In this document: positions 1 to 64,000 of the stretch, one piece after another
How the letters are laid out: every line of letters starts with the position of its first letter
Position numbering within the stretch: the first letter of the stretch is position 1
Source: an uncultured Candidatus Saccharibacteria bacterium
Lineage (GTDB): Bacteria; Patescibacteriota; Minisyncoccia; UBA6257; 2-01-FULL-56-20
Direction of reading: 5' to 3'
Assembly: GCA_964365185.1 (NCBI GenBank)
Contig: CAYIOP010000001.1
Span: 112,673 to 176,672 of the forward strand
DNA length: 64,000 bases
Notes under the pieces: generated by a model
Database searches by the model: none
What the model saw: only the letters and a program-made list of their open reading frames with translations
Told to the model about the DNA's origin: nothing
Translations under genes and position numbers: made by a program

Positions 1-783
1 CACCTCCAGAATCCAGGGCAAATTGTTGATCCGCTTTTCTTGGGTGAGATTTTTGAATCCGCTTAAACCTATATAACCCTCACCAAGGTTTTCGTGGCGG
101 TCGCTGTGCGAATTAAACGCGGTTTTGGAGTCGTTGATATGGAGGGCGGTAAAATTTTCCATTCCCACTTCCCTATCCCATTCATCAAAAAGCTTCTCGA
201 TGTTTTGGGGCGTATAGGATTCTATAATTCCGGCTTCAAAAGCGTGGGCAGTATCAAAACACACTTTAGCCCTTTCGGAATTAATTTGTTTTAAAATCTC
301 GCCCACTTCTTGGGCGTTTGAACCAAGTTTTTGTCCGCCACCGGCAGAGTTTTCAAGAATGATTTTGGCCTGGCCCGGAACTTTTTTTAAAACTTCTTTT
401 ACGCCTTGAACTAAATGTTTAATCGCTTCTTCTTTGGGCGCTTCCTTGCCAGAGCCGATGTGAAAAATTAACCCTTCGGCTTGAAGACTTTCCACAATTT
501 GGAGATGAGCAGTTAAACTCATTATTGATTTAGCCCGAATCATCTCGTCGGGACTGGCTAGATTAATTAAGTAAGCGGCGTGGAGGAAAACCGGGCCGAG
601 ATTATATTTTTTTAGGCCGGTTTGGTACTTTTCGATTGCGTTTTTGTCAGGAATTTTCGCGCTCCACTGACGAGGACTAGCGCCAAAAATTTGGAGAGCT
701 TGAGCACCAATGCGAGCGGCGTTTTCCGCCGCCAGATAAAGACCGCCGGCAGTTGAGGCGTGAGCGCCGATTACGGGTTTCAT
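1..783 (-). CDS. nfo: Endonuclease IV (AP endonuclease family 2). Partial; the 3' end runs past the window start
   Basis: Reverse translation from the ATG at 783-781 gives MKPVIGAHASTAGGLYLAAENAARIGAQALQIF...HINDSKTAFNSHSDRHENLGEGYIG. This matches the Nfo/xylose-isomerase-like TIM barrel metal-binding pattern. No in-frame stop before position 1. Confidence 0.75.
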   Translation of the reverse strand, partial: MKPVIGAHASTAGGLYLAAENAARIGAQALQIFGASPRQWSAKIPDKNAIEKYQTGLKKYNLGPVFLHAAYLINLASPDEMIRAKSIMSLTAHLQIVESLQAEGLIFHIGSGKEAPKEEAIKHLVQGVKEVLKKVPGQAKIILENSAGGGQKLGSNAQEVGEILKQINSERAKVCFDTAHAFEAGIIESYTPQNIEKLFDEWDREVGMENFTALHINDSKTAFNSHSDRHENLGEGYIGLSGFKNLTQEKRINNLPWILEV

Positions 784-796
784 CTTGAAATTTGAA

Positions 797-1357
797 TTAA
801 GATTTTAGCTTTTGCGCCAGCTCTAGTGTTTTTTGAATTAAATTTTTAAGTTGGTCAAGATTTTTTTGATTAGTGAGATTGCCTTCGGTATCAAAAATTT
901 CCGGAGCATTCCCGATCATAACTTGAGGTTGAGGCAAAAGTAGAACATTTAAAGAAGTCATAATTTGTCGTAGATGGGGCTGGCTGCGTAAAGTACCGTA
1001 AGGGCCGCTGGAAGCGCCGAAAATGGCGCCGACTTTACCAGTGAATGAATTGCCCTCACGGGAGGCCCAGTCAAGGGCATTTTTGAGGCCGCCGGGAACA
1101 GAGTAGTTGTATTCTGGGGAGGCAATAAAAATAACATCGCTACCTTCGATTATTTGCTTGAATTTTTTAACCGACTCTGGAAGGCCTTGGTCTTGAATGT
1201 CTTGATCATAGATCGGTAGATTTAACGCTTTTAGATCAACTTCCTCAACCTCCACGCCAAATTCTGTCGTAAATTTTTTAGCAATTTGAAGGGCTTTTCG
1301 ATTATAAGAATCTTTTCGCAAGCTACCACTTATCATCAGAACTTTTAACTTATTCAT
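797..1357 (-). CDS. NAD(P)H-dependent FMN reductase (flavodoxin-like fold)
   Basis: MNKLKVLMISGSLRKDSYNRKALQIA N-terminus with a flavodoxin-like SGS...R motif. Confidence 0.7.
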   Translation of the reverse strand: MNKLKVLMISGSLRKDSYNRKALQIAKKFTTEFGVEVEEVDLKALNLPIYDQDIQDQGLPESVKKFKQIIEGSDVIFIASPEYNYSVPGGLKNALDWASREGNSFTGKVGAIFGASSGPYGTLRSQPHLRQIMTSLNVLLLPQPQVMIGNAPEIFDTEGNLTNQKNLDQLKNLIQKTLELAQKLKS

Positions 1358-1366
1358 TTTAAATAA

Positions 1367-1552
1367 TTATTTTTCTGGTGAAGCTGATGAATTAGATTCT
1401 TTATCTTTTACTTCTTGATGAGCGCCGTCAAGACACTGACACTCAAGGAGAGGTTGCTCTTTTTTAGAGCAATCCGCGGCTTGGCAGTTGCCCGGCTCCA
1501 TTGAGACGCCGTGGCACTCGCCGGGACATATATAATGAGCCATATTTAGCAC
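1367..1552 (-). CDS. Small Cys-rich hypothetical protein (61 aa, 8 Cys)
   Basis: Intact ORF, CPGEC...CQAADC...CQC pattern. No recognisable family. Confidence 0.35.
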   Translation of the reverse strand: MLNMAHYICPGECHGVSMEPGNCQAADCSKKEQPLLECQCLDGAHQEVKDKESNSSASPEK

Positions 1553-1645
1553 AAAGTAGTTAAATTATTTGAAGAGCACGACCTTTAAGAAAGCAGGATT
1601 TAGGATTTAGGATTGAGAATATAGCAAATAGTAAACTCAATTAAA

Positions 1646-2323
1646 TTACGAGTTTATTTTAACTTTCTTTAGAACTTGAGGCAATTTCGACAATCGAACT
1701 GCTTTTTCTTTTTTGAAATTACCAACTCTGGTTCTAGAAAGTCGGTAGAGATAAGCTCCTGTTTTTAGCTCTCGACCAATGTCTCTTGCGAGCGCTCGGA
1801 TATAAACTCCAGGGCCAGTTATAACTTTTATTTTTAGATATGGCCATTTATAACTTTCAAGTTTGATACTTTTTATTTCAACTGTCCGCGATTTAAGCTC
1901 AAACGATTCCCCTTTCCTCGCTTTTTTGTAAGCGACTTGGCCACGGAGTTTAATGGCGCTATATTTTGGCGGAATTTGGCTAATTCTGCCTTTAAACTTT
2001 TTTAGAATTTGTAAGATTTCGCTTTGGCTAGGTTTTTGCGTGATGATAATTTTTTCTTTCCTACCTTCAGCGTCGTCGGTTTCAGAATTTTCCCCTAATT
2101 TAATTAGGGCCTCATATTCCTTAATTTTTTGAACAATCGCCCCGAGTTTTTTGGTGGCTTGCCGGCCAATCCCAACAACTAACACTCCTTCTGCGAGCGG
2201 GTCCAGCGTGCCAGCGTGGCCCACTTTTTTGATGCCGGTAATGCGCCTTATTTTTTGAACAACGTCGTGTGAAGTCGGACCCTTCGGTTTCCAAACTGCG
2301 ATAATTTTACCGCCGAATTTCAT
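1646..2323 (-). CDS. truB: tRNA pseudouridine(55) synthase TruB
   Basis: GHAGTLDPLAEGVLVVGIG catalytic motif and a PUA-like C-terminus. Confidence 0.9.
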   Translation of the reverse strand: MKFGGKIIAVWKPKGPTSHDVVQKIRRITGIKKVGHAGTLDPLAEGVLVVGIGRQATKKLGAIVQKIKEYEALIKLGENSETDDAEGRKEKIIITQKPSQSEILQILKKFKGRISQIPPKYSAIKLRGQVAYKKARKGESFELKSRTVEIKSIKLESYKWPYLKIKVITGPGVYIRALARDIGRELKTGAYLYRLSRTRVGNFKKEKAVRLSKLPQVLKKVKINS

Positions 2324-2324
2324 T

Positions 2325-2810
2325 TTATGGCTGAAGGATATCCTCGCTTCGGCCGTTCACTGAAATTTTTACATCCTTAACTTCTGGAAATTGTTTTAAA
2401 GTTTCGATAATCTGAGCTCGAATGGCGCTAACCCGGCAAGAACCGCCGACTTCACGTTCAAGTTCTTCGCTAAAATCAACATTCAAAATCCCTTCCTGGA
2501 ATGAAATTTTTTGAACTTTTACGCCCAGGTTAATACTGGTAAAATAACCTGTAGATTTTTCCTTTTCTCCGGGTCCCCGCAATAAAAACTCAAGAACGGC
2601 CGTGTAAAAGTTCGTGCGATTATTATCAGCGCCGATTTGTCTTAGAACCGGAAAAACTTTAACGCAAGAAATTTCCGGGTCTAGTTGGTTATTACTGAAG
2701 AAAATTTTCAAGGAAATTTCGCTGGGGCCGGAATTTTTGTTGTTTAGAATATAAATTACCGAAAGAATTAAAAACACAACGACCAAAACAATTAAAAGTT
2801 TATATTTCAT
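2325..2810 (-). CDS. GerMN domain protein with an N-terminal TM anchor
   Basis: N-terminal hydrophobic helix and a C-terminal GerMN-like region (...SCRVSAIRAQIIETLKQFPEVKDVKISVNGRSEDI). Confidence 0.5.
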   Translation of the reverse strand: MKYKLLIVLVVVFLILSVIYILNNKNSGPSEISLKIFFSNNQLDPEISCVKVFPVLRQIGADNNRTNFYTAVLEFLLRGPGEKEKSTGYFTSINLGVKVQKISFQEGILNVDFSEELEREVGGSCRVSAIRAQIIETLKQFPEVKDVKISVNGRSEDILQP

Positions 2811-2844
2811 GAATTAAGTTTAGCACATCTAAAGTTCGCAAAAA

Positions 2845-2870
2845 AAAGACGCCTCGTAGCGTCTTTTTTT
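2845..2870. terminator. Bidirectional rho-independent terminator
   Basis: AAAGACGC-ctcgta-GCGTCTTT followed by a T7 run. Confidence 0.7.
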
Positions 2871-2895
2871 ACTCATTACTTGAGAGGGTTTAGCT

Positions 2896-3132
2896 TTATT
2901 TTGGCATTGTCGAGCCCATACCCATTGATGACCCACCAGCTGAACAGTCCTTACACCTACCCTTATGAGTGAAAAGTTCAAAAAGAGCGGCGAGACCAAC
3001 TAAAATATAAATGATTTTGCCAATCGTCATTCCCAGCCAGTCGCCCACGCCTTCGCCAAGCAACCCTACCAAAAGCCAGTTTAAACCGCCGACGATTAAC
3101 AAAATCCAAGCTAACATATGCAGACCTTTCAT
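2896..3132 (-). CDS. DUF378-like small membrane protein
   Basis: 78 aa with two TM helices and a GGLNWLLVG motif. Confidence 0.5.
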   Translation of the reverse strand: MKGLHMLAWILLIVGGLNWLLVGLLGEGVGDWLGMTIGKIIYILVGLAALFELFTHKGRCKDCSAGGSSMGMGSTMPK

Positions 3133-3287
3133 GTCGTTAAATTACTTTATTTTTTCGTAGTTTCCCGACCTTTAGAAACAATTTTTAGAACGCTTTAATT
3201 ATACCTTGATTGGAATATCTCTTGTGGAAAACTCTAAATCTATTATTAAAATTTCCTTTTTAGGAAAAAGTTTTATAATATAGCCCA

Positions 3288-3707
3288 ATGAGCAAGAATG
3301 ACTTTAGAGATTTTTTAAAGGAAAAAAGGGCTTGGTATAAAACGATTAAATCAGTTAGATGTCCTATTTTAAATGAGAAAGTGGTTTTTAATTCTAAAGG
3401 ATTTTACCATCTTCGATACGATAGTTTTGGAAAGGGAAGAAATAGAAAAGAGCAATCTTATAAAATTGGTTTGCTCCCACTTGTCATTCCAGTTATAAAA
3501 AGTGCAACTAAAATTCATGATTATAAAAAAGAGCAGTATTCAAAGCCACTTGGAAAGTATTATGAAATTTGGGAATTAAAAGAACTTGTTGGCGAAAAAA
3601 ATCCGACGTTAGTCTCTGTTGTTTTAAGAAGAATTGGCAATGGGAACATTACGTTTCTTAGTGTTTGGAAAAATAGAGATAAGAAAACAAAAAAGCCCCT
3701 GAAATAA
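3288..3707 (+). CDS. Hypothetical protein
   Basis: 139-aa ORF. A TATAAT sits 8 nt before the ATG, which suggests a leaderless mRNA. A clean terminator follows at 3692-3718 (AAAAGCCCctgaaataaGGGCTTTTTT). Confidence 0.5.
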   Translation: MSKNDFRDFLKEKRAWYKTIKSVRCPILNEKVVFNSKGFYHLRYDSFGKGRNRKEQSYKIGLLPLVIPVIKSATKIHDYKKEQYSKPLGKYYEIWELKELVGEKNPTLVSVVLRRIGNGNITFLSVWKNRDKKTKKPLK

Positions 3708-3905
3708 GGGCTTTTTTGTTGTACTCGCTTGCGGCGTATGGAAATTCCTTTAGCCGAATAAAGCTTGCGCTTCACGAGTACCGAATTATTATACTCCCGG
3801 ATCTATTAAAAAGTCAAGAAAATGGGGATAATTAGGGGAAAAACACTATTAATAATGTAGAAGAAATGGGGATTTACGCACAAAAAAAACTTGACTATTT
3901 CATTT

Positions 3906-4958
3906 CTAAAGAGAAATTAATTCTTCCCAGGGGAGGCCGATTTTGCCAAAGTGGCCGTAGGCGGCAGTGGCAAGATAAATTGGACGCCTTAAATTGAGCC
4001 GCTCAATAATGGCTTGAGGTCGAAAATCAAATTTCTCCGAGACCATTTTGCTTAAACTTTTACCATTTTCATCAATCGCCTCAACCATTAGAGGTTCGGC
4101 TCGGCCAATCGCATAAGCCACTGAAATTAAACATTCTTTGGCCAGGCCACTGGCCACCACATTTTTAGCGGCAAATCGAGCCATGTACGCGGCGGAGCGA
4201 TCAACTTTAGTCGGGTCTTTGCCGGAAAAAGCGCCGCCGCCGTGCGGAGCTAATCCACAATAAGTGTCTACCATAATTTTCCGGCCGGTTAAGCCAGCGT
4301 CGGCCTCAAAACCGCCGAGCACAAATTTACCGGTCGGATTAACCAGAATTTCAATACCTTCTATATTTTTTACTAAGGGCTTAATTAAGTTTTCAACTAA
4401 GGCGGCTCGAATTTCGGATTGATTGATATCTTCTGAGTGCTGACAACTCACTAGAATAGTTTTAACTTTCTCATCTTCCATAGTCACTTGCGATTTACCG
4501 TCCGGGCCCAGCCAAGTAAATTTTCCGCTTCGGCGCATATCTTCAAGGCCTTTGGTCAGTTTATGAACCAACCAAATGCTTTCCGGCAAGAATTCAGAGG
4601 TGCCGTCTTTAACCGCGTAGCCGTACATAATGCCTTGGTCGCCGGCGCCGCCAGTATCCACGCCTTGGGCTATATCCGGCGATTGTTTAACCACGTGAGC
4701 AATAACTTTTAAGTTGTCCTGGTAGCCAATATTTTTGTAGAGTTCGCGGGCGATATTTTCCGCGTCAAAATGAGTGTTGGTGGTTACCTCGCCGCCGATA
4801 ACCAAAAGTCCGTGGGAACCGAAGGTCTCAACTGCCACGCGGCTTTTGGGGTCGTCTTTGAGGCAGACGTCTAAAATGGCATCGGAGATTTGGTCACAAA
4901 CCTTATCCGGGTGGCCAGAGGTAACGCTCTCAACAGTGTAAATTTTAGGTCGAATCAT
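3906..4958 (-). CDS. metK: S-adenosylmethionine synthetase
   Basis: GHPDKVCDQISDAILD, GGGAFSGKDPTKVDRSAAY and the DTYGG-like motifs. Confidence 0.9.
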   Translation of the reverse strand: MIRPKIYTVESVTSGHPDKVCDQISDAILDVCLKDDPKSRVAVETFGSHGLLVIGGEVTTNTHFDAENIARELYKNIGYQDNLKVIAHVVKQSPDIAQGVDTGGAGDQGIMYGYAVKDGTSEFLPESIWLVHKLTKGLEDMRRSGKFTWLGPDGKSQVTMEDEKVKTILVSCQHSEDINQSEIRAALVENLIKPLVKNIEGIEILVNPTGKFVLGGFEADAGLTGRKIMVDTYCGLAPHGGGAFSGKDPTKVDRSAAYMARFAAKNVVASGLAKECLISVAYAIGRAEPLMVEAIDENGKSLSKMVSEKFDFRPQAIIERLNLRRPIYLATAAYGHFGKIGLPWEELISL

Positions 4959-4998
4959 TGGCTCTAAAATAGTATCGTCTATTTAAGCATTTTTAATT

Positions 4999-5634
4999 TT
5001 AAAATTCAAGTGTCTGCCCATTGTTCGGAATATGGAACTTGACGCCGAGATCGGTTAAAACCGTCTGAGGTATCCGGTGGGCGGCACCGAAAATTCTAAG
5101 CATGCCGTCGTGCACCGGAAAGCAAAATTCGGGTTTGATAATTTTACCATACTCCACGGCTTCCCGAATTTTAATCCATGGACCGGCAACCGGCAGGGCG
5201 AGAATTTTAACCGGTTTTTCGGGATTAGTGAGCGCGTCGCCGGGATAAAAAAATTGGTTAGCGATAAAATAGCCGGTGTTTTGAACCACAGTCACGGTGT
5301 CGTAGATGTCGGCGTGCTTGTCACCAAAACCTTCAATTAAAACGCCGCTAAAATTAGTGTTCTGACCGTGGACCACTTTTTCAAAAGAAATTTTTTGCTC
5401 AGCTAAAATTTTACCCACGGCATCATTGGTGATGATTTTAACTTGCGGGTTATTTTTGAGCACAGCTTTTAGCGATTCCAAGTGAAGGTGGTCGCTGTGT
5501 TCATGAGTAATCAAAATTAAATTAATTCCGATTATCTCATCTTGAAGCGCGCTGTAGTCACCCGGGTCAGTTAATATTCTTAAGTTCCCTTCATCAATTA
5601 AAAGGCAGCAGTGTCCGAGTTTAGTGATTTTCAT
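4999..5634 (-). CDS. MBL-fold metallo-hydrolase
   Basis: ITHEHSDHLH (HxHxDH) motif. Confidence 0.75.
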   Translation of the reverse strand: MKITKLGHCCLLIDEGNLRILTDPGDYSALQDEIIGINLILITHEHSDHLHLESLKAVLKNNPQVKIITNDAVGKILAEQKISFEKVVHGQNTNFSGVLIEGFGDKHADIYDTVTVVQNTGYFIANQFFYPGDALTNPEKPVKILALPVAGPWIKIREAVEYGKIIKPEFCFPVHDGMLRIFGAAHRIPQTVLTDLGVKFHIPNNGQTLEF

Positions 5635-7328
5635 TAGACGTGATTGTGATTGCGCTTAATTAAATTGAAGTCATTGGCTTTAAGTTGCTTCAGGGTAGAA
5701 GTAAAGTTGATACCTTTTTTAGAAAGAGCTTGGCCTAAGTATTGGCCAGAGGTAAAGTGCGGCAGGAGCACATAGTCCACTCCTTTTTTATATAAAGCTC
5801 TGGCGTCATTTTCAGTTTCAGCGCGAAGAATAAGTTTGGGTTTAAATTTTCTAAAATTCTTTAGGTTTTCAATGAGTCCTAAATTATCATCCAAATCCGG
5901 ACTGGTTGAAATCACTAATTTAACGCCGGACTTATCTATTTTTTCCAAGATTTCTTCGTCGCCAATATCGCCAAAAATGTAATCATATTTTTCTCTTTCC
6001 AGCTTTTCGATGACATCCGGATCAAAATCAACAATCAGTAATTCTTTTTTATTTAGAGCATGGGCGATATTTTCACCTGTACGATGACAACCGATTAAAA
6101 CAATGGATTTTTTGGCGACTTTTTCGGAAAAATCCAAAATTTTAACTTTTTTGCGCTCAAATAAAGAAAGGAGGGTTTTGAGAACGCGGAAAATTTGATG
6201 ACTATAAACAATCATATAGGCCGAAATCACGATGGTGATAACGCCAACCGCGGTGATTAAGGCGAGGTGTGAATCATTAATGTGGCCGAGTTTTAGACCC
6301 AAAACGGCTATGATTAAACTGAATTCAGAAATTTGCGCAACGGTCACGCCAGCCATAAAACTGGTCCTTTTACGATAACCCATAACGCCCATAATAATCA
6401 GCACAATTAGTGGGTTGCCGATTAATACGAATAACGAAAAAATAAGAATAGGAGTGCCGATACCATCGAGATTAGAAACGCCGAGCAAGGACCCTAAAAG
6501 AACAAAAAATATCAAGATAAAAAAGTCCCTAAGCGGCCGGATTTTGCTGGCAATCTGATGATTTTCGGAAGAATTGGCTAAAGCTAAGCCCGCTAAAAAT
6601 CCGGCAATCTCAATCGAGAAACCGATTCGACTGACCGCGGCCACCACCAAAAACATCCACATTAAACTCACTAGGAAAAGAAGTTCTTGCGACCTGGCAA
6701 TTTTGTCGAAAAGATGTGGCAAAATTTTTCGGCCAATCCAAATAGTGAAAGCAAAAAGAATTAACGCCTTAAGGATAGTGGCTAATACTCCCTGCCAAAT
6801 CAGACCAGAGCCATTTTCAATTCCTGACAAAATAACCAAAAGCAGAATCGCAACCACATCTTGAACCAGGAGAAAACCAATGGAGATTTTACCGTACAAA
6901 CTGTTTTGGTCTTTTTTGTCGGATAGAAGTTTTAAGACCACGATCGTGCTTGAAAAGGTAAGAGCAACGGCGATATAGAGCGCCGGCAGCGAGCTAAAAC
7001 CCAAGACAGTCGCAATGCCGAAGCCAATTATGGCGGTAAAAATAATTTGTCCAAGACCCACAATGAGCGCCGCTTTTCCCACTAAACGAAGAGAGGTGTA
7101 ATTGATTTCCAGGCCAACCATAAAAAGCAGGAACATAATCCCTAAATTGGAGAAAATTTGAAAAATCTCCGAATTGGCAAGATCGATATTGAAAAGTCCG
7201 AATTGCGCGATTAAAAAACCGGTGGCGATGTAAGCCAAGATAAGCGGTTGCTTAAAAAATTTAGCCACCAAGCTTAAAACCGCGGCGACTAAAATAATAA
7301 CAGCAAGGTCAAAAAAACCCGTGGGCAT
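5634..7328 (-). CDS. Monovalent cation:proton antiporter (CPA2/Kef-type) with a C-terminal RCK/TrkA-N domain
   Basis: About 12 TM helices followed by the Rossmann motif VLIGCHRTGENIAHAL. Confidence 0.85.
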   Translation of the reverse strand: MPTGFFDLAVIILVAAVLSLVAKFFKQPLILAYIATGFLIAQFGLFNIDLANSEIFQIFSNLGIMFLLFMVGLEINYTSLRLVGKAALIVGLGQIIFTAIIGFGIATVLGFSSLPALYIAVALTFSSTIVVLKLLSDKKDQNSLYGKISIGFLLVQDVVAILLLVILSGIENGSGLIWQGVLATILKALILFAFTIWIGRKILPHLFDKIARSQELLFLVSLMWMFLVVAAVSRIGFSIEIAGFLAGLALANSSENHQIASKIRPLRDFFILIFFVLLGSLLGVSNLDGIGTPILIFSLFVLIGNPLIVLIIMGVMGYRKRTSFMAGVTVAQISEFSLIIAVLGLKLGHINDSHLALITAVGVITIVISAYMIVYSHQIFRVLKTLLSLFERKKVKILDFSEKVAKKSIVLIGCHRTGENIAHALNKKELLIVDFDPDVIEKLEREKYDYIFGDIGDEEILEKIDKSGVKLVISTSPDLDDNLGLIENLKNFRKFKPKLILRAETENDARALYKKGVDYVLLPHFTSGQYLGQALSKKGINFTSTLKQLKANDFNLIKRNHNHV

Positions 7329-7984
7329 TATTGAGTGGTAAAAAATTTAACCGGAATTTTTAATTCGTCGGCGTGTTTCACAAGTCCCGAGGGATTATCC
7401 TTTTCTAAAACAAGCGTTCCTTTTTCGGTGGCTGGTTTTTGAAATTCGAGAATTGCTTCGAAGGGAACAAAATTTTCAGTCATCCACTCACCTTTAGCAT
7501 GGGCTGGTTTAATGGCTAATTCTTTACCATTGCCGTCTAAAAGTTTGACTGGAAAACTGGCCTCGAAAAACCATGTACCGCGAGCTTGTCCCTTGATTAT
7601 GAGAGGGCTATTCACAATTTGGTTAGGCGTGGGCTCAAATAACTGAATGATGGTTTGTTTTTCAAGGAGATTACCGAGGTCCTCAACAAAAACTTTTCCA
7701 TTATTTAATTGACATCTACGAGGATAACTTTCAAGTACAAGCACTCGATAACCAGCAGAAATACAATCTTCAAAATTAGAAATATGAAATGTTTTGCCGC
7801 CTAGAAGACAACTAGGAGGATAGCTTTTTTGTAGCGACCCGCCAGCATTAAGACAATCGGTAAAGGTTACAACGCCTGGGACCGGATTTTCATTATTATT
7901 TTTATTTTTAGGGCCAGGAACAAAAATTAAAATTCCAATTAAAAATGCAATAATTAGGCCAAAAACATAGACCAAAATTTTCAT
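7328..7984 (-). CDS. Secreted/anchored Ig-like (Gmad2-type) domain protein
   Basis: N-terminal TM and a C-terminal beta-rich domain (GTWFFEASFPVKLLDGNGKE...). Confidence 0.4.
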   Translation of the reverse strand: MKILVYVFGLIIAFLIGILIFVPGPKNKNNNENPVPGVVTFTDCLNAGGSLQKSYPPSCLLGGKTFHISNFEDCISAGYRVLVLESYPRRCQLNNGKVFVEDLGNLLEKQTIIQLFEPTPNQIVNSPLIIKGQARGTWFFEASFPVKLLDGNGKELAIKPAHAKGEWMTENFVPFEAILEFQKPATEKGTLVLEKDNPSGLVKHADELKIPVKFFTTQ

Positions 7985-8011
7985 AAGTATATTATAGCAT
8001 TAAATATAGGC

Positions 8012-9115
8012 TTATACACTTTCTAATTTTTCTATTCTAACGCCGATCAGGCGGATTTTTTTCTTGCTGGGATTTTCACGCTGGTCAAAAAATGGTAACA
8101 ATAATTTTAGAACCTCAAATTCTAGATTTTCCTTTGAGTGAATCGGCTCTTTTAAGGTGTGGTTTTTGGATTTAGTGATAAAACCCGAGAAGCGAACTGT
8201 GATAACAATGGTCTTAAATGAATCGAATCTAGATTCTTGAAATCGATTAAAAACCGATTCGATGAGTTGTTTCATTCTTTGAGTAATAAATTGCGCGTCA
8301 AGTGTGTCTTTGGAAAAAGTTTCTTGTTCGCCGATGGATTTGATTTCCTCAAATTCCCCAACCGGCGAGTCGTCCTTGCCTCTGATTTTTTGGTATAGCA
8401 CCATCCCCCATTTACCTAAAATTCGTTTCATTTCAGGTTCCGAGAACTTTTGGAGGTCTCGAACTTTAGCAACACCAAGTTTATTTAAAATCGTTTCGGT
8501 CTTGGGGCCAATGCCGGGAATTTTCCGAATAGTTAAATTTTCCAAAAATTTTTCTACTTTCTGCTGGCAGATTTTTTCATCATCATCGCCGATTATGGTT
8601 AAACCATCGGGTTTTTGCGCATCCGAGGCGATTTTAGCGATGAGTTTATTGGGACCAATACCAATGGAGCAGGTTAGATTTTCCTGGCTTTTGATTTTAG
8701 TTTTGATTTTTTGACAGAGAATTTCGGCTTTTTTAAATTCATTTAAAAAACTTAAATCAAAGTAAGCTTCATCGATGCTGGCTTCTTCAACAGCAGAAAC
8801 AAAATTTTTAACAATGGCAATTATTTCTCGCGAGACCTCAGTGTAGTTTTTATGATTCCCCCCGATAAAAACCGCTGCCGGCAATTTTTTGTCTTTAGCT
8901 TCCTGTGATAATTGCCAGGCCCGGCTGATGGACATAGCGGAGTGGATGCCATAGGCGCGGGCGGCATAATTCGCGGTTGAAACCACTCCCCGACCGTGAC
9001 CAGCCACCGGGTCAGCGCCGACCACAATTGGCAGGCCCTTAAGCCGAGGTCGGTCTCGCTCCTCAATCGCCGCAAAAAAAGCATCCATATCAAGATGGGC
9101 AATAATTCTATTCAT
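8012..9115 (-). CDS. dinB: DNA polymerase IV
   Basis: MNRIIAHLDMDAFFAAIEERDRPRLKGLPIVVG, Y-family palm motifs. Confidence 0.9.
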   Translation of the reverse strand: MNRIIAHLDMDAFFAAIEERDRPRLKGLPIVVGADPVAGHGRGVVSTANYAARAYGIHSAMSISRAWQLSQEAKDKKLPAAVFIGGNHKNYTEVSREIIAIVKNFVSAVEEASIDEAYFDLSFLNEFKKAEILCQKIKTKIKSQENLTCSIGIGPNKLIAKIASDAQKPDGLTIIGDDDEKICQQKVEKFLENLTIRKIPGIGPKTETILNKLGVAKVRDLQKFSEPEMKRILGKWGMVLYQKIRGKDDSPVGEFEEIKSIGEQETFSKDTLDAQFITQRMKQLIESVFNRFQESRFDSFKTIVITVRFSGFITKSKNHTLKEPIHSKENLEFEVLKLLLPFFDQRENPSKKKIRLIGVRIEKLESV

Positions 9116-9278
9116 TTTTTTACCTTGATATGGATGAAGGAAAGGGGTCGGGAAAATAGGAAGTTTTCCCGTGTGGGAATCCGCCAGCTGGCGGAACTAA
9201 AAACCGAGAGGTTGTTAGGGAGCTTGATTTACTCAAGCGACCATTCATATCGAGATGAGCGATGATTCTCATAAAGAA

Positions 9279-10941
9279 TCATTCCTTTTTTATACGATCC
9301 AGCGCGTAATTTAAATTGCCGTTCACTTTTTTGCCGGGATTAAAGATATTTTGCGGGTCAAAAATTTTTTTAACTTCTTCGAAGAGTTTCAACATCTGCG
9401 GTGGAAACATTTTGTTTAGATACGGCGTGCGGATTAAACCATCATTATGTTCGGCGGTGATGGAGCCGCCGAATTCTTTGACTAAATCATAAACCTCCTC
9501 GGATAATTTACGGATAACGTCTTTTAAAGCGGGATTTTTGAAATCCGCGAGCGGAATAATATGAAAATTACCGCTCCCCGCGTGGCCGGCAATAGTATAA
9601 GTTAATTCCTTATATTTTGAGACGAGTTGATTTAAACGAGGCAGAAATTCCGGCATCTGCTCGGGATTTACAATCACATCATCAATGAAAGGCGCGGTGT
9701 GGCGGCCTTTGATTTTTTGACGAAGCAAATTAAAACTTTCACGGCGAATGGTCCAGTATTCCTCTTCTTCAACACGGCTGCGGGTTAAATGAACCCTATA
9801 TCTTTTGGCTTTTAATTCTTGCGCCAGCGCCTCCGCGGCTTTTCTGACTTCGAGGTCGCTCTCGCCGGCGAATTCGGCTAGTAGCACCATTTTAGGAAAA
9901 CCAAAAGTTAAAACCATCCAGAGGTCAGGCAGAAAGGCAAGAAAAAGTTTCAGTAAGCTTTGGTTTTTTTGACGAAGCGATTTTACTAAATCCGGCAGAA
10001 ATTTAAACGCCAACCACAAAGTTTTGTCGTCATAGGATTCTAAACTTTCGGGCTGAAATTTTAAAATAATATTGACCAGTTTTCCAACTTGGCTAATATC
10101 CCGCAGAAAAATCACAGCCATACGGGAATGGGACTTCACTTTCACGAGTCGGAGTTTGGCTTCAGTAATGATGCCAAGAGTTCCTTGTGAGCCCACGATT
10201 AATTTGGCTAGATCAAAATATTTACCATCGTAGACCTCCCAAAGAAAATAGCCGGCGGAGTTTTTAGAAACTTTAGGTCGAGAATCCCAAATTAATTTTT
10301 GATTTTTTTTGACGATTGCCCAAATTTTTTTATAGATCTGGCCCTCGAAATTTCTTTGATTTATTTTTTTCTTAAGTTCAAATTCGTCGAGCGGCCGGAT
10401 AGTATATTCATTGCCGTCTGATAAAACTACTTTTAGCTCCATTACATAATCTTTGGTTTCGCCGTAAGCTAAGCTTTTTTCTCCGGCGGAGTTATTCGCG
10501 ACTATGCCGCCCATGGCGCAGAGTTCGCGCGAGGCCGGATACACCGGATAAATTAAATCTTTTTTTAAGGTTTCTTTTTCAAAATCCCGATAATAAACGC
10601 CGGGTTCAACCACGGCGTAGCCGCCTTCATCACCAAGTAGATAGTGAATTTCTTTAGTATGGTTAAAATATTTCTGGAACCCAATAACAATGGACTCGGT
10701 GAGCGATCCGCCGGTCATATCCGTGCCGGCTGAGCGAGCTGAAAGTGAAATCTTTTTATTTCGTTTTTTCTTAGTGGAGACGAATTTAACCAAGTTTTTA
10801 ACATCTTCAACGTTCCTGGGAAAAACTACCAGTTCGGGTTTGATTTTAAAAATACTGGCGTCCTCGCTGAATTTGTCGAGCGTCGGTTCGTCATCTAAAA
10901 CCTCCCCTTGAAAAAACTTTTTGACTTCTTCCTTTAACATT
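9279..10941 (-). CDS. FAD-linked oxidase (GlcD/D-lactate dehydrogenase family)
   Basis: FAD-binding PCMH N-domain and a GHAGSGNFH C-terminal motif. The longest ORF extends to 11009 but overlaps the next gene; the likely start is the MLKEEV Met at 10941. Confidence 0.8.
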
Positions 10942-10959
10942 TTGTAAAATAATAACATA

Positions 10960-11466
10960 ATGAAATTAAGTCTAAAAATCGCGGCTTTGATTCTTATTAT
11001 AGGAACCATCCTATTTTTTGGTTTAAAATCGCGTTATAATGAAAATTCAATGAACACCCAACTTAACAGCGTCCGGTTTGCTTTTAATGGTTATACGCTT
11101 GAAAAAAATTCCGAGACCGGTTTTTTTGCGGAGGCGCCTGCTAGCTCTGAATCGAAAAGCGCCCAACCGGCAGCTGGTGAGGTGGAAAATACGACGTCGG
11201 TGCTGGGCGCCGTTCAAATAACCTCGGAGGATTTTAACCAGATTTGGACTTTAATTGAGAAAATAAATTGGGATAAATACGCGGATGCTTCTAAAATCGA
11301 GTTCATCTACCCGCCGGACTTGCTTTCTCGGACGATGCTGCAATTTGAAAAAGATGGAGTGGTGGTTGTCTATTGGAATCATGATGGATTCATCAAAGAT
11401 GAAGGGTTACGCCGACCGCTTATTGAGATAACTCTAAAAATTCAGGAAATTGTCCTGAAAAAATAA
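10960..11466 (+). CDS. Hypothetical protein with an N-terminal TM; C-terminal domain paralogous to the next ORF
   Basis: ORF with a TM anchor. Its C-terminal approx. 60 aa resemble the C-terminus of the 11488 ORF (FxxxWxxLxxxNxxK pattern). Confidence 0.5.
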   Translation: MKLSLKIAALILIIGTILFFGLKSRYNENSMNTQLNSVRFAFNGYTLEKNSETGFFAEAPASSESKSAQPAAGEVENTTSVLGAVQITSEDFNQIWTLIEKINWDKYADASKIEFIYPPDLLSRTMLQFEKDGVVVVYWNHDGFIKDEGLRRPLIEITLKIQEIVLKK

Positions 11467-11487
11467 GTTGCGAGGCGTAAAAATAAA

Positions 11488-11988
11488 ATGGGTGACAAAA
11501 TTATTGGGAAAAATATTGCTATCCCTAGAGATTTTGTTTTGGAAATTAAATCTAAAACAACAACTGTCGCGGATAAATCAGATACCTCGACGAAGAATTT
11601 AATTTTAACTAACGAAAGTTATAAGTTAAAAAAGTTGGAAAATGGGGTTCGACTTACTTTTGAAAAAGCCATTCTAAAAAATATCCCTCAAGGCGAGATT
11701 GAGGTGTATGTGGAATCGAAGCCGACTGTACAATTTGAAAAGAATTTAACCGAAGAGCAATTTGCCGAGTTTTGGCAAAAATTACATTCAGTTAATTTCT
11801 TGAATAAAAACTACGGCTCCGATCCTGGTAATTTAAATAGAAGCGTCCATATGAGCTATATTCGTTCGTTAAGTATGAAAATTGATGATGCTGAGGTAAT
11901 AAATTTTTCTTATGGGAGCGACATTACTGAAAATGCTAGGGAGATTTTTAAGTTAATTTGGGAAAATTTGGCGAGTTTAATTAAATAA
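11488..11988 (+). CDS. Hypothetical protein (paralogous domain)
   Basis: 166-aa ORF followed by a hairpin/T-rich terminator at about 11990-12030. Confidence 0.5.
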   Translation: MGDKIIGKNIAIPRDFVLEIKSKTTTVADKSDTSTKNLILTNESYKLKKLENGVRLTFEKAILKNIPQGEIEVYVESKPTVQFEKNLTEEQFAEFWQKLHSVNFLNKNYGSDPGNLNRSVHMSYIRSLSMKIDDAEVINFSYGSDITENAREIFKLIWENLASLIK

Positions 11989-12030
11989 GAAGACGGATTT
12001 TTAGGCCCGTCTTTATAGATTTTGTTTCTA

Positions 12031-12678
12031 TCACGCAACCGCCACAAGCCATTTTTCTAGCACATTTTCTTTTTCATTTCCGTTCGAAATTTTGCCAAGC
12101 GGATAAACCCTGCCTATTTTTTTAAGGAGGAGTTCCATCTTGCTAGCATCATTAAACCTACTTGATATCAGAAGTTGGGCATAAATGATCGGAATCAATG
12201 ATATTGATAAAGAATATGGGCGAAGATGCTTAAGGGCGCAGTTCCGAAAACCTTCGGTGCGACTGAAATAAATAGAAAGCTTAGCGTGGGTTTTCAGAAC
12301 TTTTTCAAGAACGACCGCTTCAGTCATTAGTCGGGTGTCGAATTTTCGCCGAAATAAATACTTTCTGATCAGAACTTGATCGATAATATTTTTTTCGCCG
12401 ACGGTTTTAATAATTGAAACGTGGGGGTTAGATAAAGAGATAAATTCAACGCTGACCTCTCTGCCGATTGCCAGTGTGATGGCCTGCTCGACTCTCGACT
12501 TCACTACATCTTTTTGTGAAGCCAATGTGTAATCCTTACTGTGGGCATCCGAAAAGGCGCTGAATATCTTGACAAATCTCCTATCAATTTCAGGTCGAGA
12601 ATGCTTAAGATCGGGATTAATTTCGACAAGGGTGTTCATGAAACTTTCGAATGCCTGAGATTTTTCCAAAATTCTCAC
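12031..12678 (-). CDS. Hypothetical protein
   Basis: 215-aa ORF with no recognisable motifs. Confidence 0.45.
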   Translation of the reverse strand: MRILEKSQAFESFMNTLVEINPDLKHSRPEIDRRFVKIFSAFSDAHSKDYTLASQKDVVKSRVEQAITLAIGREVSVEFISLSNPHVSIIKTVGEKNIIDQVLIRKYLFRRKFDTRLMTEAVVLEKVLKTHAKLSIYFSRTEGFRNCALKHLRPYSLSISLIPIIYAQLLISSRFNDASKMELLLKKIGRVYPLGKISNGNEKENVLEKWLVAVA

Positions 12679-12765
12679 TTTGATCCTCCGTGATTTTTAA
12701 TTTTCAAGGTGCAAATTGATGTTGATAGAGTATTATTGCTCAATTTAATCACTAGGTCAATAGAT

Positions 12766-13368
12766 TTAGCGAATGAATTTTATTTTTGAATTGATTATTT
12801 TGACCACCTTTGAGGGCTTATTTTGTTTGCGACCACTATCGACATAGAAATCAATTTTAGCGCCGAAATATTTTTTGGCTTCTCGAATTGTTTTGGCGGG
12901 TGGCTCACCCTCAATGTTGGCGCTTGGGGCAACCAGTGGGCCGGTTTTTTTAAGGAAGGCGCGAATTGAAGCGGGTTTTGGAATACGGAAGGCAATGGTC
13001 TTAGTGCCGCGATGTAAATAAGTAAATTTTTTGGATGGGCAAGGAAGGATGATGCTTGTTGGGCCGGGCCAAAAACGAGAAGTTAGAATATAGAATTGAG
13101 AATTAAGGGAAATGCTAAAAAACTTTTTTAGGTCGCTTATGTTGCTAATTAAAACAATTATTGGTTTTTTAGGATTACGACGACGAAGCTTGTAAATTTT
13201 CTCTACTACTTTTGGTTTTAGAGCTGAACCAACTAGGCCATAGATGGTGTCAGTTGGGATAACGCCAATGTCGCCCTTTTTGAGTAGGGCGATGATTTTT
13301 GAGCTAAATCTTTTACTCTCTTCAATTTTTCTTGGCATTCCTTTTTCGAGAAATAAAGAAGTAAGCAT
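12766..13368 (-). CDS. tsaC: L-threonylcarbamoyladenylate synthase (YrdC/Sua5 family)
   Basis: GVIPTDTIYGLVGSAL...KIYKLRRRNPKKPIIVLISN, the YrdC signature. Confidence 0.8.
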   Translation of the reverse strand: MLTSLFLEKGMPRKIEESKRFSSKIIALLKKGDIGVIPTDTIYGLVGSALKPKVVEKIYKLRRRNPKKPIIVLISNISDLKKFFSISLNSQFYILTSRFWPGPTSIILPCPSKKFTYLHRGTKTIAFRIPKPASIRAFLKKTGPLVAPSANIEGEPPAKTIREAKKYFGAKIDFYVDSGRKQNKPSKVVKIINSKIKFIR

Positions 13369-13858
13369 AAACTAGAATTAAAGCGCTGTAATTTATAAGC
13401 ATAAAAGTAGAATGTCCCCAACTAGTTCCATTGATAGTGAAATCCGAGACGGGAAATAAAAATGGAGTGGGAAAGAAATCCTTGGAATGGCTGAAGATGT
13501 CGATTATTATGTGAATTCCCCATCCGGCCATGAGCCAATAGGGTTTTCTACGAATAAGCCAAATTAAACCAAAAACCGCGGCGAAAATTATGAAACTGTG
13601 AGTGAAATTGTAAAGCGTAGAAATATAATCCGGAATGAGATTTGGGTCAGGCGGGCCGCCTTGAAACGGACTTTCTTCTGAAAAGAAAATTACTCGAAAG
13701 ATATTTTGAACAAAGAAAATTCCGAAGGAGAGAAGGTCGGGAGCAATGCCAAATAAAATTCCCAACCAAATATCGCGGCGCGAGCGCTTTTGGTTTTTGA
13801 GGCGAGCGGAACTTTCAAAAATTGCATTGGTCCAGAGACCGTGCGCGAGGATGTCCAT
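13322..13858 (-). CDS. Membrane-bound metal-dependent hydrolase (YdjM/DUF457-like)
   Basis: Polytopic membrane protein starting MDILAHGLW, with His-rich loops (HIIIDIFSHSKD). The YdjM family is SOS-regulated in E. coli (established knowledge). Confidence 0.45.
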   Translation of the reverse strand: MDILAHGLWTNAIFESSARLKNQKRSRRDIWLGILFGIAPDLLSFGIFFVQNIFRVIFFSEESPFQGGPPDPNLIPDYISTLYNFTHSFIIFAAVFGLIWLIRRKPYWLMAGWGIHIIIDIFSHSKDFFPTPFLFPVSDFTINGTSWGHSTFMLINYSALILVYAYFFISRKRNAKKN

Positions 13859-14051
13859 AAGAATTAGGCGTTAAGTTTTTCCTCCGAAAGAGGATCCGCC
13901 TCTGGCGGAAAGCGGGAAAGTGTTAGGGGTTAAGTTTATATTAATAATTGTGGCTCGGCAATTTGGGGGTTGCTTAGATTGACAAGGTAATTAGAATTCT
14001 TTATTCTTTTTATTAGTAAACAAGTGAAAATTTAATAGAACTGGAGGGAAT

Positions 14052-14285
14052 ATGCCGACGGCGGAAATGTGGTTTTGGATTGGTATTTATCTTTGGTGCG
14101 GGCTTGGGATTTTAAGTTTCATACTAATGGCGGTAGTAGAATGTAAGAAGGGGAATGCTCACGATCTTAACGCAGGGGGCTACCTAATGGTTTTTCAAGC
14201 CGCCATAGTATTTGCCCCAGTTTTTATTCAATTTGGCGTAGAAGCTCTTCGGGAATTACGAAATCTTTCTAAGGGCAAGAAGTGA
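14052..14285 (+). CDS. Small membrane protein
   Basis: 77 aa with two TM helices. ATGA overlap with the next ORF. Confidence 0.4.
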   Translation: MPTAEMWFWIGIYLWCGLGILSFILMAVVECKKGNAHDLNAGGYLMVFQAAIVFAPVFIQFGVEALRELRNLSKGKK

Positions 14286-14578
14286 GAGGAATTTTTAGTA
14301 ATTGGGAAGGAGAATTGGCCATGGAGGGATCTTTTCCGTGGGGTCTGGTAATGATAAATTTCGGAGTGGCCCTAGGATTTCTTACTTTAGGGTTGGCTGC
14401 GCCGCTTAAGTACGTGAGAAGTCTTAAAATCATCGTGCCTATTGCGGTGATTGCGCTGGTTCTAATGATTTGGGGAGGATTAAACCTCAAGCCACCAAAA
14501 AAAGAACAGAAGCCGCAAGAAACTGGGGCCTCAAGCAATATCGCTTGGGGCTTTTTTTATTTTCCCCGTAGGAAATAG
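14282..14578 (+). CDS. Small membrane protein
   Basis: 98 aa with three TM helices, translationally coupled to the previous ORF. Confidence 0.4.
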   Translation: MRGIFSNWEGELAMEGSFPWGLVMINFGVALGFLTLGLAAPLKYVRSLKIIVPIAVIALVLMIWGGLNLKPPKKEQKPQETGASSNIAWGFFYFPRRK

Positions 14579-14692
14579 CGAAAAAAATGTAAAATATTTT
14601 TGAACTAAAAAGGAATCTTTGAACAAAAAATTAGAGCTAATTTTTAGAACTGGGGAATAATAAAGACGAAAAATATTTTATTTCCTACGGGG
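14564..14692. repeat. Inverted-repeat element pair of the CCCCGTAGGAAAT...AAAATATTTTTGA family: long arm 14564-14605, short inverted arm 14668-14692
   Basis: Eight copies in the window: 14564-14605, 14668-14692, 21168-21215, 21273-21300, 25636-25683, 38125-38167, 49923-49965, 50028-50056. Confidence 0.7.
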
Positions 14693-14774
14693 TTTACACA
14701 ACATTCTCACATTCTTCCGCCTTCGTCCCACTTAGCGGGACTACGGTCGGACAAGTCAGAATATTAGAATGCGC

Positions 14775-15236
14775 TTACATCGTTGGTTTTTTGTAGAAAT
14801 CCGGGTCAATGACGCGGTCAAAGCAGGTTCGGCCGGCAGTATGTTGCCAATTGTCGCTCCCTGTGGGGATTGGTTTCTCGTAGACCATTGGACGAGCAAC
14901 ATTGTCTAAATTTGGTCCGGGGCCAGAGGTGGAAAAAATGGCGCAGAGGGTAAATTCCAGTTCCGCTTTGACCAGATATTCATATTCGGCTCCGGTTTCC
15001 GGATCAACCGGAATAATCACGCCTCGAGTGGAATCAATTAAGTCAGCCAATTTTTCCGGTAGCTGACCCTTGGCTTGCCAATAAGTGATAATCTGCCACT
15101 CAATATTTTGTAAATCCGAGATTCGGAGATCATCTAATTTTCTTAGCCGCTCTTCCTGCGGCGTGCCGAGAATGAAAAATCCGGCGATAATAGCGGCGGC
15201 GACAATGGCAATGATTAGATAAGTGAAATAGCGCAT
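14775..15236 (-). CDS. Hypothetical TM-anchored protein
   Basis: 153-aa ORF with an N-terminal TM helix. Confidence 0.5.
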   Translation of the reverse strand: MRYFTYLIIAIVAAAIIAGFFILGTPQEERLRKLDDLRISDLQNIEWQIITYWQAKGQLPEKLADLIDSTRGVIIPVDPETGAEYEYLVKAELEFTLCAIFSTSGPGPNLDNVARPMVYEKPIPTGSDNWQHTAGRTCFDRVIDPDFYKKPTM

Positions 15237-15266
15237 GTGAATTTCTAATTGTTCTAATTAACCTAA

Positions 15267-15857
15267 TTATTCTATTTCGACTTTGTGTTTTTTAATATCA
15301 GTGAGGTAATAACCAAAAACCGAACTAGCCACAAAGCCGACAGTTAAGACCTTAAGGATAAAACGCAAAGTGAGTTCGCCTTCCAAAAAACTTTTAACCA
15401 GGACAACCAAGTCCACGATGATGATAATGGCGGCCACAAAAAGCGTAAAATAAAGCAACCATTTTCTGATTTTTAAATTAAGTTTCTCTGGATTTTTTAT
15501 ATAGTCCTTATTTAGATACCAATTGAGCCAGACATAAATCGGAAAGATGACGAGCAACGTGGCAAGGGCGCCCCGGCCGAAACCGCGAGCGCGATCAAAA
15601 ACATAGGGGTCATTTAATATGTCTGGCAAAAAGATATTGATATATTGGAAAATTAGAGTGATGAAAGAAATGGCGCTCGCGTAGAGCGTGACAATGCTCA
15701 AAAGCTGGATAAAAAAATCTTTGGGGGAGGTTTTGATTTTGACGAGTTGGTTATCCATTACTTTGAATCTAACATAATAATTTGGCAAAAGCAATAAAAA
15801 ATGGCCTCCAAGTGGGGGCCAAAGTTTTTGTAGGGAGTGGACGGATATGTCAGGCAA
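15267..15857 (-). CDS. Hypothetical polytopic membrane protein
   Basis: 196-aa ORF with four TM helices. The start may be the internal Met at about 15761. Confidence 0.45.
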   Translation of the reverse strand: MPDISVHSLQKLWPPLGGHFLLLLPNYYVRFKVMDNQLVKIKTSPKDFFIQLLSIVTLYASAISFITLIFQYINIFLPDILNDPYVFDRARGFGRGALATLLVIFPIYVWLNWYLNKDYIKNPEKLNLKIRKWLLYFTLFVAAIIIIVDLVVLVKSFLEGELTLRFILKVLTVGFVASSVFGYYLTDIKKHKVEIE

Positions 15858-16205
15858 GGACGTAGGACCTGACCAACAGTGTTTGATGACGCTGACTACT
15901 ACTGTCGTCCACTTGCCCTACTTTGTGAAAAAGGAGCCAGGACTAAGATTAGAGCTAAGAAGGGGGGACAAACTCAACTCCGTGTTTCCCAATCCTGGCT
16001 TTTTGCTTGTCTCTTAGGCAAGTTGTTGCCTAAGTATAACGACGTAATCTGGACCATCACAAACATCGTGGTGGCTAGATACGAAAACATCCGTGTTTTC
16101 ATCTTTGATCTCCTATATCAAAAGCTGAGTATATTATAGGCGGTGATTATTATTTTGTCAACTCCAAGTCATGAAGTATATAACATGTAGCATGAAACAT
16201 TTAAT

Positions 16206-17516
16206 TCATAGAATTTTGCCACGAAGTCGGCGGTGGTAGGCAATGGCAAATCTGTGGGCTTCGTCACGGATTTGGATAAGGGTTTTGGGTTCAATGCCAG
16301 CTGGCATTTTGCCGATAAGTTCGTTTTTCTTGCGCTCTGGGCCTTTAGCTAAACCAATGACCGGCATAAATAAGTTAAGTTTGTTTAGAACTGATTTGGC
16401 CGCGTTTACCTGTCCCCTACCACCGTCGATTAAAATTAAATCTGGGTGCGGCCAGTTGTTTTTAAAACGGCGAGTTAAAATTTCTTTAATCATAGCAGTG
16501 TCATCTTGACCTTGAACCGCTCGAATTTTGAATTTGCGATATTCGTTTTTATCGGGCCGAAAAGTGTTTCCTCCAAAGGCGGATCCTCCTTTGGAGGAAA
16601 AAACCACCATTCCACCCACTGCGGCGGTGCCGGAAATTTGAGAGATGTCGTACCCCTCAATACGTTGTTTAGGGTTTAGCCAATAGCCACTAGGGTTTAG
16701 GGAATTATTCTCCTTGATGAGGGCGATGTCGTTGATGTGCTTGAGGCCAAAGATTTGGCGGCGGATTTTTTCTGCTTTTTCAAATTCCAGCTTTTCGCTT
16801 AGTTGTTTCATCTCTGCCTCAAGGTTGCGAATAACTCTGGATTTTTTGCCGGCTAGAAAAAGTTTGAGGTTATGAATGATTTTTTTATATTCAGTTTCAC
16901 TTATCGCGTCCACGCAGACACCCGGGCAATTACCAATTTGAAAATCAAAGCAGGGACGGCTGACGCCTACATGATGTGAATCTGCTAATCTATGCAAATG
17001 CCGCAAATTGCGAATAGTTCGTTTTTTTAATTCTTCTTCGGAGTGAGTGTTCCATGGGAAAATTTGGCGAATGAGTTTTAATGATTCACGGACATCTCGG
17101 GCAGAGAGAAAGGGACCGTAGATTTGGCTGTATTTCCCTTTTTCCCCGGCAATGTCTTTGCCACGAGTTAGAACGAGGCGGGGAAATTTTTCTCCGCCTT
17201 TGGCGGAGGTAATCGCAAAATATATGAAACTTCGGTCGTCTTTTTCTAAGACATTGTAGAGCGGCTGATGTTTTTTGATGAGCTCTGATTCTAAAATCAG
17301 CGCCTCAAGCGCGGTGTCAGCTTTTTTGAAATCAATTTTTTTGACTTGAGAAATGAGTTTTTCAATTCGGTAGTCGTGGCTTTTCTGAAAATAACTTGAA
17401 ACGCGGCGCTTTAGATTGCCGGCTTTGCCGATATAGAGAATTTTCCCGTTCGTGTTTTTCATCAAGTAAACGCCGGGAGTGTCGGGAAGTTTTTGGTAGA
17501 GAGTGGTTTTAGTCAT
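16206..17516 (-). CDS. uvrC: Excinuclease ABC subunit C. Short form of 436 aa with no C-terminal (HhH)2 domain
   Basis: GIY-YIG N-domain (YLMKNTNGKILYIGKAGNLKRRVSSYF), a Cys-rich UvrBC region, and an RNaseH-like endonuclease domain ending IRDEAHRFAIAYHRRLR. Confidence 0.85.
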   Translation of the reverse strand: MTKTTLYQKLPDTPGVYLMKNTNGKILYIGKAGNLKRRVSSYFQKSHDYRIEKLISQVKKIDFKKADTALEALILESELIKKHQPLYNVLEKDDRSFIYFAITSAKGGEKFPRLVLTRGKDIAGEKGKYSQIYGPFLSARDVRESLKLIRQIFPWNTHSEEELKKRTIRNLRHLHRLADSHHVGVSRPCFDFQIGNCPGVCVDAISETEYKKIIHNLKLFLAGKKSRVIRNLEAEMKQLSEKLEFEKAEKIRRQIFGLKHINDIALIKENNSLNPSGYWLNPKQRIEGYDISQISGTAAVGGMVVFSSKGGSAFGGNTFRPDKNEYRKFKIRAVQGQDDTAMIKEILTRRFKNNWPHPDLILIDGGRGQVNAAKSVLNKLNLFMPVIGLAKGPERKKNELIGKMPAGIEPKTLIQIRDEAHRFAIAYHRRLRGKIL

Positions 17517-17521
17517 CGCTC

Positions 17522-17551
17522 TTTACAATAATAGATAAAATTCGCTATAAT
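17522..17551 (+). promoter_or_regulatory. Sigma70-like promoter for the 17589 ORF
   Basis: TTTACA, 18-nt spacer, TATAAT, with an AAGGAGAG SD ahead of the ATG. Confidence 0.5.
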
Positions 17552-17588
17552 GACAAATAGTAAATTTAGTTAACAATAAGGAGAGTTT

Positions 17589-17846
17589 ATGCATCTTGGA
17601 GAAATAGAAGTGATCATGGTTCCAATTCATGGATTAATGGCTGTTTACGCTCAATCAGGAGTAAGGGCAACTATCGAAGAGGAATCAGAGGCACTACGAA
17701 TTTTTGCTGGATCAGGAAAACCAATAGCGCCCCGAGGTGATGCATTGAACGGAGCGTTGAAAGAATTCTGGCGAAATCGCCCTCCGAAACCAGTAAATCA
17801 GGATGAGCTTCAGATTTTCTTGCGTGGGAATAGCCCTTCTCACTGA
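17589..17846 (+). CDS. Hypothetical protein
   Basis: 85-aa ORF with promoter, SD, and the bidirectional terminator at 17866-17900 (GAAAACCGTTTCAG...CTGAAACGGTTTTTT). Confidence 0.5.
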   Translation: MHLGEIEVIMVPIHGLMAVYAQSGVRATIEEESEALRIFAGSGKPIAPRGDALNGALKEFWRNRPPKPVNQDELQIFLRGNSPSH

Positions 17847-17917
17847 CTCAACTATGGCGAGAATCGAAAACCGTTTCAGCAATTACTGAAACGGTTTTTT
17901 CATACTCGAAGTAGTAT

Positions 17918-18127
17918 TTATGTATGAGCTTCCGGGCTTTTCATGCAGCAATCCTTAACCATCTTGCCAGATCCGCAGGAACACATTTCATTTTCGATTT
18001 CGGCGGCTTTATCTTTACCACAGCAGGCGTAAAACATTTTTCCCGAACCACAGGGACAGGCGTTCATCAGAACGCTCATTTTTTGTTTAACTGTTTCTTG
18101 ATCCATATTTTTAAATTGTCCCGCCAA
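17918..18127 (-). CDS. SEC-C motif (YecA-like) small metal-binding protein
   Basis: Two CPCGSGK..CCGK-type SEC-C motifs in 69 aa. Confidence 0.55.
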   Translation of the reverse strand: MAGQFKNMDQETVKQKMSVLMNACPCGSGKMFYACCGKDKAAEIENEMCSCGSGKMVKDCCMKSPEAHT

Positions 18128-18214
18128 GGCGGGATTTGTTCATATATTGTTCGCGACCTTTTTGAGTAAACCGGAGTTCTAATTTAACACGTTTTCTTAA
18201 TTATAACAAATTCT

Positions 18215-20746
18215 TTAGCGGAGAACCTTGCGGAGATATTGCCCTGTGAAACTACCGGCTTTGCGGGCAATTTCTTCGGGGGTGCCCACTGCCACGATTT
18301 TGCCGCCAGCCACTCCCCCTTCGGGCCCTAAATCAATTACCCAGTCCGCGGTTTTGATGACATCTAAATTATGTTCAATAATTAAAACGGTATTGCCTCT
18401 ATCAACCAACTTTTCTAAAACCTTAAGCAGATTTTCGACATCGGCAAAATGCAGGCCAGTGGTGGGTTCGTCGAGTAGATAAAGTGTTTTTCTAGTGTCG
18501 CGTTTGCCGAGTTCGGCTCCGAGTTTGATTCTTTGGGCTTCGCCACCAGAAAGCGTAGTCGAAGATTGGCCGAGTTCAAGATAACCCAAACCAACTTCTT
18601 CTAAAATTTTTAACTTGTCATGCAGATGGGGAATTTCTTCAAAAAACTTGGTGGCTTCCTCGATGGTCATTTTAAGGATATCGTGGATACTTTTGTTTTT
18701 ATATTCAACTTCTAGTGTCTCCCGATCAAATCTTTTGCCTTTGCAAATGTCGCACTGGACATAAACCGTGGGCAGGAAATGCATTTCGATAGCGATGGTG
18801 CCATGGCCTTCGCAGTTTTCACAGCGGCCGCCGGGCCGGTTAAAACTGAAGCGGCCAATTTTGTATCCGCGAAAGCGCGCTTCTTCGGTTGAAGCAAAAA
18901 GTTCGCGGATAAAAGTCCAGGCACCAACATAAGTGGCGGGATTAGAGCGCGGCGTGCGGCCAATGGCGGATTGGTCAATATTAATTAGACGATTCAGATA
19001 TTCATTGCCCATCACATTTTTACAGCCAAAATCCCGATAATGAGTGCCGCCATAGCGGCCGGAGAGAGCTTTAAAAATTACGTCATACATGAGCGAGCTT
19101 TTGCCCGAACCAGAAACACCGGTAATGCAAGTCATCCGGCTAAGCGGAATATCCACATCTAGATTTTGAAGATTGTTGGCAAAGGCACCGCGGATTTTTA
19201 AGGCGGGTTTGTCTTTGGAAATCTGGCGCCTTTCTTCCGGAACTTCAATAAATTTTTTGCCGCCGAGGTAGTCCAGAGTTAGTGATTCTTTATTTAAAGA
19301 GCGGCTCTTGGGAGATAAAATTTCCGGAATCGGACCTTGAGCAATAATTCGGCCGCCGTGTATGCCCGCGCCTGGGCCAATGTCAACCAGATAGTCGGAC
19401 TCGCGGATGGTTTCTTCGTCGTGTTCAACCACAATAATGGTGTTACCCAAATCCCTTAATTCGTGGAGAGTTTGGATAAGTTTGGCGTTGTCACGTTGAT
19501 GTAGGCCGATTGTGGGTTCATCTAGAATATATAAAGTGCCGACTAGTCGTGAGCCAATTTGCGAGGCGAGGCGAATGCGCTGGGACTCGCCGCCAGAGAG
19601 CGTGCCGGCTTTTCTGTCTAAAGTGAGATATTCGAGGCCAACGTCAATCATGAACTCCAATCGATTACGGATTTCTTTTAACGGAACTTGGGCGACTTCC
19701 AGGAATTTTTTATCTTTAATAGTTTCGAGGGTGCCGATAAAATCATAAGCATCAGCAATGGAAAGATTAGTGACGTTGAAAATATTTTTATTTTTGAGAG
19801 TCACGCTTAGGGCTTCTTCTTTGAGACGTTTGCCAAGACACTTGGGACAGGGTTTATCGCTCCAGACGCTTTCGGTGCCTAAGCCGTGGCATTCCTCACA
19901 AGCGCCATAAGGACTATTAAACGAGAATAGTCGTGGCTCGATTTCCGGAAAGGAAAAACCATCATTGGGGCAGGCGAATTTTGAAGATAAGTGAGTTTCG
20001 GTTTTACCATGGAGAATAGTGACTAGATCGTGGCCGTGTTTTAGAGCTGATTCAACCGCTTCGGCGATGCGCAAGCGATTATCTTTATTTCTTAAATCAA
20101 GAGTAGTCGGAATCCGATCAATTACTAATTCGATAGTGTGTTGTTGGTAGCGGCTAAGTTCAATGCGATTTTTTAAGGATTGAAATTTGCCGTCCAAGCG
20201 GACTTCGCGAAAACCGGTATTTAGAAAATCGTAGAGAAGTTGGTAGTACTCGCCTTTTCGGCCCCGCACTATAGGGGCGAGAATAATTAACTCTTTATCA
20301 TTTTTTGATGACTTAGCGATTTCAGTAACGGCATCAACAATTTGTTCGGTGGTTAATTTTTTAATTTCGTGGCCACACTTGGGACAAAAAGGTTTGCCCA
20401 CGCGCGCAAAAAGAACCCTTAGATAATCGTAGATTTCAGTGATGGTGGCCACAGTTGAGCGAGGATTGCTGGAATGGCTTTTCTGGTCAATTGAAATGGC
20501 TGGAGAGAGACCTTCGATTTCATCCACATCGGGCTTGTCTAAGCGGCCCAAAAATTGGCGAGCATAGGCCGAGAGAGATTCGATGTAGCGGCGCTGGCCT
20601 TCGGCGAAAATCGTGTCAAAAGCCAAACTGGATTTGCCGGAACCAGAGAGTCCGGTAAAGACAATCATTTTGTCGCGCGGAAGCTCGAGGTTAATGTTCT
20701 TAAGATTATGCTCGCGAGCGCCTTTGATAATGATTTTGTCTTTCAT
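18215..20746 (-). CDS. uvrA: Excinuclease ABC subunit A (843 aa; insertion domain absent)
   Basis: Two ABC ATPase modules ([15 protein letters not shown].., [15 protein letters not shown]..), zinc fingers, and the UvrB-binding region. The roughly 110-aa insertion domain between the Zn-finger cysteines is missing: [11 protein letters not shown]...CPKCLGKR are adjacent. Confidence 0.9.
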
Positions 20747-20797
20747 AAAAATGTAATGCTAATCTACAAATTTCATCCGAATGCTGCGAATGATTGC

Positions 20798-20827
20798 GTC
20801 CTCCGAAGGAGGATCCTCCTTTGGAGG
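20798..20827. repeat. 30-nt GGAGG double-hairpin palindrome TCCTCCGAAGGAGGA+TCCTCCTTTGGAGGA, upstream of uvrA
   Basis: Two adjacent 6-bp-stem hairpins that are mutually complementary. Family members at 13880-13909, 16569-16598, 23530-23559 and 42136-42165. Confidence 0.7.
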
Positions 20828-20913
20828 AAATGTTGCGAATTTATTTGGATTTGACATTTTTAGGGTTGTGGTGTATGCTTTGAGTAGTTAATTAAATTAA
20901 GTTTGGAGGAGCT

Positions 20914-21069
20914 ATGAAAGTTTTGGCAGTATTACTGGGACTCGGGATGCTAGTATTCGGAATTTTGGTAATGGCCTTCGGTAAGCCCGAAGAAGGTCTA
21001 TGTGGCTTTTTCTTTATCTGCGGAGCCATTATTTATTTTCGCGAGCTCTCGGTTATGAGATCAATATAA
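20914..21069 (+). CDS. Small membrane peptide (51 aa)
   Basis: GGAGGAG SD 6 nt before the ATG, two TM helices. Terminator at 21096-21130 (CCAGTGA...TCACTGG followed by T7). Confidence 0.35.
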   Translation: MKVLAVLLGLGMLVFGILVMAFGKPEEGLCGFFFICGAIIYFRELSVMRSI

Positions 21070-21450
21070 GAATTCACCGCGAAAATTCTATGGATCCAGT
21101 GATGAATTTCACTGGGTCTTTTTTTATTTTTGTTAATACGCGAAATAGGCCCGGGGTTGGGGTCTATCCCCCGTAGGAAATGAAGAGAAAATCCGGTATT
21201 TTCTCTTCTGAAATAAACTTTGTTTTAAATTAAGTTTATTTTGACAAAAAGAAGTCGAGGTTATTAGTCGCAGAAAATACCCGATTTCCTACGGGGTAGA
21301 GGGTGTATCAAATGAAGTTTAGAGTGAAAAACGAAAAGTGTAAAGTAGATAACGTAATACTAATCTACGAATGGCGTGCGAATGATACGAATAATTTAGC
21401 GATTGATTGAATTATTGTAATGTTCTAGTTGCTATAAATACTAAAGCGGA

Positions 21451-23493
21451 TTACTTAACTTTTCTGTTTAACTCCTTAATTTCGTCTCTTAGGATGGCGG
21501 CGAGTTCGAAGTCGAGGTGTTTGGCGGCTTCGCGCATTTCAATTTCTTTATTCTTGATTAGTTTTTCAATCGCGGTTTTGGATTTTCTGATGGGTCGAAG
21601 CTCAAGTTTTAAGAGTTCTTGAACATCTGGCAAGATATCTTTAATAGCTTTAATAATGGTTTTGGGAGTAATGCCATGTTTTTGGTTGTATTCCAATTGG
21701 ACCTTGCGGCGGCGTTCGGTCTCCCCTACCGCCCGCTTGATGGAACCGGTGATAGTATCGGCATAGATTAAAACTTCGCCTTGGGCGTTACGGGCGGCGC
21801 GGCCAATGGTTTGAATGAGCGAGGTCTCACTTCTTAAAAATCCTTCTTTGTCAGCGTCTAAAATGGCCACCAGCGATACTTCCGGCAAATCAAGACCCTC
21901 CCTTAATAAATTCACGCCAACTAGAACATCGTAGTCCCCTTTTCGAAGCGAAGTTAAGATTCTAATTCTATCTAAAGTTTTGACGTCGCTGTGGAGGTAA
22001 GCAACCTTCATATTAGGTTTTAGGTGATAGGTTTTAGGTATTAGAGATGATGGGGTTGGGTTTTGATTTTGTAAATAATCGGTAAGATCCTCGGCCATTT
22101 TTTTGGTGAGCGTGGTGACTAAGACCCTTTGTTTTAAATTCACGCGTTTTTGGATTTCCGGAATCAAATCCTGAACTTGACCGCGAACCGGACGCAAAGT
22201 GATTTTTGGGTCAACTAGGCCGGTGGGACGAATAATTTGTTCCACGATTTGCTGGCTTTTTTTACGTTCGAATTCAGCTGGCGTGGCCGAAGTATAAATT
22301 ACTTGACCAATCCGTTTTTCAAATTCATGAAACTGCAAAGGGCGGTTGTCGGCGGCCGAGGGTAGACGAAAGCCATATTCGATTAATGTTCGCTTGCGAG
22401 AGGCATCGCCGGCATACATGCCGTTTAACTGGGGTACAGTGACGTGGGATTCATCAATGACGGTTAAGAATTCTGGAAGTCCGCCTTCGCGCCGGCGCTT
22501 CGGCGGGACAAAGTAATCCAGCAAGGTTTCGGGTGGAGCGCCGGCAGGGCGGCCACTTAAATGACGGGAATAATTTTCAATACCGTGGCAGTAGCCAACC
22601 TCTTGCATCATGGCCAAATCAAATTTGGTGCGGCGTTCCAAACGCTCGGCCTCCAGATATTTGCCGGTTTTCTCAAAATGTTTGAGTTGCGCTTTTAGTT
22701 CCTCTCGAATGGCTTTGACAGCGCGATCCCGGTCTTCTTTAGGAGTGATAAAGTGTTTGGCTGGAGCAAAAACAACTTCGGGAATTTCCGGTGTCTGGCC
22801 GGGCATAAATCCTTGGACTGGATCGATTTCGTAAATCGATTCGATAGTTTCGTTTTTGACCTCAAAGTTGTAAACAACTTCTTTATCCATGGGCATAATT
22901 TCCCAATGATCGCCGCGCAGGCGAAAAGTGCCGCGTTTTAAATCGGCGGTGGTGCGATTAAATTGGAGTTCAATCAGTTTTTTGGCGAAATTCTTGCGGT
23001 CGATTTTCTGGCCTTTTTTGAGGCGAAAAATATTTTCTTCATAAACCTCCGGCGCGCCTAAGCCATAGATACAGGAGACTGAAGCCACCACAATCACATC
23101 TGGGCGGGTTAAAAGCGCAGTGGTGGCGGCATGGCGAAGTTTATCGATCTCATCGTTAATCATTGCTTCTTTATCGATGTAGGTGTCAGTGGTGGGCAAA
23201 TACGCCTCGGGCTGGTAATAGTCGTAGTAAGAGACAAAATAGTTGACTGAATTGTTGGGGAAAAGTTCACGAAACTCATTACAGAGTTGGGCGGCCAGGG
23301 TTTTGTTGTGAGCGATGACTAGCGTGGGTTTTTGAACTTTCTCGATGACGTTGGCAATCGTAAAAGTTTTGCCACTACCAGTGACACCTAAAAGAGTTTG
23401 ATGCGAATAATTTTTCTCCAAGCCAGAAACTAATTTTTTGATAGCGTCGGGTTGGTCGCCAGCGGGTTTGAATTTTGAGTGGATTTTGAACAT
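21451..23493 (-). CDS. uvrB: Excinuclease ABC subunit B
   Basis: Start chosen at [18 protein letters not shown], the canonical UvrB N-terminus. Helicase motifs and a C-terminal UVR domain. Confidence 0.92.
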
Positions 23494-23616
23494 TTTTAAA
23501 AGCGTAATACTAATATACAAATATGTGTGTCCTCCGAAGGAGGATCCTCTCTTGGAGAAAATGATACAAATAATGTAATCAACTAGAAGCGGATAAACGC
23601 GGATTGAAAATTGCCC

Positions 23617-23644
23617 TTGACTTTTTAGATTTATCTATTATAAT
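23617..23644 (+). promoter_or_regulatory. Sigma70 consensus-like promoter
   Basis: TTGACT, 16-nt spacer, TATAAT, upstream of the 23687 ORF (SD GGAGGAG). Confidence 0.55.
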
Positions 23645-23686
23645 ATATTACAGAAACTACTACAACAATTTTTTGCGGAGGAGAAA

Positions 23687-23995
23687 ATGTACTGTGTTCC
23701 ATCAAAATTAAAAGGATGTCCCGCCCTTGTTCTGTTTCAAATGACACCCATTAAAATCCGATTTAACGGGAGAGGATCATCTGAGATAACTGATGTTGCG
23801 CGGATGATAATCGAGAAGGGCGAAATCGTAAAGCTCAATGGGGAATTGGTCGCAGCCCCTGTTGGAAAACATATCCAAACTTTCTACGGAATCGAGGAAC
23901 CGGGAAGTTCGGGGAAAGAAACCGACGAATCCTCTAATCTGTACCTTCCCGATTCAGTGATTTCCATTGAGAATCCTAGCCTTCTTTTTGTGTAG
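23687..23995 (+). CDS. Hypothetical protein
   Basis: 102-aa ORF with promoter, SD, and a terminator at 24013-24050. Confidence 0.5.
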   Translation: MYCVPSKLKGCPALVLFQMTPIKIRFNGRGSSEITDVARMIIEKGEIVKLNGELVAAPVGKHIQTFYGIEEPGSSGKETDESSNLYLPDSVISIENPSLLFV

Positions 23996-24048
23996 GCCAA
24001 GCGATCCAACCATAAGCGGCGAACAATAAGGTTCGCCGCTTTTTTATT

Positions 24049-24585
24049 TTAAGGATTAATCTTTATCGGCTGATCGCCAACGTTTTTGGTTGAGAGAAGT
24101 TCGATAACAAATTTAAGGGTGGCATTCGCTGGAATTGGGCCGGCGCCAGTTTCGCCATACGCTAATTCCGGTGGAATAACTAATTCTCTTTTGCCACCGA
24201 CTTTCATGCCTAAAAGCCCGATGTCCCAACCGCGAATCACTCCACCAGTGCCAACCATAAAGTCAAAGGGTTCGCCGCGCTTGTATGAGTTATCAAATTC
24301 AGTGCCGTCTTCAAAGGTGCCAATATAATTTACCGAGACCGTATCCCCGGCTTTAACTTCAGCTCCATCGCCGACTTTAACGTCTTTTTTAACCAGCTTT
24401 TCATCACCGGGTTTAGGAGCTAAATTATCAGCTGGCGAGACCTGGTTTTCTGAATTATTAACCTGGGGTTCGGTTAAATTTTTAATGATTTTGCCGCCGG
24501 GTTTATTGATTAAAGTAATCGCGTAGATTAAAACCGCGACCAGAACTATAAGAACGATGATAACAATAATATTTTCTTTGGACAT
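24049..24585 (-). CDS. FKBP-type peptidyl-prolyl cis-trans isomerase, membrane-anchored
   Basis: N-terminal TM, then an FKBP domain (GDTVSVNYIGTFEDGTEFDNSY...GWDIGLLGMKVGGKRELVIPPELAYG). Confidence 0.85.
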   Translation of the reverse strand: MSKENIIVIIVLIVLVAVLIYAITLINKPGGKIIKNLTEPQVNNSENQVSPADNLAPKPGDEKLVKKDVKVGDGAEVKAGDTVSVNYIGTFEDGTEFDNSYKRGEPFDFMVGTGGVIRGWDIGLLGMKVGGKRELVIPPELAYGETGAGPIPANATLKFVIELLSTKNVGDQPIKINP

Positions 24586-24672
24586 AGAATTAGGATTTAG
24601 AATACAGAATTTAGAATTAAGGGCTAAACGGCACGACGTTAAAATAAATGATAATCAGAAACCAAAGGGAAG

Positions 24673-25557
24673 TCAATCGCCTTTTTCGAATTCGTTGTGA
24701 CTGGTATCTGTCGATGTGGGAATTGATAGTTCGGAAGTTCGGCATTTTTCGTTAAATCTATTTATGAGTTCTGAATCATTTTCAGTAATCCGGTTTACGG
24801 TTTTCTCGCCTTTTTTCAATATTTCCAGCCAGGAATTACAAAATGAGGTTTTGGATTCCAAAGGATAGTTTTTTGACTCAATGAAATTGCTTCCACTTAC
24901 TTCTTCTTTATTCTCTTTTCTATTATCTTCTTCCTCTCCATCTGATTTCTCTTTATTCTCGATTGCACTTGATGCTCCAAAAGATTGAAGTGAAGGCGGA
25001 GAATCATCTTTTTTGTTTTTCTTTTTCTCTTTTTTATCCTCACTTTTTTTGTTAGCGGCGTCTTTTTGAATTTTAAGCTGGCTTTCGGATTCTTTTTTGA
25101 TTTTAGATTCGGTCTCAACTTTTTCAAAGGCGCCCAGAGAATTTTCTATTTCTTGCTCAAAATCCTCGGATAGGTCGGAGATTTTTGGACTCTCCGGATT
25201 CCCTTCCTGAATGGATTTTATTTCCTCAAGGCGACGTTCAGCTAATTCCAAATGTCGAGTTGGTTTTTCTTCGTTTTTGGTGAACGCGGTTTTCACTGCT
25301 TCTTGAGCGCGTTTAAGAGAATAAAAAATATTGTTGGGGCCAACGTTGGTTTCATCCGCGTAAGTGGCCGCACTAGTCAAAAGAATCATAACGGCTACAC
25401 CCGCGCTAACTCCACGAATAAAATATTTAAAAGCTGGCGAAGGCCCGCTTTTTGCAATACCAAATTTCCCTTGAGCCGCCGATAGAAAAAGCAGCTTGGT
25501 TTTTTCTTTAAATTCTTTATTGGGTTTGTAAAAGTTTTTAAAATTCATATCCCGCAA
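24673..25557 (-). CDS. Putative anti-sigma factor / membrane protein with a K/E-rich low-complexity region
   Basis: Immediately downstream of the ECF sigma gene. Short cytoplasmic N-terminus, one TM helix, and a low-complexity extracytoplasmic region. Confidence 0.35.
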   Translation of the reverse strand: MRDMNFKNFYKPNKEFKEKTKLLFLSAAQGKFGIAKSGPSPAFKYFIRGVSAGVAVMILLTSAATYADETNVGPNNIFYSLKRAQEAVKTAFTKNEEKPTRHLELAERRLEEIKSIQEGNPESPKISDLSEDFEQEIENSLGAFEKVETESKIKKESESQLKIQKDAANKKSEDKKEKKKNKKDDSPPSLQSFGASSAIENKEKSDGEEEDNRKENKEEVSGSNFIESKNYPLESKTSFCNSWLEILKKGEKTVNRITENDSELINRFNEKCRTSELSIPTSTDTSHNEFEKGD

Positions 25558-25684
25558 GAAATTAAATATTTTTTGTTTTTTCGGCGTCTAATTTCATAAA
25601 TTAGTGATATCTTTTGATGCTGAGATTAGTTATTTGAGCTCAAAAATATTTTATATTTTATCGCTATTTCTTACGGGACATGTT

Positions 25685-26233
25685 TTACTTAAGATGCTCC
25701 TGGATTTTTTTCTTCAAACGACCGATAGCCACTCTTAAATTAACCTCGGGTTTGTTTAAAATTTTGGAGATTTCTTTATATTTTAAATCCGCAACAAAAT
25801 GAAGCTCAAATAAATCTTGTTCTTCTTGGGAAATTGATTTCAAAAAAATTTGAATTCTTTTGAGTTCGACTTGGCTGTCCATTTTTTCTTGGCCGCTATA
25901 TTTTGATGATTCTTCGAGCTGGATTTCTTCGATGTCGGAAAAATGAGTTTCTTTTTGTTTACGATAATGATCTATTGTCGTATTTCTAGCTAATTGCCAA
26001 AACCAGGTTAAGAAATTGCCCCTTTTCGCATCGAAACTTTCAATCCGATCGATTAATTTAAGAAAAATTTCTTGGCTTAAATCTTCGGCGATATGGCGAT
26101 TTGACGTTTTATTCATACAAAACCCAAAAACCTTATTAAAGAGCTCCTCGTAGAGCTTCTCGGCTGCCCGGGTGTCTCCTTTTTTAAGGCTTTGAGCCAG
26201 CCGATTATATTTAGCAAATTCAAATAGAGCCAT
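25685..26233 (-). CDS. ECF-type sigma-70 family RNA polymerase sigma factor
   Basis: Region 2 (FLTWFWQLARNTTIDHYRK) and a region 4 HTH (LKYKEISKILNKPEVNLRVAIGRLKKK). Confidence 0.8.
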   Translation of the reverse strand: MALFEFAKYNRLAQSLKKGDTRAAEKLYEELFNKVFGFCMNKTSNRHIAEDLSQEIFLKLIDRIESFDAKRGNFLTWFWQLARNTTIDHYRKQKETHFSDIEEIQLEESSKYSGQEKMDSQVELKRIQIFLKSISQEEQDLFELHFVADLKYKEISKILNKPEVNLRVAIGRLKKKIQEHLK

Positions 26234-26269
26234 GAAGTAATACGTTTTGGGGAATTAAACGTTACAAAA

Positions 26270-26959
26270 CTATCGCTTTCGCTTCAAAAGCGAGTGGAGC
26301 TTTACTTCTCCTAGGGGTTCATCATTTTGCCGCAGTTTAAAACTATTTTTTAACTCTGTCCAAAAGGCGCGATCGAGCCGCCAGTTAATGATAAAAATGA
26401 TAGACATGGCAATAACCGCGCCAACACCAGCGCAGAGCATATCTTTTTGGGCGTCCCAAATATCGCCTTGTGAGCCAAGAAAAGCTAAGCCGGCGCTAGA
26501 ACTGACTGAAGTGGCGGCAAGCCATTCAATAATTTCATAGACCGCGGAAAAAGACAGAGTGACATCGAGCGGCAGATAATAGCCCCAGAACCCTTTAACC
26601 TTGGCGATTCTTAAGAAAATCTCACGAATTGGATAAGTAAGCAAAAACCCAAAGGAGAAATGGACCAACCGGTCGTACATATTTCTCTCCGCGCCAAACC
26701 AGTTTTTAAGAGTATCACCAAACGGCACTTCAGCGTAAGTGTAGTGCGAACCAATAACATGGAGAATTAAAAAAATCGTGATTAAAGTGTATGAAACATT
26801 AGAAAGTTTAAAATAACGTCCTAAGAAAATAATAAGCGGCACAAAAATAAACACCAAATAATTTTCAAGCAACCAGTCGTGGGGATAACTTGGATTTATC
26901 GCTGCCCAAACCCAGGCGACAAGGAAAATCGCTAATAAAAACCATCTATATTTTGTCAT
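26270..26959 (-). CDS. Polytopic membrane protein (YjdF/DUF2238-like?)
   Basis: 229-aa ORF with about 6 TM helices. The family assignment is tentative. Confidence 0.4.
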   Translation of the reverse strand: MTKYRWFLLAIFLVAWVWAAINPSYPHDWLLENYLVFIFVPLIIFLGRYFKLSNVSYTLITIFLILHVIGSHYTYAEVPFGDTLKNWFGAERNMYDRLVHFSFGFLLTYPIREIFLRIAKVKGFWGYYLPLDVTLSFSAVYEIIEWLAATSVSSSAGLAFLGSQGDIWDAQKDMLCAGVGAVIAMSIIFIINWRLDRAFWTELKNSFKLRQNDEPLGEVKLHSLLKRKR

Positions 26960-26968
26960 AACTTTATT

Positions 26969-28723
26969 TTACCGTTGATTGTTGTTTATGGAAACCTGCT
27001 CTCTCCAGAGGGCGGCATAAAGACCTTTAACTCCAAGAAGTTTATCGTGACTCCCCTCTTCAATAATTTTACCTTTTTCCAGAACATAAATTTTATCGGA
27101 ATGGGCAACAGTCGAGAGACGATGCGCCACTAAAATCGTAATTAAGTTGGGCCGAGATTTGGAAATTTGACGAATAGTTTGGCTAATGGATTTTTCAGTG
27201 ATGGAATCCAAACTACTGGTGGCCTCGTCGAAAATGATGATTTCTGGTTTTCTTAAAAGCGCGCGAGCAATGGCTAATCGCTGGCGTTCGCCACCAGAGA
27301 TTTTAATTCCGCCCTCACCGATTTTGGTGTTGAGTCCCTGATTGCTTCTTTCGATAATCGGCAGAGCGGCAGCCATTTTTAAGGCCTCAAGACATTCTTT
27401 ATCAGAAGCATCGGGATTTACAAATAAAAGATTTTCCCGGATAGTGCCGGCAAAAAGTTGAGTTTCTTGAGTGACTAAACCAATTCTTTTTCTTAACTCG
27501 TCGTAATCTACACTCAACGAGTCAAAATTATTGAATAAAATTTTTCCTTTTTGAGGTTGATAGAGACCCACTAAAAGTTTAACGAGTGTGCTTTTGCCAG
27601 AACCAGACGGACCAACAAAGGCCACCGACTCACCCGCTTTGATTTCAAGAGCAATTTTCTCTAACGAATTTTTTTCACTCAAGGAATAGCCGAATGAAAC
27701 ATCTTTAAATTGGATTGATTCGAGAGATTTAAGCGTGGTGGATTTTTGGGGTTTAACTTCTGATGGGATTGTGAGAATTTTTTGGAGTTGCTCAATCGAG
27801 GCCCGGGTCTCTTGAAATTGGGTGGAGACATTGCCTAATTCTGATAAAGGGCTAAAAATAAAAAAGGAATAGAGGAAAAGGCCTAGGAATTCTCCTAAAC
27901 TAATACTGCCTTTAAAAATAAGCCACATCATTAGAAACAAAAGTGTGGCGCGCAGGGCATTGATGAGCGTGCCTTGGATAAAACTGAAGAGCCGAATTAA
28001 ACGAATTTTCCTTAGTTCAAGAGCAAGGATTTTTTCGTTCACAGAATTTAGGCGATTGATTTCCTGATTTTCTAAACCTAAACTTTTGATTAACTCCACG
28101 TTTCTTAAAGTTTCGGTGGTGGAACCGGCTAAATCAGCGGTCTCTAAAACAATGTTTTTTTGAATTGATTTTATCTTGCGGCTAATCAAAAAAGTGGTGA
28201 GCGCGAGAATCGGAATCATTAGAAAGTAAACCAGCCCCAGCAACCAGTGCACGTGAAAAGCATAGATTAAGACAAAAATAACGCCGATGAGCGAGAAAAA
28301 GACGATATTAACAAAATTGGAAATAAGAATTTGAATATCATTGCGGGCTTTTTGAAGTTTTCCCAAAATTTCGCCTGAACGCTGGTCTTCTAAAACGGCA
28401 TAGGGCAAAGAAAAAGAATGGCCAATGCTACGCTCATAAATTGAGGCGCCGACTTTTTGACTCACCATACTGACAAAATAATCTTGAAAATTTTTGGCGA
28501 CCCGAGAAATAAAAGCCACTCCAACAAAAGCCAGAAGAAGGTAGAGAATTCCGTGGAGAAATTCCTGGGTTGAAAATTCTCCGGCGTGAGTGACATATTT
28601 ATCGATCATCAATCGCAGGACTTGCGGATCGAGTAAGGAGAAAAATTGATTGATGGCCGCCAAAAACAATCCCAGAATCAGGATTTTTCGGTGGCGACGA
28701 ACATAATTCCAAATAAGGGACAT
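26969..28723 (-). CDS. ABC exporter, fused permease/ATPase (MsbA-like)
   Basis: Six-TM N-domain plus Walker A GPSGSGKST, signature LSGGERQR, and Walker B IIIFDEATS. Confidence 0.9.
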   Translation of the reverse strand: MSLIWNYVRRHRKILILGLFLAAINQFFSLLDPQVLRLMIDKYVTHAGEFSTQEFLHGILYLLLAFVGVAFISRVAKNFQDYFVSMVSQKVGASIYERSIGHSFSLPYAVLEDQRSGEILGKLQKARNDIQILISNFVNIVFFSLIGVIFVLIYAFHVHWLLGLVYFLMIPILALTTFLISRKIKSIQKNIVLETADLAGSTTETLRNVELIKSLGLENQEINRLNSVNEKILALELRKIRLIRLFSFIQGTLINALRATLLFLMMWLIFKGSISLGEFLGLFLYSFFIFSPLSELGNVSTQFQETRASIEQLQKILTIPSEVKPQKSTTLKSLESIQFKDVSFGYSLSEKNSLEKIALEIKAGESVAFVGPSGSGKSTLVKLLVGLYQPQKGKILFNNFDSLSVDYDELRKRIGLVTQETQLFAGTIRENLLFVNPDASDKECLEALKMAAALPIIERSNQGLNTKIGEGGIKISGGERQRLAIARALLRKPEIIIFDEATSSLDSITEKSISQTIRQISKSRPNLITILVAHRLSTVAHSDKIYVLEKGKIIEEGSHDKLLGVKGLYAALWREQVSINNNQR

Positions 28724-28902
28724 TATTAGAAGTAAGAATTTAGGATTGAGGATTGAGGATAAAGAATTAAGAGAAATTCGAGTCTAGAAAATAGAAACAA
28801 AAAAAATAATATCTAATTAAGTATACACTGTAAACGAGAGCGGGTATAAACAAAAACCCCTCGACCAAATGGCGGAGGGGTTTTTGACTTATAAATTTTG
28901 GT

Positions 28903-29193
28903 TTAGAAATCTCGGCCGCCTCGACCGCCGCGATTTTGTCGTGGCTCCAAGGGGCGAGCTTCGTTGACCGTAAGGTTGCGACCGCCAAGGGTCTTGCCGT
29001 TCCACATTTCAATCGCTTTGCTAGCATCTTCGTCGTTGGTCATCTCCACAAAGCCGAAGCCCTTGGAGCGGCCAGTCATGCGATCGGTAATAATGGTGGC
29101 TGATTCAACTTCTCCCGCTTGAGAAAAGGCATCCTTTAACTCATCGGAAGTGGCTGAATAAGGCAGTCCGCCAACGTATAACTTTTTACCCAT
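28903..29193 (-). CDS. RRM-type RNA-binding protein
   Basis: RNP-2 (LYVGGL) and RNP-1 (KGFGFVEM), with an RGG-rich tail. Confidence 0.85.
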   Translation of the reverse strand: MGKKLYVGGLPYSATSDELKDAFSQAGEVESATIITDRMTGRSKGFGFVEMTNDEDASKAIEMWNGKTLGGRNLTVNEARPLEPRQNRGGRGGRDF

Positions 29194-29371
29194 ACACTTA
29201 TTGATTTGTTGTCCTGGTTCTAAATTAATACCAGTGACGTAAGACGACCTTCTTCTAGCACTGCTTCCCTCCTTTAAACAATCAATAAGCGTGGGGAATC
29301 TGCTTAGATGCTTACTTTTTTATTATACACTAATCACTAATAAAAGCAATAGGACGTAATTATGACTGCAC

Positions 29372-29526
29372 TTGACAAATTTAATAGGCCTGTTATAATA
29401 GCAAAGATCATTCGTAGAGGATGAAGTACGAGGATATCTCTGGCCCGAGTTAGTGGCTGAGAACTGCTTCATAACCTCGATAATCGACCCTGATCGACTC
29501 GCCACTTTTTAGGCGAGTTTTTTTAT
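29372..29526 (+). ncRNA. Candidate small RNA of about 120 nt, bounded by a near-perfect promoter and an intrinsic terminator
   Basis: TTGACA (29372-77), 16-nt spacer, TGtTATAAT (extended -10, 29391-99), then a structured region, then CTCGCCacuuuuuagGCGAGT followed by a T7 run (29497-29526). No plus-strand ORF lies downstream. Confidence 0.5.
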
Positions 29527-29600
29527 TTAAACAATTTCTGAATTGTAACAACTTTCGTCCGCCGTCGCTTAAGCTGTGGCAGGACTTCGGCCTGTTTTCG

Positions 29601-31352
29601 TTAAACAACCTCAGAGTTGTAACAGGCCTCGCAGTACACAGTTTCGGAGCGGTCAGGAGCGAAGGATGTCTCAAATTTATTCGGACAGGGATTCTGGCCG
29701 TGGAAATGCTCGGCGGTGTTTTGATAAACACCTTGCACTTTGCGATTTGCACTTTGCTCTTCTTGGCATGCACAATTCCGTTCCCAGAGTTTACGCGGAG
29801 CGCGAAGGGAAATTCTTTTTTTGTACCGACAATCCGGACAAATTCTGGGAATCGGAATTTTTTCTCGACGATAGAAAGTAAGTTCGTCTTTAACAATGCG
29901 ATAATTTTTATTGCAATCAACGCACTTTAAAATTTGTTCAAGTATTGAATCTTGAGTTTGGGCGATGGAATCCGGAATATCTTCGGGTTTTAATGTTTCT
30001 TTGCCAAAAGTGCCGCTGCTTATTTCGTCTTCCCACTTCCAGCCAGCGCGAATAGCTACCTCTTTGTTCTCAAGTGGCATATACACTTGGCCTTGAGTTT
30101 CGTTGTAGCCAAAGGGCGAAAACTGGGGCGGGAAAAATTCGCCGTATTCTTTGGTTTGCTTCATATGCTCAATAATTTTTTCCTTAAGTTTTTTGTATTC
30201 CTCGGGATTGTATTGCTTATTTAAAATACAATACTTGCCGCCCTTAACGCCCACACAGCCAAAAAGATTTTCGCTGTTGTGGCAGCTATCGCAATAACTA
30301 AGATGTGAGTTGTCGTAGCTTAAATGAGTGAAGGAAACATTATAGCTATGGACTAGCGCGTGGGACTCATAAATCAATTCGGTTTTAAGGCCGAAATGAT
30401 ATGAATCCATTGAATTTTTAACATCCGGACAAACAATGGAGTATTTGGAATCTTCGATGGCTGTGCCGTCAAAAGAATAGTGAGTGTTTTTGGAGTTAAA
30501 AAGCATATTACCGGAAACATTTACGGATTTCTCAATAAAGGCGTATTTATGTAGCGCTTTTAATTTTATATTTTCTAAAAATCTATCATAAACTTTTTTA
30601 CGTCCAGAATAGCTTTCTAAATCATATTCCTTTAACTTTTTGAAATATTCTTCTTTGGAGTAGGGCTGATTTTCAATATAATGGGATTTGTTGCGCAGGT
30701 TGGAAGATAAAAAGCAATTAGTGCAGCCCCGACAATCATAGCAGTAGAGGCATTCATTGCAGTCCCTTAAAACCAGACCAAATTCGCAGCGATAACTTTT
30801 ATGGGTGTCGATGCATTCATAAAGCAAGTTATTCCCCTCTTCAATGTGGTAGCAATCACAGCAATCTTTGGCGCCCATATAAACATTGTTGGAGTATAAA
30901 ATATTTTCCGCGTCAAAAACACTGAAAGAAAAATAACAATTCTTGCTGTTGCCGGAGTGATGAATATATTCCGAATTAACATTGTTTTTATTTAAAAGCG
31001 AGATACGAGGAACTTCTAACTGGAGTTTACGCCACTCTTCAAGAAAATTTCCAGAGAAGTTGAATTCGCGACTATAAGAGAGCGGGTCCCATTTATCCGA
31101 CCACCAGCATTCCGGACAATAAACTTTAAAGGGTTTATTTTGGGAATAAATCGCGATTATATTTCGCTCGCATAAATCGCATTTTCGGCGATAGAGCGTA
31201 CGTTCATTGCGCCAGGCATAGCGTCTTTGTTGCCGACAATCCGGACACCAAGTCGGTGGAGGGACTTGGATTTTTTCGTAGAAATTGAAATCTGAAGCGT
31301 CTATTTCAAAGCTAGCTTTACAATTTTGACATTGTTTTATTTCTTGAGTCAT
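29601..31352 (-). CDS. Large Cys-rich multi-zinc-ribbon protein of unknown function (583 aa, about 50 Cys)
   Basis: N- and C-terminal zinc ribbons share a CxxC...FY(E/R)+KI.P.P..CPDCR motif. The central region has repeated CxxC/CxC clusters (CCDCYH, CNECLYCYDCRGCTNC, CDSCHN). Confidence 0.6.
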   Translation of the reverse strand: MTQEIKQCQNCKASFEIDASDFNFYEKIQVPPPTWCPDCRQQRRYAWRNERTLYRRKCDLCERNIIAIYSQNKPFKVYCPECWWSDKWDPLSYSREFNFSGNFLEEWRKLQLEVPRISLLNKNNVNSEYIHHSGNSKNCYFSFSVFDAENILYSNNVYMGAKDCCDCYHIEEGNNLLYECIDTHKSYRCEFGLVLRDCNECLYCYDCRGCTNCFLSSNLRNKSHYIENQPYSKEEYFKKLKEYDLESYSGRKKVYDRFLENIKLKALHKYAFIEKSVNVSGNMLFNSKNTHYSFDGTAIEDSKYSIVCPDVKNSMDSYHFGLKTELIYESHALVHSYNVSFTHLSYDNSHLSYCDSCHNSENLFGCVGVKGGKYCILNKQYNPEEYKKLKEKIIEHMKQTKEYGEFFPPQFSPFGYNETQGQVYMPLENKEVAIRAGWKWEDEISSGTFGKETLKPEDIPDSIAQTQDSILEQILKCVDCNKNYRIVKDELTFYRREKIPIPRICPDCRYKKRISLRAPRKLWERNCACQEEQSANRKVQGVYQNTAEHFHGQNPCPNKFETSFAPDRSETVYCEACYNSEVV

Positions 31353-31366
31353 AATTAGAATTACGA

Positions 31367-32269
31367 TTATCTCTGAAATTCTAGCAGATAGTGCCTATCT
31401 TTAATAACTGGCTGATCAACGCCTAAATCTTCTTCATAGTTTAATTTCCAACCATATTTAGAAATTCTCCGAATCCAATCTTTTGGAGTTTCATACGCGC
31501 CGGGAACGGGTATATTGGCATTATGAAAAAGCCGGTTATATAGATAGTCGTTCATAAAAGTTCTGTCTTTGTCCATTTCTATTTCTTCCTCAGTTTTTCC
31601 TTCGGGAATGGTTTCGATAATAACAAGCTTATGTTTAATAATTCTGTCGAGTTCGGCTAAAATTTTCTCATTCTCTTGTTCATGATGGAGAACATTAGTG
31701 AGTAAGCCGGCTTCGTAGTGTTTATCCATAACTTCGACGCGCGTACCGTCGAAAATATAAATAGGAACAGTAAGTCCCTCGCGGTGATAGGATCGAATAT
31801 CCACTCCTTCAATATTAAGTAAAAGTTGGTCGCTTAAAAGTTGGGTAATCTGACCGTCGCCAGCGCCATAATCAATAACCTTGCCCCTGATATTTTTAAG
31901 ATATGGGGCGACTTGTTTAAAAATCGTTTCAGCGCGATTTTTTAATTTTTCGTTTAAAACTTCAATAAGATTTAATTCCTGGTTTCCAAAATTAAGCCTG
32001 GTGTTTTGGAACAATTTTCTGACCTTATCTTCGGTTTCCCGTAAGGATTGATTGCTTTTTAAAAAACTAGAAACATCTTTATATATTTCTATTGATTTTT
32101 CTTGCGACAATCCCAATTGTTCAAAGGTATGGGTGAAATCATTTTCTATTTGGATTTGAGTTTCAGGGTTTGCAAAACAATCCAAAATACGTTCCTGCAG
32201 TAATTTTGTTTCGTCTTCGGATTTCTCTTTTTTATTTTCAGGTGAGTCGAAATTCATGTTTATTTTCAT
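31367..32269 (-). CDS. Class I SAM-dependent methyltransferase
   Basis: SAM motif I VIDYGAGDGQITQLL, with acidic post-I and motif II-like segments. Confidence 0.55.
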   Translation of the reverse strand: MKINMNFDSPENKKEKSEDETKLLQERILDCFANPETQIQIENDFTHTFEQLGLSQEKSIEIYKDVSSFLKSNQSLRETEDKVRKLFQNTRLNFGNQELNLIEVLNEKLKNRAETIFKQVAPYLKNIRGKVIDYGAGDGQITQLLSDQLLLNIEGVDIRSYHREGLTVPIYIFDGTRVEVMDKHYEAGLLTNVLHHEQENEKILAELDRIIKHKLVIIETIPEGKTEEEIEMDKDRTFMNDYLYNRLFHNANIPVPGAYETPKDWIRRISKYGWKLNYEEDLGVDQPVIKDRHYLLEFQR

Positions 32270-32300
32270 GACACTTTTGATGTGCTATACGAATGGAAAT

Positions 32301-32801
32301 TCATCTCTCGATATTATTCCATCTAATAAAAACTTTTATGGTTTCTTTAAATCCGCCAGTATATTTTTCAGGATTTTTATCCATATCTTGCAACACCTCG
32401 TTTAGATTTCTCCAGAAAACATTTTTTACCTCGTCCTCTTTCAACTTTAAAGGAACAGCGTTACAAATAAAAATTCTAAACATGTGCCTACTATTAAATA
32501 TTGCTCCTTTGTCCTGGGCATCCGTAGAGCCAATATCTTTTAATTCAACGCCAACAACACCAAGCTCTTCTTCTAATTCTCTTTTTGCCGCCTCAAGATA
32601 GCTCTCGCCTATATCTACATGCCCCGCAGATGAATGATCGAGGTGTCCATCTTTTGCTCGTTCATTTATTAAAATCTCTCTTTTCTCATTTACAAGATAA
32701 ATGACCGCTACTCGGTGTAGTAGCCCTTCTTTGTGTGCTTTTTCTCGAGATACTTCACCAAGCACATTGTCTTTTTCATCAACCCAAATTACATTACTCA
32801 T
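32301..32801 (-). CDS. Nudix hydrolase
   Basis: Nudix box GHVDIGESYLEAAKRELEEELGV. Confidence 0.85.
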   Translation of the reverse strand: MSNVIWVDEKDNVLGEVSREKAHKEGLLHRVAVIYLVNEKREILINERAKDGHLDHSSAGHVDIGESYLEAAKRELEEELGVVGVELKDIGSTDAQDKGAIFNSRHMFRIFICNAVPLKLKEDEVKNVFWRNLNEVLQDMDKNPEKYTGGFKETIKVFIRWNNIER

Positions 32802-32825
32802 ATTTCCTATTTTCTATGACGTTTT

Positions 32826-33251
32826 TTATTTTACTTCTTGGAAGCCAAGTTTTAATAGCACCGATCTCGCATCTTCAATTCTGTCATCCTTAACTAAAAT
32901 ATAATCTTTTGAATAGGTTGAAACTACTAAGATATTCAGACCTTCTTTCGCGATGGCCTGACTTACTGTAGCAATAAATCCTATGGCGTAAAATGGAACA
33001 GATACGTTAAGCGAAACTAATCTATAAACTTCTTTATTCTTTTCGATAAGGGCTAATTCTGGGAGATTTTTTTCTTCGGTGACTACTGTAATTTCGTCTT
33101 TGTCTTTACTGATAAAAAAATGATTTTCAATATTCGGAGCTTCCGCAACCTTGGCATACACAAAGCTTCCTTCCTCGATTTTGAAACTGCTTTGCTTAAT
33201 GATTTTATCGATTTCGCTGTTCATGTTTTTATCCCCCATTATCCATGACAA
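32826..33251 (-). CDS. ACT-domain protein
   Basis: C-terminal ACT-like beta-alpha-beta-beta-alpha-beta segment (NVSVPFYAIGFIATVSQAIAKEGLNILVVSTYSKDYILV). Confidence 0.45.
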   Translation of the reverse strand: MSWIMGDKNMNSEIDKIIKQSSFKIEEGSFVYAKVAEAPNIENHFFISKDKDEITVVTEEKNLPELALIEKNKEVYRLVSLNVSVPFYAIGFIATVSQAIAKEGLNILVVSTYSKDYILVKDDRIEDARSVLLKLGFQEVK

Positions 33252-35830
33252 CGCTTAAACTTTTTTCCTGATCCGCACGGGCAGGGGTCGTTGCGGCCCA
33301 CCTGAGTGGACGAGCCACTAGGGTCTAGGGTATGGCCCGCCTGACGGCGAGGCAGGCCACTAGGGGTGGGTTGGTTGGTATTTTGTGAATCTTGGTGCGC
33401 CAATCTGAATAAATTCCCGAAAATCCAGGCGTTGAAATTATCCCAGAAATCCAGAAATAGTTTTCGGCTTTCTTGCTTGTATTCCACGAGCGGGTCGTGC
33501 TGGCCATAGGCGCGAAGCCCGACGGACTCATTTAAAGCGTCAAGATTTTCCAGATGAGTCATCCAGAGCATATCTAAGATGCCCAAAATTTTGCTTTTAA
33601 TGAGCGAATCCTCGCTTATTTCTTCGCTGCGTTTTTTAATCAACGCTTCCAGAGTTTCTGAATCGGGATTCTCGGGGAAAGAATGCTGATCGTTTACAAC
33701 ACCGGCCTCGACAAAAATTTTCTTTAATCGCTCGTCTGGCGACTCCGGGTTTTCGCCTTCGGCCGTTAGAACCGGCTCCTGCTCTATTTTTTTCAAAAAC
33801 TCGGATGAAATACCGCTGATTAAATTACTTAAATCCTCTTTGTTTAAAGCCGATAACACTTCTTTTCTTCTTTTATAAATGTTAAAGCGCTGCTTGTTTA
33901 AAACATCATCGTATTCAAGCAAGTGCTTTCTTAAATCAAAATTCGCTCCTTCCACTCGCGATTGCGCTTGCGAAACCGCTTTGGAAACCAAATTAAGCTC
34001 AATAGGAATGTCATCCGGAAAATTAAACCGACTCATTAACCCCTCGATGCGGTCGCCGCCGAAGATGCGAACCAAATCATCCTCCAAAGACAAGAAAAAC
34101 CGCGTTGAGCCGGGGTCGCCTTGCCGGCCAGTGCGGCCGCGAAGCTGGTTATCTATCCGGCGAGCTTCATGGCGTTCGGTGCCGATCACGTGAAGTCCGC
34201 CTAAGTTTTTAATCTTTTCCCCTTCTTCTTTTTTAGGCGGGTTGCCGCCTAAAATAATATCGACACCTCTCCCCGCCATATTAGTAGCGACAGTTACAGC
34301 GCCCTTGCGGCCGGCTTGAGCAATAATCGCTCCTTCACGTTCATTGTTTTTGGCGTTTAAAACTTCATGGGGAATATTGGCCGTCGCTAAAAGTCCTGAT
34401 AAAAACTCATTTTTCTCAATCGAGGTGGTGCCTAAAAGCACTGGCTGGCCGATTTTATTTTTTTCTTTAACTTCTTCAACCACGGCCTTCCACTTAACTT
34501 CTTGATTGCGATAAATAATATCTTGCAAGTCCTTCCTGATAAGCGGCCGATGAGTTGGAACTGTGATGACTTCTAAATTGTAAACCTTGTGAAATTCCTC
34601 CGCCGAGGTTTGAGCAGTACCGGTCATGCCGGAGATTTTTTCATACAACCGGAAATAATTTTGAATGGAAATTTTGGCATAAGTGCGGGACTCTTCTTTA
34701 ACTTGAACCCCTTCTTTGGCCTCAATAGCTTGGTGAAGTCCACCGGAATATCTTCGGCCCTGAAGCATGCGGCCGGTGAATTCATCCACAATAATAATTT
34801 CGTTGTTTTTAACCACATAGTCCTTATCCTTTTTAAAAAGAGCGTGAGCTTTTAAACTTTCTTCTAAATAATGAACTAGGCGTAAATTCTGGGGCGCGTA
34901 GATATTCTGAACCCCAAGCATTTTTTCAACTTTTTCAATACCAGAGTCGCCAATCGCCACTGAGCGATGCTTTTCGTCTAAAGTGAAATCCTCGTCTTTC
35001 TTTAAATAAGTGACGACTCGAGCAAAAGTTTTATAAAAATCGCTCGATTTTTGATCAGGTGCGGCAATAATCAAAGGGGTTCTGGCTTCGTCAATCAAAA
35101 TACTGTCCACTTCGTCGATAATCGCGAAGTTATAATCCCTTTGAACTTGAGATTCTAAACTATAAGCCAAATTATCCCTTAAATAATCAAAGCCGAATTC
35201 GTGGTTGGTGCCATAGGTGATATCGGCTAAATAGGCCTCCCGGCGCTCAACTGAACGTAAAAATTCCTGTTGGACAAGAAAACTGCCGGTGGTATCTCTT
35301 TCTTTATCAATCATTTTCTCGATTTCTTCCGGCACGGAAAAAGTTGGGTCGTAAATAAACGCTCCGTTCGGGACTAAACAGGAGACACTTAACCCTAAAG
35401 CGTGGTAAATTTGGCCCATCCAAATCGCGTCGCGGCGAGCGAGATATTCATTTACGGTGACCACATGCACGCCTTTCTTAGTTAACGCATTCAGATAGGC
35501 CGGAGCCACAGCGGATAAGGTTTTGCCTTCACCAGTGGTCATCTCTGCCACAGCACCTTTGTGAATAACCAATCCTCCAACCAATTGGACATCGTAAGGA
35601 CGCTGGCCAAGAGTTCTTTTCGCAGCTTCCCTCACCAAAGCAAAAGCTTGGGACATAATCGAATCTAAAGTTTCGCCGTTCTTTAGTTTATCTATCAAAA
35701 TTCCAGTTTCTTTCTTTAAGTCGTCTTCGGATAATTTACTGATTTCCGGTTCAAGCGAATTTATTTCTTCAACTTGGGCTAAAAATGGGCCGGTCGGGTC
35801 GCCGGCAAAAAAATTTTTCAAAAAACTCAT
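33239..35830 (-). CDS. secA: Preprotein translocase ATPase SecA
   Basis: DEAD motor motifs, the preprotein cross-linking domain, and the C-terminal SEC-C zinc motif CPCGSGKKFKRCHG. Confidence 0.95.
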   Translation of the reverse strand: MSFLKNFFAGDPTGPFLAQVEEINSLEPEISKLSEDDLKKETGILIDKLKNGETLDSIMSQAFALVREAAKRTLGQRPYDVQLVGGLVIHKGAVAEMTTGEGKTLSAVAPAYLNALTKKGVHVVTVNEYLARRDAIWMGQIYHALGLSVSCLVPNGAFIYDPTFSVPEEIEKMIDKERDTTGSFLVQQEFLRSVERREAYLADITYGTNHEFGFDYLRDNLAYSLESQVQRDYNFAIIDEVDSILIDEARTPLIIAAPDQKSSDFYKTFARVVTYLKKDEDFTLDEKHRSVAIGDSGIEKVEKMLGVQNIYAPQNLRLVHYLEESLKAHALFKKDKDYVVKNNEIIIVDEFTGRMLQGRRYSGGLHQAIEAKEGVQVKEESRTYAKISIQNYFRLYEKISGMTGTAQTSAEEFHKVYNLEVITVPTHRPLIRKDLQDIIYRNQEVKWKAVVEEVKEKNKIGQPVLLGTTSIEKNEFLSGLLATANIPHEVLNAKNNEREGAIIAQAGRKGAVTVATNMAGRGVDIILGGNPPKKEEGEKIKNLGGLHVIGTERHEARRIDNQLRGRTGRQGDPGSTRFFLSLEDDLVRIFGGDRIEGLMSRFNFPDDIPIELNLVSKAVSQAQSRVEGANFDLRKHLLEYDDVLNKQRFNIYKRRKEVLSALNKEDLSNLISGISSEFLKKIEQEPVLTAEGENPESPDERLKKIFVEAGVVNDQHSFPENPDSETLEALIKKRSEEISEDSLIKSKILGILDMLWMTHLENLDALNESVGLRAYGQHDPLVEYKQESRKLFLDFWDNFNAWIFGNLFRLAHQDSQNTNQPTPSGLPRRQAGHTLDPSGSSTQVGRNDPCPCGSGKKFKRCHG

Positions 35831-36162
35831 ATTTTTCTTTGGTTACGGGGACTTATTTTGGTTTTATACTTTTCTATTTCCAGGCGCAATTTGTTTTTAG
35901 CTTGATCAATAGCTTGACGAACATCGGAAGCCAAGACCTCAACGCGTAAAACTTTGCCAGGGAGATCTAAATTCATCTCGGCCATAAAAACATCACCCTT
36001 ATGATGATGCTTGGTACTCCGACCAACTTCCAGGTGAAAGGCGACAACATCAGTAGCATCGAATCTTTTAACTAGTTTTTCAATAATTAAGGTCTTCCCA
36101 TTAATAAAAGTCCTTAAACTGGGGGTAAGGTCTAGATTAGTGGCTTTTATGGTGCTTTTCAT
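35827..36162 (-). CDS. hpf: Ribosome hibernation promoting factor (HPF/RaiA family, short form)
   Basis: MKSTIKATNLDLTPSLRTFINGK...VFMAEMNLDLPGKVLRVE, the typical YfiA/HPF fold sequence. Confidence 0.85.
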   Translation of the reverse strand: MKSTIKATNLDLTPSLRTFINGKTLIIEKLVKRFDATDVVAFHLEVGRSTKHHHKGDVFMAEMNLDLPGKVLRVEVLASDVRQAIDQAKNKLRLEIEKYKTKISPRNQRKI

Positions 36163-36202
36163 TGGCTAATTATAACCATAAATTGCCCTTTCTTGCAAAA
36201 AA

Positions 36203-36229
36203 AACCACCCTATTAAGGGTGGTTTTTTA
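36203..36229. terminator. Bidirectional intrinsic terminator
   Basis: An A-run, CCACCCtattaaGGGTGG, then a T6 run. Confidence 0.7.
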
Positions 36230-36242
36230 GAATTATCTTTTT

Positions 36243-36326
36243 CTCTTAGCCGTCTTTCTCTTTTTAGTAGTTTTTTTCTTGGCGGTCTTTTTTACTGCTT
36301 TTTTTCTTTTTTTCATTTTAGGTTCG
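36243..36326 (-). CDS. Possible tiny highly basic peptide (27 aa; MKKRKKAVKKTAKKKTTKKRKTAKRKR)
   Basis: Short ORF between two terminators upstream of hpf. Composition resembles small ribosome-associated basic proteins. No SD, and no homology could be checked. Confidence 0.2.
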
Positions 36327-36527
36327 ATCTGGTAAATCAATCGACCTTTGCTAGTAAGTTTAAATACAAAACTTACCAATTGAGTTTTCACTCTCTTACG
36401 AGTGATGACGCAAAAAATTTTACGTCCTCAATTACAAAAATTAATTTTAATTTATCTTATATTTATTTTAACACTTGAGTGGAGAAATAAAACGAAAACT
36501 GTGGACAACTTTTCGCTCGCTTTTATT

Positions 36528-36650
36528 TTGTGAGAACCGAGGTTATTTGATCTCCAGCGGATCAAATCCCTCTGCACCTCGGCGCGGAAATCCCGCTAAC
36601 GCGGGAACCAATCTTTCCGCGCCTCCGGTAGCTTCTCACAAAACAAAAAC
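36528..36650. ncRNA. Candidate structured RNA element (three-way junction with mutually exclusive pairings). Strand undetermined
   Basis: Outer stem UUUUGUGAGAA/UUCUCACAAAA. Hairpin A: CCGAGG...CCUCGG, with an inner UUUGAUC/GAUCAAA stem. Hairpin B: CGCGGAAA...UUUCCGCG, with an inner CCCGC-uaa-GCGGG stem. A 3' CCUCCGG could pair with the 5' CCGAGG instead of hairpin A's partner. Confidence 0.35.
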
Positions 36651-36671
36651 TCGCTTGTGGGTGGAATAAAA

Positions 36672-36715
36672 AAATAGCCAGTAACTCATTAAATAAGAAA
36701 CTGGCTATAGGTAAT
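36672..36715 (-). terminator. Minus-strand intrinsic terminator
   Basis: On the minus strand, ATAGCCAG-loop-CTGGCTAT followed by TTTTTTTATT. Confidence 0.6.
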
Positions 36716-36982
36716 GACTACTGCCGAGAATTCGGCGTTTCCACTCACGGGACCCACCCGCTACACAACTCATAGGAACGGGTGCCCGTTCCGTGTCGGG
36801 GCATTTTCCGAGATTCTCTTTAAATGGCGGTTATTTGATCTTATTGAAACTTTCAAAAAGACGAGACTCCCCACCAGATTAACTCATGCGAGTCAGTCTC
36901 GGCATACCCTAAAACAGTAGTCCCTGAATAAGAGCGAGATGTTTCATCTCTGCCTCCTTGGCTAAATTAATAATAACACAAC

Positions 36983-37906
36983 TTAAACAATCTGAATTTC
37001 TTCTTCAAGGGTGATGTTGAATTTATTTTTTATTTCGGATTTAACGACTTCGATTAAAGTTCTTACGTCTTTAGCGGTGGCGTGGCCTAAATTAACCAAA
37101 AAATTGGGGTGCTTAGGAGAAACCATACAATCACCTTCGCGGCGGCCTTTTAAGCCGGCTTCAGAAATTAAATAAGCCGTGGGCACGACTGGAAAGGGAT
37201 CTTTTTTAATTGGCGGCTGGAGTTTTTCTAGAACCCACTGCGGCACTTGTTTTAAATCCACATTTTTGAAAGTGCTACCGGTGTTGGGATACTCCAAGGG
37301 GTGATGATCTTTGCGGAATTTAATTTTTTCTTCGATTGAACTTCTAATTTTTTCTGGATCGCCTTTGATTAAATTTATTTCCGCACTTACGACAACTTCT
37401 TGCCCCTGCCTTTCTTTAAAAATACTGTTGCGATAATTGAACCGACACTCGGAATTATTTCTTTTTATTACTTCCACGCTTTCGATATCCAAACTTTCAA
37501 CCGATAAGATGTTATCTTTAATCTCGCCACCGAAGGCGCCGGCATTGCCGCGAATGGCGCCACCAAAGGTGCCTGGCAATCCGCCAGCCCATTCTAAGCC
37601 AGAGAGGTTCTTTCGAATGGTGAATCTGAGCAGATCTTCCATTAGGACACCAGCGCCGACGAAGACAACTTGTTCGTTAGTTGTTAATTGTTGGATGTCA
37701 ACTTTAATGACTAAACCATCGAAACCAGAATCATTAATTAACAAATTAGTGCCACCACCAAGGATGAAAATCTTGGCGTTTTTTTCTTTAGCCCAAAGCA
37801 CGGCTTTTTTTACATCCTCAAGTGTTGGAGCAAGACAAAAATAGCGGGCCGGCCCGCCGATTTTGTAATTGCTGTATTTAGAAAGCTCAACATTTTCTTG
37901 GATCAT
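36983..37906 (-). CDS. murB: UDP-N-acetylenolpyruvoylglucosamine reductase
   Basis: FAD-binding motifs (YSNYKIGGPARYF..ILGGGTNLL) and the MurB C-domain. Confidence 0.9.
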   Translation of the reverse strand: MIQENVELSKYSNYKIGGPARYFCLAPTLEDVKKAVLWAKEKNAKIFILGGGTNLLINDSGFDGLVIKVDIQQLTTNEQVVFVGAGVLMEDLLRFTIRKNLSGLEWAGGLPGTFGGAIRGNAGAFGGEIKDNILSVESLDIESVEVIKRNNSECRFNYRNSIFKERQGQEVVVSAEINLIKGDPEKIRSSIEEKIKFRKDHHPLEYPNTGSTFKNVDLKQVPQWVLEKLQPPIKKDPFPVVPTAYLISEAGLKGRREGDCMVSPKHPNFLVNLGHATAKDVRTLIEVVKSEIKNKFNITLEEEIQIV

Positions 37907-38184
37907 ACCCCGGAGGAAATTACCTGCCCGCCGAACAAACCGAAATTTCGGCGTTAAGACTAATGATTAAGACCTTTATCTTTATTTTAGTGTAAAACAT
38001 TGTCATTGACAGATATATTTAAAATTTCGGTCGGCTTTGGCAGGCGGGAATATTTTTTTGTTAATTCATATACGACTTTTTTATATTACTTTACTCTATT
38101 GCAATGCCCTCCTAAATTAGATTAGCTCAAAAATATTTTATTTTCTCACTATTTCCTACGGGGCATGATAATAAAAATCAATCT

Positions 38185-38332
38185 GTTTAAATGGCCACGG
38201 GCCAAATTTTGGACTTGCGCATCCTGCCTGAATGGCTGCCAGTGGTGACCTCCTAACATGTTTGTGTTGAATGAGTGCTCTTCCGGCAGCCGTCCAGGCA
38301 ACATGACTACTTAGAACCCGTGGCCATTTAAA
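38185..38332. repeat. 148-bp element with perfect 16-bp terminal inverted repeats (TTTAAATGGCCACGGG / CCCGTGGCCATTTAAA) and a nested imperfect inverted repeat. MITE or structured RNA
   Basis: Terminal inverted repeats at 38185-38200 and 38317-38332. Inner TGCCTGAATGGCTGCC / GGCAGCCGTCCAGGCA. Single copy in this window. Confidence 0.45.
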
Positions 38333-38395
38333 AAGGTTGTTATAAAGGACGCTTTGAAAATTATAGTTTCTTTTAAGGGTACAGGTCAAAAAAAC

Positions 38396-38420
38396 TAAAA
38401 ACCCCTTGCGGGGTTTTTAG
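38396..38420. terminator. Bidirectional intrinsic terminator
   Basis: AAAAACCCCTTGCGGGGTTTTTAG. Confidence 0.7.
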
Positions 38421-38605
38421 CCAAACATATAGTTGGGACAGTCCTTTGAAAAACCCAAAGGACTACTCACACTCATTCTTGAGTATTATACCTGATTTTA
38501 AATATTAATGCAAGGGGTTATCCCCATTTGGCTCACAAAGACCAAAAATCCCCACTCTGGGGCTTTCTGGTTTCTAGCTATCGCTTTACTTCAAGTCGAA
38601 TAAAT

Positions 38606-39886
38606 TTAAGGCAAAGTTAGGAAATTCATTTGGCTTGAAGTAGTGGCGTTATTTAAGATGTCTTTTGATTCAACCGCGAAGTAGTAGGTACTCGAGGCAG
38701 TTAAACCAGTTAGGTTTACTGAATGAACAGTGGACATGCCGGAAACTTCAGTAAACTGAGCAGTTGCGAAATTTAGCGGAGTGTTGGTGCTGTAATAAAC
38801 CTTGCTGGTGGCTGATTCATTGGTATTCCAAGTAATAGTAGCCGTGGTTGAACTGACATTAGTCACGCTAACCGAAGAGATAATCGGCGCGGTGACATCA
38901 ACTGGCGCTAAGGTCGCGAAAGAATTCTGGCTGGAAGTTGTTTTATTACCCGAGGGGTCACTCGATTCAACGACATAGAAATATGTGGTTGAAGTAGTAA
39001 GACCAGTTAGATCTAAAAAGTGCGCGGTTGTAAATGAACCATTTGAAATCGTGAGTGCTGATGTAAGGTTAATTGGTGAGATAGTTGAATAATAAACTTT
39101 GCTATTAGCAACCTCGTTTGTAGTCCAATTAATCTTGGCGCTTGAGCCGGCTAAATTAGAAGCAAAAACCGATGAAATGATTGGCGCAATTATATCCGCA
39201 GTGGAGGTGGTGTTGTCATCATCATCATCGTCATCATCATCAATTTTTTTACCGATTCCCGGTGGCAATTTTTGACACTCTGGAATAACCGGTTTGTCGT
39301 TCTTTTTTAGCCAACCCTTAGCAATAAGATGACCGGGTGGGATAACGGCACACAACCGGGAACCTCTTTGACTATTTTTGTGATTATCCTCGTCGTCATC
39401 ATTATCTTCGTCGTCATCATGATTTTCTCGGGCAATTGGATTTTCTTTGAGTCGCTCATTTAATTTCTTAAGGGTTTTCGGTCCGACAATGCCAAGTTGG
39501 TCAAGACCATGCTTGGCCTGGAACTTTTTCACAGCTTTCTCTGTGAGTAAACCATAAAACCCGGTGATTAACGCCTCCGGATAAATTTCCGAGTCAGCGG
39601 CTAAAAGGGCCTGAAGAATTGTGACATCATCTCCACTTGAGCCACGGCGTAAATTCTTAATAAGCCCAACAACAGTTTCGCTTCTCTGGACTTGAACTGC
39701 AATTTTTTGTTTATTTAGATTATTGATTTGGGTCTGAAGAGCTTGAATTTGCTGGCTTAAGTTTTTGATGAGATCGAGTTGAGTTTGAATTGAGGTAGTG
39801 GTGGTTTGGGCGCTGGCTGACTGAATGCTGGGCATAATTATTCCCAACATTAGCAAAGCCAAGATTAAATTAGTGAGTTTTTTCAT
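38606..39886 (-). CDS. Secreted protein with a peptidoglycan-binding (PG_binding_1-like) domain, poly-Asp tracts and two FN3-like repeats
   Basis: Signal peptide, a coiled-coil Q-rich segment, GSSGDDVTILQALL...FQAKHGLDQLGIVGPKT, D-rich linkers, then two repeats each ending YY..VES.D..N. Confidence 0.55.
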   Translation of the reverse strand: MKKLTNLILALLMLGIIMPSIQSASAQTTTTSIQTQLDLIKNLSQQIQALQTQINNLNKQKIAVQVQRSETVVGLIKNLRRGSSGDDVTILQALLAADSEIYPEALITGFYGLLTEKAVKKFQAKHGLDQLGIVGPKTLKKLNERLKENPIARENHDDDEDNDDDEDNHKNSQRGSRLCAVIPPGHLIAKGWLKKNDKPVIPECQKLPPGIGKKIDDDDDDDDDNTTSTADIIAPIISSVFASNLAGSSAKINWTTNEVANSKVYYSTISPINLTSALTISNGSFTTAHFLDLTGLTTSTTYFYVVESSDPSGNKTTSSQNSFATLAPVDVTAPIISSVSVTNVSSTTATITWNTNESATSKVYYSTNTPLNFATAQFTEVSGMSTVHSVNLTGLTASSTYYFAVESKDILNNATTSSQMNFLTLP

Positions 39887-40134
39887 TTTTAATTTAAGAT
39901 TTTTATATTTTGGCCGACCTTTTATTGATGTTTAGTATTTAAATTAATACGGGACTCTTCCTAAAATGTTACTTTAAGTTTAGGTACTTTTATCTTACGA
40001 TAAAAATCCCAAAACCCGGCAAGCGGAATTTTGGTCAAGTATACAACATTCATTATGGTTGCGACCCGTTATAATTAAAGTATAATTCACTTAGCTTATT
40101 TTTACTTTTACTCCCTACTTGTTTTGCCTAAAGG

Positions 40135-40911
40135 TTAACGGATTTCGTAGGTGACGTTCACTTGAATAGTAATTTCTTCAGTGCCGGGTTCAATTGAAAC
40201 CATTTGAGGAGCTGGGACCATTCCTTCTCCGCCCATGCCCATGGCTTTATCGTAATAAGGGTAGATGGGACCGTTGTTGAATTCATTAAAAGACACCACA
40301 CGCCCTAATCCCACACCCATACCCTTAGCCATTGATTCGGCTTTACTTCTGGCTTTTTCAAAGGCCTCTTTTCTAGCGATGACCAAGAATTCTTCCGGAT
40401 TTTCAACTGTAAAACTAACGCCGCTCACTTGATTAATGCCCAACTCTGGTAAACCGCCTAAGATTTTGGAGATTTTATCTAAATTCTTTTCCAAGTCCTT
40501 GATTTTTACTTGAACAGTTTGAGTTAAAGTATAACCAACAATAAACGACTGACCTTGATTTTTATGGTACTCGTATTTCGGATTTAAGCTGTATTGCGTA
40601 GTTTTTAAATCCTCGGCTGGAATGCCTTCTTCTTTAACGAACTTAATGCCTTCGGCTAATCTTTGATTATTGTCGCTGGCTACTTTGACCAAATCAACAC
40701 CTTCAGTGATAACTGAAAATGAAAATTGGGCTAGATCGGGCTTAACTGTGGTTTTGCCTTCGGCATTGACATAAAAAGTTCTCGAAGGAAAACGGGAATT
40801 ATTGATACTTGAGAGCATCGGCATCACAAAAAAGAAAATGCCGATGATTAAACCAGCCAGAAAGATATCTAGAAAAATCCAGAAATATGATTTGGCTTTA
40901 GAAGTTTCCAT
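40135..40911 (-). CDS. SIMPL (DUF541) domain protein, membrane-anchored
   Basis: N-terminal TM and a SIMPL-like domain ending ...EITIQVNVTYEIR. Confidence 0.6.
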   Translation of the reverse strand: METSKAKSYFWIFLDIFLAGLIIGIFFFVMPMLSSINNSRFPSRTFYVNAEGKTTVKPDLAQFSFSVITEGVDLVKVASDNNQRLAEGIKFVKEEGIPAEDLKTTQYSLNPKYEYHKNQGQSFIVGYTLTQTVQVKIKDLEKNLDKISKILGGLPELGINQVSGVSFTVENPEEFLVIARKEAFEKARSKAESMAKGMGVGLGRVVSFNEFNNGPIYPYYDKAMGMGGEGMVPAPQMVSIEPGTEEITIQVNVTYEIR

Positions 40912-40926
40912 GTTTTTAATTTAGTT

Positions 40927-41685
40927 TTAAGGGAATTGATTAGATATTTTAATTATTTTCTGAAACTCTTGTAAATTTAAACTAGCGCCACCGACCAAAA
41001 CGCCGTCTATCTCGTTGTGTTGAATAATACGGCCGACATTTAAAGATGTTACCGAACCGCCGTAGAGTATTTTAGGTTTTAGGTTATAGGTTATAGGTTT
41101 TAGAAATTCTCGAATGAAGTTGACCATTTCGAGGATAAAGGAGGGGGTTTCTTTAAGCGAGCGGTCGCGGCTGGTGCTGATGGCCCAGATGGGTTCGTAG
41201 GCGATGAGAATGTTAGATGATCGAAATGTTCGAATGTTCGAAATGTTTTTTAGATTATTCTTTATCTGGGAGGCGACGAATTTTTTGGCCACGGGGACGC
41301 CTTTCTTGCGAACGATGGCTGGCTCACCCACACACAAAATTACCTTAAGCCCGGCGCGAAGCGCGTCTTTAATCTTTTGGCTCACAATTTCATCGGTGTC
41401 GCCCAAAGCGCGCCGTTCGGAATGACCAATAATAACATAACTGACGCCTAATCTTTTGAGCATCACGGCTGAAACCTCGCCGGTAAATGGACCGGCAATT
41501 ACTTCTTCTCTAGAAACATCTTGGCTGCCAAGCTTGGCTTTTTTCAAAATGCGACTGACTCGATTTAAAAATACAAACGGTGGGCAGACCACCACGTTTT
41601 TTTTATCGGAAATTTTGGCCAGCTTGAGAGCGCCGGATTCACTGGTAGGGTGCATCTTCCAATTAGCAATTATTATTTTAGCCAT
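40927..41685 (-). CDS. tpiA: Triosephosphate isomerase
   Basis: ANWKMHPT, IIGHSERR, AYEPIWAI, and a GG(A/S)V-type C-terminal motif. The coding sequence contains TTAGGTT-type short tandem repeats. Confidence 0.9.
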   Translation of the reverse strand: MAKIIIANWKMHPTSESGALKLAKISDKKNVVVCPPFVFLNRVSRILKKAKLGSQDVSREEVIAGPFTGEVSAVMLKRLGVSYVIIGHSERRALGDTDEIVSQKIKDALRAGLKVILCVGEPAIVRKKGVPVAKKFVASQIKNNLKNISNIRTFRSSNILIAYEPIWAISTSRDRSLKETPSFILEMVNFIREFLKPITYNLKPKILYGGSVTSLNVGRIIQHNEIDGVLVGGASLNLQEFQKIIKISNQFP

Positions 41686-41788
41686 CTTGGAATTATTATA
41701 ACTTATCTATTGAAATCCTGGAAAATATGCTATATTGATAAAGGTAACTCTTTTGGTTTTTAACTTTTTTCTTTTCCAAGGAGGAGAA

Positions 41789-41947
41789 GAATGAAACGGG
41801 ATAGGAATGAAAAATTGAGGGAAGAGAGGAAAAATCCCTCAGCGAACGTCGAACGATTTTTGGCGTGCAGTCCGGATCAGGATATCCGTCAGCCGCACTC
41901 CGTAAAATTCAAGCGTGAATCCCGGAAAAACAAGAGGCGCTAATTAT
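41789..41947 (+). CDS. Possible small basic protein (52 aa)
   Basis: Strong SD AAGGAGGAG 6 nt before the ATG. Followed by hairpin terminator GTCCACC...GGTGGAC and a T-rich run (41972-42000). Confidence 0.3.
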
Positions 41948-42113
41948 TTAATAGGAGGAAAAAGTTTTAGTCCACCTGCGTTCGGGTGGACTTTATTTAT
42001 CACACGAAAGCGCGCCTACGGTCTTTGACCTTCGGCAACACGAAAGCCCCACACGAATTTAAACACACGAAATTTGCTCACTTAATAAATTTAAGTTAAT
42101 TTATCTAGGAGAT

Positions 42114-42135
42114 GGCCCTATCGTCTAATGGCTAG
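42114..42135 (+). repeat. 22-nt duplicate of the 5' end of tRNA-Glu (GGCCCTATCGTCTAATGGCTAG)
   Basis: Exact copy of tRNA positions 1-22 (42427-42448). The GIY-YIG gene lies between this copy and the intact tRNA. Confidence 0.85.
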
Positions 42136-42181
42136 CCCTCCGGAGGAGGGTCCTCCTTCGGAGGAGACGCACAAAGATGAA

Positions 42182-42448
42182 ATGAATTGTTTTCTCTATG
42201 TATTAAAGAATAAAAATAAAAACTGGCATTATATTGGAGTTACCTCTAACCTAAAGAAGAGGTTGGAATATCACAATCGCGGTAAAGTTAAATCAACTCG
42301 ACCTTATGTTCCACTTACGCTTGTATATTCAGAAAAATTTAATAATAATAGTGAAGCCCGCAAGCGAGAAAATTTTCTAAAAAGGACAGCTCGAGCAAGA
42401 GAAGATTTATTCGAAAAAATAGATTTGGCCCTATCGTCTAATGGCTAG
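42182..42448 (+). CDS. GIY-YIG nuclease family protein (YhbQ/UPF0213-like, 88 aa)
   Basis: FLYVLKNKNKNWHYIGVTSNLKKRLEYHNRGKV...RPYVPLTLVYSEKFNNNSEARKRENFLKR is a GIY...YIG...R...E...N motif. The longest ORF starts at 42128 inside the tRNA-fragment copy, so the internal Met at 42182 is preferred. The stop codon lies inside the intact tRNA. Confidence 0.7.
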   Translation: MNCFLYVLKNKNKNWHYIGVTSNLKKRLEYHNRGKVKSTRPYVPLTLVYSEKFNNNSEARKRENFLKRTARAREDLFEKIDLALSSNG

Positions 42449-42498
42449 GACGGTTGGTTCTCAGCCAGCAAATCGGGGTTCGATCCCCCGTAGGGCTG
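42427..42498 (+). tRNA. tRNA-Glu (anticodon CUC)
   Basis: Cloverleaf: acceptor GGCCCUA/UAGGGCU, D-stem GUCU/GGAC, anticodon stem GUUGG/CCAGC with loop UUCUCAG, T-arm CGGGG-UUCGAUC-CCCCG, discriminator G. No CCA encoded. Terminator at 42510-42540. Confidence 0.85.
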
Positions 42499-42695
42499 CT
42501 TTTAGAAAAATAAAAGCCCTTAGGGAAGGCTTTTATTTTTTCTACAGTGGAGATTTCATTACGGAGGATCGAACTAAGAGGGGTCGGGAGAACATTTGGT
42601 CTCCCGTGTCGGAATGAGTCCGGCAACTGCCGGACGGATTCAAAACCGAGGGTTTTGAAAGAGTCCCGCCGAAGGGGGACGACGTGAGATTCCCC

Positions 42696-42710
42696 CGTAG
42701 GGCTGCTATT
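42696..42710 (+). repeat. Duplicate of the tRNA-Glu 3' end (CCCCCGTAGGGCTGC), preceded by a degenerate T-arm
   Basis: GGGGGacgacgugagauuCCCCCGUAGGGCUGC mirrors the tRNA T-arm and 3' acceptor. The roughly 200 bp between tRNA and copy is highly structured and non-coding. Confidence 0.6.
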
Positions 42711-42736
42711 GACATTTTAATTATATATGCTAGAAT
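42709..42736 (+). promoter_or_regulatory. Sigma70-like promoter for the 42838 ORF
   Basis: TTGACA, 16-nt spacer, TAGAAT. SD GGAGGTG ahead of the ATG. Confidence 0.5.
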
Positions 42737-42837
42737 ATAATTAGTAATTCCTATTTGTATGAGTAGGTCGTTCCCTGTGGAATAAGGGTAAAGTCCTGAC
42801 CTTATAGGATTTAACAATTTTTTATTGGAGGTGTTGT

Positions 42838-43107
42838 ATGACACAACTTTTGCAGATTAATGGGGGGCCGTCCAAATTCGATTTAATGATTTCTTTGTTT
42901 GGCGAAGGAAGGATGTCAGTCTTATTTAGCGGAGTTTCGAATGAATCGGGAAAGTTTTCGGAGGATGTTTATATAACTTCCCTTGAGAAAGAAAGTGGAG
43001 ATGGAGAAAGCTGGAACTTCCGAGGTTACGCCAGCGGAAATAGGAAAGTTGAAGGGTTTTTTTCAACTCTTCATCGAACCGGCCACATAAAATTTGTAGA
43101 GGAGTAG
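42838..43107 (+). CDS. Hypothetical protein
   Basis: 89-aa ORF with promoter, SD, and a strong terminator at 43128-43167. Confidence 0.5.
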   Translation: MTQLLQINGGPSKFDLMISLFGEGRMSVLFSGVSNESGKFSEDVYITSLEKESGDGESWNFRGYASGNRKVEGFFSTLHRTGHIKFVEE

Positions 43108-43178
43108 AGCTAAGACCTCATTGTAGAGTCGCCCGACAGGCAAACCTGTCGGGCGATATTTTTTTAAAATATTTATAT

Positions 43179-43754
43179 TCACAAAACCGATTTTACGATT
43201 TCAACGTAAATTCTAGCGTTTTCTTCGGCTCTCTCTTCGCCGGAAAAATGGCCCTTGTCTTCATATGTTATAAGTTCCGCGTCTAGTTCGCTGGCGATTT
43301 GAACTCCTTGTTCATAAGGAATAGAATCATCGTCTTTAGAATGTAGCACAAGAAATTTATTGGCTAATTTTTTTATTTTTTCGATATCCAGCGCATAGTC
43401 GAAAAAATCCGAATAATTTTCATTTTTTCTTTTACGATTTTCGCGATAATCATTGTTAAAGGCGGCGATTAAAATGACGGCATCAACTTTTTGATTGTAT
43501 TTATCTAAATACAAAAGAGCGGTTCGGGTGCCTAAACTATGACCAACCAAAACCACCGGTTTATCTGAATTTTTTACTTCTCGGTCGACAATTTCCAACC
43601 ACTCTTGACTATGAGGATTTTCGCCGCCTGGGAGAGCTGGAATGGAATAATCGACACCTAAATCGGTTAAGGTTTTAGCTATAATCTGCCATTTCCTTTT
43701 TTTGGGCGACGTTGGCAACGAATTGTAGCCGTGAATAAAAATAACTTTTTTCAT
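43179..43754 (-). CDS. Alpha/beta-fold serine hydrolase (YdeN/RBBP9-like)
   Basis: GHSLG nucleophile elbow (VVLVGHSLGTRTAL), about 190 aa. Confidence 0.6.
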   Translation of the reverse strand: MKKVIFIHGYNSLPTSPKKRKWQIIAKTLTDLGVDYSIPALPGGENPHSQEWLEIVDREVKNSDKPVVLVGHSLGTRTALLYLDKYNQKVDAVILIAAFNNDYRENRKRKNENYSDFFDYALDIEKIKKLANKFLVLHSKDDDSIPYEQGVQIASELDAELITYEDKGHFSGEERAEENARIYVEIVKSVL

Positions 43755-43801
43755 TTTAAAATTAGTGGGGACGATTTGAGTCGTCCCCTTTTTTGAATTT
43801 C

Positions 43802-43981
43802 CTAGTCGTGTCTGAATGGACTTTTGCTATGCGGGCCGCGATGGACCAGTGGTTTGACTTGGATTGTTTGGCCGCACTCTGGACACTTCAGTTGCGCCGG
43901 AAAAGTTGAATCTTCTGTTTTATGAAGTAGTTGCTGGTAGCCGCAAGTACAGGAAATTTGATGAGTATATTCGGGGAACAA
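43802..43981 (-). CDS. Possible small zinc-ribbon protein (TTG start, about 60 aa)
   Basis: GGAGGT SD 7 nt before a TTG. Translation contains CTCGY...CPECG. Not in the ATG-only ORF list. Confidence 0.25.
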   Translation of the reverse strand: MFPEYTHQISCTCGYQQLLHKTEDSTFPAQLKCPECGQTIQVKPLVHRGPHSKSPFRHD

Positions 43982-44054
43982 TTTTACCTCCGTATTTTAA
44001 ATTGCGATGTTTTTTCTGATTAAAGTATAACATAAAGAGTTTTGATTTAAAAGA

Positions 44055-45335
44055 TCAATTTTCGCCTAAATTTTGAAGGTCGAATTCTTTTAGAACTTGG
44101 ATTTCTTGCACGATTTCATTCATCCGCATTACGTGCGAGCCCTTTACCAAAATCAAATCCCCTTTTTTTAGCAAACTTTCAACTGGTTTTTTGGCTTCAT
44201 CCACATCATTAAACTCATAAAGATTACTTTTTTTGAAGCCATTTTTTAAGGCGGACTCGGCAATAGATTTTGCAGCCCGGCCCACGGTAACTAGAATATC
44301 CGCCACGCCTACGGCCAGACGGCCAATTTCCTCGTGCGCTTCTAATGTATACGAACCAATTTCAGTCATGTCGCCCAAGACCGCGATTTTTCTTTTACCA
44401 GGCAATTCCAACAAAGTATCGAGGGCCGCGTGCATTGATAAGGGACTGGCGTTATAGCTGTCGTCTAAAATGTAAGTTTCTTTCTGGCCTTCGATCAGCC
44501 GCATTCGGCCTTCGACCGGCTGATAATTTTTTAGGGCTTCGGAGATGCGAATTAAATTTAGACCAAAGACCAAACCAACACAGGCGGCGGTCGCGGCCGC
44601 ATAACCTTGAGCTTTTCCGAAGACGCCGTTGATTTTAACCGGCACCATACTGCCGCCGTATTCAAGTTTAAAATTAATGCCCAAGGGTTTTAATCCTTCG
44701 GAGCGAACAGTAAAATTAGTGATTCTTACATCCGCCCCTCGGCCAAAACCAAAGGTCATCACGTTTCCCCGAGTACGGTCTTTAAGCGCCATCACGGTTT
44801 CGTCGTCGTAATTTAAAATAGCAAAACCGGAAACCGGCAAGAATTCTATGAGCCGTCCTTTTTCTCGAGCCAACTCTTCGGGCCCGGCGAAAAACTCAAC
44901 GTGAACCGGGATCTCGCCGATCGCGGTGATAATCGAGATATTCGGCCTGGCAATTGATAAAAGATATTTCATATCGCCGGGTTTATCCACGGCGTACTCC
45001 AAAATTAAAAGTTCTGGATAGAGGCGACGGAACGCCAGAAAACTTTTAATAATTTGAATCGTGGCGGAGAGAATAACTTTCGGCCAAAAAAACAGCCCTT
45101 TTATTTCCGGCCACTCCCCTAAAATAGTCAGCGGCAGGCCAATTTCATTATTAAAGTTTTTCTTGGCAAAGCGTAAATGACGATCGCTGCCCAAGACCGC
45201 GGCCACGGCCGCTTTGGTTGAGGTTTTGCCAACGCTGCCTGTAATGCCAATAATGCCCGGTCGCGCCCGCCAAATCATCAATTTAGCCAGTTGTTTTAAA
45301 ATGCGCTTGAGGATATTTCTGAATTGATCTTTCAT
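44055..45335 (-). CDS. murF: UDP-MurNAc-tripeptide--D-Ala-D-Ala ligase (MurF-like Mur ligase with a very short N-terminal domain)
   Basis: P-loop GITGSVGKTSTK about 30 aa from the start, and the MurF-type NNEIGLPLT motif. Lies in the dcw cluster after ftsI. Confidence 0.7.
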   Translation of the reverse strand: MKDQFRNILKRILKQLAKLMIWRARPGIIGITGSVGKTSTKAAVAAVLGSDRHLRFAKKNFNNEIGLPLTILGEWPEIKGLFFWPKVILSATIQIIKSFLAFRRLYPELLILEYAVDKPGDMKYLLSIARPNISIITAIGEIPVHVEFFAGPEELAREKGRLIEFLPVSGFAILNYDDETVMALKDRTRGNVMTFGFGRGADVRITNFTVRSEGLKPLGINFKLEYGGSMVPVKINGVFGKAQGYAAATAACVGLVFGLNLIRISEALKNYQPVEGRMRLIEGQKETYILDDSYNASPLSMHAALDTLLELPGKRKIAVLGDMTEIGSYTLEAHEEIGRLAVGVADILVTVGRAAKSIAESALKNGFKKSNLYEFNDVDEAKKPVESLLKKGDLILVKGSHVMRMNEIVQEIQVLKEFDLQNLGEN

Positions 45336-46984
45336 AAATCATTATTAACACTGGATTCTAGGCGATCCGGAGGAAGATTATAGTAAGTTAAAATAAATTG
45401 CGCGAGTTCCCGAAAAGCCGGAACAACTGTGGTGCCGGCTAGGGGCGCGCCTTTGGGATCGTCAAGTTTGATTAAAATCACGAATTTAGAATTGTTGGTT
45501 GGGCCGAAACCGATATAGGTGTTGATAACTTTGTCGGTGTAGCCGCCATTTTCAAAATCGGGAATCTGAGCAGTGCCGGTTTTGCCGGCTAAGGCGTAGC
45601 TTTTGATTTGACCGATTTCGGCTTTATCTAACGCCGAGACCATCATGGTTGTCACTTCTTTAGCAGATTTTTCGCTAATAACCCGGCGAATTTCCTTTGA
45701 CCCAAGTTCAGAGTTTAGATAAGGACGCAGCAAGCGGCCACCATTAGCGATAGCCGAGAAAGCGTTGATTAATTCGAGAGGTGTGATTGCCACACCTTGG
45801 CCAAAAGAAGCGGTGGCAAAAGCCACTTCCGGAGCTCTCTCTTTTAGACGATTCAAATTACCACCTAATTCGCCGGGCAAATCAGCGCCGGTTTTTTCGC
45901 TGAACCCAAATTTTTCCAAGTAGTTTCTAAAAATTGAATGACCAGTGGCTTTTTCAGCAAAAGCGGCGCCGGTGTTGATTGATTTTTCAAGCACATTAGT
46001 CATTGTAACCCGACCGTGAGCTTTCAAGTCCCAATTTTTTATTTCACGGCCGCTGACTTTTAAAATACCAGTGTCGTTAAAAGCGGTCTCGGGAGTAATT
46101 TTTCCGGAATCAATGCCCGCGGCCATAGTGATAACTTTAAAAACCGAGCCGGGTTCATAAATAGCTTGGACTGATGGATTTAAAAATGATTCTAAAGTAA
46201 ATTTTCCGTATTCATTCGGATTAAAACTTGGCTGGCTCTCCATGGCTAAAATTTTTCCGGTTTGCGGCTCCTGGACAATAATCGTGCCGCCTTTGGCTTC
46301 TTGTTTAGTGATTAAAGAATCCAAAATCTTCTGAGCTTCTTTTTGAATATTAGAGTCGATGGTTAAAATTAAATCTTTGCCAGCTTTGCCTTCGGTGATT
46401 TTGCCATCTTCACCATTCCCTTCTTGGCCAGATAAAGTTTTTTCGTAAAAGCGCTCAAGCCCATATTGGCCAACTTCACCTTCGGAATCTTCGCTCGATG
46501 CGGTAAATCCTAAAACATGGGACATTAAAGAATTAAAAGGATAAAGCCGATCGGTTTCAAAAGTAGTGTAGATGCCTTTAATCTTTAAATTATTAACTCG
46601 GATAATTAATTCAGCTGGAGCTTTTTTGATTAAGAGTTGATATAGGTTATCTGATTTGGAAAGTTTTTTTTCAAGCTCTTCCACTGATATATCTAAAATC
46701 GGCGTTAACTGATGTGCTGTTTCTTTATAGTCCTCAATTTCTTTCGGAACTGCGTAGATGACCGGAAAATCTCGATTTAAAACAACGGCCAGGGTTTTGT
46801 TTTTTTTGTCAGTAAAAAAAATTTTGCCCCTAAGGGCTTTAAATAATCCGGAGGCGGCATATTGGGACTCGGCTCGAGCCCGATAATTTTGGTTGTCGGA
46901 AATTTGAATCTGATAAAGCTTAAAAATCAAAAATGAATAAACGATAATAAAAATCGAAATAATTGTAATAAATCGGAATTTCAT
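45332..46984 (-). CDS. ftsI: Peptidoglycan D,D-transpeptidase (PBP2/FtsI class B PBP)
   Basis: N-terminal TM, then SXXK (GSVFK), SXN (KSINTG) and KTGT (GKTGTAQ) motifs. Confidence 0.9.
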   Translation of the reverse strand: MKFRFITIISIFIIVYSFLIFKLYQIQISDNQNYRARAESQYAASGLFKALRGKIFFTDKKNKTLAVVLNRDFPVIYAVPKEIEDYKETAHQLTPILDISVEELEKKLSKSDNLYQLLIKKAPAELIIRVNNLKIKGIYTTFETDRLYPFNSLMSHVLGFTASSEDSEGEVGQYGLERFYEKTLSGQEGNGEDGKITEGKAGKDLILTIDSNIQKEAQKILDSLITKQEAKGGTIIVQEPQTGKILAMESQPSFNPNEYGKFTLESFLNPSVQAIYEPGSVFKVITMAAGIDSGKITPETAFNDTGILKVSGREIKNWDLKAHGRVTMTNVLEKSINTGAAFAEKATGHSIFRNYLEKFGFSEKTGADLPGELGGNLNRLKERAPEVAFATASFGQGVAITPLELINAFSAIANGGRLLRPYLNSELGSKEIRRVISEKSAKEVTTMMVSALDKAEIGQIKSYALAGKTGTAQIPDFENGGYTDKVINTYIGFGPTNNSKFVILIKLDDPKGAPLAGTTVVPAFRELAQFILTYYNLPPDRLESSVNNDL

Positions 46985-46989
46985 TTCAC

Positions 46990-47316
46990 TTACCTAAAAT
47001 TGGCGCTTAGAATTATTGATTCTTGCGATGTTGATTCGAAATAAGACGGACTTTTTTCGGATATTAGGCCTTTTTCGGCAATAAAGATTTTAACCTCGTC
47101 ACTATTTAAAATCGAAAAGACCGCTTCTTTAATCTCAGCCACCTTGGCTTGTTCCCTCTCAATTTCGTTGTTAATGCCGGAAATATCGTGTTTTAAGCTA
47201 ACAACTTGATTGTACATAACAACCAAAAAGAAAATGCCAATAATTATCCCCAACCCCATAGCAAGATAAATAAAATCAAGGGTTTTTCGTTCTTTTTTGG
47301 GTTCGAGGAAAGTCAT
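46990..47316 (-). CDS. ftsL: FtsL-like cell division protein
   Basis: Small bitopic protein with a TM and coiled coil, sitting between rsmH and ftsI. Confidence 0.45.
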   Translation of the reverse strand: MTFLEPKKERKTLDFIYLAMGLGIIIGIFFLVVMYNQVVSLKHDISGINNEIEREQAKVAEIKEAVFSILNSDEVKIFIAEKGLISEKSPSYFESTSQESIILSANFR

Positions 47317-47356
47317 TTTAATTAGTATTTAAGATTTAGGATTTAGGGTTCGGCAT

Positions 47357-48256
47357 TTAGATAATTTGGATGGCTCGAAGTTTGGCGGAGTGGCTTCGAA
47401 AATTTAGTTTGATTTCTTTTTCTTCGGGTGTAATTGGTTTTTTTGTTAAAATTTTTCCTTTGTTCTCCTTCTCTATTTTTTGAAAATATTTTTTTATTAA
47501 AGCGTCTTCTAAAGAATGAAAGCTGATGATGATTGCCCGACCACCTATATTTAAAACATCACCGAGGCGAGATAAAATTTTTTCCAGATTTTCAAGTTCA
47601 CTGTTTGCGTAAATTCTTAAGGCCTGAAAAGTTCTGGTGGCGGGATCGATTCGACTTTTGTTCCGGCCGCTGCCTCGTTCATAACTTTTGGGAAGCGCCT
47701 GACGAATAATGTTGGCTAGTTCTGAGCTAGAAATAATTCGACTATTACGACTGCTTTTTTTGATGGCTCTTGCAATAGCTCGTGAATATCTTTCTCCGCT
47801 AAATTTAAAAATGATGTCGGCGAGGTCTTGTTCTTTTAGTTCGCGAATGATTTCGGCCACTGGTTTCTGTTTCGAGGAATAAGTCATGAAAAGCGGTTCG
47901 TCGTGCGTGAAACTGAACCCTCGATTGGAATTCTCGATTTGCTCGGAAGAAAATCCCAGGTCCAGGAGCAAGCCGTCGGCTTTGCTTAATTTTTTCTCTT
48001 TTAGAATTTCCGGAATCTCGGCGTAGTTGCCGGAGATTAAAATTACTTTGGAATTACGACTGACAATTTTTTCTTTGGCTCTTGCGATTAAACTTTCATC
48101 CCAATCAATTCCCAAAAGAGTGCCGTGTGGTGAAATTTTTTCCAAAATTTCCTTCGCGTGTCCGCCGCCATTCACTGTTCCATCGATAACGAAACTGCCT
48201 GGTTTGGGATCGAGATATTCGACGACTTCTTTTAAAAGAACCGGTTGGTGGGACAT
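47357..48256 (-). CDS. rsmH: 16S rRNA (cytosine1402-N4)-methyltransferase
   Basis: MSHQPVLLKEVVEYL...DGTVNGGGHA, the RsmH/MraW signature. Confidence 0.9.
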   Translation of the reverse strand: MSHQPVLLKEVVEYLDPKPGSFVIDGTVNGGGHAKEILEKISPHGTLLGIDWDESLIARAKEKIVSRNSKVILISGNYAEIPEILKEKKLSKADGLLLDLGFSSEQIENSNRGFSFTHDEPLFMTYSSKQKPVAEIIRELKEQDLADIIFKFSGERYSRAIARAIKKSSRNSRIISSSELANIIRQALPKSYERGSGRNKSRIDPATRTFQALRIYANSELENLEKILSRLGDVLNIGGRAIIISFHSLEDALIKKYFQKIEKENKGKILTKKPITPEEKEIKLNFRSHSAKLRAIQII

Positions 48257-48331
48257 GAATTATGTAGCATGTAACATGTAGTAATAAGCAGGGTGAATTT
48301 GTGTTATATGTTATATGTTTCGTGCTATGTG

Positions 48332-48763
48332 TTATATGCCCAGCTCCCCTAACTTCTCCGCTATCTCATCGGACGAACCTTCGGTCTTGGATTTATACTT
48401 TTCCCATCGCTCTGTATCCCAGACCTCAATTCGATTCATAAGTCCGGTTACAACCACTTGCTTAGAGAGACCGGCGTATTTTCTTAAATAATCAGGAACT
48501 AAAATTCTGCCTTGCGAATCAACCTCAACATCCATCGCTCCGGAGAGCATCAACCGAACAAAAGCGCGAGAGTTCGCTTGAGCTAAGGGAAGAGCCACTA
48601 ATTTTTGCGCGAGTACTTCCCATTCTTTGTTAGTAAAAATAAATAAACAGTTATCAAGCCCGCGAGTGATGATGGCGCCGGATTTTAATTCTTCGCGGAA
48701 TTTCGCCGGAATCGCCATTCGACCTTTGATATCTAAATTGTGTTTAAATTCTCCAAGTAGCAT
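48332..48763 (-). CDS. mraZ: Transcriptional regulator MraZ
   Basis: FKHNLDIKGRMAIPAKFR and a second DxxGR(I/V)xxP repeat. Confidence 0.9.
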   Translation of the reverse strand: MLLGEFKHNLDIKGRMAIPAKFREELKSGAIITRGLDNCLFIFTNKEWEVLAQKLVALPLAQANSRAFVRLMLSGAMDVEVDSQGRILVPDYLRKYAGLSKQVVVTGLMNRIEVWDTERWEKYKSKTEGSSDEIAEKLGELGI

Positions 48764-49015
48764 CGGTTCGTTATTGGTTATTAGTTGATGGTTATTAGTT
48801 ATTAGTCAGCCCCAGGTTCTAGCCATTAGCCACTAGAGAGAAGGTTGCCCTCACAACAAACTTCTTTTTCTCTAATGACTACTGGTTAGATCCCGGAAAA
48901 AGTTCTGCACAGAAAGTGCCAGTTATCCCCAATTTCATCCACAATTCCCCACTTCCGTTTAATAATAAGCCACTTTTGCAGTTTGTCAAAACAGCGACTT
49001 ATGACTCTAGAAATA

Positions 49016-49044
49016 AAAAGGCCCTTTATTTTAAAGGCCTTTTA
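49016..49044. terminator. Bidirectional intrinsic terminator
   Basis: AAAAGGCC-loop-GGCCTTTT. Confidence 0.65.
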
Positions 49045-49098
49045 GCCAGAAGCTAAAAAAATATCCACAAGTTATCCTGTAGGGCGAGAAAATAGGAT

Positions 49099-49440
49099 TT
49101 AGGATTCAGAATTTAGGATTTCGTCGATTTTAGCGGCTAAAATAAAGTCGTTTTCAGATAAACCACCAATCGCATGCGTCCAAAGTTCAACTTTGACTTT
49201 GCCGTATGTAAGGAAAATATCTGGATGATGATTTTCGCTCTCAGCAATTTCTCCGATTTTGTTTACAAAACTTAGCGCTTCTTTGAAATTCTTGAATTTG
49301 AAATCCGCGTAAATTCTTTTTGGTTCAAGCTGCCAATTTGAAGAAACTTGTTGCAATAATTTTTTTGACTCTTCAATGGTTAAGGGCGGCACTCCCCCTT
49401 CGCAAGGAACACATTTTTTCTGGAATAGTTTTATTATCAT
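49099..49440 (-). CDS. Pterin-4a-carbinolamine dehydratase
   Basis: EGGVPPLTIEESKKLL...ENHHPDIFLTYGKVKVELWTHAIGGLSENDF, with the PCD [EDKH]xHP signature. Confidence 0.8.
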   Translation of the reverse strand: MIIKLFQKKCVPCEGGVPPLTIEESKKLLQQVSSNWQLEPKRIYADFKFKNFKEALSFVNKIGEIAESENHHPDIFLTYGKVKVELWTHAIGGLSENDFILAAKIDEILNSES

Positions 49441-49506
49441 TTTATTTTAGTTTACCCCAAATCAAAAACCGCGCAAGCGGCGGTTTTTGATTTATTTTAT
49501 TCTCCA

Positions 49507-49887
49507 CTATTTAAACCACTCTTTAAAGCTCTTTGGCCAACCTAAGAGAAAAAGGAGGGCGAGAGGCGCGCTCCAATTGGCGAAGCGTTCAATAAAATCC
49601 CAAATTGGCAAACCAACGAGGGGTCGAACGAGAGCCGTCCAAAATCCCCAGAAGGCTGCCCAAAGAAGAAAAATGCGAATTGGTTTGGTAAGAACAATAA
49701 TGGCTACAAGAATATCGAAGAGGCCAACTAGCGTCAGAAGAGTGGCTGAAGTATCGGCGTTCGCGCCAGTTAGCTGACCGACCCATTTAATCCAATCCGC
49801 CTTGCCCTGAAGAGCAAAGACACCGTGACCCAAAAACTCACCAGCCACACCAATCTTCAGAATCCACTCGATAGTTTTAGAATTCAT
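49507..49887 (-). CDS. DoxX-family membrane protein
   Basis: 126 aa with four TM helices. DoxX-like layout. Confidence 0.5.
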   Translation of the reverse strand: MNSKTIEWILKIGVAGEFLGHGVFALQGKADWIKWVGQLTGANADTSATLLTLVGLFDILVAIIVLTKPIRIFLLWAAFWGFWTALVRPLVGLPIWDFIERFANWSAPLALLFLLGWPKSFKEWFK

Positions 49888-50044
49888 TTTAGATTTTCAC
49901 TTGCGACCTTTTACTAATTATACCCCGTAGGAAATGATGAGAAAATAGTTAAATATTTTTGAATCAATAAAACTTTAAACTAAATGTGTTGTTCACTAAA
50001 AAAATAGGCAAGACGAGTAAGAGTGATTGAAAATATTTTATTTC

Positions 50045-50716
50045 CTACGGGGTAGACCAGTTTTGATACCACTCGCGCATCTGATTAATTTCAGCGGTTT
50101 GCGCCTGGATAATATCTTGAGCGAGTTTTTTAATCTCATCGCGATTGGAAGAAACTGCCATCATCTGGGCCATCATTACGGCCATTTGATGATGAGGAAT
50201 CATCTGTCGGATAAACTCGGCGTCAAAATCTTTAGCGCTCCCCAATGCTTCAAGATCCGTCTGGTCGCCCATCATGCCGCCCATCATTATGCCGGGCGAG
50301 TGATTCATCATCGAGTGGCCAAGATAGGTGACCGAATCAGGAACATCCGAGCCGTACCAATTTTTATACCAGCTTCGCATTTCATTAATTTCCTGGGTTT
50401 GAGCGACAATAATCATTTGAGATAGAGTTTTAATTTCAACTCTTTTGGATTTTTGAAGCGCGAGATTAGCCATGACAATCGCGTCTTCGTGGTGCGGAAT
50501 CATCTGCTCAATGAAGTGGCGATCTAGATCATTCATTGGATTACGATTGCCTCCCATCATATTATTCTGATTGCCACCGCCCATCATGTAGTTGTTCATC
50601 ATGTTCGGATACCGGGAATTTAAACCAACAGAAGCCAGCGATGGAAAAACATTAACTAGGACAACACCAACTAATATGCCGACGATTACGTAAATATAAT
50701 TGTTATTATTTTGCAT
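50045..50716 (-). CDS. DUF305 domain protein with a Met/Asn/Gly-rich region
   Basis: Two DUF305 repeats (MIPHHEDAIVMA..; MIPHHQMAVMMA..) and an MMNNYMMGGGNQNNMMGGNRNPM segment. Confidence 0.7.
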   Translation of the reverse strand: MQNNNNYIYVIVGILVGVVLVNVFPSLASVGLNSRYPNMMNNYMMGGGNQNNMMGGNRNPMNDLDRHFIEQMIPHHEDAIVMANLALQKSKRVEIKTLSQMIIVAQTQEINEMRSWYKNWYGSDVPDSVTYLGHSMMNHSPGIMMGGMMGDQTDLEALGSAKDFDAEFIRQMIPHHQMAVMMAQMMAVSSNRDEIKKLAQDIIQAQTAEINQMREWYQNWSTP

Positions 50717-50833
50717 TTGATTTTTTACCCTCCAATTTTTTAAACAAAGTTTTGGAAGGTGAATCTATAACGACTCCCTACTATCGACCCCTTAGTACGG
50801 GATTTCGCCGTCCTTTAGGTCTAGGGATTTTTA

Positions 50834-53023
50834 CTAAGGACGGCTCAACTTGCTTCTACGCAATAAGACCGCGTTTATAGACACGATCACGGTTGAAAGA
50901 GACATTAAGACCGCGGCGAAAGCTGGGGCCAGCGTAATACCTTGATTCCAGAGAACGCCGGCGGCAAGCGGGATGGCCACCACATTGTAGCCCGTGGCCC
51001 AAAAAAGATTTTGAATCATTTTTCGGTAAGTGAGTCGAGAAAGTTTGATGATTTTAACAATGTCACGAGGATCGTTTTTAACCAAGATGATGCCGGCGGA
51101 CTCGATGGCCACATTAGTGCCGGCGCCGATGGCAATGCCCAAATCTGCTTGAACCAAAGCCGGGGCGTCGTTGATGCCATCCCCCACCATTACTACTTTA
51201 CTGCCTTTCATTTGGAGCAACTTAACTTTTTCAGATTTATCCTGCGGCAAAACGCGGGCAAAGTATTCATCAATTCCCAAATCCTCGGCTACCCATTTGG
51301 CAACTTCTTCCGAATCACCGGTAATCATCGCTACTTTTATATTCATCTCCTTAAGCAACTTGATGGCTTCACGGGATTCTTCACGGATAATATCAGCCAG
51401 CCCCAAAGCGCCGAGTAATTGATTGTTTTCCAAAACATAGATAATGGTTTTTCCTTTTTTGGATTCACTGGTAATTTTAGATTTGATTTCAGAGGGTAAA
51501 ATGAAACTTTGTTCCAAAATTGCGTGACCACCAACCAAAATTTTTCGGTTGTCTATTTTGCCCTCAACACCCTTACCAGGAAGACGCTTAAAGTCACCGA
51601 CTGAATCGATTTTCAGGTTTCTTTTTTTGGCTTCAGCCACAATAGCTTTGGAAATTGGATGCTCGGAGTGGGAATCAACGGCCGCGGCGATTTGAATAAG
51701 CTCGTTTTCGGATTTGGACTGATTAAACCCTCCTCCGCTAAAGCTTTGGCTGGCAAGCCAAATATCAGTGATACCATACTCGCCTTTAGTTAAGGTGCCG
51801 GTCTTATCGAATAAAACGATATTAATCGAACGGGCCATTTCAAGCGCCAGACGATTTTTAATTAGGAATCCGTTTCGAGCAGCCATGGTGGTGGAAATGG
51901 AAGCCACAAGCGGGACAGCTAATCCCAAGGCATGGGGGCAAGCAATCACAAGCACTGCTACCATCCTCTCAAGCGCGAAATCAAAACCGGATTTCGCCAT
52001 CAGCCAAAGAATAAACGACAAACCGCCGGAGGCGATGGCAATGATGGTTAAATAGTAGGCCGCTCGATCGGAGAGAATTTGAAGTTTAGATTTTGAGGCC
52101 TGGGCTTCACGAACCAAGCGCATCACGCCAGAGAGAAAGGTGTGTTCACCGATTTTGGTAACTTTGATTTTAAGCGAGCCGTCGCCATTCACTGTGCCGG
52201 CAATAACTTCGGAATTTTCTTTTTTAGGAACTAAGGCGGACTCGCCGGTAATCATTGACTCATTGGTTTCGGATTTGCCTTCAATAACAATGCCATCGGT
52301 TGGAATCCGGGCACCGGGCCGAACAAAAACTATATCCCCTTCTTTAATTTCGCTAAGTGGAATAGTTTTTTGCTCGCCGCCCCGAATAACTTCGGCTGAA
52401 TCCGGCAAGAGCTTGGAGAGTTCTTTGAGCGCCCCTTGAGCGCCTTTCACCGCTCTCATCTCAATCCAGTGGCCCAAGAGCATAACCGTGATAAGCGTGG
52501 TGAGTTCCCAAAACAATGTTTCGCCCTCTCCTTTAATCGTCACAAAAACGCTGTAGCCATAAGCCGTGGTGATAGCGAGAGCAATTAATGTCATCATGCC
52601 GGGAAGTTTGGCTTGGATTTCTCTTAAGGCGCTCATAAGAAAAATCATACCGGCATAGAAGAAAACAAATGAACCCAAAACAAAAGGCAAGAATTTTGAA
52701 CCGGGAAAATCTGGGGCTTCGATTTTTAGGACATGGAGGGCAAAATCAGAATAAAGAATAACAGGAACAGACAAGACCAAACTAATCCAGAATTTTTTCA
52801 GGAATTGTTCGGTGGAGTGGCCAGCGTGCTTGCCCTCCCCGTGCTGCGTGTTTTGTTTTTCATGCTTCATAATTAGCGCCATCCCGCACTCCGGACACAT
52901 GCCGGGTTGATCTTGTTTGATTTCCGGATGCATCGGGCAAGTGTAATAAGCCGAGCTGTTTGTGTTTGCTGGTTTTGAGTCCTGATTTTTTTGGTCAGGA
53001 TGACAACAAGAGTGGTCTTTCAT
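50834..53023 (-). CDS. Heavy-metal translocating P1B-type ATPase (CPH motif, CopB-like; N-terminal CxxC/His-rich metal-binding region)
   Basis: N-terminal CCHP...CPMHPE...CPECGM, TGES, the TM6 CPH motif (IACPHALGLA), DKTGTLT, GDGINDAP. Confidence 0.9.
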   Translation of the reverse strand: MKDHSCCHPDQKNQDSKPANTNSSAYYTCPMHPEIKQDQPGMCPECGMALIMKHEKQNTQHGEGKHAGHSTEQFLKKFWISLVLSVPVILYSDFALHVLKIEAPDFPGSKFLPFVLGSFVFFYAGMIFLMSALREIQAKLPGMMTLIALAITTAYGYSVFVTIKGEGETLFWELTTLITVMLLGHWIEMRAVKGAQGALKELSKLLPDSAEVIRGGEQKTIPLSEIKEGDIVFVRPGARIPTDGIVIEGKSETNESMITGESALVPKKENSEVIAGTVNGDGSLKIKVTKIGEHTFLSGVMRLVREAQASKSKLQILSDRAAYYLTIIAIASGGLSFILWLMAKSGFDFALERMVAVLVIACPHALGLAVPLVASISTTMAARNGFLIKNRLALEMARSINIVLFDKTGTLTKGEYGITDIWLASQSFSGGGFNQSKSENELIQIAAAVDSHSEHPISKAIVAEAKKRNLKIDSVGDFKRLPGKGVEGKIDNRKILVGGHAILEQSFILPSEIKSKITSESKKGKTIIYVLENNQLLGALGLADIIREESREAIKLLKEMNIKVAMITGDSEEVAKWVAEDLGIDEYFARVLPQDKSEKVKLLQMKGSKVVMVGDGINDAPALVQADLGIAIGAGTNVAIESAGIILVKNDPRDIVKIIKLSRLTYRKMIQNLFWATGYNVVAIPLAAGVLWNQGITLAPAFAAVLMSLSTVIVSINAVLLRRSKLSRP

Positions 53024-53026
53024 GAA

Positions 53027-53299
53027 TTACTTTTTTTCAGTGAATTTATTATGGAGAACAGAAAAAACCAAAGCCGTGAGATAAGTATAGAACATAACCT
53101 GTACGAGCGCTGCTAATGAACCGCCAAGGGTTACATTTTGGCCGCGGGCGAGCCCATCGGTATTAGTTAAGTGCAACAACCAACCCAGGAATTGAGTGGA
53201 GGTTTCAGGGAAAAGGGCGACAAAGATCGTGCAAATAATATAGACGATGCCCATAGTTATCATGGCGGCTAAGGCAAATTTTTGAGTTTGAAGTTTCAT
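53027..53299 (-). CDS. Small membrane protein
   Basis: 90 aa with three TM helices, directly downstream of the ATPase. Confidence 0.4.
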   Translation of the reverse strand: MKLQTQKFALAAMITMGIVYIICTIFVALFPETSTQFLGWLLHLTNTDGLARGQNVTLGGSLAALVQVMFYTYLTALVFSVLHNKFTEKK

Positions 53300-53324
53300 G
53301 ATTTTTATTTTTGTTATGACCTTT

Positions 53325-53789
53325 TTAATTATTTTTTAGATTCCAAATAAATTTTCTTTCTTCTATTCCGCCGACCCGACTGATAATAAGAGTAATAGAT
53401 TGAATTAAACTACTCAACGATTTAAATTTTAACACGCCGGCGCGATGGTGGCCCCCGGGAGGATCCCCTTCCCAATTTGAAGGATTTATAACTTCGCCGG
53501 AGTCCAATATGAGCTTTGATGCCAAAACCATATCTTCTGATAATTCAACCGAGTGAGTGTTTAAGTCAACTTCAAATGACCGCTCTGATAAATTAGGCGC
53601 TAGATTAATTGGGGTGACGCTGACTTCAACACCCCCTTCGTTTGAGGTGATAGTTTGCAAGGCGAATGGATTCTCATTTAAAGTCGGCGGAGTAGTATTG
53701 TTGTTTTTATCGGAACGACTGCTTAAAACCAGCCCGAAGGCAACAATAATCACGATGACGTTAGCAAGTAGCAAGATTCGACTCTTCAT
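53325..53789 (-). CDS. Secreted/anchored hypothetical protein with a GGHH motif
   Basis: N-terminal TM, beta-rich region, WEGDPPGGHHRAG. Confidence 0.4.
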   Translation of the reverse strand: MKSRILLLANVIVIIVAFGLVLSSRSDKNNNTTPPTLNENPFALQTITSNEGGVEVSVTPINLAPNLSERSFEVDLNTHSVELSEDMVLASKLILDSGEVINPSNWEGDPPGGHHRAGVLKFKSLSSLIQSITLIISRVGGIEERKFIWNLKNN

Positions 53790-54210
53790 GCTTTTTGAAT
53801 TGGATGATTTTTCTTAATATGTAGACGATCCCGAAAAAATTAAAGAGAAGGCCTACGTAAAATATTTCGACCTGGTATTGGGATACAAAAACTACGACTC
53901 CGGTAGTTCCCAGAATTGGTAAAATATTCGCGAGATAATGAGTGCAGCAAGAAATCATCGCGGCCGTAGAGGTGGTGCCTGAAACAGCCAAAACTTTTTT
54001 GGAAGCCATCTGTTTGATGGAATTCTTAAGATATGAGTAGAGGCCGATTTGAATTCCGAAGCCGAAAGATAAACTTAAAATGAAATACCAAAACTCAGAG
54101 AATTGACTTTGAGCAAAATCAAAACTTGAAATCAAGCTGACTAATCCAAAATAAACTCCGATAAGAATAAAGGACGCGACAAAACCTTTAAGAATGGATT
54201 TAGTAATCAT
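53761..54210 (-). CDS. Polytopic membrane protein with a vicinal Cys pair (MISCCTHY)
   Basis: 149-aa ORF with about 4 TM helices, overlapping neighbours in the operon. Confidence 0.45.
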   Translation of the reverse strand: MITKSILKGFVASFILIGVYFGLVSLISSFDFAQSQFSEFWYFILSLSFGFGIQIGLYSYLKNSIKQMASKKVLAVSGTTSTAAMISCCTHYLANILPILGTTGVVVFVSQYQVEIFYVGLLFNFFGIVYILRKIIQFKKHEESNLATC

Positions 54211-54221
54211 TCTTAATTAAT

Positions 54222-55148
54222 TTAGACCCCACAACCGCCTTCACTTTTTCTCTCGACTGGTTGAGTTTGTTTTAAGATGTTGGCGTAGCCGTAGGCGCTG
54301 GAGTAATTGATTCCCAAGATTTCTTTCGGGTCAGCTGTCGCTAAACTCATATCTTTCATTTTAAGATACTTATCGATTGTGAGGTAGGTGTCGGGAAACC
54401 AATAAGAATTTACTTGGAGCGCGACTTGATACATCTCCTTTTCGGTGGCTCCGTTCGCGACCATAAGCTCAAGCAGGCCAAGCATGGCCATGCCGTGGTT
54501 GCAATCTGGAAAGTAAGTGGAGTTGCCACAACAGGGACGGTAGATACCCTTTGAGACCTCTTCGGCTAAAAGTTGCTGATCAGGAGTAAGCTTAATGAAT
54601 TCATGTTTTGAGTAATGATTCATTGGATTGCCTCTAGCAAGTGTCCAGCCGCCGGTCGAAGCGAAATTTTCCGCTCCGCCATATTGCGTGTCCTGCATTG
54701 GGCCTTTCTCTAGGATTGGATTTTTATTAGCTAAACCAAAAGCCCAGAGAAGGTTTAACCAAAAAGCGGAGTTTCTTTCGGTCATTATGATTTTGCCGCT
54801 CACGAGTCCGCTCAAAAGTTCTTTTTCCTCTGGAGTCAGGCCACCACGACCGGCATAGAGCGACTCAAACTTTGACGCGTCAATCACGCCCGTCTCAACC
54901 AGCTTACCGCCAAGATCTTGCCATTTTATCGGCAGCTCAACGCCTTCGGTTCGCAAAACCTCATTTTCTGAATTTACTGCTTCATTATTCTGATTTGAAT
55001 CAGCGCTAGATTTTTTTTGGGCGTTTTTGCCAATAGCGTAGATTTGAGTAAGTGCTAAAACCGCCACCGCTAAAATCGCAATCCATTTCCAGGAACTCCC
55101 CTCTTTGGGATGATGCGTGATTTCAAGATTTTCTTTTTGTTCTTCCAT
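54222..55148 (-). CDS. TM-anchored hypothetical protein with a PCCGNSTYFPDC motif and C-terminal GGCG
   Basis: 308-aa ORF with an N-terminal TM helix. Confidence 0.45.
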   Translation of the reverse strand: MEEQKENLEITHHPKEGSSWKWIAILAVAVLALTQIYAIGKNAQKKSSADSNQNNEAVNSENEVLRTEGVELPIKWQDLGGKLVETGVIDASKFESLYAGRGGLTPEEKELLSGLVSGKIIMTERNSAFWLNLLWAFGLANKNPILEKGPMQDTQYGGAENFASTGGWTLARGNPMNHYSKHEFIKLTPDQQLLAEEVSKGIYRPCCGNSTYFPDCNHGMAMLGLLELMVANGATEKEMYQVALQVNSYWFPDTYLTIDKYLKMKDMSLATADPKEILGINYSSAYGYANILKQTQPVERKSEGGCGV

Positions 55149-55162
55149 ATTTTTATTTTAGT

Positions 55163-56074
55163 TTAATGACACGACGATTTAGTTTCAGTTTCATCTTTTT
55201 CGGCAACCACTTTTTCTTCTTTATCTTTCTTAAAGGCGCGATAAACCAAGTAGGCAAAAATTCCGGGGATAATAATCATCCAGATGATTTCTGGAATTCC
55301 TTTGGCGATTTCAAAGAAGCTAGTGGTAACCCGATTCAAGAAATTGCCAACCGCGACTTGAAATTCCGGCGCCCAATAGGCGTTGCCGGAGAAGCCCAAG
55401 ATAATCATGGTTACGCCAATTAAAAGAAAAATACCGGCAGCTAAGAGATTGGTTGAATGAACATAGTGGGTTTTATCTCCTAGTTTATATTCAATGATTT
55501 TGCCCTGAATCAGTTTGGATTTTTCCAGTTTAAACCGATCGTAGAAATAAGCGGCCAGGAAAAGCGGAAAAACCATGCCAAAGACATAGGCAAAGGTGAC
55601 GATGAGGGCTTTCCAAAAAACCCCGGAGACAACCGCGAGGGTGACCGCGCCGGCTAAAACCGGAGCACAACAAGAAGTGGCAGCGCCGGAGAGAATCCCC
55701 AGAAGAAAAACTGACTTAGGATGCGAGGCGTTTAGTTTGGGTTTAATTTTACTTAGCATCGGAATCATGGTGATGCTTTTGCCTAGGAGAGAGAAGATGG
55801 AGAGGAGAATCATAAACGTTCCGCCGATTAGATACATTTCTTTGTGGAAATCCTGAAAGATTTCCGCGAGCCAGGCCGCCCCAAGACCAATCGGGATGAG
55901 GACAACCGCAATGCCCAGAAAAAACAAAAGTGTCATCCGGATGATATTTTTCTTTTCCCGAAAAGCCGAGGCGAGATACGTAGGCAGAAGCACGGTGATG
56001 CAACACGGCGCAAAGAGCGCCACCATTCCGGCCAAAAAAGCCGCAAGGATTGAGGCGCTAAAGATTAGTTCCAT
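55163..56074 (-). CDS. DsbD/CcdA-superfamily transmembrane thiol-disulfide protein with vicinal-Cys variants (APCC..., TSCCAP)
   Basis: FLAGMVALFAPCCITVLLPTYLASAF resembles the CcdA TM1 Cys motif; a second SCCAPVLAGA motif lies in a later TM. About 8 TM helices. Confidence 0.5.
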   Translation of the reverse strand: MELIFSASILAAFLAGMVALFAPCCITVLLPTYLASAFREKKNIIRMTLLFFLGIAVVLIPIGLGAAWLAEIFQDFHKEMYLIGGTFMILLSIFSLLGKSITMIPMLSKIKPKLNASHPKSVFLLGILSGAATSCCAPVLAGAVTLAVVSGVFWKALIVTFAYVFGMVFPLFLAAYFYDRFKLEKSKLIQGKIIEYKLGDKTHYVHSTNLLAAGIFLLIGVTMIILGFSGNAYWAPEFQVAVGNFLNRVTTSFFEIAKGIPEIIWMIIIPGIFAYLVYRAFKKDKEEKVVAEKDETETKSSCH

Positions 56075-56075
56075 T

Positions 56076-56579
56076 TTAATTGGTGACAGTCGCGGTGAAA
56101 TCCAACTCGACTTTTGGAGTTTGAGTGGAGTTGGTTTCCAAATAAACCGTCCGATTGGCTAAACCAACGCCCGATGGGCCGTGCGCGGCCGGATTAAATA
56201 TGGCTTCTACTTGAACGGTTTCTCCAGCTTTAATTTCGATGCTGGCTTTTGAAGCAGCGCCGCCGTGACCGGGCATGCCGAATGGCCCTTCGGTTTCACC
56301 ACTCGCGCTGGTGATTTTGGCAACGGTGCACATGCAAGAGGTATAAACTTTGTTGATGACTACTGGTTCGGACCCCTCGTTTTTTACGGCGAAGACTTTT
56401 GAAACATCGCCATTTTTCATGCTAATGGTGCCGAAGTCAAAAGAATTTTCTAAGACAGAGAGAATACTGGCGGATTGAGTATTGGGAGTCGGGTTAGATT
56501 TTCCATTACTCACGAAAATAACTCCGACAATAGCAACCAGTAGAATGACGGCGAAAGTAATAATGTTGGATGGTTTCAT
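56076..56579 (-). CDS. DUF1573-like secreted protein
   Basis: N-terminal TM/signal, then a beta-sandwich-like domain with a TSCMCT motif. Confidence 0.45.
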   Translation of the reverse strand: MKPSNIITFAVILLVAIVGVIFVSNGKSNPTPNTQSASILSVLENSFDFGTISMKNGDVSKVFAVKNEGSEPVVINKVYTSCMCTVAKITSASGETEGPFGMPGHGGAASKASIEIKAGETVQVEAIFNPAAHGPSGVGLANRTVYLETNSTQTPKVELDFTATVTN

Positions 56580-56738
56580 AGTTCTTGCCCTCCTAAGTTT
56601 TGGTTCCCAAAATTTTGGAGGGTAAATTTTTGGTTTATTCGACTAAAATTTTTGAATACTGCGGCGAAACAATGAAAAAACACCTTAAACGAGGTGTTTC
56701 GGCGGCGCACTACAAAAGACGCTTTTCTAAAAAAGTGT

Positions 56739-57206
56739 CTAGCGCGCCGAAATCAAGGCGAGCGGGTAACGTTTATTTAAAATCGAAAGCCAGGCCAAGA
56801 AACGGGATTTAAATTCAAAAAGATTTTCTGAGAATTGAGTTTGGGATTTTTGTGAATATCGAATGAGTTTGAGCTTTATCTTGGCCGAAATCAAGGCGCC
56901 AATAATTAATGAGAAAGCAATGAGTAAAAGCGCGAAGATGCCGGATTGGTTCAAATTGGCCTGAATGGAATTTTGGAGATTGCCGAAGTGCTCCAAGGTA
57001 GAGCTAATGGGGTCAACAACTTGGGCGCAGGTACTCGACAAATCAAAAAGACAGGAATGATGAGTAGCGTGACTTTCGTGGGCTATGCTCGAAAAACCGA
57101 GGATGCTGACGGTTAAAAAAGCCAGAAGAATTATTAACCCTTGGGGTTTCATTAGTTTTATTTTATCCCTGTAGCGTGGAAAGTCAAATAATAAGATATT
57201 AGTCAA
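56739..57206 (-). CDS. Hypothetical membrane protein with a His-rich segment
   Basis: Two TM helices and an HESHATHHSCLFDLSSTCAQ segment. The start may be the internal Met. Confidence 0.4.
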   Translation of the reverse strand: MTNILLFDFPRYRDKIKLMKPQGLIILLAFLTVSILGFSSIAHESHATHHSCLFDLSSTCAQVVDPISSTLEHFGNLQNSIQANLNQSGIFALLLIAFSLIIGALISAKIKLKLIRYSQKSQTQFSENLFEFKSRFLAWLSILNKRYPLALISAR

Positions 57207-57798
57207 TCGGGACTAATTCACCGGCTTTAAGCCGGGCGTAGAAGCTTTTGGCGATACTGGGACTCTCCGAAAAAGGTTCATCTGGCGCGCGGTCAGCGTA
57301 ATTGGCTATCACTTGCCCATTTTTGATTTCAACCATTTGGGGAGCAATGCGGTCGCCAATCCAAATGGCATTGGTGCCAGTATATTTTCCATTATTGTTT
57401 ATGGCTACGGCCAAATAGTAAAAAGTGCCGGTGCCGCCGGGATTTTGCTGAATGAAGAAAGCGGCGTCGTTGTCGCCGTCAGCGTCGAGATCACCCGTGG
57501 TCGGCACACTGAAAATCCTGGTTTCAATCTTAGTGGCTGAACCCGGCTCAATTTCTTTCTCCGATTCACCGTTTATAAAAATGTATTTCTCGCTTTCAAT
57601 AATATAGGTGGCGTTCAGCGGGTCAGCGGCGGCAGGGGTATCGTCTAGATTTTCGATATCGGGAGTTTCTGAACTATCTTTGCTAAAATACCAAATTCCA
57701 GCAGCAATCACTACAATAACTAACGGAATTAAAATTTTCTTCGAAAATGATGTTTGAGTATCCATGGGGTTAATTTTACGCTTATTTCCAAAGTCCAA
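57199..57798 (-). CDS. TM-anchored hypothetical secreted protein
   Basis: 199-aa ORF with a TM at residues 20-40 and a D-rich region (DLDADGDNDAAF). Confidence 0.45.
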   Translation of the reverse strand: MDFGNKRKINPMDTQTSFSKKILIPLVIVVIAAGIWYFSKDSSETPDIENLDDTPAAADPLNATYIIESEKYIFINGESEKEIEPGSATKIETRIFSVPTTGDLDADGDNDAAFFIQQNPGGTGTFYYLAVAINNNGKYTGTNAIWIGDRIAPQMVEIKNGQVIANYADRAPDEPFSESPSIAKSFYARLKAGELVPID

Positions 57799-58198
57799 GG
57801 ATTAAACCAAAGGCGATGAAATTAATGAGTTGGTAGCCAGCTTGAATTAGAAACCTGGACCAGGAAACTTTTTTGGAGTCGTTGTTCCACATGGCACCGC
57901 TGGCGATAATCGGCATAACAAAAGCCGCCCAAATCCAGATTGAGTTTTCCAGACCCGAGGCGTCTTGTGAGCCCGAAATGTAATAAGCCAAAACCCACAC
58001 TTGAAAAAGGGTGAGTAGAAACTGGACGGCATAGAGCGGAGCGGCGCTCTTTTGCATTTTTTTTCTGGCTTCAACGTCGTCGGGATTCGCTCCCACAATT
58101 TCCATCCACTTTCGCCCAAAAATGGGCCCGTACCAAATGGCGCCGAGCGCCATCGAAAACACCGCGCAAACAATTACCGCTAAATAGTTTATTGTCAT
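57782..58198 (-). CDS. DUF1761-like membrane protein
   Basis: 138 aa with four TM helices. Confidence 0.45.
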   Translation of the reverse strand: MTINYLAVIVCAVFSMALGAIWYGPIFGRKWMEIVGANPDDVEARKKMQKSAAPLYAVQFLLTLFQVWVLAYYISGSQDASGLENSIWIWAAFVMPIIASGAMWNNDSKKVSWSRFLIQAGYQLINFIAFGLILGLWK

Positions 58199-58302
58199 AT
58201 TGATATTTTAATGGTTTTTATAAAAAGTCACGCTTGATATTATCGACCAATAGTTATATTGAAATTATAACAGTTTTTTAACAATGTGTATTGAATAGAA
58301 AA

Positions 58303-58608
58303 TTAGGCCATGATTCGAATTCGAAAAATAATATCATCCTCGTTTCCAAACCCTTCTTTTTTGCGTACTTGAGCTTTAAGAGGCAAAAGATATGTATCGG
58401 ATTTTTGGTCTGGAAAAATTGAGGTTTTCCAAGTAGTTTTACCGATTACAACAATAACTGGTAAAGATCCAAATCCTCGACTTACTTTTCCAAAATTTTC
58501 TTTTATTTCTTTGGCTTCTTTTTTAGGAATACTGACGAAATGCCATCCGGCCATACCGGGATAGAGCCAAACTCTGGTTTTGATTTTATATTCCTTTTTT
58601 TGAATCAT
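58303..58608 (-). CDS. DUF1905-like protein
   Basis: 101 aa starting YKIKTRVWLYPGMAGWHFVSIP. Confidence 0.5.
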   Translation of the reverse strand: MIQKKEYKIKTRVWLYPGMAGWHFVSIPKKEAKEIKENFGKVSRGFGSLPVIVVIGKTTWKTSIFPDQKSDTYLLPLKAQVRKKEGFGNEDDIIFRIRIMA

Positions 58609-58632
58609 AACTCAATAAAAAACGATTTTGGT

Positions 58633-58917
58633 TTATTCTAATGTTCTCAAGAACTTGAGAATAGTTAAACCAAGAGGTGAAAGTTTGTGGCGAATGCTAT
58701 TGCCATCTGATCTTTTTAAAATCAGGCCGGCGATGGCCAATCGCCGAATGTGTTCGGAGGCGGTTTTGAAGTTAAGGTGGAGTTCGTTCGAAATATCAAT
58801 AACTGAAAGTTCTGGTTTATTATTTAAAAGTCCCAGAATTTCAATTCGCCGGTGGTTGGAAAAACCCCGAACCAATCTTTCTAATCTAAAATATTTTGTC
58901 CTTTTCCCCTCTTCCAT
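58633..58917 (-). CDS. ArsR/SmtB-family metalloregulatory repressor
   Basis: Winged HTH HRRIEILGLL...LSVIDISNEL...ASEHIRRLAIAGLI. Confidence 0.7.
   Translation of the reverse strand: MEEGKRTKYFRLERLVRGFSNHRRIEILGLLNNKPELSVIDISNELHLNFKTASEHIRRLAIAGLILKRSDGNSIRHKLSPLGLTILKFLRTLE
58636..58664. promoter_or_regulatory. Second related palindrome TATTCTAATGTTCTCAAG-AA-CTTGAGAATAG, overlapping the arsR 3' end and just upstream of the DUF1905 gene
   Basis: Shares the ATTCTAATGTTCT half-site with the 58952 site. Confidence 0.45.
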
Positions 58918-58951
58918 ATCTATTCCTGATTATACTATACCAAGTTCATCT

Positions 58952-58979
58952 ATTCTAATGTTCTTGAGAACATTAGAAT
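58952..58979. promoter_or_regulatory. Perfect 12-4-12 palindrome ATTCTAATGTTC-TTGA-GAACATTAGAAT: candidate ArsR/SmtB operator over the arsR promoter
   Basis: Sits 35-62 nt upstream of the arsR ATG. A TATAAT lies 9-14 nt upstream of the ATG. The TGTTC-N-GAACA core resembles SmtB/CzrA-type operators. Confidence 0.55.
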
Positions 58980-59070
58980 AGATGAAGGGGTGGGGCGGGG
59001 GTGATAAGAGGAGAAAAACAAAAACCGCCGCACGAGGTGTGGGCGGTTTTTGTTTTGTGCTTAGTGTTTT

Positions 59071-59268
59071 TTAAGCGCGGGAGACGTTAGTCGCGGCCGG
59101 GCCTTTGTCGCCATCGACAACTTCAAAAGTGACGGTATCGCCAACTTTGAGTTCATCGAAGGTAACACCTTGCAACTCCTTTGAATGGAAGAAAAGATCC
59201 TTGGCTTCGCCTTCGCGAGCAATGAATCCAAATCCCCTATCAGTCAGAGTCTTAATTGTACCTGTCAT
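59071..59268 (-). CDS. Cold-shock protein (CspA family)
   Basis: TGTIKTLTDRGFGFIAREGEAKDLFFH contains the RNP1/RNP2 motifs. Confidence 0.9.
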   Translation of the reverse strand: MTGTIKTLTDRGFGFIAREGEAKDLFFHSKELQGVTFDELKVGDTVTFEVVDGDKGPAATNVSRA

Positions 59269-59405
59269 TGATTTGTCTTTTTGTTGCTTTTTTGCTGCTT
59301 AGAAATCCGACTACATCTCTTAAACCTGCTTCTCTAGTATACTCTTATATTTCGACTTTGTCCATAGGGGGTGGAATTTAGGCCTATATTTCATATTAAG
59401 CCGCC

Positions 59406-59439
59406 CTCATTCCAGTGTTCTTAAAAACATTGGAATGAG
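59406..59439. promoter_or_regulatory. Third related palindrome CTCATTCCAGTGTTCTT-AAAA-ACATTGGAATGAG, upstream of the cold-shock gene
   Basis: 14-bp arms with one mismatch and a TGTTC...GAACA-like core. Confidence 0.4.
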
Positions 59440-59462
59440 GCAGGGATGGTTAGTAGTTTAAA

Positions 59463-59531
59463 CAACATTCTCACATTCTTCCTCCTTCGCTCTTAAGCTA
59501 CGGATGGACAGGTCAGAATGTGAGAATGTTG
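59463..59531 (-). terminator. Long hairpin with a 17-bp perfect stem, CAACATTCTCACATTCT...AGAATGTGAGAATGTTG. Likely terminator of the lexA-M-R-X block; a degenerate copy lies at 14696-14775
   Basis: Sits directly after the stop of the 59543 gene. On the minus strand the stem is followed by UUUAAAC. The related copy also follows a minus-strand gene's stop, at 14775. Confidence 0.45.
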
Positions 59532-59542
59532 CGGCGAGAGAG

Positions 59543-59935
59543 TTATCTCTCCCATTCTTTGATGTCAGGGGAAAAGTCGAGTTGGTAGTCAGGAATACCT
59601 AATGAAATACCAAATTTTGTGACTTCGTTGTATTGCTCGTTTTTACTTCTATCAACTTTAAAAACTTTGTTGCGGAAAATAATATAGTGGGTGGTGTTAT
59701 TTTTGAAGTCAACGTACCAGGAAGAATGTTCGCTATCCAGCGACTGGCTTATTTTTGTGGCAATGTTTTCGGCTTGGTCTTCAGGAATTTCAATAGTATG
59801 AAGCGTCCACTGGTTTAGCCAAGGAGTTTTATGTTCGTCGGTGACTTTTTCAACTTTGGTGCTTAAAATTTTGATATCTTTAAGAACCTCTTTATTTTCT
59901 AAACTTTCTTCAATAATTGTTCCGAGGTGGGGCAT
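59543..59935 (-). CDS. Hypothetical protein (130 aa), last gene of the lexA-M-R block
   Basis: ORF starts 25 nt after the endonuclease gene. No recognisable motifs. Confidence 0.5.
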   Translation of the reverse strand: MPHLGTIIEESLENKEVLKDIKILSTKVEKVTDEHKTPWLNQWTLHTIEIPEDQAENIATKISQSLDSEHSSWYVDFKNNTTHYIIFRNKVFKVDRSKNEQYNEVTKFGISLGIPDYQLDFSPDIKEWER

Positions 59936-59960
59936 GGGGATAACTTAAACTTGTTTTGCT

Positions 59961-60758
59961 CTAAAAACTTTTTAGAAAATCATTAAGTAAAAGCGAGCTT
60001 AGGGCGATTTGATTATTGGATAGATTCCTAACTGTTTGATATAAATTTTTAGCTTTTCTAGCAGCTTTATTCGCTGAAAGCCAGACTACTCCATCAATCA
60101 CGGCTATTCTGATGGTTTTTTTATCTTTCTTCTTAATAAAATTTATTGTCTCTCTAAAACTTTTATCTTGAGTTCCTCCACTGGTGGAAATAAATTTTGC
60201 TTCTCCGATTACAAATTTATCTCCCACTTTAAATACTAAATCTAAGCCCTTTGGTCCTTTGTATCCTAATTTTTTATGAGCAAATTCTTTAAGAGCTTTG
60301 TCTCCTCCGGCTAAAATTGCTACTTGACTTTTGGTGGTTAAAAAATTATCTGGTTTTAATATTGGATAATTTAATTTATATAACCACTTTTGAAACATTT
60401 GCCCCATCTGGCGAGACGACGATGAAGGACGCAGAGATCCATCGATAATTCCCTCAAGCCCTGTTCTGAAAAGACGCTCGCTAATTCTTTTCGTTGTTGC
60501 AGGATTTTTGTCTAAAGCTTTAGGATCTTTCCTTATAAACCCAACATAAGGATCATCAAATGGAAAACGTTCTAATTCAAGTAGGGTTAAAATAAGTTCT
60601 TTTTTATTTTTGTTTTTGAATGCGACTTCTATGTCCTTCCTCTTTTTTTGATTAATCTCTCGTCCTACTCCAATATTGACTGGATAGACATTACTTAATT
60701 TATCTAAGTATCCGTTCGAGTTAGCTAACTCAATACTTTTCTTTATCCAGGTATTCAT
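59961..60758 (-). CDS. Putative type II restriction endonuclease (PD-(D/E)xK fold)
   Basis: PD-D/ExK-like core GLDLVFKVGDKFVIGEAKF. The start was chosen at Met (MNTWIKK) at 60758, which gives an ATGA overlap with the methyltransferase stop. The longest ORF extends to 60857. Confidence 0.5.
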   Translation of the reverse strand: MNTWIKKSIELANSNGYLDKLSNVYPVNIGVGREINQKKRKDIEVAFKNKNKKELILTLLELERFPFDDPYVGFIRKDPKALDKNPATTKRISERLFRTGLEGIIDGSLRPSSSSRQMGQMFQKWLYKLNYPILKPDNFLTTKSQVAILAGGDKALKEFAHKKLGYKGPKGLDLVFKVGDKFVIGEAKFISTSGGTQDKSFRETINFIKKKDKKTIRIAVIDGVVWLSANKAARKAKNLYQTVRNLSNNQIALSSLLLNDFLKSF

Positions 60759-60759
60759 A

Positions 60760-61953
60760 TCACGAAAACAATACTCCTGTTTTTCTAGATTCGATAGGTA
60801 ATTGACCGAGAATCTTAGTGAAGTAAAGATAATTAATAAATTTATAAGTAAAATCAAACGATATTCTTTTTCTATCTTTGTCGCGGTAATTAGTTAAGAA
60901 GAGCGAAAATTGATCGTTTCTAAGTTGATTTATTTCTTTATTGAATAAATCAATTATTTTCTCTTGTATGTTTATGCTTAATTTATTCGAGTCGGAAATT
61001 AAATAAATCATATGCCTTGAGGTTGGTTTACTGATAAGGCATTTAACTCCGTGTTTTCTTATATCTTCTAAAGCAATTTTTCCATTTTCGCTACCACTAT
61101 CAATAGCTTTAAGAAACATAATATTAGAATTTATAATTTTTTTGAGAGAACTAGATACCTTAACTTCCTTTTTATTTTTAATGTGATTATAGGCGGCCTG
61201 AATTTTATATTGACCCGATTGAATATCACTTTCCACTAATCTTCTTATTTTTAGATGATTATCAACTATATTAATCGGATTTATTATTCTTCCGCCAATT
61301 GTCCAATGAAATTTTTTTTCAAGAAAGATTTTTGTTGAATTTTTTTCCGGGAAAAAATTAGTTTCTACTTCTTGATTTTCTGGATTATCACTCTTTCTAA
61401 TTGATCGATAATAAAAAGTTATAACATTAGAAGTGGTATCCGGGAAAACTTGCTGTTTAAAATAATTGATCTTAACTATCCTAAATTTTTCAAAGAATAA
61501 ATTTCGAATTTTACGAGAATTTTCGGCTGATAGAAAATTTATTGGAATTACTACGATTCCCTCCTTACTGTTAAGAATTGAATTTAAAGAAATCTGGTAC
61601 AAATCCTCAAACCCGCTACTTTTAAAATATTTTTCTTTAGTTTCTTTATCGGCTTTATTGATATTTAAATAGGGTGGATTTGTTACTATAAAATCATATT
61701 TTCTTTTCTCTTTTAAGCTGTCGCCATAAAAAATTATGCGATTATCGACTAAATTTTTATCAATCTCAAACCCTGCTACTGTTTTAGCGCCATTATTCCT
61801 TGCCCAAGATAAAAGATCTCCTGAGCCAGCGAATGGATCGGATATATTTTTATTAACCACAAATTTCTCTAGTCCTTGTAATACATAGTTTGAATTAACT
61901 GTAAAAAACTGACCTAATTGTTTTTTAAATTGTACGGTTGTTTCTGCTTGCAT
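60760..61953 (-). CDS. N6-adenine-specific DNA methyltransferase (FxGxG before NPPY; gamma-class-like)
   Basis: LGQFFT, motif I DPFAGSGDLL, motif IV TNPPY, and a long C-terminal target-recognition region. Confidence 0.8.
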   Translation of the reverse strand: MQAETTVQFKKQLGQFFTVNSNYVLQGLEKFVVNKNISDPFAGSGDLLSWARNNGAKTVAGFEIDKNLVDNRIIFYGDSLKEKRKYDFIVTNPPYLNINKADKETKEKYFKSSGFEDLYQISLNSILNSKEGIVVIPINFLSAENSRKIRNLFFEKFRIVKINYFKQQVFPDTTSNVITFYYRSIRKSDNPENQEVETNFFPEKNSTKIFLEKKFHWTIGGRIINPINIVDNHLKIRRLVESDIQSGQYKIQAAYNHIKNKKEVKVSSSLKKIINSNIMFLKAIDSGSENGKIALEDIRKHGVKCLISKPTSRHMIYLISDSNKLSINIQEKIIDLFNKEINQLRNDQFSLFLTNYRDKDRKRISFDFTYKFINYLYFTKILGQLPIESRKTGVLFS

Positions 61954-61969
61954 ATTTTTAGCGTATCTT

Positions 61970-62608
61970 TTACTTTATTGACTTCCAGGAACCGTTTTTG
62001 AGAACCGAGATGACTTTTCCTTTTAGTTCCATTTTGTCAGTAAATAGAATAATTTTATGCTTTGGGTTTTCGGGCTTTAAGTAGACGTAAGGCGGCTTAT
62101 CGTCCGAGATAAATCTTTTTATAGTGGAACCATCCTCGATACTTGCTAATACAATATCACCGGAAACAAATTCTTTTTGAGATTTTACTAAAACCGCATC
62201 GCCGTCGTCGATGCCGGCGTTAATCATTGAGTCGCCAGAAACTTTTAAAACAAAAACTTCGTCTTTTAGAAAAGACACATCGGATGTTGATGTGGTTTCC
62301 CATTCTCCGGAAATTTCTACCATTTCAAGTGGGGTGCCAGCTTTAGTGATTCCTAAGTTAGATATGAGCGGAGAAAATCCTAAAGTTTTAAATCCAGCAA
62401 AAGTGATTTTTAAACTTCGAGCAAATGAATCTCTATTTATTAATCCCGTTTGCTCAAGTTTTTTTAGGAGATCTAGAACAGATTGATTAGAGGAAACACC
62501 CAAATACCCTCTCATTTCTTCTAGGGTTGGCGAATATCCATTATCTCGTGTGTGTTCGTAAATTAGTTGGAGTAGTTCTTTTTGACGGTCCGTTATAAGG
62601 CCTTCCAT
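61970..62608 (-). CDS. lexA: LexA repressor (wHTH + S24 peptidase)
   Basis: N-terminus LITDRQKELLQLIYEHTRDNGYSPTLEEMRGYLGVSSNQSVLDLLKKLEQTGLI (LexA wing-helix). Cleavage-site-like KAG, catalytic Ser in VSGDSM, and Lys in TIKRF. Confidence 0.85.
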   Translation of the reverse strand: MEGLITDRQKELLQLIYEHTRDNGYSPTLEEMRGYLGVSSNQSVLDLLKKLEQTGLINRDSFARSLKITFAGFKTLGFSPLISNLGITKAGTPLEMVEISGEWETTSTSDVSFLKDEVFVLKVSGDSMINAGIDDGDAVLVKSQKEFVSGDIVLASIEDGSTIKRFISDDKPPYVYLKPENPKHKIILFTDKMELKGKVISVLKNGSWKSIK

Positions 62609-62614
62609 AATTAA

Positions 62615-62642
62615 ATTATAAACTGACCTTTTGGTCAGTCAA
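62615..62642 (-). promoter_or_regulatory. lexA promoter with an embedded palindromic operator ACTGACC-TTTT-GGTCAGT
   Basis: On the minus strand: TTGACT (62642-62637), a 16-nt spacer containing the palindrome (62622-62639), TATAAT (62620-62615), then ATG 6 nt later (leaderless). This is the classic autoregulatory layout. Confidence 0.6.
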
Positions 62643-62814
62643 TGTGGATAACTTTTTGAATATGCCCTTTAGGCGGGTTCGTTCAACTGGCTGGGGGGTG
62701 GAAGTAAAAAAAGCCCTGAATTTTTGGGAAAGACAGGACTCGTTGAGTCAAATTTAGAAAAAAATAAGGGGTTGCTTGTGGCAACCCCTTTTTGTTTCCT
62801 TTCTAATCTCGCGA

Positions 62815-63495
62815 TTATTGAATCGCTGTGTGAATCCTTCTTAAAGCACCTACCGGATCGGCAGCGTACATAATTGGACTGCCGCAGATTATAACCTCGG
62901 CTTTTTTCTCCTTGGCTACTGCAGGTTCGATTTTCTGCTTATGTCGATCATCAGCATAAGCAGAATCTCTTACGCCCGTGGCCCATTTTGGGATATCGAG
63001 CGCGGCAACAGCATCTAAAGCGGTGCCTGGAAGGATGGAGCCATCACAACCAACATCGATAGTTGTTTGAGTCAGGTGGTGGACTAAATCCACGAAAGAG
63101 CGTTTGAAATGTTTCCAGCAGTAGTCGTCGTCGAAGTGGGATAAAACCGTAACTCCGAGCACTTTGGTTTTTGAACTGCGGGTAGCTTCGATAACCTTGG
63201 GAAGAAGTGAATCAGCAAGAGCGTAGACGTTGAAGAAATCGACTTCATACCAAACCAGAGCTTTGGCTATATCAACCATAGTTCTGGTTCCGTTGCACAT
63301 TTTCAAGTCAACGAAAATGGGACGTTTGTAGTATTTGATTAATCTGAAAGCTCTTTCATAGCCGTGACGAAGGATATAATCAAGATTAATCTTTATCCCA
63401 AAATGAAGTCCGGTGCCGCAAAGAATCTGAAGGATGTCTAGAGTTTTTTCTTCGTCGCCAGAAAGATTGTCCGCAGCCACATAAAGAGTGGTCAT
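62815..63495 (-). CDS. Orotidine 5'-phosphate decarboxylase family protein (PyrF-like, with Asp-to-Asn in the DxKxxD motif)
   Basis: HFGIKINLD, FVDLKMCNGTRT (canonical DxKxxD reads DLKMCN), ATGVRDS, VIICGSPIMYAADP. Confidence 0.55.
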   Translation of the reverse strand: MTTLYVAADNLSGDEEKTLDILQILCGTGLHFGIKINLDYILRHGYERAFRLIKYYKRPIFVDLKMCNGTRTMVDIAKALVWYEVDFFNVYALADSLLPKVIEATRSSKTKVLGVTVLSHFDDDYCWKHFKRSFVDLVHHLTQTTIDVGCDGSILPGTALDAVAALDIPKWATGVRDSAYADDRHKQKIEPAVAKEKKAEVIICGSPIMYAADPVGALRRIHTAIQ

Positions 63496-64000
63496 TGCGT
63501 TCCTCCAGTCAACACAGGTTTAAGTCCCCTTTTTTCTTGCCAACTCAAGGGATTAGCGAGAAATTCTCTGTAGGCAGAAATTGCTTCCGTAGAATGGGTT
63601 ACATGTTTCGCGGCGACATAGAGAAGTTCTTCTAATGTGAAAAGATGAATCATCTCGACACTGTGATTGTGAAGGGTTTTGATTGATTCAGGATTTCCGT
63701 AGAAAAGAATGCAGGCGGCGTGAGTAACCACGCAACCGGCATCTCGGACCGCCTCGGCACTGTTGGTTGTGGTCTCGGCAAAATTCACCAACTCTTCAAC
63801 AATCAAACCGTTACTCCCTTTGGAAATATTCGGATTGTCTTTATGGCCTACGAGAAGTTCTTGTTGCCCACCTTTTTTCCGAGTTCCGCGGGCGTAGACA
63901 AAAGGAACAGGTCGGCCGAGTAAAATTTCGAGATACTCACTTAGGACCCAGCCAGGAACTTGGCCGCCACTGACATTGCCGACGACAAAATCAATATCCG
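63492..64000 (-). CDS. Type I phosphoribosyltransferase (orotate PRTase-like). Partial; the 5' end runs past the window end
   Basis: The frame continues upstream of the listed ORF (the TTG was read as Met). A PRPP-motif-like segment GLIVEELVNFAETTTNSAEAV. Adjacent to the pyrF-like gene. Confidence 0.45.
   Translation of the reverse strand, partial: DIDFVVGNVSGGQVPGWVLSEYLEILLGRPVPFVYARGTRKKGGQQELLVGHKDNPNISKGSNGLIVEELVNFAETTTNSAEAVRDAGCVVTHAACILFYGNPESIKTLHNHSVEMIHLFTLEELLYVAAKHVTHSTEAISAYREFLANPLSWQEKRGLKPVLTGGTQ

Follow-up and report, generated by a model that had tools for sequence, protein, structure and literature searches.

A family of miniature inverted-repeat elements in groundwater and sediment Patescibacteria and its placement at start codons

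Correia elements (CREE/NEMIS) of Neisseria are among the described repeats closest to the family presented here. In both cases the units are non-coding, about 100-150 bp long, bounded by terminal inverted repeats and associated with a short target duplication; both are abundant in intergenic regions and frequently lie 5' of genes, and Correia elements are co-transcribed. They have 26-bp ends, duplicate TA and form promoters partly with the duplicated TA. The present family differs by unrelated 13-bp ends, a 4-bp YATR duplication and a Patescibacteria (CPR) host. To our knowledge, Correia elements have not been described as lying at a fixed 0-1 nt from a start codon whose ATG is part of the duplication. 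Functional outward promoters and RNA-level hairpins have been reported for them (PMC3184786). The Neisseria REP2 and Borrelia IR modules are found immediately upstream of ORFs, bring expression signals and carry stem-loops near the 5' end (PMC3184786). The elements studied here resemble both as repeated modules directly upstream of ORFs. Nevertheless, REP2 has an RBS and an ATG of its own and is not bounded by terminal inverted repeats, whereas here the ATG is that of the target gene, duplicated by the insertion, there is no Shine-Dalgarno (SD) motif and mobility is shown directly.

A further resemblance is to REP/REPIN-RAYT systems. There too, short palindromic elements have persisted for a long time as very diverse populations, with GTAG in the end and a hairpin specific to one strand. 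Unlike the present family, with its 4-bp duplications and true inverted ends, REPINs leave the target unduplicated and rely on a Y1 transposase encoded in single copy. Duplications of 4 bp are produced by IS1380, the IS5 group, IS701 and ISH3, and the ends of IS1380 and piggyBac start with CC. The present elements share with IS1380/piggyBac-type transposons the duplication of a short AT-rich palindromic target and the CC start, and their 13-bp repeat with an unequally spaced subterminal repeat recalls the asymmetric piggyBac ends. As far as we know, the end sequence matches none of these 4-bp-duplication IS families or piggyBac. Kinship with IS1380/piggyBac is a lead only, and no transposase of these families was found near the elements. 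In CPR/Patescibacteria, whose genomes are very small, mobile DNA is considered scarce; the literature searched on the motif, on MITEs in Patescibacteria and on leaderless CPR genes yielded no description of the present family.

Five elements in the 64-kb window

The window, that is the whole 64-kb stretch of DNA that was analysed, contains eight sites of the motif CCCCGTAGGAAAT (seven exact, one with one mismatch) for 0.11 expected, and none of 100 shuffled windows reached eight. The motif and its arms are present where the original prediction placed them, read as it described and lie far above chance. The eight arms had been counted as eight copies. They make five complete elements, with independent support from a covariance model, and the family takes up ~1.2% of the stretch.

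14564-14692, + strand: Element 1, A-type, 129 bp, ends at 14564-14576 (left, hairpin or long arm) and 14680-14692 (right, short arm); covariance model 100 bits, part of the training set
21169-21296, + strand: Element 2, A-like variant, 128 bp, perfect 13-bp ends; 78.4 bits, outside the training set
25550-25678, - strand: Element 3, A-type, 129 bp; 89.7 bits, outside the training set
37908-38163, - strand: Element 4, 256-bp composite; found by motif and covariance model
37923-38048, no strand assigned: nested element of a second family, 126 bp, CCTGCCCGCCGAAC...GGCAGGCGGG, unrelated to A-type
49923-50052, + strand: Element 5, A-type, 130 bp; 92.9 bits, part of the training set

Units of the family are 119-146 bp long, mostly 125-131 bp, and end in 13-bp terminal inverted repeats (CCCCGTAGGAAAT) that are perfect in three window copies and near-perfect in two. 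They have no coding capacity and enclose no Pfam-bearing ORF. At least two subfamilies share the ends and differ in subterminal sequence, and all five window copies are A-type or A-like. A-type units are polar, with the hairpin (long) arm at one end and, at the other, the terminal repeat preceded by ACGGAAAATATTTA, the conserved short arm. The subterminal repeat is unequally spaced at the two ends, by 1 nt versus ~14 nt in A-type and 1 nt versus ~8 nt in B-type.

Element 1 lies between convergent genes, after the terminator-like hairpin of two small + strand genes (flanks TTTT/TTTA, 3/4 match). Element 2, previously placed at 21168, starts at 21169; it follows the stop of uvrB and precedes the region upstream of uvrA (flanks TATC/TAGA, 2/4 match), and it has the hairpin GAAGAGAAAAT-CCGG-TATTTTCTCTTC. 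Other samples of this organism contain the same copy (contigs L001, L002). The arm at 25636, thought to be unpaired, belongs to the complete Element 3 with its variant ends TCCCGYAAGAAAT (the pair being TCCCGTAAGAAAT / ATTTCTTGCGGGA; flanks CATG/TATG). This element sits exactly at the start of the anti-sigma (DUF5667) gene, its short arm ending at 25550 and the ATG occupying 25548-25546. The ECF sigma stop is directly upstream, and the gap from sigma to anti-sigma gene is 0-27 nt in relatives.

The other supposedly unpaired arm, at 38125, pairs with CCCCGGAGGAAAT at 37908 to give the 256-bp Element 4. Its 130-bp A-type core (37908-37922 plus 38049-38163, left end CCCCGGAGGAAAT; flanks CATG/TATG) has a short arm that stops 1 nt from the murB start codon (ATG 37906-37904). 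The nested 126-bp element is inserted in this short arm at GGAAATTA^AATATTTT with no duplication, and the same arrangement is found at L138, L142, L151 and L164. Element 5 (flanks TATA/TAGA, 3/4 match) adjoins at its left end a minus-strand TATAAT box, 29 nt upstream of the ATG of a 126-aa gene. The view that all copies are intergenic is nearly true, the exception being the right end of Element 5, which contains the TAG stop codon of a DUF305 gene (50045-50047). Two window copies end 1 nt from a start codon.

Recent activity had been deduced from the ~90% identity of the arms at 25636 and 38125. Over their whole length the five window elements are 58-72% identical, and the likeness of these arms is explained by family-wide conservation rather than recency. 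Moreover, no window copy has a perfect target duplication (0/5, with 2-3 of 4 bases matching), which together with the low identity indicates that the window copies are old in this genome.

Spread, target duplication and mobility

A paired-end scan of metagenomes gave 99 further loci with 87 distinct units. These loci were gathered by exact 13-nt ends, so that the invariance of the ends across loci follows from the collection, and their genes are simple ORF calls. The family recurs in groundwater and sediment metagenomes of several projects, and at least three further genome loci (L075, L100, L117) belong to MAGs submitted as Candidatus Saccharibacteria. These three stood out among at least 120 matches of a loose pattern in genome contigs, nearly all of which were due to chance.

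Perfect 4-bp direct repeats flank 54 of 85 distinct units and a further 16 match at 3 of 4 bases, while shifted offsets give 0-2/85 and other repeat lengths 0-3/85, except 16/85 at 2 bp. Among the perfect duplications, 31/54 correspond to YATR, a palindromic target consensus. This bears out the MITE-like nature assigned to the family and answers the suggestion that target-site duplications be looked for. Nested insertions duplicate the host sequence and allow the host element to be restored exactly (CGAG in L138, TTTG in L143, CATA in L203, and CCCG for a 26-nt mini-element). Nested insertions and the second nested element family had escaped the earlier reading. An identical 125-bp copy is present at three loci with unrelated flanks, a 95% copy is found at a fourth, and L132 and L164 have one extra tandem copy relative to L167.

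Syntenic DNA of relatives (UvrA 80-85% identical) contains 0 copies in 67.8 kb versus 5 in the 64-kb window. An empty site is visible at L229, which reads ...ATAAACATGAATTT where the window reads ...TAAAACATG[element]TATGAATTTT. Dispersal at variable positions is therefore confirmed by the copies absent from syntenic relatives, and these are not the conserved syntenic regulatory elements that would have spoken against a mobile family. Because of the duplications, the exact nested restoration, the identical copies elsewhere and the copy-free relatives, the family is one of mobile MITEs (non-autonomous DNA transposons) and not a conserved regulatory site.

Two other origins have to be weighed against these data. 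Paired operators or promoter cassettes fixed at particular genes, inherited and not mobile, would account for highly conserved ends and arms, for the many copies directly upstream of genes and for tmk carrying an element in two organisms (L134; L162/L198). Such modules have almost no probability left, since empty sites and duplications refute them, and nested insertions, identical copies at unrelated loci and the lack of a common functional theme among downstream genes also speak against them. The original prediction had in turn proposed an IS200/IS605 TnpA/TnpB partner. REP/REPIN-like or IS200/IS605-derived hairpin elements moved single-stranded by a Y1 (RAYT/TnpA) transposase would be consistent with GTAG in the end followed by a strand-specific hairpin, which is the REP hallmark, and with inverted pairs whose very diverse interiors resemble long-lived REPIN populations. 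However, IS200/IS605 elements have neither target duplication nor terminal inverted repeats, whereas the present ends are true 13-bp inverted repeats and the 4-bp duplications are variable and also present at nested insertions, which Y1 transposition does not make. The 4-bp duplication thus argues against an IS200/IS605 or RAYT partner, and no Y1_Tnp gene was detected in any Pfam-annotated neighbourhood examined. This origin is very unlikely and is largely refuted by the target duplications.

As for the mobilising enzyme, the 4-bp duplication suggests staggered cuts by a transposase of cut-and-paste type, which would be supplied in trans. No transposase or autonomous element with these ends was found in the window and ~0.7 Mb of related loci. 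In the loci examined there were no arm pairs 300-6000 bp apart, the ORFs beside solo arms were all housekeeping genes with no transposase, and so were the multi-copy ORF clusters. The Pfam-annotated neighbourhoods of the window and three relatives contained no transposase candidate, viral contigs gave no match for paired ends or the 22-nt short arm, and the plasmid collection gave none by blastn.

Start codons, hairpin and start signals

In 27 of 57 A-type units the short arm lies 0-1 nt from the ATG of a long ORF; the long arm does so in none (0/57), the baseline being the 12% of non-coding YATR sites that are start-adjacent with both orientations counted. The short arm faces the 5' end of a gene in 43/52 A-type units. 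B-type units are found at start codons at the baseline rate (2/18) and show no polarity either. An offset of 1 is the commonest (23 of the 33 ORF starts lying at most 11 nt from an element end), and in start-codon copies the target duplication covers -1 to +3. As YATG is a preferred target, insertions often fall on start codons, and the ATG is then rebuilt by the duplication. Since B-type units have the same ends and only the baseline rate, selection rather than targeting is indicated. The strict polarity of A-type units and their start-codon placement had not been noticed in the earlier reading.

In the window, two of five copies lie against a start codon (murB and the anti-sigma gene). Twenty downstream genes were scanned, among them gyrB, grpE, rpsQ, rpsP and frr, and a class I Trp/Tyr tRNA synthetase gene is also start-adjacent. 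These downstream genes are essential ones, their N-termini mostly coincide with Pfam profile starts, and no functional theme emerged among those scanned. The tmk gene carries an element in two different organisms (L134 and L162), and also in L198, which comes from a replicate sample of the site of L162.

The A-type hairpin consists of a 3-bp foot, a GA/GA internal loop and an AT-rich stem. Its statistics come from direct parsing of units and not from an alignment. The foot occurs in 15 compensated variants, with G-T (11) and G-C (11) closing pairs, and the top strand gives the more stable hairpin in 43 versus 12 cases (p=1.4e-6). A makes up 42% and T 25% of the A-type sense strand, and the skew is positive in 45/49 units. 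The z-scores of the 13-bp terminal stem, -3.8 to -7.3, indicate a stable structure. From 33 A-type units RNAalifold recovered this stem and no conserved interior fold, the MAFFT alignment having misplaced the hairpin and the stem being invariant because loci were collected by exact ends. Rfam 15 gave no match in the window at gathering score and none at E<=1 on four element-bearing loci, and ARAGORN called no tRNA-like fold in the elements.

A -10-like TAATTT, ending 10 nt before the ATG, is consistently placed in 38/49 units. ATATTTA before the end is retained in 21/28 start-adjacent copies and 10/29 others (p=0.003). In host genes, -10-like hexamers are most frequent 6 nt before the ATG and hardly any SD-like motifs occur, so that these genes look largely leaderless from their sequence. 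Native -10 boxes persist upstream of the duplicated ATG.

Several candidate functions were rejected or gained no support. No consistent full sigma-70 promoter was found inside the element, the best scores being equal on top and bottom strands. Read-through of the element as an N-terminal extension meets in-frame stops in every copy, solely the frame entered from the upstream ATG copy having been translated. Termination-reinitiation of a uORF at the short-arm TAA was discarded, as element lengths show no mod-3 constraint.

A possible role at gene starts

These elements are in all likelihood MITEs widespread in groundwater and sediment Patescibacteria, in which the short-arm half of A-type units would let start-adjacent genes be expressed. 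Insertion into YATG at a start codon rebuilds the ATG by target duplication, and the short-arm half would allow the downstream gene to stay expressed in leaderless, SD-less hosts. It could do so through a weak outward promoter (the TAATTT mentioned above), through an A-rich unstructured leader or through RNA processing at the terminal stem, and copies in the opposite orientation at starts would be removed by selection. The A-type element thus probably provides or permits gene-start signals. It speaks against this role that the terminal stem, in read-through RNA, would mask the region just before the ATG.

The placement could also be set by the insertion machinery and not by selection, the element itself having no expression function. 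A transposase would then be guided in fixed orientation to the transcription or translation starts of leaderless genes, for instance where RNA polymerase melts the DNA at +1. The span of the duplication from -1 to +3, the dominant offset of 1, the 27:0 orientation at start codons and the three identical, hence recent, copies, all with the short arm toward the gene, are consistent with such guidance. We consider it unlikely, as B-type units with the same ends, and presumably the same enzyme, show neither start-codon enrichment nor polarity, the palindromic YATR consensus fits a symmetric complex, and many A-type copies lie elsewhere, some inside other elements. Selection on the element is also indicated by its A-rich sense strand, by a hairpin that is specific to one strand and by the better preservation of the short arm in start-adjacent copies. 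It is likewise improbable that A-type units serve primarily as a device acting on RNA. In that case they would be part of transcripts from the native promoter or operon, and a host RNase would recognise their terminal stem and hairpin, cut at the 3' stem foot and leave a leaderless message beginning at or next to the AUG. The stable stem, the strand-specific hairpin with G-U pairs and tandem GA, the ATG 0-1 nt after the stem and the leaderless hosts would suit such a device, as would operon-internal targets (rpsQ, grpE), for which a promoter by itself may not suffice. Nevertheless, the lack of a conserved interior fold in the RNAalifold result and of any Rfam or tRNA-like match weighs against it, and B-type elements with the same stem are not tolerated at start codons.

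A tentative and rather unlikely extension of the expression role is that the A-type element may have specialised, as a transposon, in the first codon of leaderless genes, where its own strand-specific module would make it harmless. It may insert into, or survive only at, positions -1 to +3, and the module may be made of the terminal stem, the GA/GA hairpin and the A-rich leader. This module may restart transcription a few nt before the AUG, or may be clipped by a host RNase to give a leaderless mRNA; the mobilising enzyme could be an undescribed or host-external transposase. If true, a minimal genome would here live with a mobile element in a new way, and the element would provide a natural, portable cassette of gene-start signals for organisms without Shine-Dalgarno initiation.

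In essential genes (gyrB, rpsQ, rpsP, frr, the Trp/Tyr tRNA synthetase gene, murB) an insertion of 128 bp lying 0-1 nt from the start codon is tolerated, in one orientation only. This one-orientation tolerance suggests that the element carries information on transcription and translation starts in uncultured, apparently leaderless, SD-poor bacteria, whose gene-start signals are otherwise hard to reach. The copies amount to dozens of natural 'promoter/leader swap' experiments that can be read in existing metatranscriptomes, and they can be used as strain-level markers in population genetics. Finally, some of the contig breaks and miscalled gene starts in CPR MAGs can be traced to these repeats.

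The window copies and the family beyond them

In the 64-kb window, CCCCGTAGGAAAT was found in seven exact copies and one copy with a single mismatch, against 0.11 expected, and no shuffle gave eight. Three units of 128-130 bp, beginning at 14564, 21169 and 49923, are bounded by this 13-mer and its reverse complement, located 102-104 nt apart. Two further arms, which the original prediction had left unpaired, turned out to belong to complete elements. The first of these elements measures 129 bp and carries the same two changes at both ends (TCCCGTAAGAAAT / ATTTCTTGCGGGA). The arm at 38163 has its partner, CCCCGGAGGAAAT, at 37908, and together they form a 256-bp unit made of an ordinary 130-bp element and a nested 126-bp foreign element. 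The five copies are as follows.

14564-14692, element 1
21169-21296, element 2
25550-25678, element 3, with both ends changed
37908-38163, element 4, composite

49923-50052, element 5

A covariance model built from related units recovered these five elements and no others in the window, with the strands clearly separated, and gave 89.7 and 78.4 bits to the two copies outside the training set. Pairwise identity among the five is only 58-72%, so that the recent activity formerly read from the similarity of two arms does not hold within the window.

Proteins of the window are matched exactly in metagenomes of the Hainich aquifer (0.1 µm filter fraction); the nearest named UvrA homologues are in MAGs of Patescibacteria, Parcubacteria and Candidatus Liptonbacteria. 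Searching the metagenome collection with the paired-end pattern gave 99 loci, some from Hainich and others on contigs of several further sequencing projects, with 87 distinct units of mostly 125-131 bp among them. Among the matches listed, at least three genuine elements were present in genome contigs from MAGs submitted as Candidatus Saccharibacteria. The interiors can hardly be aligned; ends and subterminal arms, by contrast, are conserved. Two main subfamilies with common ends were distinguished: type A has a hairpin-bearing long arm and a short arm, ACGGAAAATATTTA, adjoining the terminal repeat, and in type B one end bears AAAGCGTTTGCCGTCAAAG, the other CAACGCTTTTCCGGCA. The window contains only A or A-like copies. 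Variant ends CCCCGTTAGAAAT and TCCCGYAAGAAAT are also known.

Mini-elements of 26-29 nt, consisting of the two ends and a 3-nt spacer, were found in related contigs L138 and L164 (CCCCGGAGAAACttgTTTCTACGGGG) and in L151 at 2486-2514 (CCCCGTTAGAAATcatATTTCTAACGGGG), one of them being flanked by the 4-bp duplication CCCG. Related families have variant ends (CCCCGTTAGAAAT, CCCGTTAGAAG...), and TCCCGTTAGAAGCCGCGATCG... at about 530-680 of L143 is a further locus in this set. Taken together, mini-elements and variant-end families point to a superfamily whose ends share the consensus CCCGTnnGAA. The terminal repeat of all elements contains CCCGTAGGA, which matches the core of EUB338 (GCTGCCTCCCGTAGGAGT), the universal bacterial 16S probe, letter for letter; the left end of the element would therefore be complementary to 16S rRNA at about positions 340-348, a match that is probably a coincidence.

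The foreign element nested in element 4 belongs to a second family.

37923-38048, second small element family, about 126 bp; also in related contigs L138, L142, L151 and L164

Its ends are CCTGCCCGCCGAACAAACCGAAATTT... and ...GGCTTTGGCAGGCGGG, and it is always found at one position of the A-type short arm (GGAAATTA^AATATTTT), without duplication. Either it parasitises the first family in a site-specific way, or the arrangement is a composite subfamily that moves as a unit.

Mobility and the search for a transposase

The elements form a genuine mobile MITE family, as originally predicted. Perfect 4-bp direct repeats, variable from copy to copy, bound 54 of the 85 distinct units whose flanks could be read; a further 16 agree at three of four positions, and controls gave 0-2 at shifted offsets and 0-3 at other repeat lengths, except for 16 at 2 bp. 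The palindromic consensus YATR fits 31 of the 54 perfect duplications (TATG/CATA 19, TATA 10, CATG 2). In nested insertions, taking out the inner element and one repeat copy restores exactly the consensus of the outer element (CGAG in L138, TTTG in L143, CATA in L203), and removal of a 26-nt element made of two ends alone likewise restores the host sequence (repeat CCCG). One 125-bp copy recurs unchanged at three loci whose flanks are unrelated, and a 95% identical copy was found at a fourth. Three relatives (UvrA 80-85% identical) keep the gene order (ECF sigma, anti-sigma, FKBP, uvrB, uvrA, uvrC, DUF5671...), and no element is present in 67.8 kb of their DNA. Their sigma-to-anti-sigma gap is 0-27 nt, versus 128 nt in the window; at the empty site in L229 the junction reads ...ATAAACATGAATTT, versus ...TAAAACATG, 129 bp and TATGAATTTT in the window. 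At the ligA locus, L132 and L164 have an extra tandem copy compared with L167. The alternative that these are syntenic regulatory sites conserved across relatives does not hold, because of the duplications, nested insertions, recent copies and empty sites.

The window and its extensions, the surroundings of solo arms and the set of multi-copy ORFs yielded no transposase; the loci contain no arm pairs 0.3-6 kb apart, and viral and plasmid collections contain no element copies. The variable 4-bp duplication and the true inverted ends speak against an IS200/IS605 partner, as formerly envisaged, and equally against a RAYT partner. These two features point instead to a transposase that would make 4-bp staggered cuts. 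Duplications of 4 bp are made by IS1380 (ends CC), the IS5 group, IS701 and ISH3, and a subterminal repeat spaced unequally at the two ends is reminiscent of piggyBac. Such resemblances may serve as leads only.

Polarity of type A elements at start codons

When A-type units were oriented by their arms, the ATG of a long ORF was located 0-1 nt from the short arm in 27 of 57 and from the long arm in none (27:0, two-sided binomial p ~1.5e-8, hand calculation). The baseline is low: with both orientations counted, a start codon falls within about 12% of non-coding YATR sites. The duplication of start-abutting copies is mostly YATG, so the start codon is contained in it and regenerated. More generally, 43 of 52 units have the short arm towards the 5' end of a gene, and 34 of 46 have the long arm towards a 3' end. 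Two of the window copies obey this rule, element 3 at the anti-sigma gene and element 4 at murB; elements 1, 2 and 5 are located between gene ends. The stop codon of the DUF305 gene comes from element 5; by our reading of the flanks, the original stop would have been two codons further on.

Pfam matches were obtained for 17 of 20 downstream genes scanned, and most downstream N-termini align with the profile starts, so these start codons are real. The genes include gyrB, grpE, rpsQ, rpsP, frr, a class I Trp/Tyr tRNA synthetase and secD, as well as ATP synthase subunit a, signal peptidase, uppP, mraY, yqeY and hpf. Type B is at start codons in 2 of 18 cases, the baseline rate, with no clear polarity despite the common ends. 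Since B-type elements with identical ends have not accumulated there, selection on A-specific sequence is tentatively favoured over targeted insertion.

Several A-specific features are strand-specific. In the long-arm hairpin, a 3-bp foot is followed by a GA/GA internal loop and then by an AT-rich stem. Among 28 cases in which the foot pairs fully, 15 different compensated triplet pairs are represented; G-T and G-C closing pairs were counted 11 times each. The hairpin folds better on the sense than on the antisense strand (43 versus 12 cases, p=1.4e-6). The sense strand of the A-type interior contains 42% A and 25% T and is A-rich in 45 of 49 units, and the type B interior is symmetric between strands. 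The heptamer ATATTTA, which creates TTTAAT/TAATTT with the terminal repeat, is retained in 21 of 28 start-adjacent copies versus 10 of 29 others (p=0.003).

Among 47 window genes, 7-10 carry a TATAAT-like hexamer whose distance upstream of the ATG is exactly 6 nt, the position at which such hexamers peak; hardly any Shine-Dalgarno-like tetramers occur. To judge from these sequences, gene starts look leaderless throughout the window and in loci L123-L221; exceptions are two small plus-strand membrane-protein genes, at 14053-14285 and about 14322-14540, with GGAGG-type sites. At many insertion sites a native -10 box survives on the far side of the long arm, where it precedes the duplicated ATG by 6-9 nt, so many targets were formerly leaderless genes; others, such as rpsQ and grpE, are operon-internal.

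The continued expression of a gene behind an inserted copy can be envisaged in three ways. A weak outward promoter may give the mRNA a leader of 2-6 nt; no consistent full sigma-70 promoter is present in the element, and the -10-like TAATTT ending 9 nt from its end (38 of 49 units) is the sole consistently placed promoter-like signal. An A-rich unstructured leader could permit SD-independent initiation on read-through RNA, or an RNase could cut at the foot of the terminal stem and regenerate a leaderless mRNA. Searches of the elements gave neither a conserved fold of the interior RNA nor a match to an Rfam family or a tRNA-like shape. Translation through the element is ruled out by in-frame stops.

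The Correia elements of Neisseria, MITEs with outward promoters and RNA hairpins, are the closest analogues, followed by Neisseria REP2 and Borrelia IR modules, which supply genes with an upstream promoter, RBS and ATG (PMC3184786). What sets the present family apart from them is its ends, the length of its duplication, its host phylum and the lack of SD; unlike them, its duplication holds the target gene's own start codon, in strict orientation. No description of the family was found in the literature searched for this motif and for MITEs in Patescibacteria, and its polar tie to the first codons of essential genes, in an SD-poor host that looks leaderless, appears previously unreported.

Other repeats and genes in the window

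14693-14775 and 59456-59540, repeat of about 90 nt
13876-13921, 16565-16610, 20795-20840, 23526-23571 and 42132-42177, double palindrome TCCTCCGAAGGAGGATCCTCCTTTGGAGGA of about 30 bp
1595, 13078, 22010, 24592, 28728, 41069, 47330, 48771 and 49087, AGGATTT-type runs
58634-58670 / 58944-58980, 37-nt inverted repeat
59961-61953, restriction-modification-like pair
61970-62608, lexA

The two copies of the 90-nt repeat, one of which begins directly after element 1, are 80% identical over the alignment and 94% over the first 34 nt, with internal inverted motifs ACATTCTCACATTCT / AGAATATTAGAATG. The double palindrome, known from the original prediction as the uvr leader module, is located immediately 5' of uvrA and uvrB and where a GIY-YIG gene begins, and one copy is in or near uvrC. 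It looks like the SOS operator of this lineage, and a LexA homologue (LexA_DNA_bind and Peptidase_S24) is encoded in the window. AGGATTT, AGAATTT and AGGTTTT units form short tandem-like runs (e.g. AGGATTTAGAATACAGAATTTAGAATTAAGGG) that recur at gene ends. The arms of the 37-nt inverted repeat are 89% complementary and 273 nt apart, and the stretch 58634-58980 coincides with overlapping ORFs on both strands. Finally, the pair beside lexA comprises an Eco57I-type methylase/endonuclease domain and a Tsp45I-family protein.

What the first reader, a model, noticed from the sequence alone, without database searches (positions are those of the whole stretch)
16569..16598. The same palindrome sits in-frame inside uvrC as a 10-codon insertion
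Within uvrC the segment VVF-SSKGGSAFGGNTFRPDKN-EYRKF is about 10 residues longer than the matching E. coli UvrC segment VVF-DANGPLRA-EYRRY. The extra about 30 nt is exactly the palindrome TCCTCCAAAGGCGGA+TCCTCCTTTGGAGGA, and the reading frame is preserved. So the element either inserted into a coding sequence without breaking it (MITE-like behaviour) or acts as an internal regulatory or pause site. Either way it is an unusual case of a regulatory-type palindrome embedded in an essential repair gene.
Basis: partly seen in the sequence, partly recalled or inferred. Interest (0 to 1): 0.6.

Follow-up and report, generated by a model that had tools for sequence, protein, structure and literature searches.

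The report
Tiny palindromic repeat inside uvrC gene
The 30-base palindrome sitting in frame inside the DNA-repair gene uvrC is one copy of a very short, GC-rich repeat that is scattered through many uncultivated bacteria and survives inside genes because it adds ten small, flexible amino acids to a loop.

Summary
Window 16569-16598 is a near-perfect 30-bp palindrome made of two 15-bp units (TCCKCC-N3-GGMGGA). It lies in frame in a short Patescibacteria uvrC (16206-17516, minus strand) and reads SSKGGSAFGG. About 105 of 120 orthologues lack it, including the closest one, whose empty site differs by exactly 30 bp.

It is not unique to uvrC. The window holds five double copies, a single 15-bp unit in a second uvrC loop, and a probable variant upstream of dinB. 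The same pattern gave at least 119 hits in GTDB species genomes, against about 0.03 expected, across many phyla. Of 86 copies inside long ORFs, 76 use one frame (SAxGGSAxGG), in very diverse housekeeping proteins.

So the MITE-like reading is supported: a dispersed, frame-neutral, translated palindromic repeat. Its closest analogue is the Rickettsia palindromic element, but it is far shorter and occurs across phyla. A regulatory or pausing role is not shown. lexA's own promoter carries a different palindrome, and the nearest relative has no copies.

Two things remain unexplained. Every copy in this window sits at a DNA-damage gene, and excision-repair genes are over-represented as hosts elsewhere. 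The palindrome also recurs next to small GIY-YIG nuclease genes beside tRNA genes. How it spreads is unknown.

The parts
16569..16598 (-). Double palindromic element (two 15-bp units) in frame in uvrC. It encodes SSKGGSAFGG, UvrC residues 307-316.
   Evidence: PWM score 48.3, the best in the window; a clean 30-bp difference from the empty site in L122; loop after strand 300-307; stable hairpin.
17193..17207 (-). Single 15-bp unit TCCGCC-AAA-GGCGGA in frame in uvrC. It encodes SAKGG, residues 104-108, a net gain of 4 aa. The Lys codon AAA of the orthologues sits exactly in the loop of the unit.
   Evidence: unique to the window among 120 orthologues; unit score 28.6; loop between strands 98-103 and 114-118; DNA comparison with L122, L001 and L002.
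16206..17516 (-). Host gene: short-form uvrC, 436 aa, with no C-terminal (HhH)2 domain.
20799..20828 (.). Double element 52 bp upstream of the uvrA start (20746), in the divergent intergenic region. It is flanked by the imperfect direct repeat AATGATTGCG / AATGTTGCG.
   Evidence: (score 38.6).
23530..23559 (.). Double element with a degenerate second unit (TCCTCTCTTGGAGAA), about 37 bp upstream of the likely uvrB ATG (~23493).
   Evidence: (score 24.6).
13880..13909 (.). Double element 21 bp upstream of the YdjM-like gene (13322-13858, minus), which is followed by sua5.
   Evidence: score 47.0.
42136..42165 (.). Double element (CCCTCC-GGA-GGAGGG + TCCTCC-TTC-GGAGGA). It lies inside a duplicated 5' fragment of tRNA-Glu and 13 nt upstream of a small GIY-YIG ORF.
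   Evidence: (score 29.1).
9180..9195 (.). Probable single-unit variant with a 4-nt spacer (TCCGCC-AGCT-GGCGGA), 65 bp upstream of dinB (8012-9115, minus). Membership is less certain.
   Evidence: The arms are identical to the family consensus. My own arithmetic gives about 0.004 such 12-base matches expected in 64 kb.
42113..42499 (+). Cassette made of four pieces. tRNA-Glu 5' fragment (42113-42134, resuming GACG after the palindrome); the palindrome; GIY-YIG ORF (42179-42448); intact tRNA-Glu (42427-42499). The GIY-YIG gene is a candidate (unproven) link to how the repeat family moves.
   Evidence: The same architecture occurs in L034, L118, L126 and L127.

Best explanation
The uvrC palindrome is one copy of a dispersed family of ultra-short, GC-rich palindromic repeats. 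This is selfish-DNA-type sequence of the REP/MITE/RPE kind.

The basic unit is 15 bp, TCCGCC-N3-GGCGGA. The usual form is a head-to-tail dimer of 30 bp, with consensus tTT-TCCGCC-RRA-GGCGGA-TCCGCC-TYY-GGCGGA-AAa.

In this lineage a dimer was inserted, as exactly 30 bp and without a target-site duplication, into the codons for the turn of a beta-hairpin in the RNase H-like endonuclease domain of UvrC. A monomer went into a second hairpin turn, just after the GIY-YIG domain.

The unit is 5 codons long and has no stop codon. In the frame actually used it encodes Ser-Ala/Ser-x-Gly-Gly. The insert is therefore simply translated as an extra flexible loop and the gene stays intact. No regulatory role is needed to explain its presence.

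Copies within this genome share a lineage-specific variant (TCCTCC/GGAGGA), so they were copied from one another or are homogenised together.

What is shown: membership of a repeat family, the insertion, the frame bias and the loop location. What is inferred: that the insert is translated and near-neutral, and that it spreads by some DNA-level copying process. What is unknown: the enzyme. The only lead is the recurrent pairing with small GIY-YIG nuclease genes.
For: (1) Repeat family in the window. There are five double copies and one single unit, with PWM scores of 24-48 against a maximum of 2.2 in shuffles. The 30-mer is expected 0.00 times by chance.

(2) Repeat family elsewhere. My arithmetic gives about 0.03 expected. 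Hosts are mostly Patescibacteria, but also Omnitrophota, Kiritimatiellae, Lentisphaerae, Planctomycetes, Elusimicrobia, Ignavibacteria and Dehalococcoidia.

(3) Frame bias. Of 129 copies, 76 lie in ORFs of at least 150 codons in frame 0 (SAxGGSAxGG), 10 in the other two frames, and 43 are intergenic. The binomial probability is 4e-26. A 30-nt insert keeps the frame in any phase, so this bias implies that the insert is translated and selected as peptide.

(4) Hosts are unrelated housekeeping proteins: 156 Pfam families in 72 ORFs, including ArgRS, DnaK, DnaG, Pol III PHP, Mfd, UvrA, UvrB and glycosyltransferases.

(5) Clean insertions.
- uvrC empty site in L122...GTT TTT|TCT AAT AAC AAA CCC; window...GTT TTT[30 bp]AAC ACT TTT CGG CCC.
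- Mfd of L040 has exactly +10 aa compared with homologues that are 77% identical.
- ArgRS of L001 shows a 12-residue gap against PDB 6ao8.

(6) Loop location. In the AlphaFold2 model (mean pLDDT 84) the order is strand 300-307, loop 308-319, then strand; and strand 98-103, loop 104-113, strand 114-118. Alignments to solved structures open a gap at the insert.

(7) DNA-level rather than protein-level origin. The codons are fixed at about 99% across genomes. P(these codons | peptide) is 1.4e-6. Orthologues carrying the extra residues have intact or decaying palindromes, with paired changes that keep each unit self-complementary; an example is CCCGCC..GGCGGG in L001.

(8) Copying within the genome. 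In the window, 9 of 10 units carry T at unit position 4, against 10% elsewhere (P = 9e-9).

(9) Lineage-specific gain. The closest relative (61% UvrC identity, same gene order) has no unit anywhere in 21 kb.
Against: No mobilising enzyme has been identified, and no transposase domain turned up in the window.

The uvrC and Mfd copies have no target-site duplication. Only 13 of 127 copies have flanking direct repeats of at least 6 nt, although that exceeds the 1.6 expected.

No presence/absence polymorphism between near-identical genomes was available, so recent mobility is not shown.

A purely neutral passenger does not explain two patterns. First, every copy in the window is at a DNA-damage gene: all 4 intergenic doubles fall in the 5' regions of 8 damage-related genes out of about 62 (hypergeometric P = 1.3e-4). 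Second, excision-repair genes (UvrA, UvrB, UvrC, Mfd) make up 4 of 71 hosts elsewhere, against about 0.7-1.2 expected (P = 0.006-0.03).

The same UvrC loop is occupied in about 13-15 of 120 orthologues that are not each other's closest relatives, and all of them carry x-x-F after the insert where empty alleles have x-N-G. This needs either strong site preference or lateral spread of filled alleles.
Confidence: 0.6

Rival explanations
1. Co-opted operator. The palindrome is the binding site of a dimeric regulator, with two tandem sites binding a pair of dimers, that controls a DNA-damage regulon in this organism. The copies inside uvrC act as intragenic roadblocks or extra operators. Copies in other genes and genomes are by-products of a mobile binding site.
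For: In the window, every copy is at a damage-related gene. They lie upstream of uvrA, uvrB, the ydjM-like gene, dinB (variant) and a GIY-YIG nuclease gene, plus two inside uvrC; none of the other ~54 genes has one. The hypergeometric P is 1.3e-4. uvrA, uvrB, dinB and ydjM are LexA-regulated in E. coli (established knowledge). Half-sites of 6 bp spaced by 3 bp suit a dimeric helix-turn-helix protein. Paired changes keep each 15-bp unit symmetric. UvrA, UvrB, UvrC and Mfd are over-represented as hosts elsewhere.
Against: lexA (TIGR00498) has no copy. Its own promoter carries a different palindrome, ACTGACC-N4-GGTCAGT, between the -35 and -10 hexamers, and that palindrome occurs nowhere else in the window.

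The closest relative, with the same gene order, has no copy upstream of uvrA, uvrB or ydjM.

In other genomes only about 1 of 50 intergenic copies is near a uvr gene.

Intragenic positions are deep inside the genes: residue 307 of 436 in UvrC, 573 of 861 in UvrA, 469 of 675 in Mfd.

All window copies but one fall in a 15-kb stretch, so local spread could mimic a regulon. A conditional test within that stretch gives P of about 0.015 (my count).

The published Patescibacteria LexA motif is described as a direct repeat. This is from memory: the paper (Sanchez-Osuna et al. 2017) was not readable here.
Confidence: 0.12
2. Uptake or recombination signal. The palindrome works like the DNA uptake sequences of Neisseria and Haemophilus: DNA carrying it is preferentially taken up or recombined. 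Alleles that contain it therefore spread laterally and accumulate in conserved genome-maintenance genes.
For: It shares several hallmarks of DUS/USS (established knowledge; Davidsen 2004 and Findlay & Redfield 2009 are cited from memory). Inverted pairs; many intragenic copies with a strong reading-frame bias; location in variable loops; and an apparent bias towards repair and replication genes.

The patchy distribution of filled uvrC alleles, always with the same flanking x-x-F signature, fits lateral allele replacement.

Patescibacteria are widely thought to import DNA (general knowledge).
Against: Density is far too low: about 1 per 10 kb here and about 1 per 35 kb in other element-bearing genomes, against about 1 per kb for DUS/USS.

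The same sequence occurs across many phyla, whereas uptake sequences are lineage-specific.

Copies arise as clean 15- or 30-bp insertions rather than by point mutation.

Uptake cannot be tested here.
Confidence: 0.1
3. RNA-level element. The hairpin in the uvrC mRNA, and in the 5' regions of uvrA and uvrB, is a site for an RNase or an RNA-binding protein, or it slows ribosomes or RNA polymerase, giving post-transcriptional co-regulation or pausing.
For: The predicted RNA hairpins are stable: -22, -19 and -25 kcal/mol, with z from -3 to -4. The TCCTCC/GGAGGA variant used in this genome contains Shine-Dalgarno-like GGAGG and its complement. uvrA, uvrB and ydjM lack an obvious SD next to the start codon.
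Against: No Rfam family matches. In other genomes about 90% of units are TCCGCC/GGCGGA, which is not SD-like. Two of the window copies fold no better than shuffles (z = -1.4 and -1.8). Intergenic copies lie in divergent promoter regions where it is not known that they are transcribed. The single-frame bias is what selection on the peptide predicts, not selection on the RNA.
Confidence: 0.06
4. Coincidence or protein-level selection. A Gly/Ser-rich loop evolved in UvrC, and its codons merely happen to be self-complementary.
For: Gly/Ser loops are common. Ser (TCC) and Gly (GGA) codons are reverse complements of each other.
Against: P(these codons | peptide) is 1.4e-6. The same 30-mer, with 2 mismatches, lies in non-coding DNA upstream of uvrA. 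Identical codon strings occur in unrelated proteins of many phyla.
Confidence: 0.02
5. Assembly or sequencing artefact, for example a palindromic chimera or a linker.
For: The centre of the element is a BamHI site (GGATCC), and palindromes can arise in amplified DNA.
Against: The copies are internal to long contigs from many independent projects and assemblers. They keep reading frames, and they exist as mutated, partly decayed copies at the orthologous site in different genomes. No literature hit points to a linker with this sequence beyond ordinary BamHI primers.
Confidence: 0.01

Closest known systems
Rickettsia palindromic elements (RPE; Ogata et al. 2000, from memory)
   Same: A palindromic repeat family found both between genes and in frame inside unrelated housekeeping genes. 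It is translated as an extra surface segment without destroying the host protein, and no transposase is known.
   Different: RPEs are about 100-150 bp and confined to Rickettsia. This element is 15 or 30 bp, modular, GC-rich, found across many phyla, and almost always in one frame (SAxGGSAxGG).
REP / REPIN elements mobilised by RAYT (Y1/HUH) transposases
   Same: Short (20-40 bp), GC-rich, imperfect palindromes. They often occur as pairs, are dispersed in many copies, and insert without a target-site duplication.
   Different: REPs are extragenic by definition and carry a conserved GTAG or CGTC head (PMC3733652, title and abstract as listed). This family starts TTTCCGCC and about 60% of copies are intragenic. 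No RAYT gene was seen in the window or next to the copies examined.
MITEs such as Correia/NEMIS elements of Neisseria
   Same: Non-autonomous repeats with inverted ends. They can sit in promoter regions of repair genes such as uvrB (from memory). A subset of copies here has 7-8-bp flanking direct repeats.
   Different: MITEs are 50-500 bp with distinct terminal inverted repeats, regular target-site duplications and a related IS element. Here the whole element is 30 bp, and the uvrC and Mfd copies have no duplication.
DNA uptake sequences (DUS of Neisseria, USS of Pasteurellaceae)
   Same: Inverted pairs, frequent intragenic copies with reading-frame bias, and enrichment in genome-maintenance genes.
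   Different: Uptake sequences are about 10 times denser, lineage-specific, and arise by point mutation plus drive rather than as block insertions. Uptake is untested here.
Mobile GC clusters of yeast mitochondria, and the 'byp' elements of Magnusiomyces (from memory)
   Same: Short, GC-rich palindromic clusters in an AT-rich genome that occasionally land inside coding sequences.
   Different: These are organellar. Byps are skipped by the ribosome, whereas the single-frame bias here argues that the insert is translated.
[quoted passage not shown]
   Same: Coding sequence with dyad symmetry, spread horizontally among disparate microbes.
   Different: PARCELs are tandem arrays of a 25-residue amphipathic motif in ORFs of unknown function. 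They are not single 5- or 10-codon inserts in conserved enzymes.

Membership tests
Rickettsia palindromic elements (RPE)-type in-frame repeats | A palindromic repeat inserted in frame in protein-coding genes without disrupting them | tested here: met
   ten whole codons, an intact ORF, and 76 of 86 intragenic copies in one open frame.
Rickettsia palindromic elements (RPE)-type in-frame repeats | Length of about 100-150 bp and membership of the RPE sequence families of Rickettsia | tested here: not met
   The element is 15 or 30 bp, and the hosts are Patescibacteria and other phyla. It is analogous to an RPE, not a member of that family.
Rickettsia palindromic elements (RPE)-type in-frame repeats | The insert lies at the protein surface or in a loop | tested here: met
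   The AlphaFold2 model places both inserts in beta-hairpin loops. Alignments to solved structures show gaps at the insert. This is a prediction, not a solved structure.
REP / REPIN (RAYT-associated) | A short imperfect palindrome of 20-40 bp in many dispersed copies | tested here: met
REP / REPIN (RAYT-associated) | Extragenic location | tested here: not met
   About 60% of copies lie inside long ORFs.
REP / REPIN (RAYT-associated) | A conserved GTAG or CGTC tetranucleotide at one end | tested here: not met
   The position matrix shows flanks tTT / AAa and the start TCCGCC.
REP / REPIN (RAYT-associated) | A cognate RAYT (Y1 transposase) gene in the genome, flanked by REPs | tested here: inconclusive
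   No transposase domain was found among the ~62 window genes or in the top families next to copies. The rest of the genome was not available.
MITE | A target-site duplication of fixed length | tested here: inconclusive
   There is none at the uvrC or Mfd copies. Flanking repeats of at least 6 nt occur at 13 of 127 copies, against 1.6 expected.
MITE | A size of 50-500 bp with terminal inverted repeats matching a parent IS element | tested here: not met
   The element is 30 bp in total and no parent IS was found. In one Kiritimatiellae genome the 30-mer forms the end of a ~190-bp repeat.
LexA operator (SOS box) | Present in the promoter of lexA itself (autoregulation) | tested here: not met
   The lexA promoter holds ACTGACC-N4-GGTCAGT, not this element.
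LexA operator (SOS box) | Located in promoters of core SOS genes | tested here: met
   It lies upstream of uvrA, uvrB, the ydjM-like gene and (as a variant) dinB in this window.
LexA operator (SOS box) | Site conserved upstream of the same genes in related genomes | tested here: not met
   L122 has the same gene order and no copies. L002 has none upstream of uvrA.
LexA operator (SOS box) | Bound by LexA | not testable with these tools
   This needs EMSA or DAP-seq.
DNA uptake sequence | Genome-wide over-representation at about one per kb | tested here: not met
   About 1 per 10 kb in the window and about 1 per 35 kb in 829 kb of other element-bearing genomes.
DNA uptake sequence | Reading-frame bias of intragenic copies and a bias towards genome-maintenance genes | tested here: met
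   Frame bias has P = 4e-26. Excision-repair hosts are 4 of 71 against about 1 expected, which is only suggestive.
DNA uptake sequence | Preferential uptake of DNA carrying the sequence; lineage specificity | not testable with these tools
   The cross-phylum distribution argues against lineage specificity. Uptake itself cannot be tested here.

The most novel reading that the evidence does not exclude
The 15/30-bp palindrome is a previously undescribed, cross-phylum class of coding-compatible mobile DNA, and its spread and retention are tied to DNA repair. It travels with small free-standing GIY-YIG nuclease cassettes that settle beside tRNA genes. It is inserted as exact 5- or 10-codon blocks, and filled alleles then spread laterally by recombination. 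Copies in and next to nucleotide-excision-repair genes (uvrA, uvrB, uvrC, mfd) are preferentially kept because they serve as a shared operator or as an uptake/recombination signal. On this reading the two copies inside uvrC are functional parts of a damage-response circuit and not passengers.
Probability: 0.15. Interest if true: 0.88.

Novelty: new variant of a known kind. Interest (0 to 1): 0.66.

Why it matters
Only a few repeat families, chiefly those of Rickettsia, are known to live inside bacterial protein-coding genes. This one is an order of magnitude shorter. It is built from 5-codon modules and reads in essentially one frame. It turns up in conserved enzymes of many uncultivated phyla: UvrA/B/C, Mfd, DnaK, DnaG, aminoacyl-tRNA synthetases.

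There are three consequences.
1. It is a recurrent source of loop insertions that will confuse alignments, phylogenies and structure models of candidate-phyla proteins.
2. It offers a natural catalogue of sites in essential proteins that tolerate a 5-10-residue insert.
3. It poses a clear mechanistic question: what inserts an exact 30-bp hairpin without a target duplication? There is a testable lead (the small GIY-YIG nucleases next to tRNA genes) and an unexplained bias towards excision-repair genes.

For this window specifically, it means the palindromes upstream of uvrA and uvrB should not be annotated as an SOS box without binding evidence.

Tried and rejected
(1) LexA box. I looked for lexA and found it at 61970-62608. 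Its promoter has a different palindrome, which is unique in the window. I rejected this as the main reading. The paper on the Patescibacteria LexA motif could not be opened.

(2) Known RNA family. Rfam at gathering thresholds found only tRNA-Glu in the window.

(3) Literature. Searches for the DNA strings, the peptides, 'in-frame palindromic' with candidate phyla, and GIY-YIG with palindromic repeats found nothing describing this element. PARCELs were read and judged to be different.

(4) A single ancient insertion in UvrC. Element-bearing orthologues are scattered in a neighbour-joining tree and are no more similar to each other than random sets (0.612 against 0.624). The tree has no support values, so this is weak evidence only.

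(5) Target-site duplication at the uvrC copy. A 7-nt repeat, GGTTTTC, flanks the L001 copy at a 3-nt offset. A duplication model, however, predicts a loop three residues longer than observed, so I rejected it for uvrC.

(6) Phage vector. There are only 2 hits in IMG/VR.

The single-protein search gave 5 loci, 2 of which showed the tRNA cassette.

(8) Extra in-frame S[AST]xGG motifs in the window, at 334-348 (AP endonuclease, ENSAGGG) and 60174-60188 (restriction enzyme), were judged to be ordinary protein sequence and not elements.

(9) The UvrB host (L024) did not give a clean gap against solved UvrB structures, so I did not use it as an example of a clean insertion.
Full report
OBSERVATION

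Window 16569-16598 reads TCCTCCAAAGGCGGATCCTCCTTTGGAGGA. It lies in the minus-strand ORF 16206-17516 (436 aa). That ORF is UvrC by Pfam (GIY-YIG, UVR, UvrC_RNaseH) and by NCBIfam TIGR00194 (351 bits, cut-off 285). On the coding strand it is ten whole codons, TCC TCC AAA GGA GGA TCC GCC TTT GGA GGA = SSKGGSAFGG.

The 30-mer is two 15-bp palindromic units (TCCKCC-N3-GGMGGA) placed head to tail, and the whole is itself a palindrome with one mismatched pair. It folds as a 13-bp-stem hairpin: -22 kcal/mol as RNA (z = -4.05) and -13.8 as DNA (z = -5.5). Shuffles of the window give no match to the 30-mer. Given local codon usage, the chance that this peptide would be spelled with these codons is 1.4e-6.

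IS IT AN INSERTION?

The organism is a member of the Patescibacteria (Parcubacteria/Paceibacterota-like). Apart from an identical database entry, the nearest UvrC is 61% identical.

In an alignment of 120 orthologues, about 105 read MVVF-x-N-G-K-P-D-K-N, whereas the window reads MVVF-SSKGGSAFGG-NTF-RPDKN. The closest orthologue (locus L122) has the same gene order: uvrB, uvrA, uvrC, DUF5671, ydjM, sua5. Its DNA there is ...GTT GTT TTT TCT AAT AAC AAA CCC GAT..., against ...GTG GTT TTT [30 bp] AAC ACT TTT CGG CCC GAT... in the window. That is a clean 30-bp difference with no target-site duplication. Alignments to the solved UvrC structures 3c65 and 8b0q open a 10-residue gap at the same place.

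An AlphaFold2 model built on 64 orthologues (mean pLDDT 84) puts the insert in the loop after strand 300-307.

A second, single unit (17193-17207, TCC GCC AAA GGC GGA = SAKGG) sits in the loop between strands 98-103 and 114-118. No other orthologue of the 120 has it. The orthologues' Lys codon AAA lies exactly in the loop of the unit, so the net gain is 12 nt.

IT IS A REPEAT FAMILY, NOT A uvrC FEATURE

A position matrix built from copies in other genomes finds five double elements in the window:
- 13880-13909
- 16569-16598
- 20799-20828
- 23530-23559
- 42136-42165

Their scores are 24-48, against a shuffle maximum of 2.2. The matrix also finds the single unit at 17193. A 16-bp variant with the same arms lies at 9180-9195.

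My arithmetic gives about 0.03 expected in 596 Gb. The records are mostly Patescibacteria, but also Omnitrophota, Kiritimatiellae, Lentisphaerae, Planctomycetes, Elusimicrobia, Ignavibacteria, Dehalococcoidia and others. They come from many projects and assemblers.

The consensus is tTT-TCCGCC-RRA-GGCGGA-TCCGCC-TYY-GGCGGA-AAa. IMG/VR holds only two hits. Rfam has no matching family.

THE FAMILY LIVES INSIDE GENES, IN ONE FRAME

Of 129 copies, 76 lie in ORFs of at least 150 codons in the frame that reads S-A-x-G-G-S-A-x-G-G. Ten are in the other two frames and 43 are intergenic. Against an even split the probability is 4e-26. A 30-nt block keeps the reading frame whatever its phase. The bias therefore means the insert is translated, and only the Ser/Ala/Gly reading is tolerated.

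The 72 host ORFs match 156 Pfam families: helicases, aminoacyl-tRNA synthetases, Hsp70, DnaG, PHP polymerases, glycosyltransferases and more. Two clean examples:
- Mfd of L040 has exactly +10 residues (VLPKN-SAKGGSASGG-KNIIK) compared with homologues that are 77% identical, and another homologue has a decayed copy at the same site.
- ArgRS of L001 shows a 12-residue gap against PDB 6ao8.

ORIGIN AT THE DNA LEVEL AND COPYING WITHIN GENOMES

Orthologues that have extra residues in the UvrC loop also have the palindrome, or a remnant of it, in their DNA:
- L001: TCCGCCAAAGGCGGA CCCGCCTCTGGCGGG, both units self-complementary, the second through paired changes at both of its ends.
- L125: a perfect single unit.
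- L002, L123 and L124: decayed copies.

In the window, 9 of 10 units carry the TCCTCC/GGAGGA variant, which makes up about 10% of units elsewhere (P = 9e-9). The copies in this genome were therefore copied from one another or are homogenised together.

In 829 kb of other element-bearing genomes there are only 16 further perfect single units (0.05 expected) and 8 further doubles, or about one element per 35 kb. The window has about one per 10 kb.

HOW IT GETS IN IS NOT SOLVED

The uvrC and Mfd copies have no target duplication. Thirteen of 127 copies have flanking direct repeats of at least 6 nt (1.6 expected), several of them 7-8 nt and starting exactly at the element's ends. The uvrA-upstream copy is flanked by AATGATTGCG / AATGTTGCG.

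The UvrC loop is occupied in 13-15 of 120 orthologues. These fall into about nine separate places in a neighbour-joining tree and are no more similar to each other than random sets. All of them have x-x-F after the insert, where empty alleles have x-N-G. This pattern fits either a strong site preference with convergent adjustment of the loop base, or lateral spread of filled alleles by recombination. I could not separate the two.

A LEAD: SMALL GIY-YIG NUCLEASE GENES

The copy at 42136-42165 lies inside a duplicated 5' fragment of tRNA-Glu (42113-42134, resuming GACG after the palindrome). It is 13 nt upstream of an 89-aa GIY-YIG ORF (42179-42448; Pfam PF01541), whose 3' end overlaps the intact tRNA-Glu (42427-42499).

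The same architecture recurs in four other loci: a tRNA 5' fragment carrying palindromic units in its D loop or anticodon loop, then a GIY-YIG ORF, then the intact tRNA.
- L034: tRNA-Ser UGA
- L118: tRNA-Gly
- L127: tRNA-Ser GCT
- L126: tRNA-Lys, with a different palindrome

In 3 of 7 non-window loci that hold such a gene, the element is within 250 nt upstream of its start. I estimate a binomial P of about 0.002, using 0.0375 per gene.

In a Kiritimatiellae genome the 30-mer forms the end of a ~190-bp repeat present in three copies. That repeat resembles the flanks of a GIY-YIG gene with the ORF deleted. A second widespread repeat (GTCATTSYGAG...) co-occurs with the 30-mer. This is an association, not a demonstrated mechanism.

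IS IT REGULATORY?

Within the window the placement is striking. I annotated essentially all ~62 genes. The copies lie upstream of uvrA, uvrB, a YdjM-like gene (followed by sua5), dinB (variant) and the GIY-YIG gene, and twice inside uvrC. There are none anywhere else. All four intergenic doubles fall among the 8 damage-related 5' regions out of about 62, which gives P = 1.3e-4. Conditioning on the fact that all but one lie in a 15-kb stretch gives about 0.015. Elsewhere, excision-repair genes are hosts in 4 of 71 cases (UvrA in L083, UvrB in L024, UvrC in L044, Mfd in L040), against 0.7-1.2 expected.

Several results argue against an operator role:
- The window encodes LexA (TIGR00498). Its promoter, TTGACT-16-TATAAT, carries a different palindrome (ACTGACC-N4-GGTCAGT) between the hexamers. 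That palindrome occurs nowhere else in the window, and the TCCKCC element is absent from lexA.
- The closest relative has no copies in 21 kb.
- In other genomes the genes next to intergenic copies are of all kinds.
- The intragenic copies lie deep inside their genes.

I therefore rank a co-opted operator or roadblock, an uptake-sequence-like signal and an RNA hairpin function as minority readings. I leave the repair-gene bias as unexplained.

COMPARISON WITH KNOWN SYSTEMS

In behaviour, the closest analogue is the Rickettsia palindromic element: palindromic, inserted in frame in housekeeping genes, and with no known transposase. This element is 15 or 30 bp rather than 100-150 bp, and it occurs across phyla.

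It resembles REPs in size and in the absence of target duplications. It fails their defining features, however: REPs are extragenic, carry a GTAG/CGTC head and are associated with a RAYT gene. It is too small for a MITE. It shares frame bias and a genome-maintenance bias with DNA uptake sequences, but not their density or lineage specificity. PARCELs are different.

I found no description of it in the searchable literature. That library is incomplete.

VERDICT

The finding is real. The element is best filed as a new, very short, cross-phylum variant of the known kind 'palindromic repeats tolerated inside genes'. Two open leads remain: the link to GIY-YIG nuclease cassettes beside tRNA genes, and the bias towards excision-repair genes.

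Noticed in passing
window 42113-42499; also L034:7385-7835, L118 (minus strand) ~7644-7990, L126:1440-1814, L127:1400-1853: A recurrent cassette: a 5' fragment of a tRNA gene with palindromic units inserted in its D loop or anticodon loop, then a small (~80-100 aa) GIY-YIG nuclease ORF, then an intact copy of the same tRNA. The tRNAs are Glu, Ser-UGA, Gly, Lys and Ser-GCT. It looks like a free-standing nuclease gene that settles at tRNA genes while restoring them.
   Followed up: partly
window 42560-42706: A hairpin-rich stretch just after tRNA-Glu. It ends in a second copy of the tRNA's 3' end (gattcccccgtagggctgct, ~42685-42706), preceded by a unit-like palindrome, CCCGCC-GAA-GGGGGA (42665-42679). 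This may be the remnant of another tRNA-targeted insertion.
   Followed up: no
window 61970-62660: A LexA gene (TIGR00498) with a near-consensus promoter, TTGACT-16-TATAAT. An 18-bp palindrome, ACTGACCAAAAGGTCAGT (62622-62639), lies between the hexamers, and only 6 nt separate the -10 hexamer from the ATG, which suggests a leaderless mRNA. This is a candidate LexA box, and it occurs nowhere else in the window.
   Followed up: partly
window 20747-20775 and 23494-23525 (minus strand): uvrA and uvrB share the motif ATTTGTAKATTAGYATTAC just upstream of their start codons and have no Shine-Dalgarno sequence. This may be a shared promoter or leader element.
   Followed up: no
window 16206-17516: UvrC here and in its Patescibacteria orthologues (389-478 aa) is a short form that ends after the RNase H-like domain, without the C-terminal (HhH)2 DNA-binding domain of canonical UvrC.
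   Followed up: no
window 59961-61953: A low-GC island (about 30% against 41%) encoding a Tsp45I-like restriction enzyme and an Eco57I-like methylase, immediately next to lexA. It was probably acquired horizontally.
   Followed up: no
window 58945-58986: A perfect 42-bp palindrome with 20-bp arms, TTCATCTATTCTAATGTTCT TG AGAACATTAGAATAGATGAA. It is unrelated in sequence to the TCCKCC family.
   Followed up: no
window 9149-9171: A second palindrome, CGGGAAAA-N7-TTTTCCCG, between the TCCGCC-AGCT-GGCGGA 16-mer and the dinB start codon.
   Followed up: no
L007:4569-4752, L007:6390-6572, L060 (minus strand) ~7150-7354: In a Kiritimatiellae MAG the 30-mer is the 5' end of a ~190-bp repeat present in at least three copies. 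The repeat contains the motif GTCATTCCGAGCG..GAGGAATCTC, which in L004 immediately precedes a GIY-YIG gene.
   Followed up: partly
35 sites in the fetched loci, e.g. L008:1499, L039:4763, L046:7646: Another widespread short repeat, GTCATTSYGAG / CTCRSRATGAC, occurs 35 times in 987 kb, where I calculate about 4 expected. It is often within 250 nt of the 30-mer. In L008 the 30-mer sits in the middle of one such repeat.
   Followed up: partly
L070:2445-2515, L091:590-660, L072:7345-7415, L044:4725-4795, L117: Several intergenic copies in other genomes are embedded in short tandem repeats of 6-7 nt (aagattg, gattttt, aaaagtc, aaatctt).
   Followed up: no
L037:6021-6050 and L051:390-419: Two Ignavibacteria proteins carry the element at the same spot, just before a C-terminal ...LASGVYFY segment that resembles a type IX secretion sorting domain. 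This shows the element inside a non-Patescibacteria type of protein.
   Followed up: no
L104 and L116 (Hsp70 ORFs): Two DnaK homologues from different genomes each carry the element in the disordered C-terminal tail, at residues ~609-625.
   Followed up: no

Follow-up and report, generated by a model that had tools for sequence, protein, structure and literature searches.

The motif shared by the leaders of uvrA and uvrB is the end of a repeat arm found in many Parcubacteria genomes

Three copies of a motif around uvrA and uvrB

Why should uvrA and uvrB carry nearly the same short sequence just ahead of their start codons, and why should a third copy lie between them in front of no gene? An upstream motif common to uvrA and uvrB is the classical SOS signature of LexA boxes, and the first-pass annotation took the one found here for a duplicated promoter or leader module of the nucleotide excision repair (NER) genes. 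In the 64-kb window (the whole stretch of 64,000 nt that was analysed), TTYGTAKATTAGYATTAC has three copies, all on the minus strand.

18215..20746, minus strand: uvrA coding sequence (843 aa; Pfam UvrA_inter, ABC_tran)
20753-20770, minus strand: 18-mer of the uvrA copy, TTTGTAGATTAGCATTAC
21354-21371, minus strand: orphan 18-mer, TTCGTAGATTAGTATTAC, which precedes no ORF
21451..23493, minus strand: uvrB coding sequence (680 aa from the ATG at 23493; Pfam UvrB, UvrB_inter, Helicase_C; identical protein P0001)
23504-23521, minus strand: 18-mer of the uvrB copy, TTTGTATATTAGTATTAC

The ATG of uvrA (20746) lies 6 nt past the end of the 18-mer and that of uvrB (23493) 10 nt past it. The near-identical motif in the two leaders and its orphan copy are where they had been placed: a search allowing at most one mismatch returns only these three copies in the window, and 100 dinucleotide-preserving shuffles of the window contain none. 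The uvrB leader had, however, been spelled GCTTTTAAA-ATG, and its actual letters are GCTTTTAAAA-ATG. Likeness continues outside the 18-mer, the uvrA copy and the orphan being 78% identical over 46 nt, and the palindrome-bearing stretches of uvrA and uvrB (see following) 85% identical over 46 nt.

The identities of UvrA, UvrB, and UvrC are borne out by Pfam. Two other features of these genes were considered and rejected. An apparent population indel in uvrC (460 aa in L002 versus 436 aa) is a gene-calling difference, as the DNA is identical, and the ORFs of about 102 aa found beside uvrB in the window, L088, and L090 have no obvious similarity by eye that would make them a conserved divergent regulator.

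A repeat family of Parcubacteria genomes

One metagenome scan with the 18-mer yielded 120 loci, and a profile of five copies identified 65 module copies in 43 of them. These copies share a context of about 40 nt, ta-TTnGTA-nn-ATTnGnATG-n-ATTC-GTAGATTAGTATTAC, which closes with the consensus GTA(G/T)ATTAG(T/C)ATTAC. Several positions outside the search pattern are conserved among the 61 unique copies (TT at -22/-21, G at -19, ATT at -14 to -12, G at -10, and A at -4, the last in 59 of 60 copies), and the 23 copies without an exact match to the pattern give the same consensus. A profile made exclusively of 60 metagenome copies and searched with nhmmer finds exactly the three window copies in the 64 kb, and nothing else; it also matches the related loci L088/L094. 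The 18-mer is the gene-proximal end of an arm of about 40 nt. Many genomes of Parcubacteria (Patescibacteria) carry the repeat family to which this arm belongs, and the uvrA, uvrB, and orphan copies are single arms of this family. One module-rich contig was assigned to Parcubacteria by the relatives of its CTP synthase. The repeat sequence was not found in the literature searched. Rfam returned only rRNA, tmRNA, tRNA, and group I intron matches on the module-bearing loci, and in the window it gave no match to the repeat, its single hit being a tRNA at 42427-42498.

The arms of the window and the palindromes next to them are as follows.

20750..20792, minus strand: uvrA repeat arm, uninterrupted (foreign-copy profile, E = 1.2e-5)
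20799..20828, no strand assigned: GGAGG double-hairpin palindrome at uvrA, immediately upstream of the arm, core intact
21351..21394, minus strand: orphan arm, uninterrupted (foreign-copy profile, E = 1.5e-6)
23501..23527, minus strand: gene-proximal half of the uvrB copy, CACACATATTTG-TATATT-AGTATTAC (foreign-copy profile, E = 1.8e-3)
23530..23559, no strand assigned: GGAGG double-hairpin palindrome in the uvrB copy, between its -35-like and -10-like parts
23560..23576, minus strand: distal half of the uvrB copy, ACATTATTTGTATCATT, with the -35-like TTTGTA (repeat family D1)

The uvrA arm consists of TTCGCA, a spacer of 18 nt, TAGATT, and then AGCATTAC, and it ends 6 nt before the ATG. The orphan has the same order, with TTCGTA, an 18-nt spacer, TAGATT, and then AGTATTAC; it begins about 55 nt past the stop codon of uvrB, and a conserved promoter-like site has its -35 about 9 nt beyond the end of the arm. 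The uvrB copy is in two pieces. Its proximal half covers positions 20-46 of the profile only, and the two halves, which were aligned manually to the orphan (ATTATT(C/T)GTATCATT on one side of the break, C(G/A)CAC... on the other), are held apart by the 30-nt palindrome. All three copies are single arms, and none forms a back-to-back pair. The data support homology among them and their membership in a single module, upstream of and close to genes, that has promoter-like anatomy.

The palindrome itself, made of two units of TCCTCC-N3-GGAGGA, is an independent 30-nt insertion outside this module. The uninterrupted site is seen in the orphan and in the uvrA copy of L088, both of which lack the palindrome, and another copy of it lies within the uvrC coding sequence; the palindrome had wrongly been counted as part of the module. 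The distance of 25-35 nt that had been given between palindrome and motif applies to uvrA (28 nt) and not to uvrB (8 nt).

A neighbor of the orphan is also foreign to the module.

21165..21297, no strand assigned: element of about 130 bp with terminal inverted repeats, ends CCCCGTAGGAAAT and ATTTCCTACGGGG, outside the module

The orphan was thought to be flanked by the CCCCGTAGGAAAT pair, which suggested shuffling of the module by that element. The arms of the pair (21164-21181 and 21284-21301) are both to the same side of the orphan, 53 nt away, and the element, which has three copies in the window, is a separate one; shuffling by it is not supported.

Gene context and the possible roles of the arm

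An ORF of at least 60 aa starts between -2 and +27 nt after ATTAC in 31 of the 61 copies, most often at 6 nt. According to Pfam, the downstream genes code for L3, L11, L14, L29, RF-1, GreA, SSB, the PolA 5′-3′ exonuclease, CTP synthase, Fmt, GatC, the c and epsilon subunits of ATP synthase, Hsp20, a DksA-type zinc finger protein, and others. Most of these functions belong to translation, energy, and replication, and pilins, transporters, and a conjugation ATPase are found as well. Neither uvrA nor uvrB is downstream of any of the fetched foreign copies. The copies thus stand beside diverse housekeeping genes and are no NER signal; what survives of the first-pass proposal is the homologous promoter-like module, without the specificity for NER.

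This bears on the idea of a control module, operator or dedicated promoter, that is specific to NER or SOS and co-regulates uvrA and uvrB. The three copies in the 64-kb window do lie only around these two genes, the uvrA copy is kept in L088/L094, and in L092 each of the two genes is preceded by a weak TTCGTAATTAGTA-like motif. Yet, besides the non-repair genes downstream of the foreign copies, the closer relatives L083 and L086 (83-84% UvrB identity) are without the module at uvrA and at uvrB, and in the window dinB, uvrC, and a ydjM-like gene have no arm. The same holds for the gene of the SOS repressor.

61970-62608, strand not given: lexA, identified by its GDSM motif and Pfam

The lexA promoter (TTGACT-16-TATAAT-6 nt-ATG) lacks the 18-mer and has a palindrome of its own, the operator-like ACTGACCAAAAGGTCAGT of the CTG-N10-CAG type, which is unique in the window and was not found at uvrA, uvrB, dinB, or the ydjM-like gene when looked for there. 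A search for GAAC-N4-GTTC gave no match. LexA motifs are diverse across bacteria (PMC8565304). The repeat was rejected as a LexA box because it is missing from the lexA promoter, because its downstream genes elsewhere are not damage-response genes, and because the lexA palindrome is missing at uvrA and uvrB; moreover, the arm, unlike LexA boxes, is no palindrome, and elsewhere it adjoins many genes unrelated to repair. LexA control of the uvrA/uvrB repeat is excluded, and an NER- or SOS-specific module of any kind is extremely improbable. Hence, the common leader of uvrA and uvrB provides no evidence of a repair regulon.

The copies of the window differ in their conservation. L088/L094 retain the uvrA copy, about 78% identical, whereas the 4-fold degenerate sites of uvrA are identical at 30% and are thus saturated, which argues for constraint rather than recent spread. 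L088/L094 have an orphan-like copy at the corresponding site. The copy that the window has at uvrB is missing from L088/L094, L083, and L086. The motif of L092 is not recognized by the family profile. A scan of the genome collection with UvrA found only distant relatives (≤76%), all of them without the module; the relatives compared here were reached by way of homologous proteins and the contigs that encode them. Across the family, 43 nt are about 60% identical. The two arms of a pair resemble each other no more than arms of different loci do (0.63 vs. 0.60, permutation p = 0.26), and copies of the same contig, with identities from 0.28 to 0.86, are not especially similar.

Many arms of the family are arranged otherwise than those of the window. 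There are 13 back-to-back inverted pairs, with an outer span of 88-121 bp in 11 and of 161 and 182 bp in two, in which the ...GTATTAC ends point outward and the center is variable. About 18 of the 61 arms abut a stop codon, with the gene reading toward the arm, and in six of these the TAA of the gene is within the terminal TTAC of the arm. Among single arms, about 19 face gene starts and about 8 gene ends. Some arms are inside conserved operons, between atpD and atpC, before rplC, and before rpmC. No tRNA or rRNA gene, which would have proved transcription, was found downstream of orphan arms.

Such an arrangement could be that of a miniature palindromic repeat of intergenic regions, mobile or selfish (a MITE, an ERIC element, or a REPIN-like sequence), without promoter role. 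The arms would then be terminal inverted repeats and the window copies decayed half-elements, and the adjacency to starts and stops would follow from the element filling the very short intergenic spacers of Parcubacteria. The pairs with their variable center, the several copies per contig, the ends adjoining stops as well as starts, the copies inside operons, the absence of the uvrB copy from the relatives named, and the other small mobile-looking repeats of the same genome are all consistent with it. However, direct target-site duplications are absent at the flanks of the pairs, where the flanking ATT/AAT is inverted and part of the consensus, and no association with a transposase was seen. 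Likeness within contigs and within pairs does not exceed that between metagenomes and gives no sign of recent proliferation, the uvrA copy has outlasted the saturation of synonymous sites, and the single arms are biased toward starts with a sharp mode at 6 nt. We consider a purely mobile repeat unlikely.

The anatomy of the arm suggests another role. Two hexamers, a -35-like TTnGTA and a -10-like TA(G/T)ATT (TAKATT), lie at a fixed spacing of 17-18 nt. The former agrees with TTGACA at three to four of six positions, which is below the threshold of a consensus scan; the latter has four to five matches of six, with T1, A2, and T6 invariant. Conservation of the arm stops at the predicted +1. A consensus promoter scan of the minus strand found no other promoter directly upstream of uvrA and uvrB, and no Shine-Dalgarno sequence lies between the repeat and the ATG at either gene. 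Of 65 genes in the window, only 11 are preceded by a Shine-Dalgarno sequence, and 11 of 53 have TAnnnT in a peak exactly 6 nt before the ATG, which indicates that leaderless starts are common in this genome. The reading that we prefer, and that we hold at somewhat less than an even chance, is that the arm is an outward-facing promoter cassette for mRNAs with short leaders and no Shine-Dalgarno sequence. Judging from the letters, each arm would be a σ70-type core promoter facing outward, with transcription starting at the A or C of the terminal TTAC, and the resulting mRNAs would have a leader of a few to about 20 nt without Shine-Dalgarno sequence. Such leaders fit a genome where most genes lack this sequence and many are leaderless. 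uvrA, and probably uvrB, would be transcribed from such cassettes, the one of uvrB having been split by the later insertion of the 30-nt palindrome. The orphan may be a cassette left in the spacer between uvrB and uvrA, beside an older, conserved uvr promoter.

21316..21344, minus strand: promoter-like TTTACA-17-TAAACT, directly downstream of the orphan, conserved in L088/L094

Its counterpart in other relatives is the uvr promoter TTGACT-17-TAAACT.

Several observations speak against a promoter. The spacer ATTnGnATG is conserved, which promoter spacers normally are not. Arms that face stop codons would, if promoters, yield antisense RNA only, and those within operons also count against it, since a promoter is not required there. 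In the uvrB copy the spacer, running through the palindrome, is 47 nt instead of 17, and this split should inactivate it unless TTCGGA at the edge of the palindrome, with a 15-nt spacer, substitutes.

A further point against a promoter is that L088 has a conserved canonical promoter 170 nt upstream of uvrA, and the arm is thus also part of the 5′ leader there. One may therefore ask whether the arm acts at the RNA level, either as a translation-initiation region that replaces the Shine-Dalgarno sequence or, when paired, as an intercistronic hairpin that is processed or stabilizes the mRNA. Its end, a few nt before an ATG that has no Shine-Dalgarno sequence, would suit the former, as would the 18-mer and start codon of the window copies, which are predicted to be unpaired. 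The two arms of L088 fold into a long hairpin ending 10 nt before the AUG of uvrA (-30.7 kcal/mol, z = -2.2). L092 also has a canonical promoter upstream, although its resemblance to the motif is partial. But the arm lies at anything from -2 to 27 nt from the ATG, too loose a spacing for the positioning of ribosomes, about 18 arms point at the ends of genes, and no ORF follows the orphan at all. Paired arms do not co-vary, the leaders of uvrA, uvrB, L088, and L092 have no common fold, and no Rfam family matches. A role in RNA is, on balance, quite improbable.

Alternatively, the arm might be the binding array of a global DNA-binding regulator, overlapping or replacing the promoter of a growth-related regulon, with four to five ATTnG pentamers 8-10 bp apart on one face of the helix. 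The arm does contain an internal direct repeat, ATTnGTA-nn-ATTnGnAT occurring twice, with pentamers at -23, -14, -4, and +4. The full 40 nt, spacer included, are conserved across many genomes with no sign of transposition, arms occur in both orientations and as inverted pairs, and the functions downstream are mostly translation, energy, and replication. This periodicity may, however, simply reflect an origin of the arm by duplication. No candidate protein was identified, the pilins, transporters, and conjugation ATPase fit poorly with such a regulon, and single arms facing stops are left unexplained. We regard this alternative as improbable. A broader form of the promoter cassette, which seems unlikely, is a lineage-specific promoter class, or regulator-bound promoter, of a core growth regulon throughout Parcubacteria, whose mRNAs would again have very short leaders that lack a Shine-Dalgarno sequence. 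The phased ATTnG pentamers and TA(G/T)ATTAG would have a -33/-7 layout reminiscent of Bacteroidetes promoters, and the regulon might include ribosomal proteins, ATP synthase, RF-1, GreA, SSB, PolA, and, here, uvrA and uvrB.

Other known signals were set aside. Partial resemblances to Fur boxes, dif sites, σ54 promoters, and T7 promoters were dropped by eye as AT-rich coincidences. An extracytoplasmic function (ECF) sigma promoter was rejected because the neighboring ECF sigma gene has TGTAAC-N16-CGTAT upstream and the module has no matching -35.

Known systems resembling the arm

Parcubacteria are uncultured, have tiny genomes with few regulators, and mostly lack Shine-Dalgarno sequences; to our knowledge, nothing is known experimentally of their transcription signals. 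If the arm is a promoter, expression tools and the reading of metatranscriptomes would gain a testable candidate for a strong native promoter or regulatory site, gene starts could be marked in genomes whose annotation is difficult, and there would be an example of promoter-like cassettes and small palindromes remodelling the spacers around essential genes. A Parcubacteria-wide promoter class, if true, would be the first transcription signal defined for this uncultured radiation.

Bacteroidetes-type promoters have TTTG at -33 and, after about 19 nt, TAnnTTTG at -7. The arm resembles them by its TTnG, 19 nt, and TA(G/T)ATTAG, and both groups largely lack Shine-Dalgarno sequences. It differs in that its last motif is TTAG, not TTTG, and the other promoters of the window look like ordinary TTGACA/TATAAT ones. 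With leaderless σ70 promoters, such as that of lexA in the window, the arm shares the layout of a -35-like and a -10-like hexamer 16-18 nt apart, the position next to the ATG, and the absence of a Shine-Dalgarno sequence. Here the differences are the weak -35-like hexamer (TTnGTA), the conserved spacer and discriminator, and a -10-like hexamer whose end is about 14 nt from the ATG instead of 6 nt, whence a predicted leader of 5-20 nt in place of a truly leaderless mRNA.

Correia elements of Neisseria, ERIC elements of enterobacteria, and REPINs are imperfect palindromes of about 100 bp, present in many copies per genome in intergenic regions, including operon spacers. The ends of Correia elements create promoters for adjacent genes, and ERIC elements are conserved across genera. 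The paired arms are similar to them, with terminal inverted repeats around a short variable center. They differ by the absence of target-site duplication, of excess similarity within genomes, and of any transposase seen, and the arm is AT-rich, contains internal direct repeats, and is commonly single, with a bias toward starts.

Finally, putative mobile promoters are described as highly similar noncoding upstream stretches that are reused before nonhomologous genes within and between genomes, some families being conserved across genera; they are defined by 50-100 nt at 80% identity or more with nonhomologous genes downstream (Matus-Garcia, Nijveen, and van Passel 2012, PMC3488235). The arm also precedes nonhomologous genes, as confirmed by Pfam. 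In contrast to these promoters, many of its copies are in inverted pairs or face gene ends, and it is only about 40 nt long (the window copies share 46 nt at 78-85%). Its family identity of about 60% looks like an old constrained consensus rather than the result of recent copying.

The module at the uvr genes and in close relatives

The window's contig was assembled from a metagenome of Hainich groundwater collected on a 0.1-µm filter. The host, which encodes DUF5671 and DUF5667 proteins, belongs to the candidate phyla radiation and is of Parcubacteria type; the nearest genome representative for its UvrA is a Candidatus Wolfebacteria bin (76% identity). The first-pass annotation had pointed to near-identical sequence before uvrA and uvrB, with an orphan copy in the spacer between these genes, and this is borne out. 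An 18-mer ending in ATTAC occurs exactly three times in the window at one mismatch or fewer, always on the minus strand, and is absent from 100 shuffles.

Genes and 18-mer copies in the uvr region
16206-17516, minus strand, uvrC
18215-20746, minus strand, uvrA
20753-20770, minus strand, 18-mer, 6 nt before the uvrA ATG
21354-21371, minus strand, orphan 18-mer (one mismatch), beyond the uvrB stop codon
21451-23493, minus strand, uvrB
23504-23521, minus strand, 18-mer, 10 nt before the uvrB ATG

The likeness among these copies reaches past the 18-mer, to about 45 nt, and in gene direction the module reads ATTATTCG-TATCATTCG-CAnnnCATT(C/T)G-TA(G/T)ATTAG-(T/C)ATTAC. Two details of the annotation do not stand. 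The spacing from GGAGG palindrome to motif is uneven (28 nt at uvrA vs 8 nt at uvrB), and the orphan only adjoins the CCCCGTAGGAAAT inverted pair said to flank it. This pair belongs to an element of about 130 bp, separate from the module, with terminal inverted repeats CCCCGTAGGAAAT and ATTTCCTACGGGG; the end of one copy, at 50053, runs into GGGGTATAAT, ahead of a gene.

Relatives were found as UvrB homologues of 77-84% identity, placed on their contigs. The order ECF sigma, DUF5667, FKBP, uvrB, uvrA, uvrC is conserved in all those examined. Contigs L088 and L094 (UvrB 80-81%, UvrA 86% identity to the window) have the module before uvrA (...GGATCATTCGCATACATTTGTATATTGGCATCAT-ATTATT-ATG), a second copy in inverted orientation some 60 nt upstream of it and an orphan-like copy, with none at uvrB. 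Between the window and L088, uvrA is saturated with changes at four-fold degenerate sites, where identity is only 30%; the module is nevertheless kept at about 78% identity, which indicates constraint. It is absent from L083 and L086 (83-84%), L090, L095, L096, L097, and L003, where a canonical TTGACT-17-TAAACT promoter leads into a CCCC...GGGG hairpin of the leader.

The TTGACT/TTTACA-17-TAAACT promoter is widely conserved: it lies upstream of uvrB in L083, L086, L090, L092, L095, L096, and L097, upstream of uvrA in L003 and L088, and at 21284-21344 (minus strand) in the window. The hairpin after it, CCCC(C)TATAG-stem-loop-CGGGG, shows compensatory inner-stem changes between genomes and may be an undescribed 5′-leader motif of Parcubacteria uvr genes.

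SOS control of the module is excluded. The canonical lexA gene (61970-62608, with its promoter region to 62660) has the promoter TTGACT-16-TATAAT-6 nt-ATG, with a predicted leaderless mRNA. The spacer between its −35 and −10 holds a perfect palindrome, ACTGACCAAAAGGTCAGT (CTG-N10-CAG layout), which occurs nowhere else in the window, the uvr genes included; it is probably this organism's LexA operator.

Hairpins and other repeats of the window

Repeats outside the module
14560-14693, element of about 130 bp
21165-21297, element of about 130 bp
49919-50053, element of about 130 bp
13880-13909, GGAGG double hairpin
16569-16598, GGAGG double hairpin, within uvrC
20799-20828, GGAGG double hairpin
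23530-23559, GGAGG double hairpin
42136-42165, GGAGG double hairpin
1594-1631, tandem heptamer array
13078-13109, tandem heptamer array
24592-24623, tandem heptamer array
28728-28773, tandem heptamer array
41073-41110, tandem heptamer array
47330-47367, tandem heptamer array
49087-49130, tandem heptamer array

Judged from its placement, the 30-nt GGAGG double hairpin (two units of TCCTCC-N3-GGAGGA) is not part of the module. It sits within the uvrB copy, at CATT^CACA, and immediately upstream of the uvrA copy; the orphan and the L088 uvrA copies are uninterrupted; and the same hairpin is found upstream of a YdjM-like gene, beside a GIY-YIG ORF, and in frame within uvrC, which there reads VVFSSKGGSAFGGNTFRPDK and has 6-10 residues more than its homologues. 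All hairpin copies are at or near repair-type genes. In L094, another small GC-rich palindrome, CCCTGCCTACCGGCAGGCAGG, lies inside one module arm (~8444-8466), at the place that the GGAGG hairpin takes in the window's uvrB copy, and is missing from the near-identical L088; the L092 uvrA leader has a related hairpin (~8776-8795).

A single-hairpin variant precedes dinB (9180-9195), whose 5′ end is apparently duplicated (9116-9275): a segment that codes for MRIIAHLDMNG is found ~125 nt ahead of the real start (MNRIIAHLDMDA), with a TCCGCCAGCTGGCGGA hairpin between them. The GIY-YIG nuclease ORF (42128-42448, plus strand), whose start carries the GGAGG palindrome, lies between a duplicate of the 5′ part of a tRNA and that tRNA in complete form (42427-42498), and the region 42116-42498 looks as if a small mobile element had inserted at a tRNA gene. 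Two more in-frame repeat insertions occur in uvrB (22010-22048 and 22481-22506), one a TAGGTTT-type heptamer array encoding 19 residues and the other a GC-rich palindrome encoding 13; several UvrB homologues of 80-83% identity lack both. Many minus-strand genes have, immediately upstream, heptamer arrays of AGGATTT or AGAATTT (plus strand; coding strand CTAAATC or CTAATTC). Ahead of the ECF sigma gene (25685-26233), only a few nt from its ATG, is TGTAAC-N16-CGTAT (26234-26275, minus strand), by its sequence a typical ECF-type autoregulated promoter.

A family of copies in metagenomes

A single scan of a metagenome collection with TTYGTAKATTAGYATTAC gave 120 loci, roughly a third of them not due to chance, and a profile built from five copies found 65 module copies in 43 loci. 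The 61 unique copies have the consensus ta-TTnGTA-nn-ATTnGnATG-n-ATTC-GTAGATTAGTATTAC, strongly conserved also at positions beyond the search pattern; the 23 copies lacking an exact match to that pattern yield an identical consensus. A profile of foreign copies only recovers exactly the three window copies and those of L088/L094. The CTP synthase of one module-rich contig has its relatives in Ryanbacteria, Wolfebacteria, and Liptonbacteria, which places this contig in Parcubacteria; another contig has a group I intron in its 23S rRNA gene. In seven loci (L113, L117, L120, L122, L141, L149, L168) the module extends as ATTAC-tAAGCGTAAGCGt-ATG, the insert being a conserved 12-nt direct repeat between arm and start codon.

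An ORF starts −2 to +27 nt after ATTAC in 31 of the 61 copies, most often at 6 nt. By Pfam, the downstream genes encode L3, L11, L14, L29, RF-1, GreA, SSB, the PolA 5′-3′ exonuclease, Fmt, GatC, CTP synthase, ATP synthase c and epsilon, Hsp20, a DksA-type zinc finger protein, an FtsE-like ATPase, a solute-binding protein, a TraC-like ATPase, and adenosine deaminase. The first-pass annotation took the module for a unit common to the nucleotide excision repair genes. The foreign copies retrieved precede diverse genes, never uvrA or uvrB, and a repair-specific role is very hard to credit.

Promoter-like anatomy and related elements

Each arm has a −35-like TTnGTA, a spacer of 17-18 nt, and a −10-like TA(G/T)ATT with T1, A2, and T6 invariant, and its conservation ends at the A or C of TTAC, where transcription is predicted to start (+1). 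In the whole window, a Shine-Dalgarno-like sequence precedes only 11 of 65 long ORFs, and in 11 of 53 genes the distance from the end of a TAnnnT hexamer to the ATG is exactly 6 nt, a peak indicating that leaderless starts are common. These features fit an arm that would act as an outward-facing promoter for short-leader mRNAs, and we tentatively regard the module as a putative promoter cassette. Single arms point towards gene starts in about 19 cases vs about 8 towards gene ends.

Against a simple promoter stand the weak −35-like hexamer, the conserved spacer, the copies within operons, the splitting of the uvrB copy by the GGAGG palindrome, and the arms that face gene stops: about 18 of the 61 copies adjoin the stop codon of a gene running towards them, 6 of these with the TAA inside the terminal TTAC. 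An array of regulator-binding sites is improbable, and an element acting at the RNA level marginally more so. Back-to-back inverted pairs number 13 (11 spanning 88-121 bp), an arrangement that a selfish palindromic repeat could also take. Arms of one pair are 0.63 identical vs 0.60 for unrelated arms (p=0.26), and copies on the same contig show no special likeness, which speaks against recent transposition and hairpin selection and favors independent constraint on each arm; a selfish repeat is unlikely.

As a promoter cassette, the module may be the first recognizable transcription signal of Parcubacteria; its sequence was not found in the papers searched. Two MITE hallmarks, target-site duplication and within-genome similarity, were looked for in the module and are lacking. 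Small palindromic intergenic repeats, such as Correia or ERIC elements, are among the closest concepts. So are the putative mobile promoters (PMC3488235). The module falls among repeated promoter-like intergenic cassettes, a kind already known.
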